DNA from: Lysobacterales bacterium
Lineage (GTDB): Bacteria; Pseudomonadota; Gammaproteobacteria; Xanthomonadales; SZUA-5
Assembly (NCBI GenBank): GCA_022844165.1
Contig: JALHMH010000004.1
Span: forward strand, 128,001 to 192,000
Direction of reading: 5' to 3'
DNA length: 64,000 nt
Under the pieces are notes generated by a model. That model ran no database searches. It had not been told where the DNA came from and worked only from the letters and a program-made list of their open reading frames with translations. Positions 1-64,000 of the stretch are shown in pieces. Numbering within the stretch: position 1 is the first letter of the stretch; each line of letters starts with the position of its first letter. The position numbers and the translations under genes were made by a program.

Positions 1-2801
1 CTACCGTCCGCGTTGCGAGTTGCGCCTGCGATCAAGTACCAGATCGGTCGACCGTTGCCGTCGTACGTGTACCAGGCGGGAAACAGAACGTCGCCTTGGT
101 GTGCCATCGACAGACCCCAGCCATCCTCCCCGGGAACGTACCAAAGCCCAGTGAGATTGGATGGGCTCAATGCGCGAGGCAGCGGCCAAACCCAGGCACC
201 ACGCGAACGGGTGAACGCGGCGAGCGTGGTGAAGCCGCGATCAACGTTCAGCTCCCAGATCATCGCTCGTGGTAGTCCTTCGAAACGCTGCCAGATCACC
301 TGTTCGGCATCGACATTGTTGGTGAAATAGAGCCCCCAGTCGCTGCCGGCAAATACCTGTCGCGGTATCCAGGGATTGACGATTACGGTGTTCACCGGAA
401 TCGACGGCAGATTGCCAGAGACATTGCGCCAGGCGAACTGCGTGCAACTGGCGCTGCAGCGGACCTGAAAGACGTTGCCAGGCTGTGCAGGCGTATTGGC
501 CGAAAAGCCAGCAACCGCTGCGTAGCCGATTGAGGGATCCACTGGATCGACAGCGACATCGAGCACCGGCCGGTTGGGTAACACCTGGTTGTTCCCCGTG
601 ACGTTGAGCCACTGTGCTGGCGTGGTATTGCCAAGATTGAGGCCGAACCAGACATTGCCATCGAGTGTGCCAACCATCGCGATTCGTCTTGTGGATGGCG
701 CGAAGCGCAAGCCCTGAATGACGGAGCGATTGTCGGTGCCCAGGATCAATGCGTCTTTGGTCAGATTCGGACTGATCGCTGTCCAGCGCGTGGCGGCCGT
801 GGTTGCGGTGGCGCCGTTTGTCGTCTCCCAAATTCGATTGGTGCCTGCAATCAAGTGCGTGCAACCTTCGCTCGCGCTACAGCCGCTGTGTGGGACATTG
901 GTATCGCCATAGCGGTACAAATCGAACCGCATCAAGAAGCTCTTGGGATCGCCACTGGTCTGGCCGGCGCCCCATGCGCCGAAAGCCTGCGCCTCCGGCG
1001 CATTCGGTCCGTTGGTGCTGACCACCAGATTGCCGCGTTGGCTCGACATGTAGACACGCTGGCCAAGGATTGGCTCAATGCGTGCGGTAATGCCGTCGCC
1101 GCCGAATACATGAGTCCACGCCGCTGGCGTTGCAGGACCGCTCTGGACCAGTACGCTGGTCCCATTGTCTTGCGCACCTCCAATGACAACGCGGTCATTG
1201 TTTGTGGCAAAGTTCGCGGATATGTCACCCGAATAAAACTCGATGGCGTTGATCGATGTGTTCAGCGGTATCCAGTTGGGTTCCGCGGCCGTCGCATTGC
1301 CGGTGTAGTAGACGCCGCCGTCGTTGCCAATCAGCAAACGGTTGGAGTCGCCGCCGACGAAGGCACGGGCGTGTTGGTCGATGTGAACAGCGCCGCTGTC
1401 GTTGCTACCCGCCCGCGTGCAAGAGATCGCCGGAAAGGTATTGCCGCCATCGGTCGAGCGATACACCCACCAGGCGCTGAGCACCACGGTTTCGGGATTG
1501 TTCGGGTCGACGCTGATGCCCGCGTTGTACCAGTTCTGATTGCCCGGCTGGCATCCGCTGAACGATGCGCCGGCAGGCTGGCTGCGCAATTGCCAGCTGT
1601 CGCCGCCGTCGACGCTGCGATAAAGCGCCTGAATTTCGAAGTTCGCAGGCCCAATCGTCTTGGCATAGATGACATTGGGCGCAGAAGGTGCAATCGCCAG
1701 TTCGACGCGGCCAAACGGTGCGAACGACTGGCCGACGCCGGTGTTTGCCGGCCAACCATTCTCTTGGCGAGAGATCAAGGTCCAGGCGCTGACGGCGGGG
1801 CACTGGGCGTTTGGCCAGGTCGTGCGGTAGACGCCGTTTGCGCCGTTCTGATCAAGATCCGGTTGCACCGGAGTGGCTGAACCACGTGCGCCAACGGCGG
1901 CGTAGAGTGTGGTGCTGCCTGCTACCAGTACGGCGTTCAATGCTGTAATGTCCTGTCGCTGTGGATTGATGGCGTTGTGTCCGAACCGATTGGTCAGGCA
2001 CGGCCCGCTCCAGGTGTGGCCCGCGTCGTACGAAAAGTACAGTCCGGTTTTGGTTCCCACCGCGACGCGATTGGAGTTGCCCGGATCGACGAGCACTTTG
2101 CCGATCGCCTGGTATTGCGCGAAGGCACTCAGCGATGCCGGATAATTGGGGACAAAAACGTCGCGACCGAGGACTTGCCAGGTGTCGCCGCCGTCGCTGG
2201 ATTTGAGTACGCCGGCAGAGCCAAACGACCAGGAACCGAAACGCAGGTCGCCCGTACCGGCATAAATTACGTTTGCATTGTTTGGATCCATCTCCAAATC
2301 GCCGATGGCAATGCTCGCAATATTCGGATCGTCGGTGACGTTGGAGAACGTTGTGTCCGCCGAGCAGCAGTTGTCGGATCGCCACACGCCGCCACCGTCG
2401 CTGGCAACCCATACCCGGTAGGAGTTGAGATTGCCCGGGACCAAAGGCAAAGGTGAGACGACAATATCGTTGACACGGCCGGTAACGCGGTCGCTGCCCT
2501 GGTTGAGGGGCTGGGGGCCGAGCGGCGTAAAAACGTTCGGGTTGAGTCGCGCGTTTTTGTCGGTCAAGCGGTTTCCTTCGGGTATCGCCGCTGAAACACT
2601 CAGGTCTTGGGTCAGCGCTTCGTTCCACCAATTGGCGTCGAAACGTCCGGTGGGATAGCTGTAAAGGTGCGCCATAAAATCGCCGATCGGTTCAGCACGC
2701 GGGTCTTTGATGACCTTCGGCGTGTTAACGCTCAGCTGTGGCGCGTGGTGCGTGCAGCTCAGCATCAGTAACACCATCGACAGCAGTAAACCTTTTCGCA
2801 T
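1..2801 (-). CDS. Large secreted BNR/Asp-box beta-propeller (glycosyl hydrolase-like) protein, runs off the left edge
   Basis: Not in the ORF track because no stop falls inside the window. Read manually from ATG 2801: MRKGLLLSMVLLMLSC (signal/lipoprotein-like), FTPLGPQP, GRVNDIVV, ASDGGGVWRS, later S.DGG.TW repeats. The same frame at nt 1-155 gives GLWYVPGEDGWG..WYTYDGNGRPIWYL. Confidence 0.8.
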   Translation of the reverse strand, partial: MRKGLLLSMVLLMLSCTHHAPQLSVNTPKVIKDPRAEPIGDFMAHLYSYPTGRFDANWWNEALTQDLSVSAAIPEGNRLTDKNARLNPNVFTPLGPQPLNQGSDRVTGRVNDIVVSPLPLVPGNLNSYRVWVASDGGGVWRSDNCCSADTTFSNVTDDPNIASIAIGDLEMDPNNANVIYAGTGDLRFGSWSFGSAGVLKSSDGGDTWQVLGRDVFVPNYPASLSAFAQYQAIGKVLVDPGNSNRVAVGTKTGLYFSYDAGHTWSGPCLTNRFGHNAINPQRQDITALNAVLVAGSTTLYAAVGARGSATPVQPDLDQNGANGVYRTTWPNAQCPAVSAWTLISRQENGWPANTGVGQSFAPFGRVELAIAPSAPNVIYAKTIGPANFEIQALYRSVDGGDSWQLRSQPAGASFSGCQPGNQNWYNAGISVDPNNPETVVLSAWWVYRSTDGGNTFPAISCTRAGSNDSGAVHIDQHARAFVGGDSNRLLIGNDGGVYYTGNATAAEPNWIPLNTSINAIEFYSGDISANFATNNDRVVIGGAQDNGTSVLVQSGPATPAAWTHVFGGDGITARIEPILGQRVYMSSQRGNLVVSTNGPNAPEAQAFGAWGAGQTSGDPKSFLMRFDLYRYGDTNVPHSGCSASEGCTHLIAGTNRIWETTNGATATTAATRWTAISPNLTKDALILGTDNRSVIQGLRFAPSTRRIAMVGTLDGNVWFGLNLGNTTPAQWLNVTGNNQVLPNRPVLDVAVDPVDPSIGYAAVAGFSANTPAQPGNVFQVRCSASCTQFAWRNVSGNLPSIPVNTVIVNPWIPRQVFAGSDWGLYFTNNVDAEQVIWQRFEGLPRAMIWELNVDRGFTTLAAFTRSRGAWVWPLPRALSPSNLTGLWYVPGEDGWGLSMAHQGDVLFPAWYTYDGNGRPIWYLIAGATRNADG

Positions 2802-2871
2802 GGTCTGCGTTCCTATCGCCGATAGGCGCAGAATACGGCGCATCGTTCGCGTCTCGCGCAGGAACTTTGTC

Positions 2872-5800
2872 ATGGTTCGTTGGGTAGCTGCTTCACTGAT
2901 GCTGGCGATGACATCTGCATTCGCAGAAGTGCCATACGTGAATTTCGAGAATCACCCGGTCCGTGCGCTGTCGCTCAGTCCCAACCGGCAACTGCTTGCG
3001 GTCGCGCACACCAGCGATGCTCGCGTGCAGCTGATCGACGTCAGCGGCGAATCGCCGCTGGCCGTCGGCCATGTGGTCGTCGGTTTTGATCCTGTCGCGG
3101 TGCAGTGGCGCAACGATGGCGAGCTTTGGGTGGTCAACCATGTTTCCGATTCGATCAGCATCGTTGATGTGACGGCGCGGCGCATCACGCGCACGCTGGC
3201 GACGGGCGATGAACCCTTCGATATCGTATTCGCTGGCAACCGCGCGTTCGTGAGTTGCTCGCAAGTCAATCAGGTCCAGGTATTCGATCTGAATGCACTG
3301 CACGTTGCGCCCCAGGTTGTGTCCATCAACGGCGAAGATCCCCGTGCATTGGCCCTGAGTCGGGACGGGCAAACGGTGTATGCGGCGATATTCGAATCGG
3401 GCAATGCCAGCACCATATTGGCGGGGAGTTTCTCCGGGATCAATCCCGGCATACCCAACGTTGTCAGCGATCCCCGCGGACCCTATGCCGGCCAGAATCC
3501 ACCGCCGAATCGCGGCACCAGCTTCGATCCACCGGTTCACCCGGCACGCACGCCGCCGCGCGTCAGTTTAATCGTCAAGCGCAACGCGCAAGGACGATGG
3601 ATGGATGACAACAACGGCGACTGGACGAACTTCGTATCGGGCCCGCAGGCCGCCGCATCGGGACGTCGCGTAGGCTGGACGCTTGGCGATCGCGATATCG
3701 CAGCGATCCGCGTCAGCGATTTGCAAGTGAGTTACATCACCGGGCTGATGAACATCGGCATGGCGCTGGCGGTCAATCCGGGCAGCGGCGAGGTGACGCT
3801 CGTGGGTACGGATGCGCGCAACGAAGTGCGCTTCGAGCCGATCATCAACGGCAAGTTTTTGACTGTCGCACTGGCGCGGCTCAACGCGAGCGGCAGTATC
3901 GTCAGCGACCTCAATCCGCATTTGATCGGGCAACCAGCGACGGTCGCGACTGCCTTACGCGAACGCTCGCTCGGCGATCCGCGTGCGATCGTCTGGAACG
4001 GCGATGGCTCTCGTGCCTATGTCGCAGGAATGGGTTCGAATAACGTTGTCGTGATCGATGCAAGCGGGTCACGAGTCGGTGCACCCATTCGTGTTGGCAC
4101 CGGGCCGGCTGGGCTTGCATTGGATGGCATACGCAACCGGCTCTATGTGTGGAACCACTTTGAGGCCTCGCTATCGCAGATCGACACGGCGACAAACACA
4201 GAGCGCTCGCGGTTGGCGCTTTTCAACCCGTTGCCGACCGCCATTCGCGAGGGCAGGGCGTTCCTTTACGACACTCAGCGCACCAGCGGTGGTGGACAGG
4301 TGTCTTGCGCCTCGTGCCACATCGATGCGCGGATGGACCGGCTGGCGTGGGATTTAGGCGATCCCAGCAAGCCGCCGCAGGTCTTCGATCAAAATTGCAT
4401 TACCCAGGTCGGGCAACCGCGCTGCGAGGACTTTCATGCGATGAAAGGCCCCATGACTACACAAACCATGCAAGACAACATCGGCCACGAACCGCATCAC
4501 TGGCGCGGCGACAGGGCGGGCATCGAGGCGTTCAATCCGGCCTTCGAAGAGTTGCTGGGCGACGATGTTGAACTGACGCGCAACGAAATGCAGGCGTTCG
4601 AAGATTTCCTCGCAACGATTCACTTCCCGCCGAATCCGTTTCGCAATTTCGACAACTCGCTACCGACTTCACTGCCGTTAGTGGGCCACTACACCAGTGG
4701 TCGTTTTGCGATGGCCGGGCAGAACTTTCCGCCGGGCAACGCGGTGCGCGGCACGGAGCTGTTCACCACCGGGCTGCTCGACAACGTATTCCAGTGCGGT
4801 AGTTGCCACACGTTGCCGACGGGCATGGCAACGAACGGCCCGCTATTGCTTGGCGTGCTCGGATTTCCGGTGGGCGGTCGGGTGATGCCTATGGGCCCGA
4901 ACGGCGAGAACCACCTTGGCGTTGTCAGCACCGACGGATCGACGAATGTCTCGATCAAAGTCCCTCAGCTGCGCAATCAGCACGAGAAAGTCGGCTTCGA
5001 AATGAGTCAACTCGACAACAACGCCGGCTTTGGTTTCTTCCATGACGGCTCTGTGGATTCGCTGGCGAAGTTTCTATCGGCCAACGTGTTCTCAGTCCGC
5101 AGCGATCAGGATCTGGCGGATCTGATTGCAATGAACCTGGCGTTTTCCGGCTCGGAATTTCCGCAGCCAAACGCGCCGCTTGGCGCGCCAGCGCCGCTGT
5201 CCAAAGATGCTCATGCGGGCGTGGGTCAGCAGATTTCGGTCGGTGCAAGCGTTCCGACGCGGGCGGCCGAGATGCTGGCTCAGGCGCGTGCCGGGCGCTT
5301 GGATTTGATCGTACGCGGCGATCGCGGGTACGTCTTCGACCGCAGTAGCGATTCGTTCACTCCCGATGATGGCAGCGTTGCCGTTTCCGTCAGTGCGTTG
5401 CAGGCGCTGGCGGCAACCAGCGCACAAACCTGGACCGCTGTGCCACGTGGAATGGGGCGGCGCCTGGGCATCAATCGAGATGGCGATAACGTGCTCGATG
5501 GCGTTGAGATTCGCCAGGGATCCAATCCAGCCGATGCGAGTTCAACGACGTTGCGCGCCCTCGCCGGTCTATGGTTCAACCCGGCGCGTTCCGGGCACGG
5601 GCTCGATGTGCAGCATGCCGGCAGCAACATGGTCGCGACGTGGTACACCTACAACGACGATGGCAGCCCGACCTGGTACTTGAGCGTTGGGCCACGCGCC
5701 AACCCCTATGTGGCTACGCTACGGCGATTCACCTGGAACGGCAGCGCAGCGGTAGAACAGAGTGTCGGCGATATTCGTCTTGAGTTTTCCAGCGCAACCC

Positions 5801-6258
5801 AGGGCAACATGCGCTGGACGCTGGGCTCACGCAGCGGCAGCGAGCCAATTCAATCACTGTTGATCGGTAGTGGATTCGCCAATCCTGATCGAACCGGAAC
5901 ATGGTTTGCGCCGAGCGAACCTGGTTGGGGACTGAGCATTCATAGCGACGCTAACGTGCGTGCGTCGGTGCTGTATTTCTACGATGGCAACGGTCAGCCG
6001 CGTTGGTCACTGGGCGTCGGCACAAATAGCGCGACGGAAGTTCTGACGATGCTCAACTATCGGGGTTTTTGCCCGGATTGTCCGTTGGTTACAACGACGA
6101 CAACAACCGCGGGCCAGATCAATTTTTCTTACAGCGGAGAGCGTGCCGGGCAAGCCTCAACCGACGTTGCCAGTGCCGCAACGCCAAACGCGCGGTGGTT
6201 GCGCAGTGCTTCGATCGCACCACTGACGGAAATGGCGCTGCGACCAGAGCAACACTGA
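2872..6258 (+). CDS. Secreted YVTN/YncE beta-propeller plus diheme cytochrome c (CcP/MauG-like) protein with two C-terminal GxW(F)xP..G(W/H)G repeats
   Basis: ORF 2707-6258; likely start MVRWVAAS (signal peptide ending AFA). Propeller repeats (VG.DP, TGDEP, VGTGPAGL), two CxxCH motifs (CASCH, CGSCH), KVPQLRN..FFHDGS motif. Confidence 0.75.
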   Translation: MVRWVAASLMLAMTSAFAEVPYVNFENHPVRALSLSPNRQLLAVAHTSDARVQLIDVSGESPLAVGHVVVGFDPVAVQWRNDGELWVVNHVSDSISIVDVTARRITRTLATGDEPFDIVFAGNRAFVSCSQVNQVQVFDLNALHVAPQVVSINGEDPRALALSRDGQTVYAAIFESGNASTILAGSFSGINPGIPNVVSDPRGPYAGQNPPPNRGTSFDPPVHPARTPPRVSLIVKRNAQGRWMDDNNGDWTNFVSGPQAAASGRRVGWTLGDRDIAAIRVSDLQVSYITGLMNIGMALAVNPGSGEVTLVGTDARNEVRFEPIINGKFLTVALARLNASGSIVSDLNPHLIGQPATVATALRERSLGDPRAIVWNGDGSRAYVAGMGSNNVVVIDASGSRVGAPIRVGTGPAGLALDGIRNRLYVWNHFEASLSQIDTATNTERSRLALFNPLPTAIREGRAFLYDTQRTSGGGQVSCASCHIDARMDRLAWDLGDPSKPPQVFDQNCITQVGQPRCEDFHAMKGPMTTQTMQDNIGHEPHHWRGDRAGIEAFNPAFEELLGDDVELTRNEMQAFEDFLATIHFPPNPFRNFDNSLPTSLPLVGHYTSGRFAMAGQNFPPGNAVRGTELFTTGLLDNVFQCGSCHTLPTGMATNGPLLLGVLGFPVGGRVMPMGPNGENHLGVVSTDGSTNVSIKVPQLRNQHEKVGFEMSQLDNNAGFGFFHDGSVDSLAKFLSANVFSVRSDQDLADLIAMNLAFSGSEFPQPNAPLGAPAPLSKDAHAGVGQQISVGASVPTRAAEMLAQARAGRLDLIVRGDRGYVFDRSSDSFTPDDGSVAVSVSALQALAATSAQTWTAVPRGMGRRLGINRDGDNVLDGVEIRQGSNPADASSTTLRALAGLWFNPARSGHGLDVQHAGSNMVATWYTYNDDGSPTWYLSVGPRANPYVATLRRFTWNGSAAVEQSVGDIRLEFSSATQGNMRWTLGSRSGSEPIQSLLIGSGFANPDRTGTWFAPSEPGWGLSIHSDANVRASVLYFYDGNGQPRWSLGVGTNSATEVLTMLNYRGFCPDCPLVTTTTTTAGQINFSYSGERAGQASTDVASAATPNARWLRSASIAPLTEMALRPEQH

Positions 6259-6262
6259 TCCC

Positions 6263-7429
6263 TCAACGCGCCGCGCACCAACCGGCGTAGTCGATATACG
6301 CAGCGTTCGCACGTCCTTGGGCGCATCGGGCGCAATCGGGATCGGCTTTCAATCGGATTTCGCGCAGCGTTGAGTGTAAGAAATCGATGGTCAGCAGGCG
6401 CCCGATCAGCGGTGAACCGATTCCCGCGATCAGCTTGATGGTTTCACTGGCTTGCCATGTACCCATGACGCCGGGTACGACGCCAAGCACACCCAGCTCT
6501 GCGCAATTGGGCGCTTCGTGACTCGGCGGCGGCTCGGGAAACAGGCATCGATAGCACGGTGCTTCGCCGCGCGCCGTTGCGGGATGGAAAACGCTGATTT
6601 GCCCCAGAAAACGTTCAACTGCGGCATACACCAGAGGCTTGCCGTGATTGAGCGCAGCGTCGCTGAGCAGATACCGAGTCGCCAGGTTGTCCGAACCATC
6701 GATGATGACCTCGCAGCCATCGATCAGCGCGTCGATATTGTTCGACTCGGCGCGTTCGGCATGCAACTCCAGATTCAGTGCCGGATTCAGCGCTGTCAGC
6801 GTGGCGGCCGCAGACTCCACTTTGGGTCGGCCGATGCGCGCCGCAGTGTGCACAATTTGTCGTTGCAAGTTGCTGCTATCCACGCTGTCGCCGTCGGCGA
6901 TGCGCAGGCTGCCGATGCCGGCTGCCGCGAGATACAGGGCGGCAGGTGACCCCAGGCCACCCGCGCCAACCAGGAGCACACGCGAGGCCTGCAACTTGCG
7001 CTGGCCATGAATGCCCAGCTGCGGCAGGGCGATTTGTCGCGAATAGCGCAGGCGCCAATTTGCGTCGTCCGCGATAAGCTCGACCGGCAGGCCCTGATCG
7101 ATCCACGCGCGCATGCCGCCCCGCACGACGCTGATCTGTCGATAGCCAAGGCGCCGCAGCGATTCGGCGGCCAGCAGCGCACGGCCACCGGCGGCGCACG
7201 TCAGCAGCACTGGGCGCTCCGGCGATGCATAGCCTTCGACTTGAAACTCGAGTTGTCCGCGCGCGATGGTGCATGCGCCAGGGGCAATCCCGCTTGCCCA
7301 CTCATCAGGTTCGCGGACATCGATCAACAACGCGCCGTGGCGCTGCTCGGCCAGCGCTTGCGCCGGTTCAAGGAGCTGAAACTCCGCGCGCAGTTTTTCC
7401 AGCCATGATTCGCGTTCGCTCACAGACAT
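6263..7429 (-). CDS. moeB: Molybdopterin-synthase adenylyltransferase MoeB with N-terminal rhodanese domain
   Basis: IDVREPDEW and CAAGGR rhodanese motifs; RYSRQ, GAGGLG, SNLQRQ, CYRC and C-terminal CxxC of the ThiF/MoeB family. Confidence 0.9.
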   Translation of the reverse strand: MSVSERESWLEKLRAEFQLLEPAQALAEQRHGALLIDVREPDEWASGIAPGACTIARGQLEFQVEGYASPERPVLLTCAAGGRALLAAESLRRLGYRQISVVRGGMRAWIDQGLPVELIADDANWRLRYSRQIALPQLGIHGQRKLQASRVLLVGAGGLGSPAALYLAAAGIGSLRIADGDSVDSSNLQRQIVHTAARIGRPKVESAAATLTALNPALNLELHAERAESNNIDALIDGCEVIIDGSDNLATRYLLSDAALNHGKPLVYAAVERFLGQISVFHPATARGEAPCYRCLFPEPPPSHEAPNCAELGVLGVVPGVMGTWQASETIKLIAGIGSPLIGRLLTIDFLHSTLREIRLKADPDCARCAQGRANAAYIDYAGWCAAR

Positions 7430-8652
7430 TGCACCCAGACCCGTTCGCCCGCACGGCATTCTTGAGCGCCAGTGGGCAGGTAAATCAGAGCATTCACGTC
7501 CTTCAGACTCAACAGCCGATGTGGCTGTTGGTTTGCGAGTGGCTCAACGCAGGCATTGCCGTTTGCATCGATACGCCAATGGCCGCGCTGAATTTCAGCA
7601 CGCGGATGCGATTTCAGCAGGTCGCGCGACAGTCTCATGTGTTGTCGAGCCGGGCTTTGAGCATGGCCGGTTGCCATCAGGCGCAATGCCGGTGCTACCA
7701 GTGCGTGAAACAGCGAGAACACCGATGCGATATTGCCCGGCAGACCGAAGAGTGGAGCGTCGCCCCAGCGACCAAACAACGTTGGGTGTCCAGGTTTGAG
7801 CTGTAGTTGCCAAAAATGCACCTGCCCGTGTTCTGCCAACAGCGGCGGGAGCAGGTCCATCTCGCTGCTGGAAACGCTGCCGCTGGTCACGATCAGATCG
7901 GCGCGCGCCGCAATTGTCGTTAGTGCCTGGGCGATCTTTTGTGGATCGTCCGGCAGCAACTCCCGACATTGCACGACGCCACCCGTTTGTTCGATCAAAG
8001 ACTGCAATAGTGCATTATTACATTGATAGACGTGGTCTTTCGCGCAGGGCTGGCCCGGCTCGGTCAGCTCGCTGCCGAGCCCGACGATGGCGACGCGCGG
8101 CGGAACGTAGACCCGTAACGGTTGAACGCCGGCTGCGGCCAGTAACGCCAGCTGCACGGGCCCGATGCGTTCGCCGCGGGTCAACAAACGCGTTCCGGGG
8201 GCGGCGTCTTCACCCACCACACGCACGTTGGCGCCTCGGCTGGGAATGGCCGTTGGCGTCAGCACGGCCGCACTGACCATGCAATGTTCGTCGACGATGA
8301 TCGTGTCGTAGCCCTGCGGCATGGGAGCGCCGGTGGTCACTCGAACGGCGCTATTGGGTGGCGCTTCGCCGCGATAGGCGCTGCCGGCCTGGGCTCGGCC
8401 GACGACGCTCAGGGCGCTTCGGGCCGCCAGTTCATCGTAGCGCACCGCAAAGCCATCCATCGCTGCCTGAGAGAATGGCGGCCATGGTCTGGCAAGAATC
8501 ACATCGTCGGCCGAGTAACGGCCCGCTGCGGTGTACAGATCGACGCGTTCTGCATACGCTGCGCGCCCGCTCAGCGCCGCACCGACCAATTCCTCGGCCG
8601 TGCTCAATGGGATGTTCTTCGGGTAGGGCGCGGCGAATGGGTCGATGGCCAT
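7420..8652 (-). CDS. moeA: Molybdopterin molybdotransferase MoeA (gephyrin-like)
   Basis: PPF..AAMDGFAV, TGAPMP.G.D, N(V)R..GED, KPG.P..FG, LPGN motifs. Confidence 0.85.
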   Translation of the reverse strand: MAIDPFAAPYPKNIPLSTAEELVGAALSGRAAYAERVDLYTAAGRYSADDVILARPWPPFSQAAMDGFAVRYDELAARSALSVVGRAQAGSAYRGEAPPNSAVRVTTGAPMPQGYDTIIVDEHCMVSAAVLTPTAIPSRGANVRVVGEDAAPGTRLLTRGERIGPVQLALLAAAGVQPLRVYVPPRVAIVGLGSELTEPGQPCAKDHVYQCNNALLQSLIEQTGGVVQCRELLPDDPQKIAQALTTIAARADLIVTSGSVSSSEMDLLPPLLAEHGQVHFWQLQLKPGHPTLFGRWGDAPLFGLPGNIASVFSLFHALVAPALRLMATGHAQSPARQHMRLSRDLLKSHPRAEIQRGHWRIDANGNACVEPLANQQPHRLLSLKDVNALIYLPTGAQECRAGERVWVQCL

Positions 8653-8664
8653 TTTGCGCTAACG

Positions 8665-10047
8665 CTACCGCTTGACGTGCCGCATCAGCCGTTGGCGCTT
8701 CTTCTTCTGCCGATCGGTTAACTCGTTACGCTTTTCAGCGAACGGGTTAGCGCCGTCCCGAAACTCCAGGACCAGCGGAGTGCCGGTGAGACGAAATTTT
8801 TCACGCAACGACTTTTCGAGATAGCGGTGATAAGAACCCGGCAGCTTCGACAATCGCGAACCGTGAACGATGATGCGCGGCGGGTTACGGCCGCCTTGAT
8901 GCGCGTAACGCATCTTGGCCACGCGGCCCTGGACCATCGGTGGCTGGTGCTTTTCGAAGGCCTTGTTCAGCGATTCCGTGAGCTCGGTCGCCGAGAACTC
9001 ACGTGTTGCAGCGCGGTGGGCCTGATTGACGGCCTTGATCAGTTCGCCCAAACCTGAGCCATGCAGTGCAGAGATCGGAATCCGCTTGGCGTAATCGACG
9101 AACGCCAGCCCCCAGTCAAGACGAGAGTTGACCAAGGTACGCTCACGTACGGCCAAACCGTCCCATTTATTCACGGCGAGCACCAAACCTCGGCCGAAGT
9201 TGACCAACTCACCTAACAGGTGCGCGTCCTGATCGGCGAATCCTTGCTGCGCATCCAGCATCAGAATGACGACATGGGCGTCGTTGGCGGCTTGCAGTGC
9301 CTTGATGACGCTGAACTTCTCGACCGTCGCTTCAACGCGTGCGCGTCGCCGAATGCCGGCCGTATCGATCAGCAGGTACTTTTTTCCGTCGCGTTCCATC
9401 GGAATACGCACCGCATCGCGTGTCGTGCCGGGCATATCCATCGCGAGCACGCGCTCTTCGCCGAGCAATCGATTGACCAAGGTGCTCTTACCCACATTCG
9501 GGCGGCCAATGATCGCAATGCGAATGCGCCCGTCGTCGCTTACCGTGGTATCTACCGCTGGCAACAGGCCGTCCAGGTGTTCGACCAATTCGCCGATGCC
9601 GGCGTGATGGGCGGCGGAAACAAACAAGACATCGGCCAGGCCCAGGCGCGAGAACTCCGCATGCGCATCTTCGATACGTACGCCGTCGATCTTGTTGACC
9701 ACAAGTGTGATCGGCTTGGACAGTGCGCGCACTCGGTTGGCGATTTCAATGTCGTCGGGATGCAGTCCATCGCGCGCATCGACGATCAGAGCCACATGAT
9801 CGGATTCTTCGATGGCCTGCCAACTTTGTGCGCTCATGCCCTTGGCGAGCAGGTCTTCGCCATCGGTCAGACCGGCGGTATCGACCACCATGAACGGTTT
9901 CTCGCCGCGGTGGGAAATGCCAAAAAGGCGATCTCTTGTCACGCCCGGCATGTCGGTCACGATGGCATCGCGAGTACGCGTCAGCGCGTTGTAGATCGTC
10001 GATTTGCCGACGTTTGGCCGGCCGACTAACGCGACGACGGGCAGCAT
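8665..10047 (-). CDS. der: Ribosome biogenesis GTPase Der (EngA)
   Basis: Two GRPNVGKST P-loops, DTAG, NKID/NKWD, KH-like C-terminus; start trimmed to MLPVVAL. Confidence 0.97.
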   Translation of the reverse strand: MLPVVALVGRPNVGKSTIYNALTRTRDAIVTDMPGVTRDRLFGISHRGEKPFMVVDTAGLTDGEDLLAKGMSAQSWQAIEESDHVALIVDARDGLHPDDIEIANRVRALSKPITLVVNKIDGVRIEDAHAEFSRLGLADVLFVSAAHHAGIGELVEHLDGLLPAVDTTVSDDGRIRIAIIGRPNVGKSTLVNRLLGEERVLAMDMPGTTRDAVRIPMERDGKKYLLIDTAGIRRRARVEATVEKFSVIKALQAANDAHVVILMLDAQQGFADQDAHLLGELVNFGRGLVLAVNKWDGLAVRERTLVNSRLDWGLAFVDYAKRIPISALHGSGLGELIKAVNQAHRAATREFSATELTESLNKAFEKHQPPMVQGRVAKMRYAHQGGRNPPRIIVHGSRLSKLPGSYHRYLEKSLREKFRLTGTPLVLEFRDGANPFAEKRNELTDRQKKKRQRLMRHVKR

Positions 10048-10261
10048 GCTGGGGCTATTGTCGTCCATCGATCGGTGTCTTGGGTTGCCGTGAAAGTTGG
10101 TGGGTTGGACTTGGCGCTGACGCCCTCCCTCGACTTCGGGGAGGGCATCGGCAGACAACGATTGCGCTCAACCAATGTAACCGCCGACGGCTTGCGGCCA
10201 TGATCGTTGTGTACGGCGATATGGGCCCGCGTTCGCGGCGTTGTCGGGTCTGGATGAATCC

Positions 10262-11398
10262 TTAGTTGATTCGGTAGGCGCCGAGGGCGCCGTCGTTGTT
10301 TTGCGCATAGACGACACCATCGACCGAGATCAGGCCACTGCCAAATCCGGCGTCGCCCAATTGCGTGCGCGCGGCCAGTTCTCCGCTGCTGCGCTCTACG
10401 ACATGCAAATAACCTTCAAGGTCGCCAACAACGAGGAAGTCACCCACCAGAACTGGCGTCGACAGCATTCGGTGCGCCAACAGATCGATTTTCCAAAGGG
10501 ACCCGCCCGTGCGGCGATCCAGCGCCCAAACTTCGCCATTGGCGGCGATCGCGAACACCGCATCGTCGCCGGCAGCCACGCCAGCAACACTCGATAGCTC
10601 GCGAGTCCACAAGGTTCGGCCGCCGTCGCTGGTGAGTGCTTGCGCAGCCGATGCGTAACCGGCGACGAACACGTCGCCGCGTTGAATGGCAATTCTGCCG
10701 TCGACGTCGATCATGCGTTCCAGGTCGGTGCGCCCTTCCGCCACGCCGACGGCATGCTCCCAAAGGACCCGGCCATCATCGCGTGCAAGCGCCGTCACCT
10801 TGCCGCTGGCGCTGGCGATGATGACGCGATCGCCGCTGATCACAGGCGGCGCGTTGCCGCGCAAACTGAGCGTCGGTACACCACGATCGACAGCCCACAA
10901 CAGTTTGCCGTCTCGCGCATCGAGTCCATGTGCACGACCATCATTGGCGACGATGACAACCAGGTTATCGTCAATGGCTGGCGCCGTTACCACTTCTGAA
11001 GAGACGCGTGCCTTCCAGCGTTGTTCTCCCGATTCTGGATCGAAGGCGTAAACGTCCCCTTCAATGGATCCGACGACCACGATCGTCAGCGATGCGGCGG
11101 GTCCGCCGGTCAACCCCTCGATTTTCTGATTCCAGAGCCGGGCGCCGTTGGCGGCATCGAACGCAACGATCCCAGATTCGATGCCCGCTGCAAACAACCG
11201 CCCACCGGCAAAAGCGGGCGTCAACTGCGCGCCCGTCCGGGCGGCGCCATCGCCGAGGCTGCTGGCCCACAGTTTTTCGATGGAGGCCTTTGCCTCAAAA
11301 TCAGCCAGTGGCGTTGGCGGTTCGATGTTCTCTTTTTTTGCGCTGTCGCTGCATGCCGCCAGCGCCAGCGCGATGATCAGCGGTGCGCAGAATCGCAT
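10262..11398 (-). CDS. bamB: Outer membrane protein assembly lipoprotein BamB
   Basis: Lipobox LAAC, PQQ-type propeller repeats, GRTDLERMIDVD motif, position between yfgM and der. Confidence 0.95.
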   Translation of the reverse strand: MRFCAPLIIALALAACSDSAKKENIEPPTPLADFEAKASIEKLWASSLGDGAARTGAQLTPAFAGGRLFAAGIESGIVAFDAANGARLWNQKIEGLTGGPAASLTIVVVGSIEGDVYAFDPESGEQRWKARVSSEVVTAPAIDDNLVVIVANDGRAHGLDARDGKLLWAVDRGVPTLSLRGNAPPVISGDRVIIASASGKVTALARDDGRVLWEHAVGVAEGRTDLERMIDVDGRIAIQRGDVFVAGYASAAQALTSDGGRTLWTRELSSVAGVAAGDDAVFAIAANGEVWALDRRTGGSLWKIDLLAHRMLSTPVLVGDFLVVGDLEGYLHVVERSSGELAARTQLGDAGFGSGLISVDGVVYAQNNDGALGAYRIN

Positions 11399-12135
11399 CA
11401 GCCTTGCTCCGTTTTCGCTGAAGATGCTTCGACTGAGGCCTCGGGCACAGGTGCCGGTGCAGCTTCCGCCTCAGGTGTGAGCGCGGCGGCCGGAGCGCTT
11501 TCGATAGACGCGATCAAGTCGTCGCGCTTGATTTCCAAGGTGCGTCGCTGAGGCGCAGCGCTGTCGGTCGCCGCGAGCGCCTTGTCGAATTCCCCGCGAG
11601 CTTCGCTCAATTGTCCAAGCGCCACATAAGCGTCACCTTTGACCGTCGCGATCTCGGCCTCAAAGCCCTTGGCCGCCATGGTGCGTAATCGGTCGAGCGC
11701 TTTTTGCGCCTCACCTTTGCTGATGAGCAGGCGGGCCATTCGCAAGGCCGCTACAGTGCGCACACCATCGGGTTTGCCATCTTTGCTGACGAACTCAAGA
11801 AAACCAATCGCTTCATCGATCTTGCCCGCGGTCGCTGCGGTTTCCGCTTGTTCCAACGCTGCCAGGGAAGCGTGCGGCGCGTTCGAGAAGTTCTTGCGCA
11901 AATCCGCGGCCAGTTTGGTGGCGAGTTCAACGTCCTGCTTATCGACAGCCGCCTGAAACTCCTCGAATTTCAGCAACGCTTCAGCACGATGATTAACTTG
12001 CGATTGTTGCCAGCGCTGCCAGCCCAGCAATATCGCGAGGCCGAGCAAAATACCGACGACAATGGAGCCGCCGTTCTTCTGGAGCCATTGTCGTGCGCGT
12101 TCGCTTTGCTCTATGGAATCGAGTTCGTCGGCCAT
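11398..12135 (-). CDS. yfgM: YfgM family TPR membrane protein (ancillary SecYEG subunit)
   Basis: EQ.E..RQW..KNG followed by a TM helix, A.LR.ARL, KGDAY motifs; synteny with bamB. Confidence 0.9.
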   Translation of the reverse strand: MADELDSIEQSERARQWLQKNGGSIVVGILLGLAILLGWQRWQQSQVNHRAEALLKFEEFQAAVDKQDVELATKLAADLRKNFSNAPHASLAALEQAETAATAGKIDEAIGFLEFVSKDGKPDGVRTVAALRMARLLISKGEAQKALDRLRTMAAKGFEAEIATVKGDAYVALGQLSEARGEFDKALAATDSAAPQRRTLEIKRDDLIASIESAPAAALTPEAEAAPAPVPEASVEASSAKTEQG

Positions 12136-12232
12136 TGTGTGATCTCAGATGGTACAGTTGCGGAAAATTTTTTGGAGGCGACATGACGCCGCCCTCCAGC
12201 CCAGAGCATGCGCGATAAAGCCTCTGGATTTG

Positions 12233-13099
12233 TTAGCCGTCGCTGGACTCGCTGCTCGCGCCGCGCTGTTTGGCTTGCCAACCGTCGCCTGACGCCGTCA
12301 CGTCGAACCGTGCGACATTGCCTCGGGCGTAACCAGACAGATCCAGCGACTGCCCATTCACATCCACCGCCACGCCGCGCACGTTGCCGATGCGTACCGA
12401 TAACGGACCGCCATCAAACGTCCGCCGATCGCCGGCCTTTACGACGCTGTAGAGCAATCGATCGCCCGCCGCGTTGGTGACTTCCACCCAGCTATCCTGT
12501 TCGAATCGCATGTCCAGCACGTTCTGCACCGGTGTTGCAGGACGGACTGCTTCACGCGAGGCAAACGGACTCAATGATGCGATCAGCGGCGCCTCGGGCA
12601 CTGGCGCTGGCAGCGGTTCGGGTTTCACGCTGGTCGGAATCGGTACATTCGGCGTCGGTGCGGGAATCGCAATTCGAGGTGCATCCGGTACACCGAGCTG
12701 CGGTGTGTTGGTGACGAGCCAGTTCACTGCCGTCAGTGCCAGCGCCGTACCGACGGCATAGGTACCTGCCCACTTGTATCGTTCGAGCCAGGAAACGCGG
12801 CGTGCAACTGCGCCCGCTGCGGGCAACAGAACAGGCGTTTCGCTGATTCGCATTGCGTCGTCGACCATCGATTCTGGTGCGCCTACGAGGCGCGCGTAAC
12901 TCTTTAAAAAACCCTTGAGGTAAACAGGCGATTCGTTGCCAGCACCCTGTTCCAGGTTCTGCACTTGCCCTGAGGGCAAATGGAGCCGCTGGGCAACCTC
13001 GTCAATCGACCATTCGTTTGCCACTCTCAATGCGGCAAGTCGTTGGCCCAGTTCAGCCAAACTGGCGGGCGTGTTGTCGTCCATGATTCGCTCGCTCAT
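12233..13099 (-). CDS. rodZ: Cytoskeleton protein RodZ (HTH + TM + DUF4115)
   Basis: G..L...R..S..EVA..L.L HTH, YLKGFLKSYARLVG, DSWVEV and IGNV.GV motifs. Confidence 0.85.
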   Translation of the reverse strand: MSERIMDDNTPASLAELGQRLAALRVANEWSIDEVAQRLHLPSGQVQNLEQGAGNESPVYLKGFLKSYARLVGAPESMVDDAMRISETPVLLPAAGAVARRVSWLERYKWAGTYAVGTALALTAVNWLVTNTPQLGVPDAPRIAIPAPTPNVPIPTSVKPEPLPAPVPEAPLIASLSPFASREAVRPATPVQNVLDMRFEQDSWVEVTNAAGDRLLYSVVKAGDRRTFDGGPLSVRIGNVRGVAVDVNGQSLDLSGYARGNVARFDVTASGDGWQAKQRGASSESSDG

Positions 13100-13851
13100 T
13101 GTTGCTGCGCTTCCAGAGATTTTGCCTCTTCCGAGCGCGGATAGGCGCTGGCAAGACGGCGACGATAGTCCTCAGCGCTGGCCAGATCGCCCAGCGCAGT
13201 CTCAATTTGTACCCCCAGGAGCAGCGCTTCGGCCGTAGCGACGCCGCTGGCATCGTAGCGCTGCATAAAGGCCCGCGCGTTCAAATGATCGCCACGAGCG
13301 TGCAATACCGCTGCCATCGGATACAGTGCAGACACATAGTTCGGTCTACGATCCAGTGCCTGACGCAGATAGTTCTCGGATTCTGCGAATTTCCCCGCCG
13401 ATTTTGCGCACATGCCGGCGTTGGTCATGGCGACCTCAGGCGTGCGGTAGTAAGGGTCGGCCATCGCACGGCGGAATGCTTCGTCCGCCGTTTCGAACTT
13501 GCCCTGACGACAAAGAAAACTGCCGTAATTGTTGTTCATATCGCCGTTCTTGGGTGCGATCTCAACGGCGCGTCGAAAGTGGAGCTCGGCCTGCACCGTG
13601 TCGCCAATCGTATCTTGCAGGAATCCGGCGACGGTATGCGCTTCGGGCGAAAACGGATCTAAGTCGAGCGCTTTTTTGAGCTTGTCGCGGGCGACATCCA
13701 GCTGGCCTTTCTTCAAATACTCCTGCGCCAATTGCACGTTGAGAACGGCGGCTTTCTTTGACTTCTCGGAACTTGCGCCAACAAATCCACCACCCATTCC
13801 TGCACATCCGGCGAGTGCTGTGGCGAGTATCAGAAACAGCATTCGTTTCAT
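13096..13851 (-). CDS. pilW: Type IV pilus biogenesis/stability lipoprotein PilW/PilF
   Basis: Lipobox LAGC, TPRs, [20 protein letters not shown] motifs; follows rlmN. Confidence 0.92.
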
Positions 13852-14948
13852 GCGTGCATCTCCGCGTCTCTTCGCGCCATGGCGCTGCGTCGGGTGCGGT
13901 CAAGAACGTTGCCGACCAACTGGCCGCATGCGGCATCAATATCGTCGCCGCGCGTTCGACGCACGGTTGCGATCAAACCAGCCTCCATCACAATCGCCTG
14001 AAACTGTCGGATTGTGGCCTCATCCGAGCGTTCATAGCGTGTGCCAGGGAAAGGGTTGAAGGGGATCAAATTCAGCTTGCTTGGCATTTTCCGCAACAGT
14101 TTGACCAGGGCGCGCGCATGCTCCGGCTTGTCGTTGATGCCTTTCATCAAGGTGTACTCAAAAGTGATCGATGCGCGGGGGCGGGTCACCAAATAGCGTT
14201 GGCAGGCGGCCAGCAACTCAGCAATCGGATACTTCTTGTTGAGCGGTACAAGTGTGTTACGCAGTTCATCGTTGGGAGCGTGCAGGCTGACGGCCAGACT
14301 GACGTCGCACGCTTCACTGAGTCTATCAATACCCGGTACGAGGCCAGCTGTACTCAGCGTTACTCGCTTGTTCGCCAGCCCGAATGCGTAGTCGTCGCGC
14401 ATCAGATTCATGGCCGGCACGACCGCATCGAAGTTTAACAGCGGCTCGCCCATCCCCATCATCACCACGTTGGTCAGACGACGGTTCGTTTTCGCGTCAT
14501 GCCCAAGCGCTTGCGCCGCCAGCCACACCTGTCCGATGACTTCGCTGGTCGACAGATTGCGATTAAATCCCTGCGTTGCGGTTGAACAAAACGTGCAGTT
14601 AAGAGCACAACCCACTTGCGAAGACACGCACAGCGTGCCGCGCGTCGGTTCCGGTATGTAAACGGTTTCGACCGCATTCCCGCCAGAAATATCAACCAGC
14701 CACTTCGCGGTGCCGTCAGTGGACACCTGCTGAAACTTGACGGTCGGCGGGCGAATTTCGCTGTGCGTCTCCAACTTGTCACGCAGTTTTTTGCCGACGT
14801 CAGTCATCGCGCCGACGTCAGTGATGCCGTGATGGTAAATCCATTTCATCAACTGATGCGCGCGAAAGCGCTTTTCGCCGATGGACTCGAAAAAGGTTTC
14901 GAGCCCAGTGCGGTCGAGATTCATCAGATTGATGCGTTCACTCGACAT
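13848..14948 (-). CDS. rlmN: 23S rRNA/tRNA adenine C2-methyltransferase RlmN
   Basis: [17 protein letters not shown] radical SAM motif, [15 protein letters not shown]. Confidence 0.97.
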
Positions 14949-14954
14949 GTCAGA

Positions 14955-15374
14955 TCAGCACAACTCGATCGAGGCAAAGAAGTAAGCAATTTCGGCGGCC
15001 GCGGTCTCGGCAGCGTCCGACCCATGCACCGCATTGGCATCGATCGACTGCGCAAAGTCGGCGCGAATGGTTCCCGGCGCGGCTTTTTTAGGGTCAGTTG
15101 CGCCCATCAGCTCACGATTCATGGAGATGGCGTTGTCGCCCTCCAGAACCTGGATCATGACTGGACCGGAAATCATGAACTTCACCAGATCGGCAAAGAA
15201 GGGCCGGTCTTTGTGGACGGCGTAGAAGCCCTCAGCCTCGCGCTGGGAGAGTTGTTTGAGTTTTGCACCCACGATCTTCAGCCCGGCCTTTTCGAAGCGG
15301 GCATAAATTTCGCCGATGACATTCTTGGCAACGGCATCTGGTTTGATGATCGACAGCGTACGTTCGAGCGCCAC
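14955..15374 (-). CDS. ndk: Nucleoside diphosphate kinase
   Basis: GTG start giving (M)[14 protein letters not shown]; [15 protein letters not shown] active site. Confidence 0.97.
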
Positions 15375-15553
15375 GTTGGAACTCCTGGAGTTGTGGGAAA
15401 GTCTGAAGACTTGCCGCCGTGGTCTTTTTAGCTGAGAAACACCCAGGACTTTACCACGGAAACCCACAAAAATCGCGGGCTTGGCCGGCAGAATTGCGGC
15501 GGAGTCTAACGATGGCGCTCCTGAGAGTGCAACGCGCCCGATGCAAGCTTGGT

Positions 15554-16390
15554 TCAGCTTCGTCGCGGCCGCGCTTTCGTGACTGTATCAATAGCGATTT
15601 GCAACAATCTGCACAGATCGTCGCTGGCTTGCCTGGCGAGAGGCGGCTGAAAAATCGACGGTTCGCTTTCATCGAGATAGCGCGATTGCGCCATTTCCAT
15701 TTGCACAGCGTTCACGCCCTGGCTCGGGTTTCCGTAGTGCCGGGTAATGTGCCCGCCTTTGAACCGCCCGTTGGCAACAAAACGGCGTTGGCGCAGCTCC
15801 AGTTCAACGATCAGCGGCCTTAGCACCTCATCGCGGCAACTCGCCCCGTCCGCGGTACCGAGGTTGTAGTCTGGCAAAACGCCTTCAAAGAACATCGGGC
15901 ATTCGCTGCGTATCGAATGGCCTTCCCAAAGAACGATTTCCGAATGTTGGGCGCGCAATCGCTCCATTTCGGCCTGCAGCCTGTTGTGATAGGGGCGCCA
16001 GTAGTGCTCGATGCGCTGCGCCACCGAAGAAGGCGAGGGCTCGTGGCCGCGCACGTAGATCGGTTGACCATCGAACATCGACAGCGGGCACAAGCCAGTT
16101 TCGTTTCTGCCGGGATACAAGGGCGCGCCGTCGGGTGGCCGGTTCAGGTCGATGACGTACCGCGAATAACGAGGACGCAGTAAGGTCGCGCCAAGTTCGA
16201 TGGCGAAGGCATACAGGCGGCTGACGTGCCAATCCGTATCGGGCGAATGCCGTGCGGCATCGACCATGGTCGCTCGAATATCGTCGGGCAGAGCATATCC
16301 ATCGTGCGGCAGGCTCACGATCAGCGGCGCATCGCCGCGGTGCACGCGCACCACCTCGTGAGATTGCCATGGTTCAAAAAAGGCACTCAT
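15554..16390 (-). CDS. hutG: N-formylglutamate deformylase/amidohydrolase
   Basis: [50 protein letters not shown] motifs. Confidence 0.9.
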
Positions 16391-17634
16391 GCAAAACGCG
16401 CCGGATCGTAGGGCGCAGGGTCGATACTGGGCGTGCGGTGGGAGATCAGGTCGTCAATTAATTGTCCGGTCGATGCCGACATACTCATGCCCAGCATGCC
16501 ATGGCCAGTGGCAAGCCACAGCCCTTCGTGCCCCGGCGCCGGACCGATGATGGGTACATCGTCCATCGACATTGGGCGCCATCCATACCACTCTTCGATG
16601 CGTGTTTGTCCGATGGGATCGACCAGATACTCGCGCGCGCCGGTCACCAGAGCATCCAGGCGGCGCCGGTTGAGTGTGCTGTCGTAGCCGGCGAATTCCA
16701 TGGTGCTGCCGATGCGATACGTCGATTCCCAAGGTGTAATCGCGATGCTGCGTTCGCGACAAACCACGGGAACCTTAGGTGCGAGGTCCGGGCGCTCCGT
16801 GGTAATCGAATAGCCTTTGCCTGGCTGAATCGGCACGCGCAACCCAAGTTGTCTGCCGAGTTTGGGTGACCATGCGCCGAGGGCCAGCACTGCCGCGCGG
16901 CCGAGCCGTTCCCCATTGGTGCCGATCGCCCGCCAGCGGTGGCCTGCAAATACAAGGTTCTCCACCGAGAAATGCGGCTCGATTCGTGCGCCCTTGGCCA
17001 ACACACAACGCAGCAACTCCGCAACAAACAGGTCCGGGCGAAATTGAGCATCGTCCGGCGTATCGAAGCCACCGATGACATCGTCACGTAAGGCCGGCTC
17101 ACGCGCGCGCATCTGCGTGCGATCCAGTTCGACGACGCCGATTCCGACCTGCGCGAGTGCTCTTGGCCACCAGGCGAACGCATCCATCGCCTCAGCTGAC
17201 TTAAAGACGGTCAGATGCCCAGCGGTCGAGAACTCGCATTGGAGCTGCTCCTCCCGGCACATTCGTTCGATGGCATAGCGCGAAGGATTCAATAACGCTG
17301 CCTTCGCCCGAAGTCCGTGTTCGAACGCTGGCCAGGTGCAGCGGCGTGCAAAGCCCAACAGCCACGCAAACAAGGCGGGATCAAGGCGTGGTTTCACGTA
17401 AAACGGGGCGCTCGGGTCGAGCATCCAACGCAGCGCCTGACCCACCATGCCCGGCTTTGCGAGCGGCGGCGCATGGCTGGGCGTGATTGTGCCGCAGTTG
17501 CCGTATGAACTCCCCGAACCCGGCGTGCTTTGGTCCAAGAGCGTCACACTGTGACCTGATTTCAACAAATAGTACGCGCAGCAAAGCCCAATTGCGCCGG
17601 CACCCAGGATCAACACGTCAGATTCGCGATTCAT
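16387..17634 (-). CDS. FAD-dependent D-amino acid dehydrogenase/oxidase family protein (DadA-like)
   Basis: GAGAIG FAD motif, S.GN.G, PGKGYS, W.G.RP, ATGHGMLG. Confidence 0.85.
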   Translation of the reverse strand: MNRESDVLILGAGAIGLCCAYYLLKSGHSVTLLDQSTPGSGSSYGNCGTITPSHAPPLAKPGMVGQALRWMLDPSAPFYVKPRLDPALFAWLLGFARRCTWPAFEHGLRAKAALLNPSRYAIERMCREEQLQCEFSTAGHLTVFKSAEAMDAFAWWPRALAQVGIGVVELDRTQMRAREPALRDDVIGGFDTPDDAQFRPDLFVAELLRCVLAKGARIEPHFSVENLVFAGHRWRAIGTNGERLGRAAVLALGAWSPKLGRQLGLRVPIQPGKGYSITTERPDLAPKVPVVCRERSIAITPWESTYRIGSTMEFAGYDSTLNRRRLDALVTGAREYLVDPIGQTRIEEWYGWRPMSMDDVPIIGPAPGHEGLWLATGHGMLGMSMSASTGQLIDDLISHRTPSIDPAPYDPARFA

Positions 17635-17691
17635 TGCCAGAGTCTACTGCGATGCGAGTGGGGTGCGCCGGAAGTTTCACGCATCTCTCGC

Positions 17692-17974
17692 CTGGAGTCG
17701 TTGACGGAGCGGGATCTTGTCATTTGAGTCAAATTTCGTCGGAGCGGCTTTGGCAGTTGAAGCCCCCTTGAGTACAAGGGGGCGATTGAGCGCGCAGCGC
17801 TCAATGGGGGTTCTGGCAAGTATGGTGTCTGGCGAAGCCAACAATGCTCGGCGGTCTGAGGCGAAGCCTCGTCTGGTCTTCGGCCACGATCCTGCGTCGC
17901 TTGTCCTCGCCATCGCGCTGCTATGCCACCGGTCGTTCAAGCCGAACCGCGGCGGGCCGCGAAAGCCGCCGGCT
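17692..17974. repeat. Dispersed multi-hairpin intergenic element, copy 1
   Basis: Core 17692-17871 aligns with 52196-52350 and 56151-56322; an identical 39-mer (CGAAGCCAACAATGCTCGGCGGTCTGAGGCGAAGCCTCG) is in all three. 17895-17974 also aligns with 56375-56469. Confidence 0.9.
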
Positions 17975-18066
17975 TCGGGCGAGATCTTGCGCGAAATCTC
18001 ACCAAATGTGATCAGGTTGGCACTCTTTCTGCATGGCCGATCCGAACCAGACGATTGGGACCATCC

Positions 18067-18345
18067 ATGGACAACGCTGTTGAACTGCAGTTCGCGCTTC
18101 GCTCGCCCGATGCGGGTCCGCTTGCCGCGGTGATTTGTGCCTTGGCAGACTGGCTGGAGGATCCGCACTGCAACAGTCAGCATCGTGCACTTGTCGCGCG
18201 CCTGTTGAACCAGGGCGAAGTGCCATCGGTGCTGGCCTGCAAGGCCCAGGACCGGTTGGTGGCCTACGCTGAACAAGTGGAAGCGCTGCACACCGCTGTG
18301 TTCGAAGCTCCGGTTGAACGGCCCATCCTACGCGCTGTCGTCTGA
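18067..18345 (+). CDS. Hypothetical protein (~92 aa)
   Basis: 3' part of ORF 17923-18345 from MDNAVEL; fills the gap and converges on the DUF2063 gene; no family recognised. Confidence 0.5.
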   Translation: MDNAVELQFALRSPDAGPLAAVICALADWLEDPHCNSQHRALVARLLNQGEVPSVLACKAQDRLVAYAEQVEALHTAVFEAPVERPILRAVV

Positions 18346-18350
18346 TCTCG

Positions 18351-19088
18351 TCAGGGTTCTACGCCGAGCACGATATCGCGCTCCAGCCAACCATCCAGCG
18401 TGGCAATGAAGGTCGCCGTCTCCAGTTGTAGTCCCGGAACTTTTTGATTCAGCGCGGCAATCGCCTCGGACCCCGTGACCCTGTGTTCGCTGATTGTCGC
18501 CCAGAGCAAGGCTGCCAGCGGCGTCAACACCTGAAACTGCACTTTGTCCTGTCGATTGCGGTAGACCATCAGCCAGGTGGGTTCGGCGGGAGGCTCGGTC
18601 GGCTGCCAATCGGGTCGAATGCGGTGCACGGGATACTGGTACCCAGCCAGACGCGCCAACGGCGATATCGAAATTCGCTGCGACATCCAATCGCCAGGCC
18701 GCGACGGAGCCATGCTCTGCGTATCGATGTCGAGCGCAAGTTCCAGCCATTCGTAGTGCGCCAGTTCCAACAAGAACGGAAACTGCGACTGCCAAAGTGC
18801 AGGCTGTGCCGCTAAGAACGCCATAAACTCTTGCGCAATCTGGTGAAAATACGGCGTGTGTGCCGGATGTTCACGGTAGTAAGCGCGAATCAGGAGCGCC
18901 CATTGTTCGCTGCTCATCAAACGCTTCATCACCGGGAAGTTGTTCGCGATCAGGCCTTCGACATTGTTGAACAACAAGTCGCGATAAATCTGCACGCGCC
19001 GATCTTCAAGCCCAGGCAAAGAGGGTGCGTTTGCGGGATCTCGCAAATGCTGCGCCAGCGCACGCTGGGTGATCTCAAAGGCCTGCAT
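18351..19088 (-). CDS. hvfC: DUF2063/HvfC-type RiPP maturation partner protein
   Basis: Q..LA.HLRDP, R..IYR.L.FNN, FPV, TPYF..I..EF, ELAHYEW.EL, YQYPVHRI; overlaps the DUF692 stop. Confidence 0.85.
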   Translation of the reverse strand: MQAFEITQRALAQHLRDPANAPSLPGLEDRRVQIYRDLLFNNVEGLIANNFPVMKRLMSSEQWALLIRAYYREHPAHTPYFHQIAQEFMAFLAAQPALWQSQFPFLLELAHYEWLELALDIDTQSMAPSRPGDWMSQRISISPLARLAGYQYPVHRIRPDWQPTEPPAEPTWLMVYRNRQDKVQFQVLTPLAALLWATISEHRVTGSEAIAALNQKVPGLQLETATFIATLDGWLERDIVLGVEP

Positions 19089-19896
19089 GGCGACGCACCC
19101 GGTCCAGTTCGGCAAGCAGCTCTGGGAGCGGCGGCAGGTTAAAGTCGCGCTCCAACAGCACCGGCTTTTCGCCGAGCCTCTCGCGGGTGTACGACAGCAG
19201 ATCGAAAACGGGATCGACCACCGCCGCGCCGTGCGTGTCGACAATCAAATCCGGTGCCTCGACATAATGCCCGGCGATGTGCAGATAACGCACGCGCTCG
19301 CCGGGTATGGCGTCGACGAATTGGCGCGCGTCGTAGCGATGATTGATGCTGTTGACGTAGATGTTATTGACATCAAGCAGGATGTCGCAATCGGCCTCGC
19401 GCACGACGGCCAACAAAAACTCGAGTTCGCTCATTTCAGCGGCGAGCGGTGTGTAAAACGACGCGTTCTCCACTGCGATGCGAGCACCTATGACGTCTTG
19501 CGTTTGGCGAATTCGCGCAGCGACATGGTGTACCGCGTCGGTCGTGAACGGGATCGGGAGCAGATCGTACAGATGCGCATCGTCGGCGCACCAGCTCAAG
19601 TGCTCGCTATACGTGGCAATCTGGTGATCGCGTAGAAAGTGTTTGACCTCTTGCAAGAAGCCGGTATCGAGTGCGCCCGGGCCGCCGAGCGACAACGACA
19701 ATCCGTGCGCCAGAATGGGCTTTTGTTCGGCGAAACGGGCAAAGGATTTGCCCAGCCGCCCACCGAGGCCGATCCAGTTTTCCGGGGCGACTTCGAAAAA
19801 ATCGACTCGGTCCAGTGCCGACGGATCGTCGTGCAGCGCCTTGAACAAGCCGCGGCGCAGGCCAATGCCCGCGCCGCGTGGAGTTTCAACGGTCAT
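19075..19896 (-). CDS. hvfB: DUF692 multinuclear non-heme iron oxidase (MNIO; HvfB/BufB type)
   Basis: GIGLRR, EVAPENW, HGLSLSLG, SEHLS, YDLLP.P, EN.S.Y, LLDVNNIYVN..NH, HIAGH, DTHG, LLERD. Confidence 0.93.
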   Translation of the reverse strand: MTVETPRGAGIGLRRGLFKALHDDPSALDRVDFFEVAPENWIGLGGRLGKSFARFAEQKPILAHGLSLSLGGPGALDTGFLQEVKHFLRDHQIATYSEHLSWCADDAHLYDLLPIPFTTDAVHHVAARIRQTQDVIGARIAVENASFYTPLAAEMSELEFLLAVVREADCDILLDVNNIYVNSINHRYDARQFVDAIPGERVRYLHIAGHYVEAPDLIVDTHGAAVVDPVFDLLSYTRERLGEKPVLLERDFNLPPLPELLAELDRVRRHAGL

Positions 19897-19908
19897 CGAT
19901 CAAAGTGA

Positions 19909-20271
19909 TCAAGCAGCGCCGCCGCACTTGCCTTCACCGCACTTGCCCTCTTTGCCCTTGTCCTTGTCGCCACCACACTTGCCTTCGCCGCACTTGCCTT
20001 CTTCACCCTTGTCGCCACCGCACTTGCCTTCTTCACCCTTGTCGCCGCCGCACTTGCCTTCGCCGCACTTGCCCTCTTCACCCTTGTCGCCGCCGCACTT
20101 GCCTTCGCCGCACTTGCCTTCCTTGCCTTTCTCATCGCCAACCAGCATGTAGCCCTGGTCGAGGTCCATGGCGGCCATCGAGCCGGGCGCGGCGGAAACG
20201 CTGCAAGCCAGGCTGCCCAACAGTGCTGCGCCGACAACGATCGAAACCGGCTTTACGATTGAATTGCTCAT
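19909..20271 (-). CDS. hvfA: RiPP precursor with signal peptide and nine EGKCG repeats (HvfA / EGKCG-bufferin type)
   Basis: Sec-type N-terminus, then EGKCG x9 with GDKGE-type spacers; directly upstream of DUF692. Confidence 0.9.
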   Translation of the reverse strand: MSNSIVKPVSIVVGAALLGSLACSVSAAPGSMAAMDLDQGYMLVGDEKGKEGKCGEGKCGGDKGEEGKCGEGKCGGDKGEEGKCGGDKGEEGKCGEGKCGGDKDKGKEGKCGEGKCGGAA

Positions 20272-20470
20272 TTGGGACTCCTAAGTTCAGTTGAATGCCG
20301 TCACGGCAAACGGCGCGTTATGTTGATACCAAAACCACGACACTGACAAGCGCTATTGCACATCTCGGCCGCTGTCGACCATACGAGACCGGGAGTGACG
20401 ACGGATGCTTTCAAGACTGCATCACATTTGCGGTGAGTGACTGTCTTCAAAAAAAGCGCGTCAATCGCTG

Positions 20471-21289
20471 TCAATACAACTGTCGATTCAATCCTAAAGA
20501 CTGCATCACCTTGCTGGCAATTTCCTCGATGGACATGTGCGTTGAGTGCATCACCGGGATACCCTCGCGTTTGAATAAGCGCTCGGCTTCTTCGACTTCC
20601 CAGCGGCATTGTTCCATCGATGCATAGCGCGAGCCGGCTCGTCGCTGTTCGCGAATTTGATGCAGGCGCCGCGGATCGATCGTCAGCCCATAAATCTTGG
20701 CACGTTGGTTACGCAGTTTAGCCGGCAGCTCGCCGGCTTCGAGATCTTCCGGTAGCAAGGGATAGTTCGCCGCACGCACACCATAGTGCAGCGCCATGTA
20801 CAGGCACGTTGGCGTTTTTCCCGAGCGCGACACGCCCATCAGCACAATTTCGGCATCCGAAAAATTCGCCTGCACGCCATCGTCGTGCGTCAGCGCGTAG
20901 TTCGTGGCATTCATACGCGCCTCGTATTCCGCCGTATCGGCGCCGCCATGCGCCTTACCCACCTTCGGCGTGCGCGGCATCCCGAGTTCCTGCTCCAGCG
21001 GCGGAATGAACGGCGCGAACACATCCAGCATCAATGCGCCGCTTTCGGCAATGCGTTGCGAGAGCAAACCATCGACCACCGTATTGATCACCACCGGTCG
21101 CACGCCGGCCTCTTCCCCGGCCCGCCGGATCTCCGCGGCAGCCTCGACCGCTTTCGCCGCGTTATCGACAAAAGCCAGCCGGCGCGTCACAAACGGCACA
21201 CCATCGAACTGCGTGAGCACACTATGGCCGATGGTTTCAGCCGTGATGCCGGTGCCGTCGGACACATAAAAAATCGGGCGGGGAAGCAT
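20471..21289 (-). CDS. ppsR: PEP synthase regulatory protein (kinase/pyrophosphorylase, DUF299)
   Basis: [45 protein letters not shown]. Confidence 0.93.
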
Positions 21290-21363
21290 GAGCGCAGGTT
21301 CGTAGGTCGGGAAGCACAAGACTATCGGGTTCGCGGCGTTGCGAAATAGATCGCGCACGAAAC

Positions 21364-21566
21364 GGGCCGGGCTTTCAGCCCTTTGGAATGTGATGTGTTT
21401 GCAAACCTGGGGCGTTGCCCCAGGCTGGTATGGTCACGGGCCTTTGGCCCGTTCAAACTGTATAGGTGCCGTTCACGTGTTTTCCGCGCCAAAGGCGCAT
21501 CGCCATACCAGCCTGGCAACGCCCCAGGTTTGAGCATTGAGGGGGTGCGGGGGAGACTTCCCCCGC
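21364..21566. repeat. REP/BIME-like palindrome cluster
   Basis: Inverted pair AAACCTGGGGCGTTGCCCCAGGCTGGTATGG (21403-21433) and CCATACCAGCCTGGCAACGCCCCAGGTTT (21503-21531), plus small hairpins GGGCTTTCAGCCC, CGGGCCTTTGGCCCG, GCGCCAAAGGCGC and GCGGGGGAGACTTCCCCCGC. Confidence 0.75.
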
Positions 21567-21584
21567 TGTTCACTTGCGGGATGG

Positions 21585-22274
21585 TCAAACTCCAAGGGCG
21601 TAATCAACCGCGGCGCGAGAATGGATGCGCGTGGTGTCGAAGACCGGTACCGCGACATCGCTTTGCGACAGCAGCAACGGGATTTCGGTGCAGCCCAGGA
21701 CAATGCCCTCGGCGCCGCGCGCGATCAGGCGATCGATGATGTCCAGGTAGCCGTGTTTGGTTTGTGGCGTGACGATGCCGCAGCCCAATTCGTTGCGCAG
21801 CGTGTGCTGAACGAATGTCCGATCATCGAAATCTGGCACCAGGGATTCGATGCCTGAGGCGCGCAACTTGTCGTGGAAAAACGCCAGTTCCATGGTGAAC
21901 TTCGTACCCAGAAAACCCACTGTTTTGAGCGCTTTCGACGAAATTTCCTTTGCCGTCGCGTCCGCGATGTGGATCACCGGCAACTGCGTCGCCGACTGCA
22001 TTTCATCGGCGAGCGCGTGCGCCGTGTTGGCGCATAACACCAGCGCCTCAGCGCCCGCGGCCTTCAGATGCATGCACCCGCGCAACAGTATCGAATGCGT
22101 GCGTTCCCAGTCGTCCCAACCGTGCGTTTGCAACTCGCCGAAGTTCAGGGAGTAGATCACGCATTCGGCGAACTGCAGCCCGCCCAAGCGCGCGTTGATG
22201 CCTTCGTTGATGTATCGGTAGTAGTCGATAGTCGATACCCAACTCAGCCCGCCTAGCAGTCCCAGTTTTTTCAT
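21585..22274 (-). CDS. Aspartate/glutamate racemase family protein (YgeA/RacX-like)
   Basis: GLLGGLSW.ST..YY, CANTAH and GCTEIP catalytic Cys motifs, LGTKFTM. Confidence 0.9.
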   Translation of the reverse strand: MKKLGLLGGLSWVSTIDYYRYINEGINARLGGLQFAECVIYSLNFGELQTHGWDDWERTHSILLRGCMHLKAAGAEALVLCANTAHALADEMQSATQLPVIHIADATAKEISSKALKTVGFLGTKFTMELAFFHDKLRASGIESLVPDFDDRTFVQHTLRNELGCGIVTPQTKHGYLDIIDRLIARGAEGIVLGCTEIPLLLSQSDVAVPVFDTTRIHSRAAVDYALGV

Positions 22275-22510
22275 TCGCGTTTCCGATCTGGATACAGGAT
22301 CGAAGGTTCTGCGATCGCTGACTTGCGCGTCAAGCGCTTAGAGGCGCCGTGACGCGCCAGTTTCGTTGCGCCCACGCCACGGTGCGCGCTGGAGTTCAGG
22401 CCAAAGTGCCCCCAAACGGCGCGCTGGTGCGTTTCTTGGCAAAGCTTAATGGGTGCAACTGAGTTGCCGGGTTAAACTGCCGGGCATCGTCCAGGACCGG
22501 GCAGGTATGC

Positions 22511-23659
22511 ATGCTGACGAGTTGGGCCTTTGTGATCGCCTTGGCGGCGACGCCGCCGGACCCTGCGGCCGAGGTTGCGCCGCCGCTGCCGACGATCGAT
22601 GAGGTGATGCACATTCCAGAGCCGCTGGCGCAGGCGTTTGCGGCGAAGGTGACTGACCCAAAAGGCAGTCAGCATGATCGGCTGATCCGCCTCGTCAAGT
22701 TCCTGTTCGATGCCGAAGGCATGCACTTGAAGTACGTCGAAGACGCGAATTACACCGTAGCCCAGGTGTATCAGTATCGGCAAGCCAATTGTCTGAGTTT
22801 CAGTTTGCTGACGCTGGCTTTGGCGCGCAGGGCCGGCCTTGCTGCGTATGGGCAAGGGATTTCGGAGGTGCTGTATTGGTCTCAGGATCAAACAGCGACG
22901 TACCATTCGACGCACGTCAACGTTGGGGTTCCGCTGGGCAAGCGACGCTTCACCTTGGATGTTGCCGCCGGGCAAATCTTGACCGACGCGCCACCCAAAC
23001 GCATCAGCGACGCACGATTGTTCGCGCAGTTTTACGCTAACAAGTCGGCCGAGTATCTGGCTGTTGGCGATCTGCAAAGCTCAGAGCGATTCCTGCTGGA
23101 GGCCTTGCGCCTTGATGACGCGTATGCGCCCATCTGGAACAATCGAGGTGTGCTGGAGCGCCGCCGCGGTCAGAGTGATGTTGCTCGAGCCTACTTCGAG
23201 CATGCCTTGAAACTGCAGTCGGACAATGCTGGCGCTTTGTCGAATCTGGCCAATTTGTACGGCCGCCTGGGTGCAGCGGCCGAAGCGCAAAAACTGAACG
23301 ACAGGCTCACCCGGATGCAGGCGCGAAATCCGTTCTATCAGATGCAGATTGGGACCAATTTCGAGGCCCACGGCGATCTGGAACAGGCGCTTGTTCACTA
23401 CAAGAAAGCGATTCGATTGCGACCAGAAGAGCCGCGGTTTTATGCGCGTCTGGCACAGTTGCATCTCAAGCAGGGTAACGCGTCCTCGGCGCTCAGCGCG
23501 ATCAAGAATGCTTTTCAGCACGCCAAGGGCACTGCGCGAAACGCGTACCGGGCAAAATTCGAAGCGCTGCGCGAGCGAAGTGGTACGCAAGAGCGTTCAT
23601 TGGACGCACAGGAGCGTCGCAGGCAGTTCGGTCAATTGTCGTTGTCTGGCCGTTGGTGA
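22511..23659 (+). CDS. Secreted TPR protein with N-terminal transglutaminase-like (SirB1-like) domain
   Basis: Signal-like N-terminus, ANCLSF..HVN..LD putative triad, several TPR repeats (WNNRGVL, ALSNLA). Confidence 0.65.
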   Translation: MLTSWAFVIALAATPPDPAAEVAPPLPTIDEVMHIPEPLAQAFAAKVTDPKGSQHDRLIRLVKFLFDAEGMHLKYVEDANYTVAQVYQYRQANCLSFSLLTLALARRAGLAAYGQGISEVLYWSQDQTATYHSTHVNVGVPLGKRRFTLDVAAGQILTDAPPKRISDARLFAQFYANKSAEYLAVGDLQSSERFLLEALRLDDAYAPIWNNRGVLERRRGQSDVARAYFEHALKLQSDNAGALSNLANLYGRLGAAAEAQKLNDRLTRMQARNPFYQMQIGTNFEAHGDLEQALVHYKKAIRLRPEEPRFYARLAQLHLKQGNASSALSAIKNAFQHAKGTARNAYRAKFEALRERSGTQERSLDAQERRRQFGQLSLSGRW

Positions 23660-23667
23660 CGATCGGT

Positions 23668-24078
23668 TTATTGCGCGCGCCGGGCTCGAACCAAAATGCC
23701 GTTTGGTGTTTTCAGCATGAAGCCGCCGAACGAGCCCGTCTGTATCGAGATCGCATCGCCAGGCTTTAGCCGGTCCTTGTTCGTCTGTGCTGGCACAATC
23801 CATATTTGCCCGTTTGTGAGAACGACTCGGCGGCGGTTGTCGCGCATGACATCGATTGACTGGATGGCACCTTCAATGCTCTCGGGCGCGGGCGCTGGTT
23901 CGACTCGGCGCAACTGTTCGCCCGGGCTTAGACCGAATTGACTCTCGGGATCGACCGGCGTTCGTTCCCCAGGGAACAGGGCATCAAAACACGCAAGGCG
24001 TTCGCCTGGGCTTTCGATTCTGGCGCAGTCCTGCGGAGACTGAGTCGCCAGCAGTGCGGCAAACAGGTGAGTCAACAT
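23668..24078 (-). CDS. Secreted hypothetical protein
   Basis: CARI....RLACFD N-terminal motif, FGL, L.NGQIW, G.FG.F.L motifs typical of a small proteobacterial family; start trimmed to MLTHLF. Confidence 0.65.
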   Translation of the reverse strand: MLTHLFAALLATQSPQDCARIESPGERLACFDALFPGERTPVDPESQFGLSPGEQLRRVEPAPAPESIEGAIQSIDVMRDNRRRVVLTNGQIWIVPAQTNKDRLKPGDAISIQTGSFGGFMLKTPNGILVRARRAQ

Positions 24079-24209
24079 GAGGGTATGCCAGCTGGGAATG
24101 GAAGCGATGCTGCCGAGCGCACATCCCAAGTGTCAACTGCGCGGATGGCGAGCGCCGCGGACCGCAGATATGGTCAAATGCCGCACTCTGGGTTTTCGGC
24201 GTGTTTCCG

Positions 24210-25343
24210 ATGGCGCGCATACGCGTACTGCACTTCGTGACAGGTGGATTCTCCGGCGGCGCCACTCAGGTGGCGATCGCTCTGGTCGATGCGGCTCGTG
24301 CTGCGGGCAATATGGAACCACTCCTGGTGCTGCGTCGAAAACGGCGCACGCCGCCAGGTCGAATCGAAGAGCTGCAAGCGCGCGGAGTGCCGCTCGATGT
24401 TGTGCCGGGTTGGTCGCGACTGGCGACAATTTTGGCACTTGCGAAAATCTGTCGGCGTTTCAAGCCGGATGTACTGGTGGCGCATGGGTTTACGGAACAT
24501 TTGTGGGGCCGCTATGCGGGACTGATGGCGGGCGTTCGCTGTTTGGTTCAGGTGGAGCAAAACACTCGTGAGCGCTACCGCCGTTGGCATCTATGGCAAA
24601 CACGGTGGCTGGCGCAGCGCAGCGCTGCGCTGGTTGGGTGCTCCGAGGGTGTTCGCCAGGTGCTCCTGGCACAAGGGCTGCCGCCGGATCGGGCAATTGC
24701 CATTTCAAACGGCATCGACTTGACGCCGTTCGCATTGGCCGGCCAGTTCGTCTGGGCGGATCGTGAGCCTGCGATCGTCATGGTGGCGCGTTTTTCGCGG
24801 CAGAAAGATCATGCAACATTGCTACGCGCAGTCGCGTTGCTGCGAGGGCACGGGCTGCATCCAAAAGTCCGCTTGGCTGGCGGCGGCAAGCCGCTGCATC
24901 GCAAGCCAGTCGAGGCGCTCGCCGCGAAGCTCGGATTGTCTCAACAAGTGGAGTTCTTGGGTGTACATCGCGATGTGCCGGGTCTGCTCATGCGGCACCG
25001 CGTTTCGGTGCTGAGTACCCATTGGGAGGGTATGCCGTTGGCGCTGATCGAAGCGATGGCTGCTGGGTGCGCGGTGGTGGGTAGTGCTGTGCCGGGTGTG
25101 CGTGAAGTCGTGAAAGATGGCGAAGATGGGCGTTTGGTTGCGCCGCGCGACCCTGCTCAGCTCGCCGAAGTGTTGCGAGCGCTGCTTGCCGACGATGGGC
25201 CGGGCGCACTTTTGGCGCAAGCAGCTCGGCTTCGCGCGATCGCAGAGTCAGGTCGTGAACGCATGAACGCCAGATACGAAGCCTTGTTTCTGGGCTTGGC
25301 AAACGATAGCGGTATTCCGGGCGAGCTCAGGCATTCAAGCTGA
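24210..25343 (+). CDS. Glycosyltransferase family 4 (GT-B)
   Basis: GG.SGGA, KPDVLVAHG, NGID, ARFSRQKDH, EGMPLALIEAMAAG. Confidence 0.88.
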   Translation: MARIRVLHFVTGGFSGGATQVAIALVDAARAAGNMEPLLVLRRKRRTPPGRIEELQARGVPLDVVPGWSRLATILALAKICRRFKPDVLVAHGFTEHLWGRYAGLMAGVRCLVQVEQNTRERYRRWHLWQTRWLAQRSAALVGCSEGVRQVLLAQGLPPDRAIAISNGIDLTPFALAGQFVWADREPAIVMVARFSRQKDHATLLRAVALLRGHGLHPKVRLAGGGKPLHRKPVEALAAKLGLSQQVEFLGVHRDVPGLLMRHRVSVLSTHWEGMPLALIEAMAAGCAVVGSAVPGVREVVKDGEDGRLVAPRDPAQLAEVLRALLADDGPGALLAQAARLRAIAESGRERMNARYEALFLGLANDSGIPGELRHSS

Positions 25344-25392
25344 TCTCGGCGTGCCAGCGGAGCGCCGTTGGCGCTCCGCTGAAACACGGTGG

Positions 25393-26475
25393 TTACCAAC
25401 TCTCTTCGAAGGAGCAGAACTTCTTCTCGCGCCGTGCCGGATCCTGGCCGAAGGCTCTGTTGCTGCACTCGACGCCGTCACGGAAACGGCGCACGATGTG
25501 TCTGCCATCTTCCGCCGAGTAGCGCACGTTTCGGGTTCCCCGAAACTCGCAATAGTCGTTCTCGCGTGCGCAATAGACCCAATGGCCGCCACCCCAGTCG
25601 CTGCCACCGAAACCGCCATCGGTTTGGTAGTCGCAGGCTTTTTTGTCCCCGGGAGCGGGGTCGCCGAAGGTGCGGTTGTCGCAAGAGTGAGCGCCGCGCG
25701 GAAGTCGCCTGAAGGTATATCGCCCGTTTGCCCCATAGCGCACAGTGGCAGAGGTCGGCAGCTGGCAACTGCGTCCTTCGCGTGCGCAGTAAGTCCATTG
25801 CCCACCCCACTGATAGTCTCCGCCGCCATAGTAGCCGTCATCGTATCCAGGCTGACCGCCGCCGTATCCAGGCTGACCGTGGGTCACTAGCACATCGCAG
25901 TATTTTCTCGATCGTGGTGCGGGATCGCCAAAGGTCTCGTTGCCGCAGAACACTGATCCGCCGCGTACCTGACGCTCATAGAAGCGGCCATCGGCACCGT
26001 AACGCACCGTTGCGAACGCGCCGCCGAAGCGACAGTTCTCGCCTTCGCGCGCGCACCGTTGCCAACCATCCGAATCCCAGTGGTCGTCGGGGTAGCCGCC
26101 GCCATGGCCGCCATGGTCGAAATAGCGCAACTCGCAGGACTTCTTGGTGCCGGGTGCCGGATCGCTGAACATCCGATTGTCGCAATCCAGAGTGGCGAAA
26201 TTCACTTCGCGATACACATAACGGCCGCGCGCGCCGTAGCGTACTACGGCCCAGCCATCCGCCGTGCAACGGTCGCCTTCGCGCGCGCAGTATTCCCACT
26301 CGCCGTAGGCGCCGTAGCTGCCGCGTTTTGCGCCACCGGCTTGTACCGGATCTGAGCCGGATTGATCGCCGATAAAACCTCTTCTCGGCTGAGCGACTCC
26401 CTGCGTTCCGATGAATAGCGCCAGTAGCGCAACCAAGAAGACATCGAACCGAAACGAATCTCTAAACATCGGCAT
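25393..26475 (-). CDS. Secreted protein with four Cys-rich repeats resembling SUEL/rhamnose-binding lectin domains
   Basis: Signal peptide; 4x W..CARE...C.....VRY(G/S)A.GR...R......C.N..F(G/S)DPA....K.C separated by Gly/Tyr-rich linkers. Confidence 0.7.
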   Translation of the reverse strand: MPMFRDSFRFDVFLVALLALFIGTQGVAQPRRGFIGDQSGSDPVQAGGAKRGSYGAYGEWEYCAREGDRCTADGWAVVRYGARGRYVYREVNFATLDCDNRMFSDPAPGTKKSCELRYFDHGGHGGGYPDDHWDSDGWQRCAREGENCRFGGAFATVRYGADGRFYERQVRGGSVFCGNETFGDPAPRSRKYCDVLVTHGQPGYGGGQPGYDDGYYGGGDYQWGGQWTYCAREGRSCQLPTSATVRYGANGRYTFRRLPRGAHSCDNRTFGDPAPGDKKACDYQTDGGFGGSDWGGGHWVYCARENDYCEFRGTRNVRYSAEDGRHIVRRFRDGVECSNRAFGQDPARREKKFCSFEESW

Positions 26476-26609
26476 TTCTCCCCGAGCAGACGGATGCGAA
26501 CCAAGTTCGCCTGGATGCTTTCATATCACAGGGCGCAAAGCGATCCCAGGCTTGAAACGAACGATCCGCGTCACCGGTCGAACGGAAGGTGAACAGTCGG
26601 ACGGTCGCT

Positions 26610-28457
26610 TCACTGCGCCGTTTCTGTGTCGCCTCGCGAAGACTGGCGCAGACGCACTTTCGCCAAGGCGCGGTCGAACTTCTGTCGTTCCGGGTGATCG
26701 GCGGGATAGCTGACTTCGATCACGGGCCGGGCGCGTTCTAGTTCTGATGCGGCCAGTTCGAGCGCACCTTGCGCCATCGCTACTTCGGCACGCAGCCATG
26801 CTGCTTCGGCCTGACGTTCGGGTGAAAACTGCTGGCGATGTGATTGGTGCAGTTGTACAACTTCGGCCCATGCGGCAGCTGCGCCGTCCAGATCGCCCAG
26901 GTGCATCAAGGCGCGTGCGCGTTGGCGTTGAACGTTTTCGGTGTCGCCAATCGAGACGGTGCCGGCAAGCGCACGGGCACTGGCGAGATCGAGAAGCTGT
27001 CGGGCGCGCTCGGTTTCGCCCAAACCTGCCAATGTGGCCGCGATGCTGGAAAGCGCGTTCAGTGCAGGCCCGGAGGGTGTACTCAGATGCGCCGCTTCGA
27101 TCCGTTGCGCCAACATCAATGCGGTCTCGCGGTGATCAACGATCAGCGCCCACAGTCGCAAAGCGTCGATTGTCTCCGAGGCCGTCAGTGCGGCGCCGAT
27201 TCTCAGCGCTCGATCGAGCACGATTTGCGCGTCTTCGAATCGACCCAGATTGATCAACCCGGCCGCCAACTCGCTGGAGGCCTCAAGGACAAGGGCCGGC
27301 GGCGCGTCTTTTCGGTTGGCAAGCACACTCGCGGCAGCCAGCAATAAATCGCCCGCGGGTGGCTCCCGCCCGCGATAACGATCCGGACTGACCGCCGAAA
27401 TCACATCGATCAGAGTCGCCAGATGGGCGCGGGCTTGTGCCGCCTCGTGTGCGGCTACCCGGGCCTGATAAGCAAAGCCGATGCCACCGACCGCTAACGC
27501 CGCCGCCACGGTGCCGCCTGCCAGGAGGGGCCATCGATGGATGCGCGCGAAGGCCATCGTCCGCTCACGACGACTGTCGATGCCGCTGCGCAGCGGTTTT
27601 CCGGCTCGCGCATCGCGTAGATCGTCGGCCAGGGCAGTGGCACTGGGATACCGCGCGGTCGCCTGTTCGTGGGTGGCGCGATCAGCGATGCGCTTTGCGC
27701 TGGCCGTCAGTTCGTCGCCCAACAGCTCTGCGATCAGTCGACCGATGGCGTACACATCGACAGCTGTTGTGGCGATCTCTCCCCGATGCTGCTCTGGCGC
27801 AGCGTATCGCGGGGTCATGGGCCGCAGATCGGTCAATGTGGCGCATTGGTCCGAGTCGTCTTCCAGCTTGGCGATTCCAAAATCCAGCAGCCGCGGATGG
27901 CCGTCGCTGGCCAACATGACGTTGCCTGGCTTGATATCGCGGTGAATGACCAGTGCCGCATGAGCGTATGCCACGGCTTCGCAAAGTTCGATGAGAATGC
28001 CCAGGCGCTGATCGACCGACAAACGCAGCCGTGCTTCCATCAACGTGGTGCCGTCGATCAGCTCCATCGCCAACCAGGGTTGGCCATCGCGATCGATGCC
28101 GCCGTCCAACAGCTTCGCGATGTGTGGATGCTGAAGGCGCGACAGGATTGCGCGTTCGCGTGCAAAGCGCTGCGCACGTTCAGGGCCAAGGCCGTGGTGC
28201 ATCCGTTTGAGCGCGACCGCCTGTTCGAATGCACCATCGTCGCGTCGCGCCAGGTACACCACGCCCATCCCGCCGCGGCCAAGTTCTTTTTCGATACGGT
28301 ACGGACCAATTCGCGCTGGACTGGCTTGATCTAACAGCGCCAACAACTCCTCATGCAGGTCGCTGTCGACTTGAGCCAGCGCGGCGCTTCTGAGAGGCAA
28401 TGGCACATCGAGCAATCGATGGAAGGCGTTGCGCAAACGATCGAAGCGCGCGTCCAT
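26610..28457 (-). CDS. Hanks-type Ser/Thr protein kinase with TM and TPR-like C-terminus
   Basis: LGRGGMGVVY, VALK, HRDIKPGN, DFGIAK, TPRYAAPEQ, DVYAIG. Confidence 0.9.
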   Translation of the reverse strand: MDARFDRLRNAFHRLLDVPLPLRSAALAQVDSDLHEELLALLDQASPARIGPYRIEKELGRGGMGVVYLARRDDGAFEQAVALKRMHHGLGPERAQRFARERAILSRLQHPHIAKLLDGGIDRDGQPWLAMELIDGTTLMEARLRLSVDQRLGILIELCEAVAYAHAALVIHRDIKPGNVMLASDGHPRLLDFGIAKLEDDSDQCATLTDLRPMTPRYAAPEQHRGEIATTAVDVYAIGRLIAELLGDELTASAKRIADRATHEQATARYPSATALADDLRDARAGKPLRSGIDSRRERTMAFARIHRWPLLAGGTVAAALAVGGIGFAYQARVAAHEAAQARAHLATLIDVISAVSPDRYRGREPPAGDLLLAAASVLANRKDAPPALVLEASSELAAGLINLGRFEDAQIVLDRALRIGAALTASETIDALRLWALIVDHRETALMLAQRIEAAHLSTPSGPALNALSSIAATLAGLGETERARQLLDLASARALAGTVSIGDTENVQRQRARALMHLGDLDGAAAAWAEVVQLHQSHRQQFSPERQAEAAWLRAEVAMAQGALELAASELERARPVIEVSYPADHPERQKFDRALAKVRLRQSSRGDTETAQ

Positions 28458-28459
28458 GG

Positions 28460-29014
28460 TCAAGACAATCGCTGCGCCAGCCACGCCCTTGCAAACGCAT
28501 AATCGCGATACACGGTGCGTTCGTCGATGTCGAGCAACGCGGCCACCTCGCCGACCTCAAGGCCCCCGAAGTACCGCAGTTCGACGATGCTCGCGACACG
28601 GGCATCCGCCAGGCCCAGATCGGCGAGCGCCGCGTCGAGGTCAAGCAGATCGTGAGTTGCATCGATGGCAACCGGCATCCACTGAGTGATGTCGACGCGC
28701 TGCCAGTCGCCGCCGCGCTTTTCGCGTCCGATCGCGCGTGCCCGATCGATCAGCAGTTGCCGCATCACTTTGGCGGCGGTGGTGAAAAAATGCTTGCGGT
28801 TCTGCAGATTCAGCGATTGCGCGCCGATCAGTTTGAGCAGAGCGTCGTGCACCAGGGCGGTGGGTTGCAGGGTCGCATGATGGTCCTTGCCACGCAGGGC
28901 GCTGGCCGCGAGCTGTCGAAGCTGCCCGTATACGGCGGGCACAAGCCGGGCAAACGCGTCCGCATCGCCTTGTTGCCACGCACTAAGCCAGGTCGTGATC
29001 TCGTTGTCATGCAT
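28460..29014 (-). CDS. ECF-type sigma factor (kinase-associated, ECF43-like)
   Basis: ITTWL.AW..GD, VY.QLR.LA, TLQPTALVHD, HFF..AA..MR..LID.AR, VELRYFGGL; abuts the kinase gene. Confidence 0.88.
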   Translation of the reverse strand: MHDNEITTWLSAWQQGDADAFARLVPAVYGQLRQLAASALRGKDHHATLQPTALVHDALLKLIGAQSLNLQNRKHFFTTAAKVMRQLLIDRARAIGREKRGGDWQRVDITQWMPVAIDATHDLLDLDAALADLGLADARVASIVELRYFGGLEVGEVAALLDIDERTVYRDYAFARAWLAQRLS

Positions 29015-29031
29015 GTTTCGATGACCGCTCG

Positions 29032-32000
29032 TCATTTTGGAACCACGATTCGCGGCGCGTTGGCCGCATCCAGTGCAGCTTCCAATTGCGCTAACTCAGT
29101 GGTTCGCAGCGTCGCCAGCGCGCGCTCAATGGCGTTTAGTTCTGCGAGCAGTTGATCGCGTCGCGTCGTCATGCCCTGCGTCGGCGCGTGGTCGCTATCT
29201 TGCGTCCACGAATACAGCGGCGCCAGTTGCGAATGCAGCATGGCGCCGCCTTCGTGGCCGGTCAGAATGTCGTAGACCACTTCGGCTTTGGGATTGTGCA
29301 ATCGCGATTCGATGGCGCTCACGGCAGTGAGCAGCTTTTGCGCAGCGGCGGAAATCTCTGCGTGATTGACGTGCCGCAGCCTCAGATCCGCGGCTTGTTG
29401 GTGCACGGCTTTGGTCGTTTCGATGAGCGTCGTCGTGCGATCAAGCGCGTCGCGTAACGACAACGCAAACGCTTGATTGGCGCGCAACGCCGCCGCGTCT
29501 GCCGGCGAACGTGGATCGGCTCTGACTTCGACGCTGCCGTCGATGCGCTTGCCATCCACCGTCAAGCGCAACGTGTAGACACCCGGCAGCGCCAGTGGCC
29601 CCAGATCCGGATTGCCAAGATCGACCTTGGTAGCGAAACGCCGTGCTCCCTCCAGTCGCAGGTCCCACACCGCTTGTTGCAAGCCGATACGCTTGCTCAA
29701 CGCCGGCTTGGGTTCTTCTTCGGGTTCATCGGGGTCGTCGCCCGCATATCTGGCAGGTACTGGTTTCGACGACAGCGTCCGCAGTGTGCGGCCGTCGGCG
29801 TCGAGGATGCTCAGGCTGATCTCGTCTTTCGGTTCAACGCCCAACCAGTAGCGAATGATCGCGCCATCCGGCGGATTGGGTAACGCACCGCGGGCGAGAA
29901 AATCCCAGCGCGCCTCGCTGCGAAACCGATGCCCCACAGCACCGGGCAACAGCGCCACATTTTGTGCGCGTGCGGCGGGCAGGGCGCGTAAGCTGGCCAG
30001 ACCTTCCAAGACCCAGAACGATCGGCCTCTCGTGGCGACGATCAGATCGCCATGTTTGACTTCAAGATCGGTCACTGTCACGCGCGGCAGGTTCAGCGTC
30101 AGATCCGCCCAGTTGCCGCCGCCATTGTGCGAGTACCAGATGCCGCGGTCGGTGCCCAAATACAGAACATTGGCATCGTCGCGATCTTCGCGCAGCACCC
30201 ACAGCGGCAGATCGTCCGGCAATCCGGTGCTCACACTTTGCCAACTGCGGCCAAAATCGCGTGTGCGGAACAGGTACGGCCGGAAATCATCCATGCGATA
30301 GCGATGGACGACAACGTACGCAGTTCCAGCCGACACCCGCGATGGTTCGATGAACTCGACAGTGCCCCATTCAGGCATTCCTTTGGGGGTGATGTTGGAC
30401 CAGCTGGCGCCGGCATCGCGACTGAGGTGAACCAGGCCATCGTCGCTGCCCACCCAGATTTCGCCTGCGGTCACCGGCGATTCGGCAATCGAAAAAATCG
30501 TGCCGTAGGTTTCAACGCCCGTGATGTCCCCGGTGATCGGCCCACCTGTCCACTGTTGTTTGCTGGTGTCGTTGCGCGTCAGGTCGCCGCTGATGGTGCT
30601 CCAGCTCTGACCTTGATCGTTGCTGCGGAACAGCACATTGGCGCCGTGGTAAACCACTTTCAGATTGTGCGGCGAGGCGGCCAGTGGCGCGGTCCACTGG
30701 AAGCGGTAATCGAGCTTCTCGGGCGCCATGCCGGAAGGATTGGCCGGCCACGCGCTGATGTTGCGGATTTGGCCCGTGCCGATGATCGTGTGCGAGAGAT
30801 AACCGCCGTATTCGCCGGCGTAGATGCCGCCTGGCGTACTCGGATCGAACAGCACATCGCCGGCTTCGCCGCCGCCGATCATGAGCCAGTTGCCGAGCGG
30901 ATTGTCGCCATTGACCAACGAGCGCGATGGTCCCATCGCGGTGCCCCAATCCTGAATCGTGCCGGCGATCCGATAGGGAATGCTGTCGTCCACATCGAGA
31001 TTGTAGATTTGCGCCAATGGCAGCGGCGGCGTGTACCAGGTCTTGCCGCCATCCAGCGTGATGTCGAGGCCACCATCGTTGCCGCTGATCAGGCGCTTTG
31101 GATTGCTGGGATCGATCCAGATGTCGTGATGATCGCCGTGATGCGGTCCGGACACTTGATGCACGGTCTTGCCGCCATCGATGCTGCGCAGCAAAGGAAC
31201 CTGCGGGAACCAGATCACATCCGCGTTGGTTGGATCGATGGTCAGTACCGTGTAATACCAGGCGCGCTGTTGCAACGAGCGGTGGGTATTGATGCGTTTC
31301 CAGGAACTGCCAGCGTCGTCGGAGCGGAACAATCCGCCCTGTTCTGCTTCGATCAAGGCGTACACGCGTTGCGCATCGCTCGGTGCCACACGCACGCCGA
31401 CCTTGCCCCAATCGCCCTCTGGCAGGCCGGCTTCCGTCAGCTGAGTCCAGGTATCGCCACCGTCGATGGAACGATACAAACCGCCGCCTGGCCCGCCGCT
31501 GGTGGCAATCCAGGGCGAACGGCGGAACTGCCACAGACCTGCGTAGACGATGTTGGGGTGTTGCGGATCGAGTGCCACGTCAGAGGCGCCGGTATCGGCG
31601 TCCTTCTTCAACACCAACTGCCAGCTGCGGCCGCCATCGCTCGTGCGGTAGACGCCGCGTTCTGCGCCCGGCCCGAATGGCGAACCCAACACCGCTGCAT
31701 AGGCAATGTTCGGATCGCGCGGGTGAACGACCATCGTGCCGACCTGGCCGCGCCCTTTCCAGACATGTGTCCAGTTCTGGCCCGCATCGATCGATTTCCA
31801 GATGCCCAGGCCGATCGCCACATTGCCCCTTGGATTGGCCTCGCCGCCGCCGACATAAATGACATTAGGATCGCTCGGCGCGACGGCGATCGAACCGATC
31901 GACTGGCTGATTTCTTTGTCGAAAATCGGCGCCCAGTCCCGGCCATCGTTGTTGCTCTTCCAGACGCCGCCCTGGGCTGCAGCCGCGTACAACACTTGCG

Positions 32001-32169
32001 TGCCCGGTACGCCGTCGACACGCGTAAACCGGCCGCCGACGCTCGGGCCGATCAATCGGTAACTCAGTTCGCCGTAGTCCGACGATTTCGCTTCTTTGGG
32101 CTTGGCCGCGTCAATCGGAGCGCAGATCAGGCAGCCGCACAGGCAGGACAGCATCAGGCGCAAGAGCAT
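29032..32169 (-). CDS. Secreted BNR/VPS10-like repeat glycosyl hydrolase family protein
   Basis: Signal peptide from MLLRLML, YRLIGP..GGR, many S.D.G.(T/S)W Asp-boxes, RFQWTAP, ATRGRSFW. Confidence 0.85.
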   Translation of the reverse strand: MLLRLMLSCLCGCLICAPIDAAKPKEAKSSDYGELSYRLIGPSVGGRFTRVDGVPGTQVLYAAAAQGGVWKSNNDGRDWAPIFDKEISQSIGSIAVAPSDPNVIYVGGGEANPRGNVAIGLGIWKSIDAGQNWTHVWKGRGQVGTMVVHPRDPNIAYAAVLGSPFGPGAERGVYRTSDGGRSWQLVLKKDADTGASDVALDPQHPNIVYAGLWQFRRSPWIATSGGPGGGLYRSIDGGDTWTQLTEAGLPEGDWGKVGVRVAPSDAQRVYALIEAEQGGLFRSDDAGSSWKRINTHRSLQQRAWYYTVLTIDPTNADVIWFPQVPLLRSIDGGKTVHQVSGPHHGDHHDIWIDPSNPKRLISGNDGGLDITLDGGKTWYTPPLPLAQIYNLDVDDSIPYRIAGTIQDWGTAMGPSRSLVNGDNPLGNWLMIGGGEAGDVLFDPSTPGGIYAGEYGGYLSHTIIGTGQIRNISAWPANPSGMAPEKLDYRFQWTAPLAASPHNLKVVYHGANVLFRSNDQGQSWSTISGDLTRNDTSKQQWTGGPITGDITGVETYGTIFSIAESPVTAGEIWVGSDDGLVHLSRDAGASWSNITPKGMPEWGTVEFIEPSRVSAGTAYVVVHRYRMDDFRPYLFRTRDFGRSWQSVSTGLPDDLPLWVLREDRDDANVLYLGTDRGIWYSHNGGGNWADLTLNLPRVTVTDLEVKHGDLIVATRGRSFWVLEGLASLRALPAARAQNVALLPGAVGHRFRSEARWDFLARGALPNPPDGAIIRYWLGVEPKDEISLSILDADGRTLRTLSSKPVPARYAGDDPDEPEEEPKPALSKRIGLQQAVWDLRLEGARRFATKVDLGNPDLGPLALPGVYTLRLTVDGKRIDGSVEVRADPRSPADAAALRANQAFALSLRDALDRTTTLIETTKAVHQQAADLRLRHVNHAEISAAAQKLLTAVSAIESRLHNPKAEVVYDILTGHEGGAMLHSQLAPLYSWTQDSDHAPTQGMTTRRDQLLAELNAIERALATLRTTELAQLEAALDAANAPRIVVPK

Positions 32170-32422
32170 GTCGCATCCAGATTCGGAGTGGAACAACGAT
32201 GATGTCACGTGGCGCTCGATGGGTCTAAGTGTCGCTACATCCATGCACCTGGGATTCGCCGGCACCGGTACCCGTGCGGCGCGCAGCCTGGATGCAAATA
32301 CTGAACAACCGCGCAATCTTGCGCCTGCGGCGGATGTATCGCTCATCCTGCGAACCGCTCATTGTGCTGGAATAGACAGTTTGTGCGTGGGCTTTTCGCA
32401 CTTTTTGCCAGGATCACGCTTC

Positions 32423-33451
32423 ATGTCTTCTTCGTACGCGATCAAAACACTCGGTTGGCTCGCTGCATTCATGCTTTTAACGACCAGCGTTGCGTTCGCC
32501 CAGGTGCCGTCTGAGCCCACGATTTCAGTGCAACCAGCCTCGGCGCTGGCCGTCGAGAATCGCCTGTCTGCCAGCGCTTCGGTGCAAGCGCAGAACGATT
32601 CGGCTATCGCCGCAGAGTTGGCGGCTACGATCGCAGAGGTGCACGTAGAAGCAGGGCGCAACGTGAGCAAGGGGCAGTTGCTCGTGAGCCTGGACGCGCG
32701 TGATGCGAAGCTTGCGCTCCGCCAGGCGGATGCGGCGCTCGATGCCGCGAGAGCGCAATTGCTGCTGGCCACGCAGCGCGCCGAACGCGGACGTCGACTG
32801 CGTGCCGACCGGCATATCAGCGAAGACGAGTTGCTGGCGTTGCAGACCGGACAGGTTGCAGCGGATGCGCAGGCGACTCAGGCGCGGGCAGCGCGCGATG
32901 CCGCGGCGCGCCAATTGGAAAAGTGCAGCGTTCATGCGCCTTTTTCGGGCGTCGTATTGGAGCGTCACGCGCACGTCGGCGCGCTGGCTGCGCCGGGGAC
33001 ACCGCTGCTAAGGCTGGTCTCGACCGCTGCCGCAGAAGTGGAGGCACAACTGTCGCCGGATGCGGCTGAACAGATTGCGCCAGCGGTTCGAATCGAGTTC
33101 GAGTCGCAGCAACGGCGCTATGCCCTCAAGCTCGCGGCGTTGTCGCCGGTGATGGAACGCAGCACGCGCACGCGGCTCGCGCGTTTTGTCTTCGTGACTG
33201 ACAGCGCGCCGGCAGGCAGCACAGGTCAGGTCAGTTGGATCGCGCCTGGCCTGTTGCTGCCGGCGGAGTTGATGGTCAAACGCGGCGACGAACGAGGTGC
33301 GTTTATCGTCGTGGACGGCAAGGCACGATTTGTTCCGGCGAAGTCCGCTGAGGAAGGCCGGCGATTCCAACTCGACGTGCCGCCCGAAACGCTGGTGGTC
33401 CACCGCGGTCAACAATCGCTCCATGACGGCGACGTGGTGCCAACAGAATGA
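32423..33451 (+). CDS. RND efflux periplasmic adaptor (MFP)
   Basis: Lipoyl-like V..G..V.KGQLL..LD, helical hairpin, APFSGVV; overlaps the RND permease start. Confidence 0.85.
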   Translation: MSSSYAIKTLGWLAAFMLLTTSVAFAQVPSEPTISVQPASALAVENRLSASASVQAQNDSAIAAELAATIAEVHVEAGRNVSKGQLLVSLDARDAKLALRQADAALDAARAQLLLATQRAERGRRLRADRHISEDELLALQTGQVAADAQATQARAARDAAARQLEKCSVHAPFSGVVLERHAHVGALAAPGTPLLRLVSTAAAEVEAQLSPDAAEQIAPAVRIEFESQQRRYALKLAALSPVMERSTRTRLARFVFVTDSAPAGSTGQVSWIAPGLLLPAELMVKRGDERGAFIVVDGKARFVPAKSAEEGRRFQLDVPPETLVVHRGQQSLHDGDVVPTE

Positions 33452-36400
33452 AATTGATCGAGCGCCTGATCACTCACCATCCGCTCGCCAATATTGCCTT
33501 TGCGGTCGTTTTGGTCATGGGCGCTATTGCGTATCTCAAGATGCCGCGCGAGCAGGATCCGGAGATCAATTTCAACTGGCTGAACATCTCAACGGCGCTT
33601 CCCGGCGCCTCCGCCGAAGATGTCGAGGCGAAGATCACCAACCCACTCGAAGACGCGTTGCGCAATGTGCAGGACGTGCGCTGGGTGATCAGTTCTTCGC
33701 GCGAAGGCGTGAGCAACATCCTGGTCCGTTTTCGCGAGATCAACGAACGCAGCTTCGACAAACGCGTGAACGACGTGCGGCGCGAAGTGCAGAACAAAGC
33801 CAACGCCGAGCTGCCGACCGAAGCGCTGGATCCGGACATCCTTGAAATTACCACTGCGAACGGTTTTCCCACGGCGATGGTGGTGCTGAGTGGACAGGCC
33901 GACGACGAACAGCTGCGACTCGCCGCGCGCAACGTGCGTGAGGATATTCAGCGCATCGGTGGCGTCGATCGTGTCCTGGCGCTGGGGTTTCGCGACCCCG
34001 AACTGCGAGTGGAATTCGACCCGCAGCAGCTTGCCGCGAGAGGCGTCCATGCGGTGCAATTGTCCGACGCGCTGCGCGGTTGGTTTCGCGATGTGTTCGC
34101 CGGCAAACAAGACGCCGCCGACGCCGAATGGCTGGTGCGCGTGGCAGGTGCGGTGCCGGATGTCGAGCGTCTGGCCGGGTTCGAACTGCCGTTGAGCGAT
34201 GGCGCCGTGCGCCTCGATACGCTGGCCGAAGTTCGGCGGATCAGTCAGCGTCCGCGGCAGTTGATCGCCACCGATGGCCAGCCTGCGGTGCTGATGTCGG
34301 TGACCAAAGTCAGCGGTAGTAATACGCTGGTGTTGGTCGATCGCCTGCGCGAATATGTGGAGCAAAAAAACGCCGTGCTCGCGGGCTCAGGGTTGTCGTT
34401 GTTGTTGAGCGACGATCAGTCGATTCCCACGCGTGATGCGCTGGCGATCATGCAAGACAACGCGCTGATCGGACTGCTGCTGGTGATGGCCGTGTGTTGG
34501 TTGTTCCTTGGCACGCGCATTTCGGCCATGGTCGCGTTGGGCGTGGTGTTTTCCATCGCCGGCACTTTCATCCTGCTCGATGTCACCGGGAACACGCTCA
34601 ACGTCTCAGTACTGCTCGGCATCGTCATCGTTTTGGGCATGCTGGTCGACGACGCAGTGGTCGTGGTTGAGGCGATGTACTTTCGCATGCAGCGCGGCAT
34701 GGATGGACTGCGTGCGGCAATCGAAAGCCTGCGTGAAGTGGGCTTGCCGGTGTTGGCCGCCGTGACCACGACGATGGCGGCTTTTTTGCCGCTGATGTTG
34801 TTGCCCGGCATCCTCGGCAAATTCATGTTTGTGATTCCCTTTGTGGTCACCGTCGGATTGGCGGTGAGTTTGATCGAAGCGTTCTGGATGTTGCCCGCGC
34901 ATGTAGTCGCCATGGGCGACAAAGCGCTGAGTGCTTCGCGCAGTCAGGCGTGGCGCGAGCGCTGGACGCATGCGCTGCGCGTCAAATACACCCGAGCGCT
35001 GATTCACGTCATGCGTCGCCCGAAACGCTATCTCAGTGGTGCGCTGCTGTTGTTCGTCGCGTCGATGGGTCTGATTGTGCTCGGCGCTGCGTTCAATAGC
35101 GGGCCGGTACGCTTCAACTTCTTCGCCTTCGATCCGATCCGCTTGTTTTATGTCAACGTCGATTTGCCGCCGACGACGCCGATCGAAGAAAGTATTGCGC
35201 ACACGCAAACGGTCGAGACCATCGTCCGTCGCCATCTCAAAGAGGGCGAGGCTCGGTCGGTGATATCCATGGCGGGCATCAAGTTCACCGACATCGAGCC
35301 GGTGTATGGCGATCGTTATGGTCAGATCGCGGTGTCGTTGAATCCGGCGACGGCCGAGTCGCGGCTGATCGACGAGATCATCGAGGGCATGCGTGCCGAC
35401 ATCGAATCGGCGCCGGTGCCCGCGCAGATGTCGTTTTTCAAGGTCAGTGGCGGTCCGCCCACGGGCAAGCCGATCAGCGTCAAAGTACGCAGCGACGATC
35501 CTGCGGAACTCGCGGGTGCGGCCGAGGCTGTCAAACGCGCCATTGCCGACATTCCTGGCGCGCGCGACATCAGCGACGATGCCAGCCCGGGGCGTAACGA
35601 GCTCACCCTGGACGTGGACGTCGCGGCCGCGCGCGAAGCCGGTCTCGATCCGGCCGCCGTTGCGCGTCTGGTGCGCTTGCACGTCGATGGCGAGGTGGTG
35701 GCCGATTTTCGCGACCGCGGCGAGAAGGTCGAGCTACGTGTGCAGGCGCAGCCACAACGGTTCGCGCAGGTGGAAGAACTGTTGGCGCAGCCGGTGGCTT
35801 TGCCAGGCGGCGGCGAAACCCTGCTCGGTGCGCTGGTGAAACACCAGACGCGCATCAGCGCCGATCTGATCCGGCATTGGAATTTCCGCCGCGCGATCAC
35901 CGTCGAAGCCGATCTCGATCTCGACATCAACAATGCGGTCGCGGCCGCGCAGAGCCTGCGCCAGGCCTGGGAAAGCCAACGCGCCACTTACCCAGGCGCT
36001 GACCTCGATTTTTCTGGTCAACTCGACGACATCAACGAGTCTTTGGCGGCGCTCGGCCCGTTGGCACTGATGGGCATCGGTCTGATTTACCTGATTCTGG
36101 CGGCGCAATTCCGCAGCTATGGGCAGCCCTTCCTGATTCTGGTCACCGTACCGCTGGCGCTGGTGGGCGTGACCTTGGGCGTGGTGGTGTCCGGTAATCC
36201 AGTGTCCCTGTACACGATGTATGGCGCAGTCGCTCTGATCGGTATCGCCGTCAACGGTGCCATCGTTCTGATTGACGCGGCCAATCAGCGCCGCGCGGCC
36301 GGCATGCGCACGCTGCACGCCGCAATTTATGCCGCGCGCCGCCGCGTGATCGCGATCGCGATGACCACGGGCACGACCATCGCCGGACTGTTTTCGCTCG

Positions 36401-36528
36401 CGGTTGGTCTGGCTGGCGAATCTCTGCTCTGGGGTCCGGTTGCCTCGGCCATCGTCTGGGGTCTGGCCTTTTCCAGCTTGCTGACGCTGTTCGTCGTCCC
36501 GGTGCTGTATCGGCAGTTCATGCGTTGA
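33448..36528 (+). CDS. RND efflux permease (AcrB/AcrD/AcrF family)
   Basis: PGASAEDVE..IT.PLE, GMLVDDAVVVVE, T..AAFLPL, GIAVN.AIVL, about 12 TM segments. Confidence 0.93.
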   Translation: MKLIERLITHHPLANIAFAVVLVMGAIAYLKMPREQDPEINFNWLNISTALPGASAEDVEAKITNPLEDALRNVQDVRWVISSSREGVSNILVRFREINERSFDKRVNDVRREVQNKANAELPTEALDPDILEITTANGFPTAMVVLSGQADDEQLRLAARNVREDIQRIGGVDRVLALGFRDPELRVEFDPQQLAARGVHAVQLSDALRGWFRDVFAGKQDAADAEWLVRVAGAVPDVERLAGFELPLSDGAVRLDTLAEVRRISQRPRQLIATDGQPAVLMSVTKVSGSNTLVLVDRLREYVEQKNAVLAGSGLSLLLSDDQSIPTRDALAIMQDNALIGLLLVMAVCWLFLGTRISAMVALGVVFSIAGTFILLDVTGNTLNVSVLLGIVIVLGMLVDDAVVVVEAMYFRMQRGMDGLRAAIESLREVGLPVLAAVTTTMAAFLPLMLLPGILGKFMFVIPFVVTVGLAVSLIEAFWMLPAHVVAMGDKALSASRSQAWRERWTHALRVKYTRALIHVMRRPKRYLSGALLLFVASMGLIVLGAAFNSGPVRFNFFAFDPIRLFYVNVDLPPTTPIEESIAHTQTVETIVRRHLKEGEARSVISMAGIKFTDIEPVYGDRYGQIAVSLNPATAESRLIDEIIEGMRADIESAPVPAQMSFFKVSGGPPTGKPISVKVRSDDPAELAGAAEAVKRAIADIPGARDISDDASPGRNELTLDVDVAAAREAGLDPAAVARLVRLHVDGEVVADFRDRGEKVELRVQAQPQRFAQVEELLAQPVALPGGGETLLGALVKHQTRISADLIRHWNFRRAITVEADLDLDINNAVAAAQSLRQAWESQRATYPGADLDFSGQLDDINESLAALGPLALMGIGLIYLILAAQFRSYGQPFLILVTVPLALVGVTLGVVVSGNPVSLYTMYGAVALIGIAVNGAIVLIDAANQRRAAGMRTLHAAIYAARRRVIAIAMTTGTTIAGLFSLAVGLAGESLLWGPVASAIVWGLAFSSLLTLFVVPVLYRQFMR

Positions 36529-36669
36529 CCGTCTAAGCGCCATCGGACCATTCTGGCGGCAGTGAATGCCGATCCATGCTGTCCGCCGCCATGAGTTGTT
36601 GGATTTTGCGTTCGCTTCCTGGTGGTTTCGGCATTCTTGCCAAGGACACTATGAAAAGGGGTTCGATGG

Positions 36670-37704
36670 ATGCGTTGGGTCATTGTTTTCTCATTGTTGG
36701 CCTGGGTGGCGGCGGAAGCGCGCACGCGTATCGACTACAACGGCGCGATGAACCGCGCGCAGGCGGCGGTTTTGTCCGGAAACGTCGATCCCGAACGGGA
36801 TTTGGCGCCGGTGCTCCAGTCTTACGTTTTTCTGGCCGAAACCGGCGACTCATCGCATTTGCCCTACTCGCTCAACATCGAACGTCTGGCGCGTGTCGAT
36901 GGTTCCAGCCCGCAGTCAGTGAAGCGCTGGTTCGGAGAGATCGCGCCGCGATACCTGGTACCGCTGATCGAGGGCAAGACGCCAGCAGGCCCTCGAGGGC
37001 GTGCGCTTTTGATGCTGAATCGGATGCAAGTGGATGAGTCCACCATGGACCGCGCGATTGAGATCGCCAGCGCCGATCCGGAACTTGCGAACAGCGTTGA
37101 CCGAGTGCGCTCGGATCGCCGACGCACACCGAAAACAACGCTGGCTGCGGTCGACGCTGAGCGTGAACGTGCCGCCATCGCTTTTTTGGCGCCACGCAAC
37201 ATCGGAGTCAATGCCGACAGCTTGCGCAAGGCCGCCGGCGAGGGCGATCTGCTGACGGTCGCGGCATTACTGGATGCCGGCGTCGACGCCAATGCGCGCG
37301 GCATCTCTGGCATGAACGCCATCAGTCAAACCGTTGGCTTCGGCTGCGTGGATAAGGTGCCGGCCACCGACCTTGTCGCGATGTTGCAACTGCTTGCCAG
37401 GCGCGGCGCCCAAATCGGCGGCGCAGACGCAAACGGCGACACCTATCTGCTGGGCGCCGTGCGCAACGGATGTCCGGCTGTCGTCATTGAGGCGTTGATC
37501 GACTTGGGCGAACCGCCCGATGTGCGCGGATCGCGTGGGCTGACTCCGCTCGAAATGGCGATCGCGGCAGCAAATCTGGATGCAGCCGAGGCGCTCGTCG
37601 CGCGCGGCGCACGCTTGAGCGCGCAACAGGTCGATCGTCTGTTCATCGAGCCACCCAGCGATCCACGCGTCAAGGCAATCCTCAAACGTGCCCAAGGACG
37701 ATGA
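36670..37704 (+). CDS. Secreted ankyrin-repeat protein
   Basis: Signal peptide; LLDAGVDANA, G.TYL..A, GLTPLEMA, LVARGA repeats. Confidence 0.8.
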   Translation: MRWVIVFSLLAWVAAEARTRIDYNGAMNRAQAAVLSGNVDPERDLAPVLQSYVFLAETGDSSHLPYSLNIERLARVDGSSPQSVKRWFGEIAPRYLVPLIEGKTPAGPRGRALLMLNRMQVDESTMDRAIEIASADPELANSVDRVRSDRRRTPKTTLAAVDAERERAAIAFLAPRNIGVNADSLRKAAGEGDLLTVAALLDAGVDANARGISGMNAISQTVGFGCVDKVPATDLVAMLQLLARRGAQIGGADANGDTYLLGAVRNGCPAVVIEALIDLGEPPDVRGSRGLTPLEMAIAAANLDAAEALVARGARLSAQQVDRLFIEPPSDPRVKAILKRAQGR

Positions 37705-38273
37705 TCATGCGATGCCGGATGTTTTCGACTCTGCTCTTGATGCCCTTGATTGCCTTTGGCGAAGCGCCGAGCGAGCTGGGCGATGCGCTGGTCGGTGCTG
37801 CGCTGCGCCGCGATGTCGCAGAAGTGAAGGCGCTGCTGGCCGAAGGCGTGAGCGCTAACGCCCGTTCGCCGACGCTACCGCATTCACCGCTGAACGCCGC
37901 GACGATGGTTGGCTGTGGCAAGGACGAAGGCGACTATGCCCAGGCGTTGCAGATCGTCGATGCGCTGCTTGCGGCTGGCGCAGACCCAAACGCAACTGAG
38001 GGCGCAGGAACGTCGACGCTGACCATGGCCGCCCAGCGATGCCCTGGCGAGGTTGTGCAGCGAATGCTCGATGCGGGCGGCGACGTGGCGCATCGCAGCC
38101 CGCAAGGATGGGGACCGCTGTCGATGGCGCTGATCGTCAAGAACAAGAGTTCGGCGCGCGTGCTCATCGAACACGGCGCACGTCTGCCCGGCGCGACGCT
38201 CGACAAGCTGATCAAAACGCCGCCGGACGATCCCGAGTTGAAGGAGCTGATCCGTCGCGCGCGAAAGGGCTGA
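37701..38273 (+). CDS. Secreted ankyrin-repeat protein, paralogous to the C-terminal half of the upstream gene
   Basis: ATGA overlap; LLAAGADPNA, GWGPLSMA, LIEHGARL, PPDDP..K.L..RA tail shared with the upstream protein. Confidence 0.8.
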   Translation: MIMRCRMFSTLLLMPLIAFGEAPSELGDALVGAALRRDVAEVKALLAEGVSANARSPTLPHSPLNAATMVGCGKDEGDYAQALQIVDALLAAGADPNATEGAGTSTLTMAAQRCPGEVVQRMLDAGGDVAHRSPQGWGPLSMALIVKNKSSARVLIEHGARLPGATLDKLIKTPPDDPELKELIRRARKG

Positions 38274-38453
38274 CTCGCGATTCTCTGCTTTGGAGATCGC
38301 TGTCTGGTGATCCAGCTTGCTGACGCCGTTCTTCGTTCCGTTGCTTTATCGGTTGCTGATGCGTGAATGGGTGAGGGATGCGTTTCGTCGCGTCTGAGTT
38401 CCCGTGTTATGGTCTGAATTCAGCTTCGATCCAAGCGGACAGGTTGTAAGACG

Positions 38454-40124
38454 ATGCCAGGCGTCTTCTACGAAATCGGAATTCTGCTTGGCTTGGCGGC
38501 CGCAGCAGGCGCTCTTGCACAGTGGTTGAGGCAACCACTGATCGTTGCCTTTATTGCCGTTGGTATCTTCGCAGGCCCCTCCTTTGTTGGCTTATTGCAG
38601 TCGGGCAACGAAGTCGACCTGCTCGCTCGCCTTGGGATTGCACTGCTTCTGTTTGTGGTTGGACTGAAGCTTGACTTGCACATCATCCGCACGGTTGGGC
38701 CGGTCGCACTGGCATCGGGTCTCGGGCAGGTCATTTTCACCTCTGTGATCGGCTATGTGCTCGGATTGCTGCTTGGTTTGGACCACATTGCGGCGATTTA
38801 TGTGGCCGTTGCGCTGACCTTTTCCAGCACCATCATTATTGTCAAGCTGCTGTCCGACAAGCGCGAGGTCGATTCGCTTCATGGACGAATTGCGATCGGT
38901 TTTTTGATCGTTCAGGACATCGTCGTTGTGTTGGTCATGATCGCCCTGACGGCGTTCGGGAGTGCGGAAGCGAATCGTAGTTTTGGTCAGGAAGCGCTGT
39001 GGATTGTTGCAAAAGGCGTCGCCATGTTGGTCAGCGTTGCGTTGCTGATGCGATACGTCCTGCCGCACCTCACGCAGCGACTTGCTCGAACGCCGGAGTT
39101 GCTGGTGCTGTTTGCGATTGCCTGGGCGGTTCTGGGCGCGATGGTCGGCGATGCATTGGGATTCAGCAAGGAGGTCGGCGCCTTCTTGGCCGGCGTTTCG
39201 ATTGCCTCGACCGCATTTCGCGAACAAATAGCAGCGCGCCTTGTCAGTCTGCGCGATTTTCTTTTGCTCTTCTTCTTCGTCGAATTGGGCGCCTCTCTGG
39301 ACCTGGGTACCTTAGGCGCTCAGTGGTTCTCGGCGATGGTGTTCTCGCTGTTCGTATTGATTGGAAATCCGTTGATCGTCATGGCCATTATGGGTTACAT
39401 GGGCTACCGCAAACGAACGGGTTTCCTCGCGGGCCTCACCGTTGCGCAAATCAGTGAATTTTCATTGATTCTGGCCGGGCTCGGATTGAGCCTGGGACAT
39501 CTGGACCGCGAGACGGTCGGTCTGGTCACGCTGGTTGGACTGGTGACGATCAGCGCCTCGACCTATCTGATCTTGTACTCGCATCCGATTTACGAGCGAC
39601 TCGCGCCATGGCTCGGTGTGTTCGAGCGTAAAGTCGCGTTCCGCGAGCAGCGGGCGACGCCAAGCCAGTTGGAACCTGATGTATTGCTGTTTGGCATAGG
39701 GCGTTTCGGCAAGGCGCTAGCAGAAAATCTTCGCTCCGGCGGATGCCGGCTACTGGTCATCGATTTCGATCCAGAGGCGATTCGAAGTCAGAAACTTGAG
39801 GGATTTGCGGTTCAGTACGGTGACGCTTCTGATCCAGAGTTTATCGCCGCCTTGCCCATTCAAAAAGCGAATTGCGTAGTTTGCACGATCCGCGATGTCG
39901 ATATTGGCCAGACGCTCGTCCAGAGTTTGCGGCAACTGGGATTTGTCGGCAAGATCGCTGTCGCTGCCGAGGCACAATCGGATGTTGAGCGTTTGACCCA
40001 GCTCGGCGTCGACAGAGTGTTTGTTCCGTACGCTGATGCTGCACGTGAGGCGGCGAAGTTTGTTCTGGGTTCCGATCAGGAGGGACGGCATGAGGAGCTT
40101 CAGGAGCATCCTGTTCGTTTGTGA
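38454..40124 (+). CDS. CPA2/Kef-type cation:proton antiporter with TrkA-N domain
   Basis: LLFVVGLKL, FSSTIIIVKLL, LIVQD, AQISEFS, GIGRFG, YGDA.D. Confidence 0.9.
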   Translation: MPGVFYEIGILLGLAAAAGALAQWLRQPLIVAFIAVGIFAGPSFVGLLQSGNEVDLLARLGIALLLFVVGLKLDLHIIRTVGPVALASGLGQVIFTSVIGYVLGLLLGLDHIAAIYVAVALTFSSTIIIVKLLSDKREVDSLHGRIAIGFLIVQDIVVVLVMIALTAFGSAEANRSFGQEALWIVAKGVAMLVSVALLMRYVLPHLTQRLARTPELLVLFAIAWAVLGAMVGDALGFSKEVGAFLAGVSIASTAFREQIAARLVSLRDFLLLFFFVELGASLDLGTLGAQWFSAMVFSLFVLIGNPLIVMAIMGYMGYRKRTGFLAGLTVAQISEFSLILAGLGLSLGHLDRETVGLVTLVGLVTISASTYLILYSHPIYERLAPWLGVFERKVAFREQRATPSQLEPDVLLFGIGRFGKALAENLRSGGCRLLVIDFDPEAIRSQKLEGFAVQYGDASDPEFIAALPIQKANCVVCTIRDVDIGQTLVQSLRQLGFVGKIAVAAEAQSDVERLTQLGVDRVFVPYADAAREAAKFVLGSDQEGRHEELQEHPVRL

Positions 40125-41022
40125 TGCAGCGACGTCAGATGCGGCCCTCGCACGCGTTGCCAGCCTGGCAGACCATCAGCAGGCGCGGCTGACGATCATT
40201 GATGTGGTTGCTCCGTTGGCTTCTGCCGAGCAGACGGCTTTGCTGGTACTCGAACGTCATCGCGCCCTTGAAGCGCTATGTGCGCCGTTTCGCGCGTTAG
40301 CTGCGTCGACGATCGAAGTGTCGACGGGCAAGCGCTTCGTTGAGGCCATACGGCGAGTGCTGCGCGACAATCACGACTTATTGGTCAAGAGCGCCGAGAA
40401 CCCCAGTTGGACAGAGCGCTTGTTTGGCAGCGAAGATATGCACCTGCTGCGCAAGTGTCCCTGTCCTGTCTGGCTGATGCGGCCCGATGAAGAGGTGAGC
40501 TATCGAACTGTTCTTGCGGCCATCGATGTTGATCCAGACGTATCGGATGATGCGCAAGAGCTCAACGACAACATCCTTGAATTGGCGAGTGCGCTCGCCG
40601 TGGCGGACTTCGCTGCGCTGCATGTGCTCCACGTGTGGGATAGTCCGGAGGCAGGGTTTGTACGCCTCTGGGCGGATGATCCGGCGTCCGCTGAGCGCAG
40701 CGTTCTGAGCGGTGCGTCGACGCGGCATCGCGAAGCCGCCGAGCGGCAGCTGGGACGGCTGGCCCAGTCTCTGGGGAGCGAGGCGTATCGGCACTTGGCT
40801 CCGAAGCTCCATGTGATTCATGGCAATCCGCGCGATACGATTCCTGCACAAGCAGCACAGTTGGGTGCCCAGTTGGTGGTGATGGGCACCGTGGCACGTA
40901 AAGGCGTTGCCGGCGTGCTGATCGGCAATACCGCGGAGGATGTTCTGGATCAACTTCGGTGTGCCGTGTTGGCCCTCAAGCCGGCGTGGTTTGCCTCGCC
41001 GTTGTCGCCGCCGGCAATTTGA
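40090..41022 (+). CDS. Tandem universal stress protein (UspE-like)
   Basis: HDLLVK, FGS.DMHLLRKCPCPVW, VMGTVAR.GVAG.LIGNTAE.VL. Confidence 0.9.
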   Translation: MRSFRSILFVCDAATSDAALARVASLADHQQARLTIIDVVAPLASAEQTALLVLERHRALEALCAPFRALAASTIEVSTGKRFVEAIRRVLRDNHDLLVKSAENPSWTERLFGSEDMHLLRKCPCPVWLMRPDEEVSYRTVLAAIDVDPDVSDDAQELNDNILELASALAVADFAALHVLHVWDSPEAGFVRLWADDPASAERSVLSGASTRHREAAERQLGRLAQSLGSEAYRHLAPKLHVIHGNPRDTIPAQAAQLGAQLVVMGTVARKGVAGVLIGNTAEDVLDQLRCAVLALKPAWFASPLSPPAI

Positions 41023-41040
41023 TGCGAACACTCGGTTCCT

Positions 41041-43776
41041 TTACCGGCTGCGAAACGCGCCCAGCCAACGCAACCGCACCTGCTTTTCCAATTCGATGAG
41101 CGCAAAAAAGGCGCCGCCGACGAGCACGATCAGCAGGCCATCGTTCAGCGGAACCGCAGCGGTACCGAAAATCGCCTGCAACGGCGGCAGATAGGTGATC
41201 GCGAACTGCGCGCCGGTGACGATCGCCACCACCGCCCACACAACGGGTGTGCCGCGTATCGCTGACCATCGCAGCGACGTGCCGTAGATGTTGCGAATGA
41301 AAAAGAGATGGAAAATTTCCAGAACCACCAGCGTGTTGAGCGCGATCGTACGCGCCAGCTCCAACGAGTGACCTTGGCCAAGCGCATGGTGGTACATACC
41401 GAAGACGGCGCCCAGGAACAGCAACGAGACAAGAACAACGTGCCATACAAGATCGGGGCCCAGTAGCGCTTCATCGCGCCGACGTGGTGGACGTTGCATG
41501 GTCTGGATCTCGGTCGGTTCGAAAGCCAGCGCGAGTCCCAGCGTTGCGGCGGTGATTAAGTTGATCCAGAGAATCTGCACCGGCGTCACCGGCAAAGACA
41601 TCCCCATCAGCAGTGCGACGATGACCGTCAACGCCTCACCGGCATTGGTCGGCAAGGTCCAGCTGATGACCTTTTTGATGTTGTCGTAAACCGTTCGGCC
41701 TTCGCGTATTGCTGCGACAATCGAAGCGAAGTTGTCGTCGGCGAGCACCAGATCGGCCGCCTCTTTGGCAGCTTCCGTGCCCTTCTTGCCCATCGCAATG
41801 CCGGCGTCGGCGCGCTTGAGGGCCGGTGCATCGTTGACGCCATCGCCCGTCATGGCCACGCTCAAACCGTGGGCTTGCAGCGCCTCGACCAGCCGCAATT
41901 TGTGTTCTGGGCTGGTACGCGCAAATACATCGTATTCCAGTACTGCCTGATTCAGCGCCGCCTCGCTCATGGCATCCAGCTTGGGGCCGGTCAGTACGGC
42001 GGTTCGCGCGAACCCGATTTGTTGCGCGATGGCTGAGGCGGTACCGGCGTGGTCGCCTGTGATCATTTTGACCGAGATGCCGGCACTCAAACAGTCGGCG
42101 ATCGCCTGAAGCGCCTCAAGGCGCGGCGGATCGATCAAACCGACCATTCCGAGCAGCGTCAGCCCGTTCTCCACCGTCGTGCGCTCGAAAGCTGGCCGAG
42201 CGGCATCGACTCGGCGCACAGCGAAGGCGAGTACGCGTTGTCCGTGTGCGGCGATGGCATCGATTTGCGCATGCCAAAAAGCCTGATCCAATGGCGCGGA
42301 ATCGTTGCCAGAAGTGCGTTGCGTGGCGCAATTGGCGAGAATTTGCTCTGGCGCCCCCTTGACGAAAACAAGGCGATTTTGGTCCGCGTCTTCGTGCAGA
42401 GTGGCCATGTATCGATGTCGCGCATCGAAGGGGATTGCATCAATGCGTGGCCATCGGCGGCGTTCCTGATCGAGGCGCAGGCCGACTTTTGCCGCGAACG
42501 CGAGCAGTGCACCTTCCATCGGATCGCCGTCGATGACCCAGGCGTTGTCGCGTTCGCCCAGCGCGGCATCGTTGCAGAGCAGTGCAGCGAGAGCCAATTC
42601 GGTGAGGGACCGAACATCGCCATCGCGATGCCGGCGGTGGCGGATGGCGCCGAACGGTGCGTAACCGTCGCCCTCGATATCGCAGGCGGTGCTCGATGTC
42701 AGTGCAGAGGCAACCAACATCTCGTTGCGCGTCAGCGTGCCAGTTTTGTCGGTGCATACCACCGATACCGATCCGATCGTCTCGATGGCGGGCAGGCGGC
42801 GGACGATCGCGTTGCGGGCTGCCATCGAGCGGACCCCGATCGCGAGCGTTATGCTGAGCACGGCCGGCAGGCCTTCTGGTATTGCGGCGACTGACAGGCC
42901 AACCACGGCCATGAACAACTCGGCGAACGGATAGTGCGCAGCGTAATAGCCGTAGATCAGCAGCGATACGGCAACCGCGAGGATCAGCCAGGTCAGCCAG
43001 TGGCCGAAGCGCTGAATCTGCGCGACCAACGGCGTGGTCAGGGTTGCGACGTTTGCCAATAATTGACCGATGCGCCCGATTTCCGTGGCCATGCCGGTTG
43101 CGATGACAACACCCACGCCGGTGCCTGCCGTTACGACGGTGCCGGAAAAAGCCAGACACGTTCGCTCGCCGAGCGCGACATCGCTGGCGACCGGATCGAG
43201 TTGTTTCTCGACAGGGACAGACTCGCCGGTCAGCGCTGACTCCTGAACCGACAGCCCGCGCTCTTGGATCAAACGCAGATCGGCCGGTACGCGATCGCCC
43301 GCCTCAATGCTGACAATGTCGCCGGGCACGAGCTGTTCGCCATCGATCCCGATGCGGATGCCATCGCGGAACACGCTGGCGCGTGGCGCAAGCAGGTTGC
43401 GAATGGCATCCATGGCTTGCTCGGCTTTGCCCTCCTGGACATACCCGATCGCGGCATTGATCAGAACGACGGCAAGAATGACAGCCGCATCGATCCAGTG
43501 CCCGAGTAGCGCGGTCATCAGCGCAGCTCCGAGGAGCACATAAATCAGCACGTTGTGGAACTGCGAAAACAGGCGCCGAAGGGCGCTGCGGCGCGCCACC
43601 GCCGGTAGACGGTTTGGCCCGATTTCGGCCAACCTCGAAGTGGCTTCTGTCGCGCTCAAACCGTTCGCGGTGGTGCGCAGTTGCGCCAGCGTTTCAGCTA
43701 CGTCCAGGGTATGCCATGCCAAGCTGTTGCTTGTCGGCAGGTCGGTTGAGCCGTTTTTGTGCTCCGGTGCGCGCAT
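41041..43776 (-). CDS. Cation-transporting P-type ATPase (P2A-like)
   Basis: LTGES, IPEGLP, DKTGTLT, KGAPE, MITGD, TGDGVNDAPALK. Confidence 0.95.
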   Translation of the reverse strand: MRAPEHKNGSTDLPTSNSLAWHTLDVAETLAQLRTTANGLSATEATSRLAEIGPNRLPAVARRSALRRLFSQFHNVLIYVLLGAALMTALLGHWIDAAVILAVVLINAAIGYVQEGKAEQAMDAIRNLLAPRASVFRDGIRIGIDGEQLVPGDIVSIEAGDRVPADLRLIQERGLSVQESALTGESVPVEKQLDPVASDVALGERTCLAFSGTVVTAGTGVGVVIATGMATEIGRIGQLLANVATLTTPLVAQIQRFGHWLTWLILAVAVSLLIYGYYAAHYPFAELFMAVVGLSVAAIPEGLPAVLSITLAIGVRSMAARNAIVRRLPAIETIGSVSVVCTDKTGTLTRNEMLVASALTSSTACDIEGDGYAPFGAIRHRRHRDGDVRSLTELALAALLCNDAALGERDNAWVIDGDPMEGALLAFAAKVGLRLDQERRRWPRIDAIPFDARHRYMATLHEDADQNRLVFVKGAPEQILANCATQRTSGNDSAPLDQAFWHAQIDAIAAHGQRVLAFAVRRVDAARPAFERTTVENGLTLLGMVGLIDPPRLEALQAIADCLSAGISVKMITGDHAGTASAIAQQIGFARTAVLTGPKLDAMSEAALNQAVLEYDVFARTSPEHKLRLVEALQAHGLSVAMTGDGVNDAPALKRADAGIAMGKKGTEAAKEAADLVLADDNFASIVAAIREGRTVYDNIKKVISWTLPTNAGEALTVIVALLMGMSLPVTPVQILWINLITAATLGLALAFEPTEIQTMQRPPRRRDEALLGPDLVWHVVLVSLLFLGAVFGMYHHALGQGHSLELARTIALNTLVVLEIFHLFFIRNIYGTSLRWSAIRGTPVVWAVVAIVTGAQFAITYLPPLQAIFGTAAVPLNDGLLIVLVGGAFFALIELEKQVRLRWLGAFRSR

Positions 43777-43789
43777 GAGATCGTCGTAC

Positions 43790-45313
43790 TCAAGTCACGG
43801 CGTTGAGAATGATGACGAGCATCAGGCCCAGTAACACCAGCGAGGCCAGACACGGTACCAGCGTTCGCCTCAGTATGTCGGCCTCCCGTCCCGCAAGTCC
43901 AACGGTTGCAGCGCCCGCGACGATATTGTGCGGGCAAATGATGTTGCCAATGGCCGCACCGGCGGTTTGCCCAGCGGCCATCCAGGTGCTCGATAAACCC
44001 AGCGCCGTTGCGGTTTGCGTTTGTAGCGTACTGAAAAGTACGTTCGAAGCCGTTGCTGATCCAGTGACAAAACTGCCCAGCGCGCCAACCGTAGGCGCGA
44101 GCAGCGGCCAACCGCGACCGAAACTCTCCACGGCAGCTGCTTGCAGGGCCGCGATCATTCCCGAATGCAGCATCCATCGCGACAGGCACAACATCGCAAA
44201 CAACGCCGCTGCCACTGGAAGCAACCGACGGCCTGAGGCTGTCAGCGCCGGAGCAAGCGGGCGCAGGGATCTGCTCTGTATCCATGTGCCGGCAAGCAGT
44301 GCCGCCACCAATAAGGTGCCAGGGTGACCCAAAGGCTGAATCTGCCCTCGATAATCTTCCCAAAGCCGCCAATGCAGGACCAGGCTGGTCAGCGCATTGT
44401 CTGGCAGGAGGCGTGTTGCGAATACCAGCAACGTCAGCGAGAAGTAAGGTGCCAACGCGTGTGCCAGCGAAGCGCTGTCAGGCGACGTGTCGCTGGATTG
44501 ATGGTCGTCCGCCCGGTATCGGATCGCCATCGCAAGCACCAACCCGGCGACCAGTGCGCCAACCAGCGTTGGTAGAGCGGGTCCAATCAGGAATGCAACG
44601 CACACGGCAGGTAATGTGAAGCTGGCGGCTGTCAGTGCCGCCCAGCGCCCGACATGCAACGTGCGATCGACGTCCGCGTTGGCCAGCGTGGTGCGGAATG
44701 TTCGCACGAAGTACACCATCATCAGACTCGCCGCGCCGGCATTCAGCAACGCGGTCCGCCAGGCGATCGAATCGCCTGAGAGACCGGTCAGTGTCGATTG
44801 CGCCGCGACCGGTGTGCCCAGAGCGCCGAAACTGACGCCGATCGCATGTCCCAGCAGGGCCAGTACGACGGACTGCAGCGGCGGAACGCCAAGTCCCGCC
44901 AACAACGGGGCAACCAGTGCTACGGGCGTGCCGAATCCTGCGGCGCCCTCGAGAAACAACGACAGGCACCAGCCAATCAGCAGCACCTGCAACATCGGTT
45001 GGTGCGTTAGCCGACACACGGCTGCGCGCAGCGCGTCCAGTGCACCATTGTTCTGCTGCATCTGGTGCAGCGTCAGCGCCGGCCAGAGTATCCACAGGAT
45101 GGTTGCCGTGATGAAAGCGGCTTCCGCCGCAACACCGGCCACCATCAACGCCCCATTTTCGCCTACGTCGAACGCGAGCGTTGCCAGACCCAGCGCCAGA
45201 ACCAGGCCGACGCTGCCAGCGCGCGCTGCCGACCAGCCCGCAACCAGCATCAGCGCCAACACGGTCAGGATCGGCGCAACGGCGAGCACTGCCGTCGCCA
45301 TGGTCGTACTCAT
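43790..45313 (-). CDS. L-lactate permease family transporter
   Basis: FLEGAAGFGTP, FGALGTP, GSFVTGSAT.SN.LF, GNIICPHN. Confidence 0.88.
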   Translation of the reverse strand: MSTTMATAVLAVAPILTVLALMLVAGWSAARAGSVGLVLALGLATLAFDVGENGALMVAGVAAEAAFITATILWILWPALTLHQMQQNNGALDALRAAVCRLTHQPMLQVLLIGWCLSLFLEGAAGFGTPVALVAPLLAGLGVPPLQSVVLALLGHAIGVSFGALGTPVAAQSTLTGLSGDSIAWRTALLNAGAASLMMVYFVRTFRTTLANADVDRTLHVGRWAALTAASFTLPAVCVAFLIGPALPTLVGALVAGLVLAMAIRYRADDHQSSDTSPDSASLAHALAPYFSLTLLVFATRLLPDNALTSLVLHWRLWEDYRGQIQPLGHPGTLLVAALLAGTWIQSRSLRPLAPALTASGRRLLPVAAALFAMLCLSRWMLHSGMIAALQAAAVESFGRGWPLLAPTVGALGSFVTGSATASNVLFSTLQTQTATALGLSSTWMAAGQTAGAAIGNIICPHNIVAGAATVGLAGREADILRRTLVPCLASLVLLGLMLVIILNAVT

Positions 45314-46314
45314 GCCACGCGTTCGAGCGACACCGGGTGAGTGGGTCTGCCGTCGCGCGCGTAGGCATCGGCGTTAGCCAGTGTCGTGGTTGCGATGGCT
45401 GTCATTGCCTGTACGGTAAAGAACCCCTGGTGTCCGGTGATGAGCACGTTCGGAAAGGTCAGTAGTCGCGCAAAGACATCGTCTTGCAGCACGTCTTCGG
45501 AGAGGTCGCGAAAAAACAGATCACCTTCCTCTTCATACACGTCGAGTGCCAGGCCGCCAAGCCGCCCGCGTTTCAATGCGGCGATGGCGGCGCGCGTATC
45601 GATCACCGCACCGCGGCTGGTATTGACCAGCATTGCGCCCGGCTTCATGACGGCGAATGCCGCCGAACCGATCAGGTGCCGCGTGTCCGGTGTCAATGGA
45701 CAATGCAGGCTGACGACATCGCTCGCGCAAAGCAACTCCTGCAAATCGACGTAGTCGACACCGATCGCACGCAGCTCCGGATTGGGAAGTGGATCGTTCG
45801 CCAACACCCGGCACCCGAACGCCGCCATGAGGCGTGCGAATCGGCCCCCGATTTTGCCCGTGCCGACAACGCCGATCGTGCTCCCATGCAGGTCGAAGCC
45901 GAGTAGGCCTTCGAGTGCGAAGTTGCCCTCACGAACGCGGGCGTAGGCGCGGTGAATCTTGCGGTTCAGTGTCAAGATCAGTGCAATCGTATGTTCCGCG
46001 ACCGCATACGGCGAATACTCGGGCACGCGCGCGATGGCCACACCGAGCGCAGCAGCGGAAGCCAAATCGACGTGGTTAAACCCGGCCGAGCGCAGCAGCA
46101 CGAGCCGAATACCGAGCTGATGTAAGCGCAGCAGCACGCTCGCGTTCAGGCAATCGTTGACGAAAGCGCAAATCGCTTCTGCGCCGTCGGCGGCCGCGGC
46201 CGTCGAGACATCCAGGCGGCTTTCGAGGAAGGTCAGGCTGTGCCTGCCGTCGGCGTTTGCCGCATTGAAAAACCGGCGGTCATAGCTACGGGCGCTGTAG
46301 ACGACAATGTGCAT
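45310..46314 (-). CDS. ldhA: D-lactate dehydrogenase (D-2-hydroxyacid dehydrogenase)
   Basis: AFVND, RSAGFNHVD, VPEYSPYAVAEH, GTGKIG, NTSRG, DVYEEE, TGHQ.F.T. Confidence 0.88.
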   Translation of the reverse strand: MHIVVYSARSYDRRFFNAANADGRHSLTFLESRLDVSTAAAADGAEAICAFVNDCLNASVLLRLHQLGIRLVLLRSAGFNHVDLASAAALGVAIARVPEYSPYAVAEHTIALILTLNRKIHRAYARVREGNFALEGLLGFDLHGSTIGVVGTGKIGGRFARLMAAFGCRVLANDPLPNPELRAIGVDYVDLQELLCASDVVSLHCPLTPDTRHLIGSAAFAVMKPGAMLVNTSRGAVIDTRAAIAALKRGRLGGLALDVYEEEGDLFFRDLSEDVLQDDVFARLLTFPNVLITGHQGFFTVQAMTAIATTTLANADAYARDGRPTHPVSLERVA

Positions 46315-46420
46315 GGTAGTGTCTCCCGATCGAGATTGGGCGTGCCGCGCGAGTCATCCTGCGACAAGTTTGCGCTGACGGTGGCATAGTCGACATTTCC
46401 CGTCAAACAAGGAGCACTGT

Positions 46421-46987
46421 ATGGGTCTGTTTAGTTTTGTGGCGTCCGCTGGCGCCAAGCTGTTCGGCGGCAAGAAGCCGTCGGAAATCCCCAATTTGAG
46501 TGCACTGGTTCGCGAACATGTGCGCAAGGTGGGTCTGCCGGTAGATCACGTGCACTATTGGTTCGAAAAGGAAGTTTTGGTTGCCGCCGGCTGGGTGAAG
46601 GACAAGGCGACAAAAGAGAAGCTCATCGTCGCCGTTGGCAATGTCGAAGGCGTCGATCAAGTAGAAGATCGACTTGTCGTTGGTGCGCCGCCAAAGTTCG
46701 ATACGCCCGCCCCAGCAGCCACGCCGAGTCCGGCGGCCACCCCGATCATTGCCGAGGCCCCGATCCCGGTGGAAGCTCTGCCCACCAGGGAAGACGCGGA
46801 GAAGGACGCATTCGAGAGCCGTACGCATGTGGTTGAAAAAGGTGACACGCTGTCGAAGATCGCGAAAGAGGTCTATGGCAATGCCAACAAGTACATGGTG
46901 ATCTTCGAGGCCAACAAACCGATGTTGGCCGATCCGGACAAGATCTACCCAGGCCAGGTCTTGCGGATTCCGCCGCTCGAAAAATGA
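46421..46987 (+). CDS. BON-LysM protein (YgaU/Kbp family)
   Basis: MGLFSF...AG.KLFG, GNVEGV..V.D, GDTLSKIAK..YGNANKY..IFEANKPML.DPDKIYPGQVLRIP; AGGAG RBS. Confidence 0.92.
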   Translation: MGLFSFVASAGAKLFGGKKPSEIPNLSALVREHVRKVGLPVDHVHYWFEKEVLVAAGWVKDKATKEKLIVAVGNVEGVDQVEDRLVVGAPPKFDTPAPAATPSPAATPIIAEAPIPVEALPTREDAEKDAFESRTHVVEKGDTLSKIAKEVYGNANKYMVIFEANKPMLADPDKIYPGQVLRIPPLEK

Positions 46988-47586
46988 GCGTCATCACCAT
47001 TGATGGTCCGTCGGGTGCGCTGGAAGGCGTGCTCGGTGGTGCCTCTGAGCCGACGCGGATCGCGGTTATCTGCCATCCGCACCCACTGCACGGTGGGACG
47101 ATGAGCAATAAAGTCGTGACCATGCTGGAGCGCACGCTGGCGCAGATGCAGTGCGCCACCTTGCGCTTCAATTTTCGCGGCGTGGGGGCTTCGGCTGGCC
47201 AATTCGATGAAGGGCGCGGTGAGCAGGATGATCTGGCCGCTGCCGTCGCTTTTCTGCGCGCGCGGATGCCCAACTTACCCTTGTGGCTCGCGGGGTTTTC
47301 TTTTGGCGCCTTTGTCAGCGCAGCACAGGCCGATGCGCTGAACGCGCAGTGCCTGATCAGCGTTGCGCCCCCGGTTGCGCGGTTTGGACTGGCATTCCCC
47401 ACGCGGCCTCGCGCGCGCTGGATTGTTGCGCAGGGCGACGCCGACGAAGTGATATCTGCGACCGACGTCTTCGCTTTTTTCGAGGGCATCAATCCGCCGG
47501 TTGAGATGCTCAGGTTCGCCGGCGCCGGTCACTTTTTTCACGGTCGATTGGTCGAACTGCGCGATCGGTTGCTGACCTTGCTCTGA
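46984..47586 (+). CDS. Alpha/beta hydrolase
   Basis: CHPHPLHGGTM.NKVV, RFNFRGVG.S.G, GFSFG, GD.DEV, HFFHG. Confidence 0.9.
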   Translation: MSVITIDGPSGALEGVLGGASEPTRIAVICHPHPLHGGTMSNKVVTMLERTLAQMQCATLRFNFRGVGASAGQFDEGRGEQDDLAAAVAFLRARMPNLPLWLAGFSFGAFVSAAQADALNAQCLISVAPPVARFGLAFPTRPRARWIVAQGDADEVISATDVFAFFEGINPPVEMLRFAGAGHFFHGRLVELRDRLLTLL

Positions 47587-47714
47587 GCGTATCGTGGTTG
47601 AGTGCTTCACGGGGAATGTGCCGACCCGGTGGAAACCACCGGATCGGCCACTTCGACGACACATGTGCGAGCAAGCTTCCCTTGTTCGAAGGAAGCTGCA
47701 TGGCTGGAGACGGG

Positions 47715-47921
47715 TCAGACCGACTTTTGAGTGAGTTCGAACGCAGCCAGCTGTCGTTCTGCTTCGTCTTTGCTGATGCCGTAGGCTTCCTGAATCCGCC
47801 CAGCTAATTCGACTCGACGTCCGTCGATGACTTCTAATTGGTCGTCGGTCAGCTTGCCCCACTGTGCTTTGACCTGGCCGCGAAATTGTTTCCAGTTGCC
47901 TTTGGCGATATCCCAGTTCAC
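47715..47921 (-). CDS. CsbD family stress protein
   Basis: GTG start after AGGAG; NWD..KGNWKQF.G.VK.QWGKLTDD.L..I.G.R..LAG.IQE.YGI.KDEAE. Confidence 0.9.
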   Translation of the reverse strand: MNWDIAKGNWKQFRGQVKAQWGKLTDDQLEVIDGRRVELAGRIQEAYGISKDEAERQLAAFELTQKSV

Positions 47922-47970
47922 ATTCTTCTCCTGATTGGAGGCCTCAGCATGTGCCACCCATTGAGTTGCG

Positions 47971-47988
47971 TCTGTTCGGTTGCGCACC
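47971..47988 (-). promoter_or_regulatory. Palindromic site GT(G/T)CG-N4-CG(C/A)AC-(A/C)GA upstream of csbD
   Basis: Minus strand GGTGCGCAACCGAACAGA; related sites at 51281-51298 and 52358-52375. Confidence 0.5.
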
Positions 47989-48025
47989 AGAGCCAGAGTT
48001 CGCGGATTGGATCGCGGGTCGCAGA

Positions 48026-48406
48026 TCATCTGCCGTTGCGAACAGGTGTTGCGGTATTTGACGTCCGATCCGGGGGCGGTTCGCAACGATCCACTTGAGG
48101 TCGGGTTGACGCCTCAATGCGTGACCCGCGCATCCTGTCGACCACGGTGAGAACTGCATATCCAGTCACCCAGGCGCGCTCGAGCCATCGACGGGGACGC
48201 CCAATGGGAAGCACCGCGATCACGCCGGCACTCGCCAGCAGCCAGAGCGGATGGCGCCACAATGCTGGCAATGTTGACGCTTTCGCGATCGCCGTCAGTG
48301 GGCGCTGCCAAGGCCGAATACACGCGACGATGATCAAGCGATGAGCAGCGTCTGCGGTTAACAGCTGGCGACGGCGATCTGCGATTCGCTGCAGGCGACC
48401 CGTCAT
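48026..48406 (-). CDS. YqjK-like small membrane protein
   Basis: RR.QLL, PW..PL, LW.HPLW hydrophobic stretch, RPRRW; third gene of an elaB-yqjE-yqjK-like operon. Confidence 0.55.
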   Translation of the reverse strand: MTGRLQRIADRRRQLLTADAAHRLIIVACIRPWQRPLTAIAKASTLPALWRHPLWLLASAGVIAVLPIGRPRRWLERAWVTGYAVLTVVDRMRGSRIEASTRPQVDRCEPPPDRTSNTATPVRNGR

Positions 48407-48789
48407 CGTGGGCTCCTGGTGCGGCGATCTTTTTCCAGCGTAGATAAACTCGTCGAGAAAATGCTCGGCATCTGCTGCGCACGGCGAAGTACCAGGGCGC
48501 AGGCAAGAAAACCGACCAGCAGTAAAGCAGCTGCGATCGCAACAACGAGCGCGAGCCGGCGTTCGTCGGGGATCGCCATCAACAACGCAATCACAGAGAG
48601 TACGCCGCCAATGCCAATCGCAACCATGGCACCGAGCGCAATGAACAGCATGGAAGTCAACCGAACCCGACTCTCATCGAGATCGAGAGACAACAGTTCC
48701 AGGCGGGTGCACGCAACTGCGTGCACCGATTCGGCCAGCATCGTCAAAGATGCCAGGAGACCTTGAGACGAAGGCGCCCGGGCCGACAT
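48403..48789 (-). CDS. YqjE/phage-holin-like membrane protein
   Basis: TRLELLSLDL.E.R, two TM helices, F..SL..L.KDR. Confidence 0.75.
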   Translation of the reverse strand: MSARAPSSQGLLASLTMLAESVHAVACTRLELLSLDLDESRVRLTSMLFIALGAMVAIGIGGVLSVIALLMAIPDERRLALVVAIAAALLLVGFLACALVLRRAQQMPSIFSTSLSTLEKDRRTRSPR

Positions 48790-48792
48790 GGT

Positions 48793-49140
48793 TCAGCGCC
48801 TCGCGAGCATCGCGCCGACCAGCAGGCCGGCAATACTGGCTGCCCCAACCGCGGCCCAGGAGTGGGCGTGGACATAAGTATCGGTTGCAACAGCAGCGTC
48901 GCGCGCACGGATGCCGAGCTTCTCGCGAGCCACGTCGACATGTTCCTTGAGCGACCGCAGCGATTCCCGGACACTTGCTTGAATATCGCTGAGCTTCTCG
49001 CTGCCGACATCGGTTGCGGTCTTCAGAACGATCTCAGCATCGGTCAGTACTTGCTTGAGTTCGGACATCAAGTCGTCGCCGACGGGCACATCTGTTGCTC
49101 GGACGGCTTCTGATGGGTTGAGTGAATTGGGCATACGCAT
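48793..49140 (-). CDS. DUF883 family protein (ElaB/YqjD/YgaM)
   Basis: L..L..DAE.L, TD.YV....W.AVG.A...GLLVG..LARR tail-anchor motif. Confidence 0.85.
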   Translation of the reverse strand: MRMPNSLNPSEAVRATDVPVGDDLMSELKQVLTDAEIVLKTATDVGSEKLSDIQASVRESLRSLKEHVDVAREKLGIRARDAAVATDTYVHAHSWAAVGAASIAGLLVGAMLARR

Positions 49141-49266
49141 GGTGATTCTCCAAGATAGAAATTTCGTGATGGCAGCCCGGCACACCGCTGCGCGCGGAAG
49201 TGCCTGGCGATGGCATGGGTCCGAATCGTCTGCACCCGGACACCGACTGTTGTTCGAGGGGCAAGG

Positions 49267-49920
49267 CTAGGTGCGATTGGCGAATCTCAGTCCTGCGCCG
49301 ATCAACAGGGCGCCGATGCCGAGCACAGCAAACCAGGGCAACACGCCGGCGGTGTTCGGCAAACGCAGAGCGGACGGCGAAAGCACCGGCGCAGCTTGCG
49401 CCAATTGCGGTGGTTCTGCGGGTGCTTCATAGCGGACAATGCGCCCATACGACTCTGGCGGCGTTCCGACTTCGGTCGTCAATGCGGCTGCGCCCTCAGG
49501 GACGTATAAATTGATGCGTTGGCCCCCGCGGAGTGCTGTGAACGGGTACTTGCGGCCATCCAGCGTTACCTGTTGGCCAGGATTGTTGAGCACCGTGTAA
49601 CGGCCCATCGACCGACCGCCGGGGCTGACGAAGTCGGCGACTACCGAACCGTCGCGATCCAGTCGTATGAAGTCTGCTTCGAAGCGTGCCCATTTGTTGC
49701 CGTTGTTATTGATGACTTCGAAACAGGCGTCGGGGATGCGCGGGTACTGTTCGATCAGTTCCAGATTCCAGGCCATGTCGACCTGCCCGCAGCTCAGAGT
49801 GCGCGTATGAGTCGGCTCGAGGTCTTTGGTGTCCATGCCCTGTGCGAAAGCGAAGTTGGTAAACGCGAGACTGAGAATCAATGGCGTAATGCGCGAATTG
49901 TGAGTCTTCAACGATTTCAT
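49267..49920 (-). CDS. Secreted protein with C-terminal LPxTA sortase sorting signal
   Basis: AGGAG RBS; signal peptide ending AFA; C-terminus LPNTA + hydrophobic GVLPWFAVLGIGALLIGAGL + RFANRT. Confidence 0.8.
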   Translation of the reverse strand: MKSLKTHNSRITPLILSLAFTNFAFAQGMDTKDLEPTHTRTLSCGQVDMAWNLELIEQYPRIPDACFEVINNNGNKWARFEADFIRLDRDGSVVADFVSPGGRSMGRYTVLNNPGQQVTLDGRKYPFTALRGGQRINLYVPEGAAALTTEVGTPPESYGRIVRYEAPAEPPQLAQAAPVLSPSALRLPNTAGVLPWFAVLGIGALLIGAGLRFANRT

Positions 49921-50128
49921 TGTGATGCTCCTTGTTGAGCCTGAACGGTGGGGATTTAACCCCTTGTGGAACCACTTGTGCGCGAGAACGGTGCGGGCTC
50001 GGCCCTGCGCTTTACGACACACTCGCCGCCCTGGTTGCCAATGGGCAGCAACGGTGACTTCCGCGGCGATCTCGATCGAGCCGGGAAGACGGTTAACGAT
50101 CGGGCAGCTCCTCTGCAACACACCCCGG

Positions 50129-50836
50129 TTAGTTGGGATCTTGATTCGCGACCAGCGCGCGAACGATGTAGCGCTTTGGCGCTTGACCGGCGAACCAGAA
50201 CGGATAACACGTGATCAACGTCAATGCGGCGTGGTCTGTTGCTTGCAGCGGCGAAACGTCATCGGGGTCGACGATCGACACCGATGCGATTCGGTAGTGC
50301 ACATGGCTGGCCATGCTTTCAAACTCGATCCAATCGCCGATCTTGACCCGGCTCAGTGCTCGGAAGTAGCCGTCGCGATGCGCGGCGATAGCGATGTTCC
50401 CAATTTCCTCATGCATACCGTCGGTCGTTACCAGACTCGCGCCACGGTTGAGGTTCCGTTCGCTCAGAGTGGCATACACCGGTACTTCTAATTCGATACG
50501 TGGAATCCGCAGCAAAGCAATTGGCAGGGCGGAGTCGCTCGCGGAGCTGTCGGCGTACGAGCGGATTCGGCTGGCTGACCAGTCAGTTTGGTTGACTTCA
50601 GCTGGTGCCGCGTCGGACGCCAGGATGGGTATGAGCGCGCTCAATGGTGGGTTGCGCGGTGCAACAGCGTTCTGATCCGCAGCGTTGGCATACGCCTTGT
50701 TCTTCGCAAATGCTGTCATTGCCCGTTGGCGCTCCACCTCGCCGGAAAGGCGACCTCCGGCGTAAGTCAGTAGCAGGGCGACACCGATGATCCAGGAGGC
50801 CTTTTCAGCCTGCCGCACGAGTGAGTGGGCGCGCAT
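50129..50836 (-). CDS. Class D-like sortase
   Basis: N-terminal TM; LRIPRIEL.VPV, L.RGA, GNIAIAAHRDGYF (His), LTLITCYPF (Cys), KRYIV (Arg). Confidence 0.9.
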   Translation of the reverse strand: MRAHSLVRQAEKASWIIGVALLLTYAGGRLSGEVERQRAMTAFAKNKAYANAADQNAVAPRNPPLSALIPILASDAAPAEVNQTDWSASRIRSYADSSASDSALPIALLRIPRIELEVPVYATLSERNLNRGASLVTTDGMHEEIGNIAIAAHRDGYFRALSRVKIGDWIEFESMASHVHYRIASVSIVDPDDVSPLQATDHAALTLITCYPFWFAGQAPKRYIVRALVANQDPN

Positions 50837-50839
50837 GTG

Positions 50840-51019
50840 TCAGTGCCCGATCGCCGGTGTCAGGTCGTTTTCGCTTTGCGGAGAGCTTTGGGCGTCAGCC
50901 TCCTCCTCAATCCTCTCGCCAACCTTCTGCGTGTCTTTGCCGACCCCCCGGATCGTATTGCATCCGGCGAAGAGGTTGGCGATCACTAACAACGCAATGA
51001 CACGAATGATCGTCGACAT
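50840..51019 (-). CDS. Entericidin A/B family lipoprotein (59 aa, absent from the ORF track)
   Basis: Manual translation MSTIIRVIALLVIANLFAGCNTIRGVGKDTQKVGERIEE...; GGAG RBS; CNT..G.GKD...G motif. Confidence 0.85.
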   Translation of the reverse strand: MSTIIRVIALLVIANLFAGCNTIRGVGKDTQKVGERIEEEADAQSSPQSENDLTPAIGH

Positions 51020-51280
51020 GTCGAATCTCCCAATGCCTGGTCGGGCACGAGTGCCCTGCGAATCTGGGCGTCGGCAGGGGTGTCTACGGTCCTTGGCCGA
51101 CGCTGGTTTGGTGTTTCACAAGAGTGTCCGTTGTTTTCTCGTGTCTCGCGGCTTTCCGGCACTGCGCGTTGCAGCCATCGCATCGCTATGGCTTCTGGTT
51201 GTACCTGATCTGCGACGAGATCCATCGGAAACATGGGTCCATCTCTGTAAGCGCTACGTTAGTCGCGCTCTAAGGGGGCG

Positions 51281-51298
51281 TCTGTTCGCTGACGAACC
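51281..51298 (-). promoter_or_regulatory. Same palindromic site, between the entericidin and csbD2 genes
   Basis: Minus strand GGTTCGTCAGCGAACAGA. Confidence 0.5.
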
Positions 51299-51579
51299 AT
51301 GGCGTGGCCGGCGATCGACTTCGTCATGAGTGGTTCGAGTGGTTGGTCGCGCGCCGATCGAATCTGCCCGACTTCTGTGCCGGTGCGGCCGTCAAAGCCA
51401 ACGGTCACAGCGCTTTTCGGAGCGCTACGAACGCGTGGTATTGGTGTTCGGGTTTGCGACCGCTCATAGTGGCGTGGCGCACAGACCACCTAAACGAAGG
51501 CAGGGCAGCCTGTAGTGGCTATGCAGTCGAATCCAATCACTCGGCAGCACGGTACCCCTGGCAACGAAGGAGAAACTTC

Positions 51580-51777
51580 ATGATGAATTGGGATACGGCA
51601 CACAATGATTCAGCGCTGAAAGGCAAGCTCAAGACTCAATGGAGCAAGCTTTCCGACGTGCAGCTCGACTCGATCAAAGGCAAACGCCCGGCACTTCTGA
51701 GCACCATCCAAAGCGCGTACGGCGTGAGCAGCGACGAAGCCGAGAAGCAGGTCGCAAGCTTCGAGAAGCTCCACTGA
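51580..51777 (+). CDS. CsbD family stress protein (second copy)
   Basis: AAGGAG RBS; MNWD..KGKLK.QW.KL.D..L..I.G.R..L...IQ.AYG....EAEKQV..FE. Confidence 0.85.
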   Translation: MMNWDTAHNDSALKGKLKTQWSKLSDVQLDSIKGKRPALLSTIQSAYGVSSDEAEKQVASFEKLH

Positions 51778-52195
51778 TCGGGTCATGACCTTGCTCATCG
51801 CAAACGCCGTGTGCAAGTCAGCCAGCCAAATCAGAGTTGTTTCATGACCATCGGAGTTTAGGCTCTCGTGGGGCAAGACACGCGCCGGCACATGCCGGCG
51901 CGCTTGGTTTGTGCCGTAGCGATCATGCATCAGCTTCGATGACTGCGATTGTTGCGTTGGCCGATCGATAACCGCCTGTGTGGCGACGATGTCTTCGATC
52001 GGATTGCCCTTCGCATTGCCAGTCTGTAGCGAAGCCCACAAGTGTGTTTCCTTGAGTCGACCCGTGGTGGCCCGACCCGCTGTGTTTCGAGCGATTCTGG
52101 CAGCGCCCGCTCAACTGGCAATAGCGCCGAAGACGGGGCCCATGAGAGGCCCGTGGGCTCTCGCCGCCAATCTTCAGTTTGTGCCCATCACCACA

Positions 52196-52350
52196 CAAGA
52201 GTCCTTGATGAAGCTGGATCTTGTCATTTGAGTCAAGGCTTTGGCTTTTGCAGCCCCTTAAGTTAAGGGGCGCGCGAAGCGCGGGTTGTGGGCAATACGG
52301 TGTCTGGCGAAGCCAACAATGCTCGGCGGTCTGAGGCGAAGCCTCGCTAG
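52196..52350. repeat. Dispersed multi-hairpin element, copy 2
   Basis: Starts CAAGAGTCCTTGA, shares the 39-mer at 52308-52346, ends GCCTCGCTAG. Confidence 0.9.
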
Positions 52351-52357
52351 GAGCAGA

Positions 52358-52375
52358 TGTGCGCTACCGCACCGA
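52358..52375 (+). promoter_or_regulatory. Same palindromic site upstream of the MCE/Mla-type ABC operon
   Basis: TGTGCGCTACCGCACCGA. Confidence 0.5.
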
Positions 52376-52562
52376 TGACGACGGCGTTGCGGTGCAACTT
52401 TGAGACTCCTTATCGCTCCAGGGGATCACGTGAGCCTTCGTTGTACCTGCGTAGTCGGCTACTGGGTGGCAGTTCGTCTTGAGAGTTTGCAGGACTGGCC
52501 AGCCAGGTGCGTTCGTGGCGCAAATTGCCTCGACCTCAACCGCCCGGGCGTTTGCTGGGATC

Positions 52563-53696
52563 ATGCTCCAGCAAGCCAGCATTGACGCCGCCATCTCAAT
52601 GTCCGCCGATGCGCAATTGCGGCTCACCGGCGACTGGTCTGTGCGTGGTCTCAAGTCGATCGAGGCGCAGCTGGCTGCGCTGAATCCACCGTGCAGCAAG
52701 CCGCTGACCTTGAATTGCGCGGAGGTCCTGGCAATGGATACGGCCGGGGCATGGCTGCTGCAAAGCTTGCTGCTGCGGCTGCAGGCCAACAGCGTGGGCA
52801 CAAAGATCGACGGCTTAAAGCCTGCGTTTGCAAAGCGACTGGAAGTCGTCGCTGCGCAGTTGGCGGCTGCGGACAGCCAAAGAGCCCCAACAACCGCGGC
52901 AATGCGACCACTCGAGCGCCTCGGGCGCAGCGCCTTTGCGGTATGGGAGGAAACCTATGCGCTGCTCAGCTTTGTCGGCGAGACGGCAAAAACGCTGCTG
53001 CAATCGGCCCTGCAGCCCGCGCGCATTCGTTGGCGCCCGATTCTGTTCAACATTCGTGAGGCCGGCTTCAACGCGCTGCCGATCGTCGGTCTTCTATCGT
53101 TCTTGCTGGGCGTTGTCGTCGCCTACCAGGGCGCTGATCAGCTACGCCAATACGGCGCGAATATCTTCGTCGCCGATTTGGTGGGTGTGTCGATGCTGCG
53201 CGAGTTTGCGCCGTTGATCACGGCGATCATCATCGCCGGACGCTCCGGATCTGCCTACGCAGCTCAAATCGGCACCATGGCGGTCACCGAAGAGATCGAT
53301 GCGATGCGCACGCTCGGCATCGCGCCCATCGAAATGCTGGTGCTGCCCAAGCTCATCGCGATGCTCATCGCGCTGCCGTTGCTGACGGTGTTCGCCGATG
53401 TGCTGGGCATACTGGGCGGCATGCTGATGGCGCGCGAACAGCTCGACGTCGGGTACGTCGAGTTTCTCGATCGGTTGATTAAGGCAATCGTGATGACGAC
53501 GTACACCGTAGGCATCGGCAAAGCACCGGTCTTCGCGCTGATCATCGTGTTGGTGGGCTGTTTTCAGGGCTTTCGCACACGCGGCGGTGCCGACAGTGTC
53601 GGTCGTCAGACCACCCGTAGCGTCGTGCAGTCGATCTTTCTGGTCATCGTTGCCGATGCGCTGTTCTCGGTCGTGTTCAGCGCATTGGATATCTAG
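52563..53696 (+). CDS. MlaE-family ABC permease with N-terminal STAS domain
   Basis: L.GDW, MDTAGAWLL STAS; LREFAPL.TAIIIAGRSGSA.AAQIGTM...EEIDA, VG..TT.SVV. Confidence 0.9.
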   Translation: MLQQASIDAAISMSADAQLRLTGDWSVRGLKSIEAQLAALNPPCSKPLTLNCAEVLAMDTAGAWLLQSLLLRLQANSVGTKIDGLKPAFAKRLEVVAAQLAAADSQRAPTTAAMRPLERLGRSAFAVWEETYALLSFVGETAKTLLQSALQPARIRWRPILFNIREAGFNALPIVGLLSFLLGVVVAYQGADQLRQYGANIFVADLVGVSMLREFAPLITAIIIAGRSGSAYAAQIGTMAVTEEIDAMRTLGIAPIEMLVLPKLIAMLIALPLLTVFADVLGILGGMLMAREQLDVGYVEFLDRLIKAIVMTTYTVGIGKAPVFALIIVLVGCFQGFRTRGGADSVGRQTTRSVVQSIFLVIVADALFSVVFSALDI

Positions 53697-53698
53697 GC

Positions 53699-54517
53699 AT
53701 GGACGCCGGCGACGAGACGGTCATTGAGCTCAGCAAAGTCTCGACGCGATTTGGCGATCATGTGGTGCACCGCGAGATCGACTTGAGCGTCCGCCGTGCG
53801 GAGATATTCGCGCTGATCGGCGGCAGTGGCTCAGGCAAATCCACGCTGCTGCGCGAAATGATTCTGCTGCACCGACCGACCTCGGGCAAGATCAAAGTCC
53901 TTGGGAACGATCTGGATGCCCTGAGCGAAGCCGACGCCAGCGCGCTACGTCTACGCTGGGGCGTGATGTTCCAGCATGGCGGCCTTTTCGGCGCGCTGAA
54001 TGTGCGTGAGAACGTTGGCCTGCCGTTGCGCGAGCACACCAAGCTGTCTGACGCGCTGATCGATTCGCTGGCCGAATGGAAGCTGACGATGGCCGGTCTT
54101 GGGCTGGAGGTGGGCACGCAATTTCCCAACGAGCTCAGCGGCGGAATGATGAAACGCGCATCGCTGGCGCGAGCACTGGTGCTGGATCCGGAACTGCTCT
54201 TTCTCGATGAGCCGACAGCCGGGTTAGATCCCGTGAGCGCCACAGGCGTGGACGTCTTGGTGCTGAAGCTGCGCGAGCTGTTCGGCTTGACCATTGTGAT
54301 GATCACCCACGATCTGGATTTGCTGTGGCAAGTTGCCGATCGCGTTGCCGTGCTCGCCGATGGCCGCGTCGAAGCGGTCGGATCGATGGCAGACCTGGCC
54401 GCGATCGACCGCCCTGAGGTTCGTCAGTTTTTCGAGGGTGCGCGTGGCCGCGCGGCGCAGCAATCCGCAGCGCCCTCCAATCGCAATCAAGCCGGGACAT
54501 CATGGAAACCAAAGTGA
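53699..54517 (+). CDS. MlaF-like ABC ATP-binding protein
   Basis: GGSGSGKS, FQ.G.LF, LSGGM.KR, LFLDEPTAGLDP, ITHD. Confidence 0.92.
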   Translation: MDAGDETVIELSKVSTRFGDHVVHREIDLSVRRAEIFALIGGSGSGKSTLLREMILLHRPTSGKIKVLGNDLDALSEADASALRLRWGVMFQHGGLFGALNVRENVGLPLREHTKLSDALIDSLAEWKLTMAGLGLEVGTQFPNELSGGMMKRASLARALVLDPELLFLDEPTAGLDPVSATGVDVLVLKLRELFGLTIVMITHDLDLLWQVADRVAVLADGRVEAVGSMADLAAIDRPEVRQFFEGARGRAAQQSAAPSNRNQAGTSWKPK

Positions 54518-55449
54518 ACTATGCCCTCGTTGGGGTTTTCGTCATCGTCCTCGGTGCGGCTTTGGTTGCGGGCATCTTGTGGATCGCTTCCGGGGGCGAC
54601 TTCCAAAAGAGATACGACCTGTATCTATCGATCAGCGAGGAGTCCGTCGGCGGGCTGAATCTCAACGCGCCGGTGAAATACCTTGGGGTGGACGTCGGCA
54701 AGGTTCGCTCGATCGAGCTCGATCCGGTCGATCAGCAGCGCGTGCGGCTGGTGTTTGCGATCGAGCGCGGCACGCCAATCAAGGTGGATACCGTGGCGGT
54801 GCTCACCACGCAAGGTTTGACCGGCATCGCCTATGTCGAGCTCAACGGCGGCAGCAAAGATGCCGAGCCGCTGCGCGCGCGAGTGGTGGGCGACATGCCG
54901 ATCATCCTGACCAAGCCCTCATTGAGCGCGCGCCTGGAGAACGTGCTCACACAAGTTCTGGCAAAGCTGGATGGAACCTCGAGCAATGTCGATGCCGTGC
55001 TGAGCGACGAAAATCGGCGCAACTTCAGTGCGGCATTGGCCGATATTGCCACCGTGGCGCACACGATCTCCGCTCGCCAGAGTGATATCGATCGCGGGAT
55101 CGCGAGCGCTGCGACCACTTTGGAGAGCTCGGCAAAACTGATGGCTCGGTTGCAACCCGCATTGGACCAGATCAACCGCAGTGCTGCATCGATTGAGCGA
55201 TTCGGCACCGAGGCCACGGCCGCCTCCAGTCAAGCCGGGGAATCGATCGAATCGCTGGGCGCCGACCTGTCGCGGTTTGGCGCAGAAACGCTGCCAGAGA
55301 TGACCCGCCTGCTCGATGAACTCAATATCCTGGCCGCGTCCATGCGGCGCGTTGCCGAGCAAACCGAGCGCAGCCCGAACAGTCTGATCTTCGGCCGCAG
55401 CAAGGTGCCGGCCGGGCCCGGCGAATCGCCAATGGAACGAAAGCAATGA
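54502..55449 (+). CDS. MCE/MlaD family protein
   Basis: METKVNY.LVG.FV, SV.GL....PVKY.GV.VG.V, QGLTG..YVEL.GG, long helical tail. Confidence 0.9.
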   Translation: METKVNYALVGVFVIVLGAALVAGILWIASGGDFQKRYDLYLSISEESVGGLNLNAPVKYLGVDVGKVRSIELDPVDQQRVRLVFAIERGTPIKVDTVAVLTTQGLTGIAYVELNGGSKDAEPLRARVVGDMPIILTKPSLSARLENVLTQVLAKLDGTSSNVDAVLSDENRRNFSAALADIATVAHTISARQSDIDRGIASAATTLESSAKLMARLQPALDQINRSAASIERFGTEATAASSQAGESIESLGADLSRFGAETLPEMTRLLDELNILAASMRRVAEQTERSPNSLIFGRSKVPAGPGESPMERKQ

Positions 55450-56105
55450 ACGCTCTGTCGACTTCGAACGTGTTGCGGATCGGCGGCCTCGCAACTGCCC
55501 TTTTTTGGCTCGTCGGCTGCAGTGGACTGATCCCCAGGCCCACTCCGCAGGCGGCCTTCTACACCATCGATGTGGCGCCAGCGTCCGGCGCGCTGGCGCC
55601 GTCGATCAACGCCAAAGACATGCCCACGGTGCTCATCAGCGCGCCGCGCGCTGCTGCCGGGTATGACAGCCGGCAAATGATCTATGTGCGCCAGGACTAT
55701 CGCCTGCAATACTTCGCAGACAGCCAGTGGGTAGACACGCCAGCGCGCATGTTTGCACCCCTGATGGTGACCCACCTTGCCGCTGCCGGCGCATTTCAGG
55801 CGGTCTACACCGGCGCCAGCGCGGCGGCAGATCTGCGCCTGGATACCGAGATCGTTGTGCTCAAGCAGGACTTCCTCACGACGCCGAGCCGGGTTCGTTT
55901 CGTGTTGCGCGCTCACTTGATCGACGGGGTAAGCCGACGCGTGATCGCCGCACGCGATATTGAGGCCACCGTGGCGAGCGCCAGCGAAGACCCCTATGGT
56001 GGCGTGGTTGCTGCCAACGGCGCTGTTGGCAAGGTGCTGAGTCAGTTGAGCGAGTTCTGTGCTGAGGGCATTGAGGCGTGGCAAAAGCGCTCATCGACGC
56101 CCTGA
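55446..56105 (+). CDS. ABC-type transport auxiliary lipoprotein (PqiC/DUF330-like)
   Basis: Lipobox LVGC; P.A..GYDS..M.Y, YFA...W.D.PA.M, Q.F...PS.V motifs; last gene of the MCE operon. Confidence 0.85.
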   Translation: MNALSTSNVLRIGGLATALFWLVGCSGLIPRPTPQAAFYTIDVAPASGALAPSINAKDMPTVLISAPRAAAGYDSRQMIYVRQDYRLQYFADSQWVDTPARMFAPLMVTHLAAAGAFQAVYTGASAAADLRLDTEIVVLKQDFLTTPSRVRFVLRAHLIDGVSRRVIAARDIEATVASASEDPYGGVVAANGAVGKVLSQLSEFCAEGIEAWQKRSSTP

Positions 56106-56150
56106 TGGTGTGAATGCCTGTGACCCTGAGGCCGTTGCGCGGGCGGTCCA

Positions 56151-56469
56151 CTAGAGTCCTTGACGGAGACTGATCTCGACAAATGAGTCAAATTTTCTAC
56201 GAAGCGGCTTTGGCTTTTGAAGCCCCCTTGAGTCAAGGGGGCGCGCGGAGCGCGCGGTTGTGGCAAGTACGCTGCCGAACGAAGCCAACAATGCTCGGCG
56301 GTCTGAGGCGAAGCCTCGTTAGTGGTGTGTCACAAATACCTCTAACTAAAGTTCCGCACCTTTTGACCCGAATACGTCGTTGTTCGTCGTCGCCATGGCG
56401 CTGCTATGACGCCCGGCCCGGCGACGCAGCCGCCGGTCGTTCAAGCCAACTCGCGGCGTGCCGCCGGCT
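56151..56469. repeat. Dispersed multi-hairpin element, copy 3 (extended form)
   Basis: Starts CTAGAGTCCTTGACGG; 39-mer at 56280-56318; 56375-56469 matches copy 1 at 17895-17974. Confidence 0.88.
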
Positions 56470-56761
56470 GGGTGAAGGACAAGGCGACAAAAGAGAAACT
56501 CATCGTCGCCGTTGGCAATGTCGAAGGCGTCGATCAAGTAGAAGATCGACTTGTCGTTGGTGCGCCGCCCAAGTTCGATACGCCCGCCCCAGCAGCCACG
56601 CCGAGTCCGGCGGCCACCCCGATCATCGCCGAGGCCCCGATCCCGGTGGAAGCTTTGCCCACCAGGGAAGACGCGGAGAAGGACGCATTCGAGAGCCGTA
56701 CGCATGTGGTTGAAAAAGGGGACACGCTGTCGAAGATCGCGAAAGAGGTCTATGGCAATGC
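56459..56761 (+). pseudogene. Internal 303-bp duplicate fragment of the BON-LysM gene (46582-46884)
   Basis: Near-identical, 5 mismatches seen by eye; lacks both the start and the end of the LysM domain. Confidence 0.9.
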
Positions 56762-56921
56762 TCGTCGGCGGCCCGTTACAAGCGCCGGGACCGGGTGGCG
56801 TGTATGTGGCGGAGATCGACACGGCGCGTCACGACAAGCAGGGTAGCTGAGCACGCGGCGCTTTCCATGCCGCCAAAGCGATGGCATAACGTGCTTCCGT
56901 CCTGCTGGTCTGGAGCCCACG

Positions 56922-57353
56922 ATGGATACGCTCTCGGAAACGGTACGCCGGTGGTTCGAACGCGGCTGGAATCAGCGCGACAGGGCTTGTCTGCTCGACA
57001 TTTTGCATCCCGAGGTATCCGGCCAGGTCGAAGGCTCATTCCTCAGAGGCCCGGATGATTTTCTGGTTCGGATGTTCGAACCCTTCATCGCTGCCTTTCC
57101 GGATCTGCAAATCGAGGTTCGCGGCATCGTCCGCGAGGGCAACGAGGTCATGATTCGCTGGACGGCTCGCGGCACGCAGCTTGGCCCATTCGGGCCGATG
57201 CCAGCGAGCGGGTTGCGAGTCGAGTTCCGCGGCATGACATGGCAGCGGTACCAGGACGGGCGAATGATCGAAGGCGAAGACAGTTGGGATATGCAAGCCC
57301 TGGTGCAGGCGCTGCAATCGGGCGTGAGCGTCGGCTCGACCAGCGTGCTGTGA
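56922..57353 (+). CDS. SnoaL-like ester cyclase / NTF2-fold protein
   Basis: VRRWFE..WN, AFPDL, EG..V..RW...GT..G.F, SG..V.F.G. Confidence 0.85.
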   Translation: MDTLSETVRRWFERGWNQRDRACLLDILHPEVSGQVEGSFLRGPDDFLVRMFEPFIAAFPDLQIEVRGIVREGNEVMIRWTARGTQLGPFGPMPASGLRVEFRGMTWQRYQDGRMIEGEDSWDMQALVQALQSGVSVGSTSVL

Positions 57354-57369
57354 TCGCCGGCCTGGCTCT

Positions 57370-57837
57370 ATGACGCGCCCCGCGCCCAGCCCACGACGCC
57401 AACGAGAAAACGAGCAACGCCGCTTGCTGGCGCGGGCATTCCTCACCGCAGCCCTGATCTCCCTGCCGATCGCGTTCGTGCTGATGTTCGTTTTCGACTC
57501 AGGTTCGCCGCAAGGGCGTGGGCCGGAAACCGGTGCGGCGGATTTGTTGAGGCCGCTGCTGGCAATTGGATTCATGCTGATCAGCGCGACGTTTGCGGCT
57601 GTGATTGGCGCGTTGACCGCTGCCATTGTCTGGTTGGCGTTGAAGTTTGAACGCGCCTGGCTGGGATTTGTGCTGACGCTGCTCGTCGCCGCTGGTCTGG
57701 CGCTGATCGGTGAGGACCACAGCTGGTCGCGCTGGCTGCAAATCGTCTTCTTGTGGTGGATGCCGGCGACCATTTCCGTCTGGTTTTACGGATCGCCCAA
57801 GCCCAGGCTTGATCGCGGCTGGTCCAACTGCCAGTGA
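57370..57837 (+). CDS. Hypothetical membrane protein (about 4 TM)
   Basis: Four hydrophobic segments; 16 nt after the previous stop. Confidence 0.6.
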   Translation: MTRPAPSPRRQRENEQRRLLARAFLTAALISLPIAFVLMFVFDSGSPQGRGPETGAADLLRPLLAIGFMLISATFAAVIGALTAAIVWLALKFERAWLGFVLTLLVAAGLALIGEDHSWSRWLQIVFLWWMPATISVWFYGSPKPRLDRGWSNCQ

Positions 57838-58104
57838 GCATTCATTGTGCCTGGCTTAGTTTTCGATCGGAGATGCCAGCGACAGGTTTCTCGATGGTCT
57901 GGCAGAAGACATCAAGGCCGCTGCTTACGCCTTACCGTTCCTGTTCCTCGCCTTCCCATTGGCGCCGCCGTGGCGACGGACCTGGCGCTGGGCGACCAGA
58001 GCGCGAGACAAAGCCGAAAGCCGATCGCCGCAATAATCTGGTCCGGCATCGGTGGCGCGTCCGCTGCTTCCGGCGCGGATCGCAAACTGGAGGCACGCGC
58101 CCTC

Positions 58105-58208
58105 CGTTCGGATGCGGACGTCCCGTCCGCTTCCGGACGCCGCCCGGGCAGTTGGCCCTGACATTTCGTGGCTCCGTGTGATTCCGTGCAGCTGGCATAG
58201 TTTCTGCT
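58105..58208 (+). promoter_or_regulatory. Sigma-54 promoter with two upstream palindromes
   Basis: TGGCATAGTTTCTGCT at 58193-58208 (GG-N10-GC); CGTTCG-N4-CGGACG at 58105-58120 and CGTCCG-N4-CGGACG at 58124-58139. Confidence 0.65.
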
Positions 58209-58251
58209 GGTTGCGGACATCGCCCGCACGGGCAAAAAGAGGGCGGACCCC

Positions 58252-60645
58252 ATGGAACATTGGCTGCGCGACCTTCAGCAGGCGGCATCCACCCTGCTCC
58301 GGCGGCGCGGGTTCGCCGCGCTCACCGTCCTGGTGATGGCGCTGGGCCTGGGTGCGAGCACCGCGATGTTCAGCGTGGTCCACGGCGTGCTGTTCCGGCC
58401 ACTGCCGCTGCCCGCGCCGGAGCGGCTGATCGACGTCGGCTGGACCTGGCAGGAGTGGCGCGTCGGCATGGATGATGCGCAGTTCCGGGCGTTCGCCGAG
58501 GGTGCCAGCGAATTCTCCGGCATCGCAGCGCGCACGCGGGCGACCTACACTTTGTCGGCCGCCTCCGGCAGCGAGCGCCTGGCCGCACTACATGTGTCCG
58601 CAGGTTACTTCGATGTTCTCGGTGCCGGCCCGGTCGTGGGCCGCGGCATCGGCACCGCCGAGGATCGCGCCGGCGCAGAGCGAGTGGTTGTGGTCAGCCG
58701 GTCGCTGGCTCATCGGCTGTTCGGCGGCAGCGATGATCTGGCGGGTCGCACCATTTCGCTCGACGGCCAGCTGCACTCGCTGATCGGCATACTCCCGGCC
58801 GGATTCGCTGACAGTTCCGGTGTCGATCTATACCTGCCGCTTGCGCCGGTGGCGCCCAGCATCGGCCAGGGAACCAATTATCAGGTGCTCGCGCGACTGG
58901 CGCAGGACAGCACGTTGCCGGAGGCGCAGCAGGCCTTCGAAGCGCTGGCCGCCCGCCTGTGGCCGGAACGCGCGGCGTCGCGGTTGAGCATCGAACTGAT
59001 GCCCTACGGGGCGGTGATGGTGCGCGAGGCGCGCGCGCCGCTGACCCTGCTGTCCTTCGCCATCGCTCTGGTGCTGGCGGTCGCCTGCGCCAATGTCGCC
59101 AACCTGCTGACCGTACGCGCCGCAGACCGGCGGCGTGAGATCGCGCTTCGCAGCGTGCTGGGCGCCTCCAGCGCTCGCGTGCAGCGGCTGCTGCTCGCCG
59201 AAGGGTTGGCGATTGCCGGGGTAGGTTGCCTGGTAGGCCTGGGCATCGCCCACCTGATGGTCGAGGCGCTGCTCAGGCTGCGCCCCGAGGGTTTGCCACG
59301 CGCCGAAGCTGTCGCCGTCGACTTGCGCGCCTACGGCTTCTCGGTGCTGCTGGCGCTCGCCCTCGGCGCGCTCACGTCCTTGCCCGCAATGTTGCAGTCT
59401 CGTCGCGCCAACGTCGGCGCGCAGCTCAAGTCAGGCGCGACGGGTGCGGCCGCCGGCGGTGGCGAGCGTCTGCGCGGCGCACTGGTCGTGGGCCAGGTGG
59501 CGTTGGCCATGGTGGTCTCGGTGGGCGCCGGGCTTCTGGCCAGCACCTTCGATCATCTGATCGACGTCGACCCGGGATTCGATCCTGCCGGCAAGGTTGC
59601 GGCGCAATTTTGGACCAGCGGCACCCGGCATCGCAGCAGTGCGGAGATCGCCGCAGTCGCCGATGCGCTGCGCGCACGCACCCAGGCGCTGCCGGGTGCG
59701 CGATCGGCCGCGGTAGTCGCGGCCGGACTGCCTCTGGAACGTGGCGGCAATTTTGGCGTGAGTGCGAGCGGGCCCGACCCCGACAGCTTCGTGTCGACGG
59801 ACTTTCGCGCGATCAGCCCGGGCTTCTTCGCCACCCTCGGCGCACCGCTGCTGCGTGGTCGCGAGTTCGACGATCGCGACGGCGCCACTTCCGGCCGCGT
59901 CGTCATCGTCAACCAAGCCTTCGTCCGCGCACATCTGGCCAACCATGATCCGCTCGGCCACATCCTGCATGCCGCCGACGATCGCTGGGAGATCATCGCA
60001 GTCGCCGGCGACCTGCGCTCGTCGCCATCGGAAGATGTCCCCCCGACGGTGTATCTGCCGATCGCGCAGACGCCGGTCGACACACTGCAGATCTTCGAGG
60101 GCTGGTTCCCGATGAACCTCGTGGTGGCTGGCAGTGGACCGGAAGGCGCGTTGACCGAGGGTATTACACAGGTGTTCCGCGACGTCGATGCCGAACTGCC
60201 GCTCGGGCGCACGCTGCCGATGGCTGTGGTGCATGCTCAGTCGGTCGCCGAGCAGCGCTTCCGCATGCAGCTGATGCTGGCCTTTGCGGGGTTCGCACTG
60301 TTGCTGGCGGCGATCGGTATCTACGGCGTTCTCAGCCACATAGTTGGACGTCGCGTTCGCGAGATCGGCATCGAGCTGGCGCTGGGCGCGCACCCCGGAC
60401 GCCTCGTCGCTAGGCTGCTGGCGAAGGGACTACGGCCGGTGCTGATCGGTCTGGCGCTCGGCCTCGGCGCGGCGCTATATCTGTCGCGCTTCCTTGAAGG
60501 CTTCCTGTTCGGAGTGGCGCCGCTGAGTGCACCGGTATATCTGGGCGTGGCAGTCGTCCTTGCGGCGTCTGCCGGCCTCGCGGCGCTGCTGCCCGCGCTG
60601 CGCGCGGCACGGGTCGCACCGATGGTGGCGCTGCGCCAGGAGTAG
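58252..60645 (+). CDS. Duplicated MacB/FtsX-type ABC permease (ADOP-like)
   Basis: DL..A...L.RR.GF, LG.GA.TA.FSVV..VL.RPLP, ACANVANLL, R.REIG...ALGA, P.VALR.E; no ATPase adjacent. Confidence 0.9.
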   Translation: MEHWLRDLQQAASTLLRRRGFAALTVLVMALGLGASTAMFSVVHGVLFRPLPLPAPERLIDVGWTWQEWRVGMDDAQFRAFAEGASEFSGIAARTRATYTLSAASGSERLAALHVSAGYFDVLGAGPVVGRGIGTAEDRAGAERVVVVSRSLAHRLFGGSDDLAGRTISLDGQLHSLIGILPAGFADSSGVDLYLPLAPVAPSIGQGTNYQVLARLAQDSTLPEAQQAFEALAARLWPERAASRLSIELMPYGAVMVREARAPLTLLSFAIALVLAVACANVANLLTVRAADRRREIALRSVLGASSARVQRLLLAEGLAIAGVGCLVGLGIAHLMVEALLRLRPEGLPRAEAVAVDLRAYGFSVLLALALGALTSLPAMLQSRRANVGAQLKSGATGAAAGGGERLRGALVVGQVALAMVVSVGAGLLASTFDHLIDVDPGFDPAGKVAAQFWTSGTRHRSSAEIAAVADALRARTQALPGARSAAVVAAGLPLERGGNFGVSASGPDPDSFVSTDFRAISPGFFATLGAPLLRGREFDDRDGATSGRVVIVNQAFVRAHLANHDPLGHILHAADDRWEIIAVAGDLRSSPSEDVPPTVYLPIAQTPVDTLQIFEGWFPMNLVVAGSGPEGALTEGITQVFRDVDAELPLGRTLPMAVVHAQSVAEQRFRMQLMLAFAGFALLLAAIGIYGVLSHIVGRRVREIGIELALGAHPGRLVARLLAKGLRPVLIGLALGLGAALYLSRFLEGFLFGVAPLSAPVYLGVAVVLAASAGLAALLPALRAARVAPMVALRQE

Positions 60646-60739
60646 CGCCACCGCGCGGCTCACCCAGTCTGCCTATGCCGAGCGCAGCCTGCTGCGCTGC
60701 GCGAAGCGCCCCGCCGATCAAGCCGGTGCTTCGGGCGTC

Positions 60740-60905
60740 GGCGCCCACTCTTGTTGCACTGCCGGCAACAGGCTTCTGGGCGTTGCGCGTCGAGAACCAG
60801 AATGTCCGCCCGGGCGTGATCGGGTTCTACGGCGGCGCCTATTCGCATCGTGCCACGCGCGCGTGTTACAAAGGTCAGTTCGGCGCCTCGCCGCTGTGTG
60901 ACTGA
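60740..60905 (+). pseudogene. Orphan C-terminal fragment of a cell-surface protein
   Basis: LPATGFWA..V.N.N...G....YGG.Y.HR..R resembles, from memory, the C-terminus of Xanthomonadales surface proteins; no convincing start. Confidence 0.35.
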
Positions 60906-61085
60906 GTCTGGTGTTGCAAGAAGTCCATCGACCACACCTCGCAGATTGCCCCAGCTCCACGAGCGCCGCTGGCGTCTCGCGAGCCAAGCGCAATCGCGGC
61001 TTGATTCGCGGCGCTTGGCCTGGTGACGATAGCCAGACTGACTGACACCCGTGAACGGCTGATGGGCGCCTTTTTTGGCGTCAGC
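60906..61085 (-). mobile_element. Degenerate IS3-family transposase remnant
   Basis: Minus strand 60920-60940 encodes EVWSMDF (start of the IS3 rve core); another frame just upstream gives GVSQSGYRHQAKR, like the OrfB N-terminus. Internally deleted. Confidence 0.55.
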
Positions 61086-61093
61086 AGCGACCT

Positions 61094-61628
61094 TGCCCAC
61101 GGTGCTCATCAGCGCGCGGCGCGCTGCTGCCGGGTATGACAGCCGGCAAATGACCTATGTGCGCCAGGACTATCGCCTCCAATACTTCGCAGACAGCCAG
61201 TGGGTAGACACGCCAGCGCGCATGTTTGCACCCCTGATGGTGACCCACCTTGCCGCTGCCGGCGCATTTCAGGCGGTCTACACCGGCGCCAGCGCGGCGG
61301 CAGATCTGCGCCTGGATACCGAGATCGTTGTGCTCAAGCAGGACTTCCTCACGACGCCGAGCCGGGTTCGTTTCGTGTTGCGCGCTCACTTGATCGACGG
61401 GGTAAGCCGACGCGTGATCGCCGCACGCGATATTGAGGCCACCGTGGCGAGCGCCAGCGAAGACCCCTATGGTGGCGTGGTCGCTGCCAACGGCGCTGTT
61501 GGCAAGGTGCTGAGTCAGTTGAGCGAGTTCTGTGCTGAGGGCATTGAGGCGTGGCAAAAGCGCTCATCGACGCCCTGATGCTATAAACGGTCTGTGACCC
61601 TGAGGCAATTGCGCGGGAGATCCATTGG
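61094..61628 (+). pseudogene. 5'-truncated duplicate of the PqiC-like lipoprotein gene plus downstream flank (copy of 55621-56154)
   Basis: 487 bp near-identical (4 mismatches seen: P>R, I>T, 2 silent), then about 45 bp of diverged but alignable flank. Confidence 0.9.
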
Positions 61629-61743
61629 CGCAACCACTGCTAACGCTAAATGCACCGACACGCTAACGCAATCAACGCCAAGCCGACGGGTCGCTCTTCG
61701 CGACCCGTCGGCGAGTTTGCCGCCAAGGTCGCGCCGGCAGTGC

Positions 61744-62002
61744 TCAAACGTATTCGACAACCAAATCGTTCTGTACGTTCCAAACACCAACTGCGCTCCA
61801 GGCGGTGCGTTCGGCCTCGGTTTTCTGGTACCAGGAGTCTACCGTCCCGGTCAGCGTGGCCGTATGGCCCGTGACGCTCACTCGAATATCGTCGTCGTCA
61901 AGAGACCAATTGCGCTTCAGGGCGCTTTCGATATCCGACTTCTCGATGGCGGCTTCGGTTTCCGATTTGATCTTGATGTTGTTCGTGACGCCCATCACAC
62001 CA
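61744..62002 (-). pseudogene. C-terminal BON (OsmY-like) domain fragment
   Basis: GV.GVTNNI.IK, IESALKRN, V.V.G..ATLTGTVDSW.QK.EAER.AWSA.GV..V.N.L; no native N-terminus. Confidence 0.7.
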
Positions 62003-62059
62003 GCCTTCGCGCATGAAGCGCATAGCCAGTATCCACTCGAAGGGCAGAAATGGATTCAC
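62003..62059 (-). pseudogene. First ~19 codons of a truncated FtsX-like ABC permease
   Basis: GTG overlaps the MFP TGA; (M)NPFLPFEWILAMRFMREG then switches abruptly into BON-coding sequence. Confidence 0.55.
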
Positions 62060-63669
62060 GGCGCTTCCGCGACCGGCCGCGCGCGCACCTTCGCGCCTTC
62101 CAAGACGAGGGCACTGGTTGGAATCAGCGCTTCTCCCACCGCCAGCCCACTCAGCACCTGCGTGTTCTCGTCGCCCAATAAGCCGATCTCCACAGCTTGC
62201 CGCACCGCGCGACGATCGCGCACCACCAGCACCCACGCGTTGCTCTTGTCGATATCGCGAATCGCACCGCTTGGAACCACGAGCGCATCGACAGCCCGCG
62301 CCGTATCGATATCCACGGAGACCGTCATGTCCTGGCGCAGATAGGGCGGCGGCTCGGGTACGCGAAGCTTGATCAACACCGCACCGCGGCTGGCATCTAC
62401 CGCTGGATTGATGAACGCCACTTCGGCGGCGAAGCGCTCGTTTGCGTAAGCATCGGCTGAGGCCAGCGCCTTTTGTCCCAGCGCCAGCTTGCGCAGGTTC
62501 TTCTCATCGAGCTGCACTTCGATTTCAGTTTGCCCGGCGCCTGCCAAGTCCATCAGCACCTGCCCGATCAGCACCACATCGCCGGGCTCCACCGCGCGGC
62601 TGATCAGAATGCCCGCGGCAGGCGCTACGATCAGCTGCTGCGCCAGTTTCAGCTGCGCGAAGCTCAGCGCCGCAGTTGCCTGCGCGACGGCGGCTTCAGC
62701 CAGCGCTGTCGCGCTGCCGTTGGGCTGGCGGGCCAATACCTGCAAGTTGGCCGAACCGCGTTGACTTTGTGCCACATCCAGGTCGCGTTGCGCGGCGTCG
62801 AGCGCCGCCTGCGCCACAAAGCCGCGCGCCTGCAACTCGCGATTGCGCGCCAGTTGCTTGCCTGCCTGGCGCACATTGGCATCGGTCTCGCGCAGACTTT
62901 GCTCCGCAGCGTGCAATTCGACCTCGCGCAATGCGCTGAGCCGAGCGTTCGCCTGCGCCAGTGCCGCCAGAGCCTGCGCGACATTCGCACGCTCGTCGCT
63001 GTCGTCCAATGCCACCAGAACCTGCTCGCGCTGCACGCTGGCACCCTCTGCGACGGCGACTGAGCGCACCCGCCCGGCCGAGCGTGCGGCGATGGCAACA
63101 CGCTGCGGCGTGATGATGCGCCCGCTTGCGACCACCGTCTGGCGCAAGTTGCCAACATGGACCGCATAAGTATCGACTGGCGTGCCGAAAACCACGTTGC
63201 GCAGCAGCCAGGCCAGCAGCAGCAATGCAAGCACGACGCCAATCGCCAGCACGCGCCAGAAACTGCGTTGGTTTTTCGCCGGCCCGCCTGGAGCAGGCTT
63301 GCTCTTCTCCGCGCCAGCGAGAGACCGGGCGCTGCCTTCGCCCTGCTCGACTTTAGCCGGATCCTGCCGATCGCCGCTGGCAGCGTCCAGCGCCACGGCT
63401 TTCGTATCCGTGCCCGTTGCGGCTGCCGCCGCAGCCTGAGTGTCGATGCTCGAAATACTCGCCGCGGGCGCCGGCGCAGCGGTTGGCGAAATCGTTTGCA
63501 AGAGGCGTCTGCTGAAGGGTCTGCTCGAACGCCAGCGTGAACCATCGATCTGGAGCATTCGGTACGTTACCGCACCGATTGGGTTAAGCGCGCCAACGTA
63601 CGGTGAGGGCTCCAATACCGGCGCAAGATTTGCCAGGCTCACACTTTCGAATCTGCGCCACCAGTACAC
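62056..63669 (-). CDS. MacA/HlyD-like efflux periplasmic adaptor (true start uncertain, probably well inside the ORF)
   Basis: TM, L.QTVVASGR, V.EG..V, long helical hairpin, AP..G....R.VEPGDVV, YLRQDMTVSV.I. Confidence 0.82.
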   Translation of the reverse strand: MYWWRRFESVSLANLAPVLEPSPYVGALNPIGAVTYRMLQIDGSRWRSSRPFSRRLLQTISPTAAPAPAASISSIDTQAAAAAATGTDTKAVALDAASGDRQDPAKVEQGEGSARSLAGAEKSKPAPGGPAKNQRSFWRVLAIGVVLALLLLAWLLRNVVFGTPVDTYAVHVGNLRQTVVASGRIITPQRVAIAARSAGRVRSVAVAEGASVQREQVLVALDDSDERANVAQALAALAQANARLSALREVELHAAEQSLRETDANVRQAGKQLARNRELQARGFVAQAALDAAQRDLDVAQSQRGSANLQVLARQPNGSATALAEAAVAQATAALSFAQLKLAQQLIVAPAAGILISRAVEPGDVVLIGQVLMDLAGAGQTEIEVQLDEKNLRKLALGQKALASADAYANERFAAEVAFINPAVDASRGAVLIKLRVPEPPPYLRQDMTVSVDIDTARAVDALVVPSGAIRDIDKSNAWVLVVRDRRAVRQAVEIGLLGDENTQVLSGLAVGEALIPTSALVLEGAKVRARPVAEAP

Positions 63670-63759
63670 CGACAGAGGCCCCCCGCCGCTGCGCGCGTGG
63701 CGGTGTCACGCAGTGCCGCAGGCACCACGTCGGTGTCTGCGGCGGATGGGTGGAGCGAT

Positions 63760-64000
63760 TCAACCAAAGTTTGTGCTGAAGATTGCGGACACGGCACTGG
63801 GCGCGGCGCGAAACTTGAATGCGCCAATGTCCGGCGTTTGCCCCGTGCGCAGACAGCAACGATGGTCATCGACTGGCGCTGCAGCCGTAGCTGCGTTCAA
63901 CAAAGGGGAACCAGGCACCGGCATTGGATCGAAAGCGCCCATCGCGCCGTTCGATATCAGGTGGGCGGGTCCAGGCACAGACTGCCGTTGGGGCATGCCC
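63760..64000 (-). CDS. C-terminal end of a choice-of-anchor-Q-like secreted protein (cut by the window edge, possibly degenerate)
   Basis: PVPGSPLLNA...DHR...R....PDIGAF and IFSTNFG (IF.DGFE-like) ending. Confidence 0.45.
   Translation of the reverse strand, partial: GMPQRQSVPGPAHLISNGAMGAFDPMPVPGSPLLNAATAAAPVDDHRCCLRTGQTPDIGAFKFRAAPSAVSAIFSTNFG

Follow-up and report, generated by a model that had tools for sequence, protein, structure and literature searches.

Insertion sequences of the IS200/IS605 group lack terminal inverted repeats (TIRs), cause no target duplication and insert 3' of a specific tetranucleotide, with a related tetranucleotide at their own terminus. They carry subterminal hairpins at both ends, give rise to short gene-less derivatives and show a replication-strand bias. 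IS91/ISCR elements and Helitrons likewise have neither inverted repeats nor target duplication, use a target tetranucleotide and carry a hairpin near a CTRR-like terminus. According to the abstract of the Replitron paper, three groups mobilised by Rep proteins were known, namely IS200/IS605, IS91/ISCR and Helitrons, and the Replitrons are added to them.

The miniature element described here occurs in three copies within a 64,000-nucleotide stretch of DNA from a Lysobacterales bacterium (the window). Its family resembles IS200/IS605 in lacking a TIR and a clear target duplication, in inserting directly 3' of a tetranucleotide while ending in a related one, and in having subterminal hairpins at both ends and short gene-less derivatives. 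Unlike in that group, however, the hairpins at the two ends are dissimilar, one word (CTAG/YTAG) serves as both target and end tetramer, which gives rise to head-to-tail arrays, replication-strand bias is absent, and the partner open reading frame (ORF) has no match to PF01797 and is not a Y1 HUH enzyme. With IS91/ISCR and Helitrons it shares the absence of inverted repeats and of clear duplication, the tetranucleotide target and a CTRR-like terminus preceded at a few bases' distance by a hairpin, but those elements use HUH Y2 enzymes, whereas the predicted fold of its candidate enzyme matches the unrelated Rep_trans, TBP-like class; it is also far smaller than Helitrons. We consider, with a probability of roughly 0.7, that the window sequences are part of a group of some 250 miniature elements, non-coding and derived from an unannotated CTAG-targeting insertion-sequence family.

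Window copies and the genomic family

The three copies lie on the forward strand at 17692-17875, 52196-52350 and 56151-56322 (184, 155 and 172 bp). The first-pass annotation had already placed them on one strand with these starts, but its ends for the first and third copies, 17974 and 56469, ran into a separate TIR-bearing repeat, family B. Families B and C of this genome are TIR-bearing MITE families that are likewise bounded by CTAG.

The first copy, which carries the long version of stem 2, sits within a B-like repeat. Its joined flanks match two uninterrupted paralogues (G000:C5:167479-167613 and C13:108423-108290), both of which have a single CTGG at the insertion position, and the CTGG at its left (17692-17695, forward strand) is target-derived. 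A 26-nt end motif found across the family (17846-17871, forward), ending with the hairpin GAGGC-GAA-GCCTC and a G, is followed by a decayed tetramer, TCTG (17872-17875), after which the right part of the interrupted repeat continues outside the element (17876-17974, no strand assigned). The second copy runs from CAAG to CTAG, is missing 14 nt from the left module and has its end motif at 52321-52346 (forward); the sequence to its left (..accaca) resembles a B-type repeat end.

The third copy extends from CTAG to TTAG, and all its parts lie on the forward strand. Its left-end module (AGTCCTTGAC .. GAGTCAAATTTT, 56155-56196) contains TTGAC and GTCAA stretches able to pair. Stem 1 is a perfect 10-bp hairpin with a 1-nt loop (56222-56242), and stem 2, GCGCGC-GGA-GCGCGC, occupies a variable hairpin slot (56241-56255). 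The 26-nt end motif (56293-56318), with its terminal hairpin at 56305-56317, is followed by a TTAG carried by the element (56319-56322). The B-like repeat that abuts this copy (56323-56469, no strand assigned) lies outside it and matches many G001 and G016 loci devoid of the miniature element.

Described at first as a three-copy element, the family is in fact much larger. With nhmmer, 252 merged intervals were found in the 4.68-Mb genome, covering 40,794 bases (0.87%), and blastn against the same genome gave 290 HSPs that resolved into 113 full copies with both parts paired, alongside 20 left and 50 right parts standing alone. Full copies measure 145-185 bp (56 copies), 235-256 bp (56 copies) or, once, 442 bp; an extra hairpin module of ~75 nt between stem 1 and stem 2 is present in 56 of the 113. 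All full copies lie between genes, since each of 24 overlaps with ORF calls falls at an over-extended ORF start, and no two copies are identical. A neighbouring copy follows immediately on the left in 17 cases and on the right in 11, with the tetramer in common. Taken as a whole, the original observation was partly confirmed as real.

Full-length elements and their protein

Allowing one free base, the 26-mer end motif turns up outside this genome in no fewer than 88 stretches from many phyla. Of 81 instances, 48 continue into CTAG and 17 into TTAG, and 46 have a T at +4. The last ~30 nt and first ~45 nt of the miniature element match both ends of multi-copy elements of 1.8-1.87 kb in Acidobacteriota, Chromatiaceae, Burkholderiaceae and other groups. 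Among 22 elements with both ends recognised, ten measured 1,804-1,871 bp and 12 measured 124-321 bp. Since both of their ends match those of full-length coding elements, we regard the window elements as non-autonomous derivatives.

The full-length element has one ORF of ~533 aa, and a long ORF is present in both 1.8-kb elements examined in detail (L119 and L070). Read on the strand opposite the ORF, it consists of the target CTAG, a ~45-nt weak-hairpin end, the body, a ~30-nt end closing in GAGGC-GAA-GCCTC-G, and YTAG. When the ends are aligned with those of full-length elements in Thermoanaerobaculia, Ca. Multivorans, a gamma MAG, Burkholderia and Caballeronia, the left-end module of the miniature corresponds to the end downstream of the ORF and the 26-nt motif to the end upstream of it. 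Only these two ends are kept in the miniature copies, which hold a lineage-specific GC-rich hairpin filling between them; in this genome ~40 further bases are common beside the hairpin end. Plasmids of Burkholderia, Caballeronia and Paraburkholderia have in common a 1.81-kb segment of 93-95% identity that sits in different surroundings and whose limits fall exactly at the two tetramers.

An autonomous copy was found neither in this genome nor elsewhere among 119 genomes of the order (118 relatives and this genome) by a search that detected its positive control in 3 of 3 genomes, and the mobilising enzyme was therefore deduced from other phyla. Because no gene for the enzyme was found in this genome and no copies in it are identical, the miniature copies here are most likely relics of past activity.

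The ~533-aa protein matched no Pfam or NCBIfam family, HUH domains included, nor any PDB sequence. Matches to it at E<=1e-3 comprise 11,019 clusters at 50% identity. The 27 plasmid matches are annotated as 'hypothetical' or 'uncharacterized protein', several are without annotation, and one weak match is annotated as an ArsR regulator. The parent family is very widespread and is not recognised by genome annotation.

For two AlphaFold (AF2) models of the protein (pLDDT 87.9 and 86.3), the top PDB matches were the four chains of 4cij, a Rep_trans rolling-circle initiator. For the second model these chains were the only PDB hits at E<=1e-3 (1.7e-4 to 4.3e-4, probability 0.99-1.00). TM-scores of the fold matches are low, at 0.17-0.19 by query and 0.27-0.34 by target. 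A BFVD search returned TBP-fold proteins; an excerpt of PMC13107129 gives this fold as that of Rep_trans enzymes and reports a similar hit list, including A0A2N9QVX7, for another winged-helix Rep_trans-like family. Rep_trans initiators and MOB_T relaxases (PF02486; 4cij, 4cwe) are the best structural match of both models. As far as the excerpt describes Rep_trans and the archaeal Rep-Arvir, our protein resembles them in a predicted N-terminal TBP-like sheet domain followed by a winged helix, C-terminal here but central in Rep-Arvir, and in invariant acidic residues and an invariant Tyr in a K-x-Y-x-K context, here K-Q-Y-x-K. Unlike Rep_trans, MOB_T and Rep-Arvir proteins, it has no sequence-level match to PF02486 or DUF7845, and its gene lies on chromosomes in 1.8-kb units that are multi-copy, have definite ends and come with miniature derivatives, whereas those proteins are found in plasmids, phages and conjugative elements. 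Judged by its models, the enzyme looks like a plasmid replication nuclease and not like any known transposase. In the literature searched, we found no account of transposition by an enzyme of the Rep_trans class.

Insertion at CTAG and modes of movement

The element begins right after a CTAG-like tetramer and closes with a hairpin, one base and CTAG or TTAG. That the ends lie at such tetramers and carry no TIR had been noted before and holds for the miniature form, and the full-length form has no TIR either. Among 104 copies, 64 have CTAG on the left, while on the right 51 have CTAG and 15 TTAG. The T/C state of the first base of the right tetramer, a T in the third window copy, is linked to an internal marker (10/18 vs 10/79, Fisher p = 2.6e-4), whereas the left tetramer is not (p = 1.0), and one Thermoanaerobaculia chromosome has CTAG...TTAG in 5 of 5 copies. 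The hairpin-side tetramer moves along with the element, and the other is supplied by the target. In three copies the joined flanks match uninterrupted paralogous repeats, and these empty sites have a single tetramer, CTGG, CTAC or CGAC.

New copies land right after CTAG, with CTAG-N3-T favoured. Since the hairpin-end tetramer travels with the element, a direct CTAG repeat appears without true target duplication, and a copy that inserts behind the CTAG at the end of one already in place creates a head-to-tail array with one CTAG in common. Identical non-CTAG tetramers on the left and right were nevertheless more frequent than expected (7 pairs vs 2.5, p = 0.008), and one element in another genome is bounded by CCGG...CCGG, so some events may involve a real short duplication.

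The movement probably proceeds by single-strand nicking, as single-stranded DNA. The ORF product would be a Rep_trans-like nuclease of the TBP fold, with a winged helix at its C-terminus. Through a tyrosine, for which the invariant Tyr of the K-Q-Y-x-K motif is the candidate, it would nick a single strand behind the CTAG of either end. The nicked strand would then be moved or copied, much as IS200/IS605 or IS91/Helitron elements are by their unrelated HUH enzymes, and the miniature copies would rely on the enzyme acting in trans. Counting against this model, the copies lack the replication-strand bias seen in IS200/IS605-type elements.

Strand exchange within the CTAG core on double-stranded DNA by a site-specific recombinase-like partner, possibly helped by a leader RNA, is an unlikely alternative that would account for CTAG at both junctions, for some identical non-canonical tetramer pairs, for the conserved structured leader of full-length copies and for the absent replication-strand bias (37 vs 35 among 72 copies in regions with |GC skew| > 0.01). 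However, the T variant of the hairpin-side tetramer was kept in all five of those insertions into CTAG sites, although core exchange would be expected to homogenise it, and the predicted fold is that of a nicking initiator by its best match, rather than of a serine, tyrosine or DEDD recombinase.

As small, non-coding, intergenic, high-copy and CTAG-bounded sequences whose ends are in common with a coding parent, the copies resemble classical MITEs such as families B and C. Mobilisation by a DDE transposase (IS5- or IS630-like) with a CTAG target, duplicating CTAG or TA, would fit the CTAG on both flanks, the CTAG-bounded TIR-bearing families, the excess of identical non-CTAG pairs and the single DDE_Tnp_1 gene of this genome. 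We find it very improbable, as the element has no TIR, its flanking repeat is not a simple duplication but includes an inherited right tetramer, its ends equal those of full-length elements whose sole ORF has no DDE family match, and no IS630-type DDE_3 gene was found in the genome.

Marginally less credible still is that a Y1 HUH enzyme (RAYT or TnpA) moves the copies as REP/BIME-like or IS200/IS605-type palindrome-associated elements. Subterminal hairpins beside a tetranucleotide at both ends, the absence of a TIR and of clear duplication, and one Y1_Tnp gene in the genome speak for it; REP/BIME sequences, too, have hairpins beside a conserved xTAG and are intergenic and sometimes clustered. 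However, the element is a multi-hairpin unit of 170-250 bp with two different ends, which match another coding element; full-length copies have no Y1 gene, and replication-strand bias is absent. The genome's only Y1 HUH gene, a RAYT, is flanked by its own, different REP palindromes, of which there are just 4-6 genomic copies.

The interpretation offered by the first-pass annotation was partly supported. A non-autonomous mobile element is borne out by the copy number, the three paralogous empty sites and the matching ends, and recognition of a hairpin rather than an inverted repeat at a specific tetranucleotide is supported in outline by the missing TIR, the carried tetramer and the target origin of the other one. 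An HUH enzyme as the driver, which it suggested, is unsupported in that form: the partner protein has no HUH domain, its predicted fold matches the non-homologous, TBP-like Rep_trans nucleases, and the genome's one Y1 HUH gene has REPs of its own.

Hairpins and the RNA question

Stem 1, for which covariation had been claimed, forms a perfect hairpin in each window copy, and its complementarity is kept across the 113 full copies in versions such as ..CTTGA/TCAAG.. and ..CTTAA/TTAAG.., with arms of CCCC or CCCCC and one CTCTCTTG/CAAGAGAG. An outer pairing that would enclose stems 1 and 2 was recovered in the RNA fold of the third copy, in a register slightly different from the one proposed earlier; both its sides are nearly invariant and thus hold no covariation evidence for it. 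With RNAalifold on 37 copies, in an alignment that is not structure-aware, both sides had changed in 1 of 26 predicted pairs.

Least probable of all is a structured ncRNA family or a set of regulatory hairpin modules that spread by duplication and act as RNA, which the many stable hairpins, the survival of stem pairing through sequence changes and some possible G-U wobbles among right-module variant pairs (read by eye) would suit, but which fits poorly with the lack of any Rfam match to the element even at E<=1, the lack of orientation bias relative to neighbouring genes (50 vs 58 and 49 vs 57), RNA fold z-scores of only -1.3 to -2.2, sharp edges with insertion signatures, and GNA loops that lie antisense to the ORF in full-length copies.

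The internal hairpin filling comes as exchangeable modules. As had been seen in the window, different palindromes are swapped in at stem 2, closing GAA, GGA or GCA loops, and the right-hand stretch ending in GAGGC-GAA-GCCTC is common to all three copies. GNA triloops differ markedly between the strands, making up 226 of the 454 triloop hairpins of the strand as given and 20 of 454 on the other.

Extent, copy number and hairpins of element A

The first-pass annotation described three similar stretches on one strand of the window as copies of a non-coding multi-hairpin element. Sequence comparison bore out their likeness on that strand, but the extents had been drawn too long: the common unit, here termed element A, covers 184 bp (copy 1, 17692-17875), 155 bp (copy 2, 52196-52350) and 172 bp (copy 3, 56151-56322). 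Further downstream, 17876-17974 and 56323-56469 owe their likeness to a separate repeat, family B; one B-like repeat adjoins copy 3, and another encloses copy 1. Nor is element A a three-copy family, as blastn with copy 3 across the host genome G000 (4.68 Mb in 59 contigs, 60.5% G+C), in which the window is C4:128001-192000, returned 290 HSPs. Pairing the left and right blastn parts gave 113 full copies, 56 of them 145-185 bp long, 56 of 235-256 bp and one of 442 bp, besides 20 left and 50 right parts that remained unpaired. Profile searches merged into 252 intervals, which amount to 40,794 bases or 0.87% of the genome. The long form consists of the short form with a hairpin module of ~75 nt placed between stem 1 and stem 2.

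Every one of the 113 full copies lies between genes, and the 24 overlaps with ORFs all fall at over-extended starts of crude ORF calls. No pair of copies in G000 is identical; short-form copies have a median nearest-neighbour identity of 0.956 and long-form copies one of 0.922, and diverged miniature copies are present in the same-genus genome G001. The orientation of the copies is unrelated to the adjacent genes (50 vs 58 beside gene 3' ends, 49 vs 57 beside 5' ends). It is also unrelated to the strand defined by GC skew, a weak proxy for replication direction on a draft genome (37 vs 35 among the 72 copies located where |skew| > 0.01), and on this proxy element A lacks the orientation bias relative to replication of IS200/IS605 elements. 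Several contigs, such as C43 and C54, end within copies of element A, which probably help to break the G000 assembly.

The local hairpins held up when they were classified directly, in place of an RNAalifold consensus. Stem 1 keeps its pairing across several versions, and stem 2 is a slot filled by differing palindromes. The GNA triloops are one-sided, with 226/454 on the given strand and 20/454 on the other; in full-length relatives of the element, the ORF is encoded on the strand opposite the GNA-rich one. Fold energies were modestly better than those of shuffled sequences (RNA z -1.3, -2.2 and -1.7; DNA z -2.6). Because the stems are palindromic and the copies are kin, these data do not distinguish selection on the DNA from selection on the RNA. 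With MAFFT alignments as input (53 short, 56 long and 37 mixed copies), RNAalifold produced unstable consensus folds and counted almost no covariation, stem 1 being misaligned. The Rfam covariance models, a search that had been proposed earlier, matched nothing in the window at the gathering score, and at E<=1 across three loci they gave a tRNA match alone. A sigma-70- or sigma-54-like promoter, read by eye in the left and right modules, was dropped, the key positions varying between subfamilies.

Edges and insertion sites

Both edges of element A are defined. On the left, a tetramer is followed sharply by AGTCCTTGAC; on the right, the terminal hairpin GAGGC-GAA-GCCTC is followed by G and then by a tetramer. 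Among the 104 copies with anchors in register, the left tetramer reads CTAG in 64, and the right one CTAG in 51 and TTAG in 15, the other variants being mostly CCAG or CTGG. The lack of a terminal inverted repeat noticed in the window was borne out: an inverted-repeat search of copy 3 shows stem 1 alone, and none of the 25 longest inverted pairs in L119, a full-length copy read in detail, links both termini. CTAG is the rarest palindromic tetramer in G000 (1,390 sites, observed/expected 0.42), and 140 of these sites are edges of element A. Neighbouring copies may abut with one common tetramer: 17 copies have a left-hand neighbour of this kind and 11 a right-hand one.

Three insertions could be read against uninterrupted paralogous repeats, which were recovered by querying G000 with the two flanks of each copy fused across a single tetramer. 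For copy 1 of the window, both paralogues carry a single CTGG; for the copy at C24:10030, three of four paralogues carry YTAC (CTAC twice, TTAC once); and for the copy at C1:135251, the paralogue reads CGAC where the filled site reads CTAC...TTAG. The flanks in the paralogues are otherwise contiguous at all three sites. The three copies are thus genuine insertions at CTAG-like sites, and one tetramer of each derives from the target. The comparison of filled and empty sites envisaged in the first-pass annotation succeeded in this paralogous form; at the orthologous spacer in G001, copy 1 is absent, and the spacer is too diverged for the exact base to be read (coding DNA is about 73% identical). 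Logan contigs from 4 metagenome runs, compared with 50500-58500 of the window, contained no joint skipping a copy, and they break at the repeats.

The two tetramers behave differently. The first base of the right tetramer (T or C) shows linkage to a marker inside the element, 25 nt away (10/18 vs 10/79, Fisher p = 2.6e-4, a value overstated because the copies are kin), whereas the left tetramer is unlinked to the marker (2/19 vs 8/79, p = 1.0). On OY762911.1, all five fetched copies of a 1,868-bp full-length relative read CTAG...TTAG at five different sites, which is the clearest sign that the tetramer on the hairpin side is carried by the element. Against the carried-tetramer reading, a short target duplication may have accompanied some insertion events: identical non-CTAG left and right tetramers occur in 7 copies, compared with 2.5 in shuffles (p = 0.008), an excess that uneven copy age could also explain.

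Two base-composition patterns were also seen. At +4 beyond the tetramer of the hairpin end, T stands in 67% of 87 unique G000 flanks and in 57% (46) of 81 instances from other genomes (loci L065-L144), suggesting CTAG-N3-T as the target word. In G000 as a whole, CCAG and CTGG are enriched (1.18) while CTAG is strongly depleted (0.42), and CCAG and CTGG also predominate where the flanks of the element have decayed, a pattern that may reflect very-short-patch repair.

Full-length relatives and their protein

The hairpin end of element A is widespread. A 38-nt pattern matched nothing in a collection of species-representative genomes, but a search for the 26-nt end motif that left one base free hit at least 88 stretches of the same collection. 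Its hosts include Thermoanaerobaculia and other Acidobacteriota, Thiocapsa, Thiorhodococcus, Ca. Thiosymbion and Ca. Multivorans, as well as delta-, alpha- and gammaproteobacterial MAGs, among others. The motif was followed by CTAG in 48 and by TTAG in 17 of the 81 instances read, and the body upstream of it varies by lineage. When the other end was sought by a strict pattern, 22 elements showed both ends, ten of 1,804-1,871 bp and twelve of 124-321 bp. The window copies can be aligned at both termini with full-length elements. Plasmids of the cultured Burkholderia sp. YI23, Caballeronia sp. SBC2 and Paraburkholderia aromaticivorans have in common a 1.81-kb segment at 93-95% identity, which spans exactly from tetramer to tetramer in differing surroundings.

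The full-length elements read in detail contain one long ORF of ~533 aa, which reads antisense to element A as oriented here. Its product matched no Pfam or NCBIfam family (the partner ORF at E<=0.1, 27 members at E<=1) apart from weak winged-helix matches near the C-terminus, and it matched no PDB sequence. The 27 plasmid matches are annotated almost throughout as "hypothetical protein" or "uncharacterized protein"; one weak match stands under an ArsR regulator, and several carry no annotation. The family is very large: all 8,000 scored candidates match at E<=1e-3, and the 50%-identity clusters number 11,019 at E<=1e-3 and 1,236 at E<=1e-30. Across 27 members, down to 29% identity, D23, R24, E114, Y147, N175, H177, Q251, E253, K325, Y327, R335 and D345 are invariant. 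The tyrosines of this set, one of them in a K-Q-Y-x-K motif, and its acidic residues are candidate catalytic or metal-binding residues.

AlphaFold models of two family proteins that are 31% identical, P0002 and P0210, reached pLDDT 87.9 and 86.3 and pTM 0.80 and 0.78. For both models, the best PDB structure matches were the four chains of 4cij, a rolling-circle initiator of the Rep_trans type, with E 1.7e-3 to 6.3e-3 for the first model and E 1.7e-4 to 4.3e-4 (probability 0.99-1.00) for the second, for which they were the sole PDB hits at E<=1e-3. A search of the viral structure library BFVD likewise returned TBP-fold proteins. The models thus predict for the partner protein the TBP-like catalytic fold of Rep_trans enzymes, at low TM-scores of 0.17-0.34; the PF02486 (Rep_trans) profile hit none of the 27 members at E<=1. 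One report describes Rep_trans enzymes as having a TBP-like fold and using a tyrosine and acidic residues, and a distant family, Rep-Arvir, as combining an N-terminal TBP-like domain with a winged helix; the Foldseek hits it gives for Rep-Arvir are of the same kind as ours and include A0A2N9QVX7, which the partner protein also hits (PMC13107129).

The ~533-aa protein was found neither in G000, which is 99.97% complete, nor elsewhere among the 119 genomes of the order searched, G000 and G001 included; as a positive control, the same query matched 6, 3 and 5 times in three genomes in which the protein is known to be present. Because multi-copy elements are often lost from binned assemblies, this does not prove its absence from the organism.

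Some further features of the full-length elements and their sites were observed. Between the hairpin end and the ORF start lies a structured leader with a 16-nt stem, kept with matching changes in Burkholderiaceae copies (1858-1873 / 1948-1963 in L119, about 1410-1500 in L153 and about 2410-2500 in L154, two further loci); the leader may conceal the ribosome-binding site, or it may specify an RNA. The hairpin at the ORF-distal end has GATC in its loop in proteobacterial lineages and not in Acidobacteriota copies (window 56171-56176, the same place in most G000 copies, and about 4136-4140 in L154), and this GATC could be a control point for Dam methylation. After the element, an identical right flank, CTATAGCTAG, occurs at L076, L081 and L125, loci in Ca. 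Multivorans and Thermoanaerobaculia genomes; CTAG-rich palindromic sites therefore recur as landing places. Indels of repeated CTAG tetramers beside transposases are described for Frankia (PMC6735867), and they may or may not be connected with such sites.

Relation to known classes of mobile element

The proposal that the repeats are a non-autonomous mobile element is borne out by direct sequence evidence. As judged from its ends and copies, element A is a non-autonomous derivative of an unannotated insertion-sequence family that targets CTAG. We give a probability of roughly one half to a more specific reading: that the repeats are the miniatures, mobilised in trans, of a further transposon class of single-strand, rolling-circle type, which would be the first to rely on a non-HUH enzyme, a TBP-fold, Rep_trans-like tyrosine nuclease. 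From fold and anatomy, the enzyme would be such a nuclease; by analogy with IS200/IS605 and with IS91/Helitrons, it would nick one strand after CTAG at both ends and move the nicked strand. Enzymes of the Rep_trans-like class are known to act in conjugation and in the replication of plasmids and phages. According to the abstract on Replitrons, the Rep-mobilised groups described before were IS200/IS605, IS91/ISCR and Helitrons. Neither the element family nor a Rep_trans-type transposase was described in the literature searched, ISfinder, subscription journals and supplementary files apart.

Of the known classes, the miniatures of IS200/IS605 come close, as element A has subterminal hairpins and inserts 3' of a fixed tetranucleotide without duplication, but the Y1 HUH partner (PF01797) of that class is missing. 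A classical MITE mobilised by a DDE transposase is likewise small, non-coding and multi-copy and has ends in common with an autonomous element. Element A differs from it in having no terminal inverted repeats and in showing no target duplication at each insertion, given the five CTAG...TTAG copies and a marker link of the right tetramer and not the left; G000 has one DDE_Tnp_1 gene, and no DDE_3 gene was found in it. Membership of IS91/ISCR/Helitron was rejected, the partner ORF having neither the HUH Y2 signature nor any Pfam family at E<=0.1.

An HUH enzyme had been suggested as the driver, and copies were to be sought next to HUH, RAYT, IS91 or IS110 genes. This was not supported: the partner ORF lacks PF01797 or any other Pfam match, and the sole Y1 gene of G000, a RAYT-like gene of 149 aa (C48:21375-21824; L063 1483-1932), is flanked by two pairs of inverted REP-like palindromes unrelated to element A, present in only 4-6 copies in G000. 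It was rejected as partner, since its REPs differ from element A, and REP/BIME membership fell with it, as its 20-40-nt palindromic units do not match element A. IS110 was discarded, the only DEDD remnant (C16:283-573) being truncated, with an in-frame TGA, at a contig end and beside no copy, and the partner ORF being without a PF01548 or PF02371 match.

If the rolling-circle reading holds, movement would require little in cis beyond CTAG, namely some 45 nt of one end and some 30 nt of the other, the latter with a single GNA-loop hairpin, and a non-HUH enzyme class would join the short list of transposons that use single-strand nicking. With its 11,019 clusters, the family would rank among the larger unannotated mobile-element families in bacteria, and routine annotation would be missing a very large insertion-sequence family and its miniatures, the coding copies being labelled "hypothetical protein". 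Comparison of full-length and miniature forms across phyla narrows the DNA needed to two short ends and CTAG. In its host, element A creates and concentrates CTAG sites and occupies promoter and terminator regions, where it can be mistaken for regulatory RNAs or REP elements.

Two TIR-bearing repeats accompany element A. Family B, approximately 166 bp long with inverted ends of about 25 bp and bounded by CTAG, is a classical MITE (for example G000:C23:40251-40416, about 3752-3917 in locus L041); it has many copies in G000 and in the related genomes G001 and G016, where element A is rare or absent. Family C is a CTAG-bounded TIR element of approximately 136 bp in G000 (C25 just right of 4910, C18:65698-65833, C6:51095-51230), and its 45-bp minimal form consists of the two inverted ends alone. 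One copy of family C lies inside the 442-bp copy of element A, and the three repeats often stand side by side with one common CTAG.
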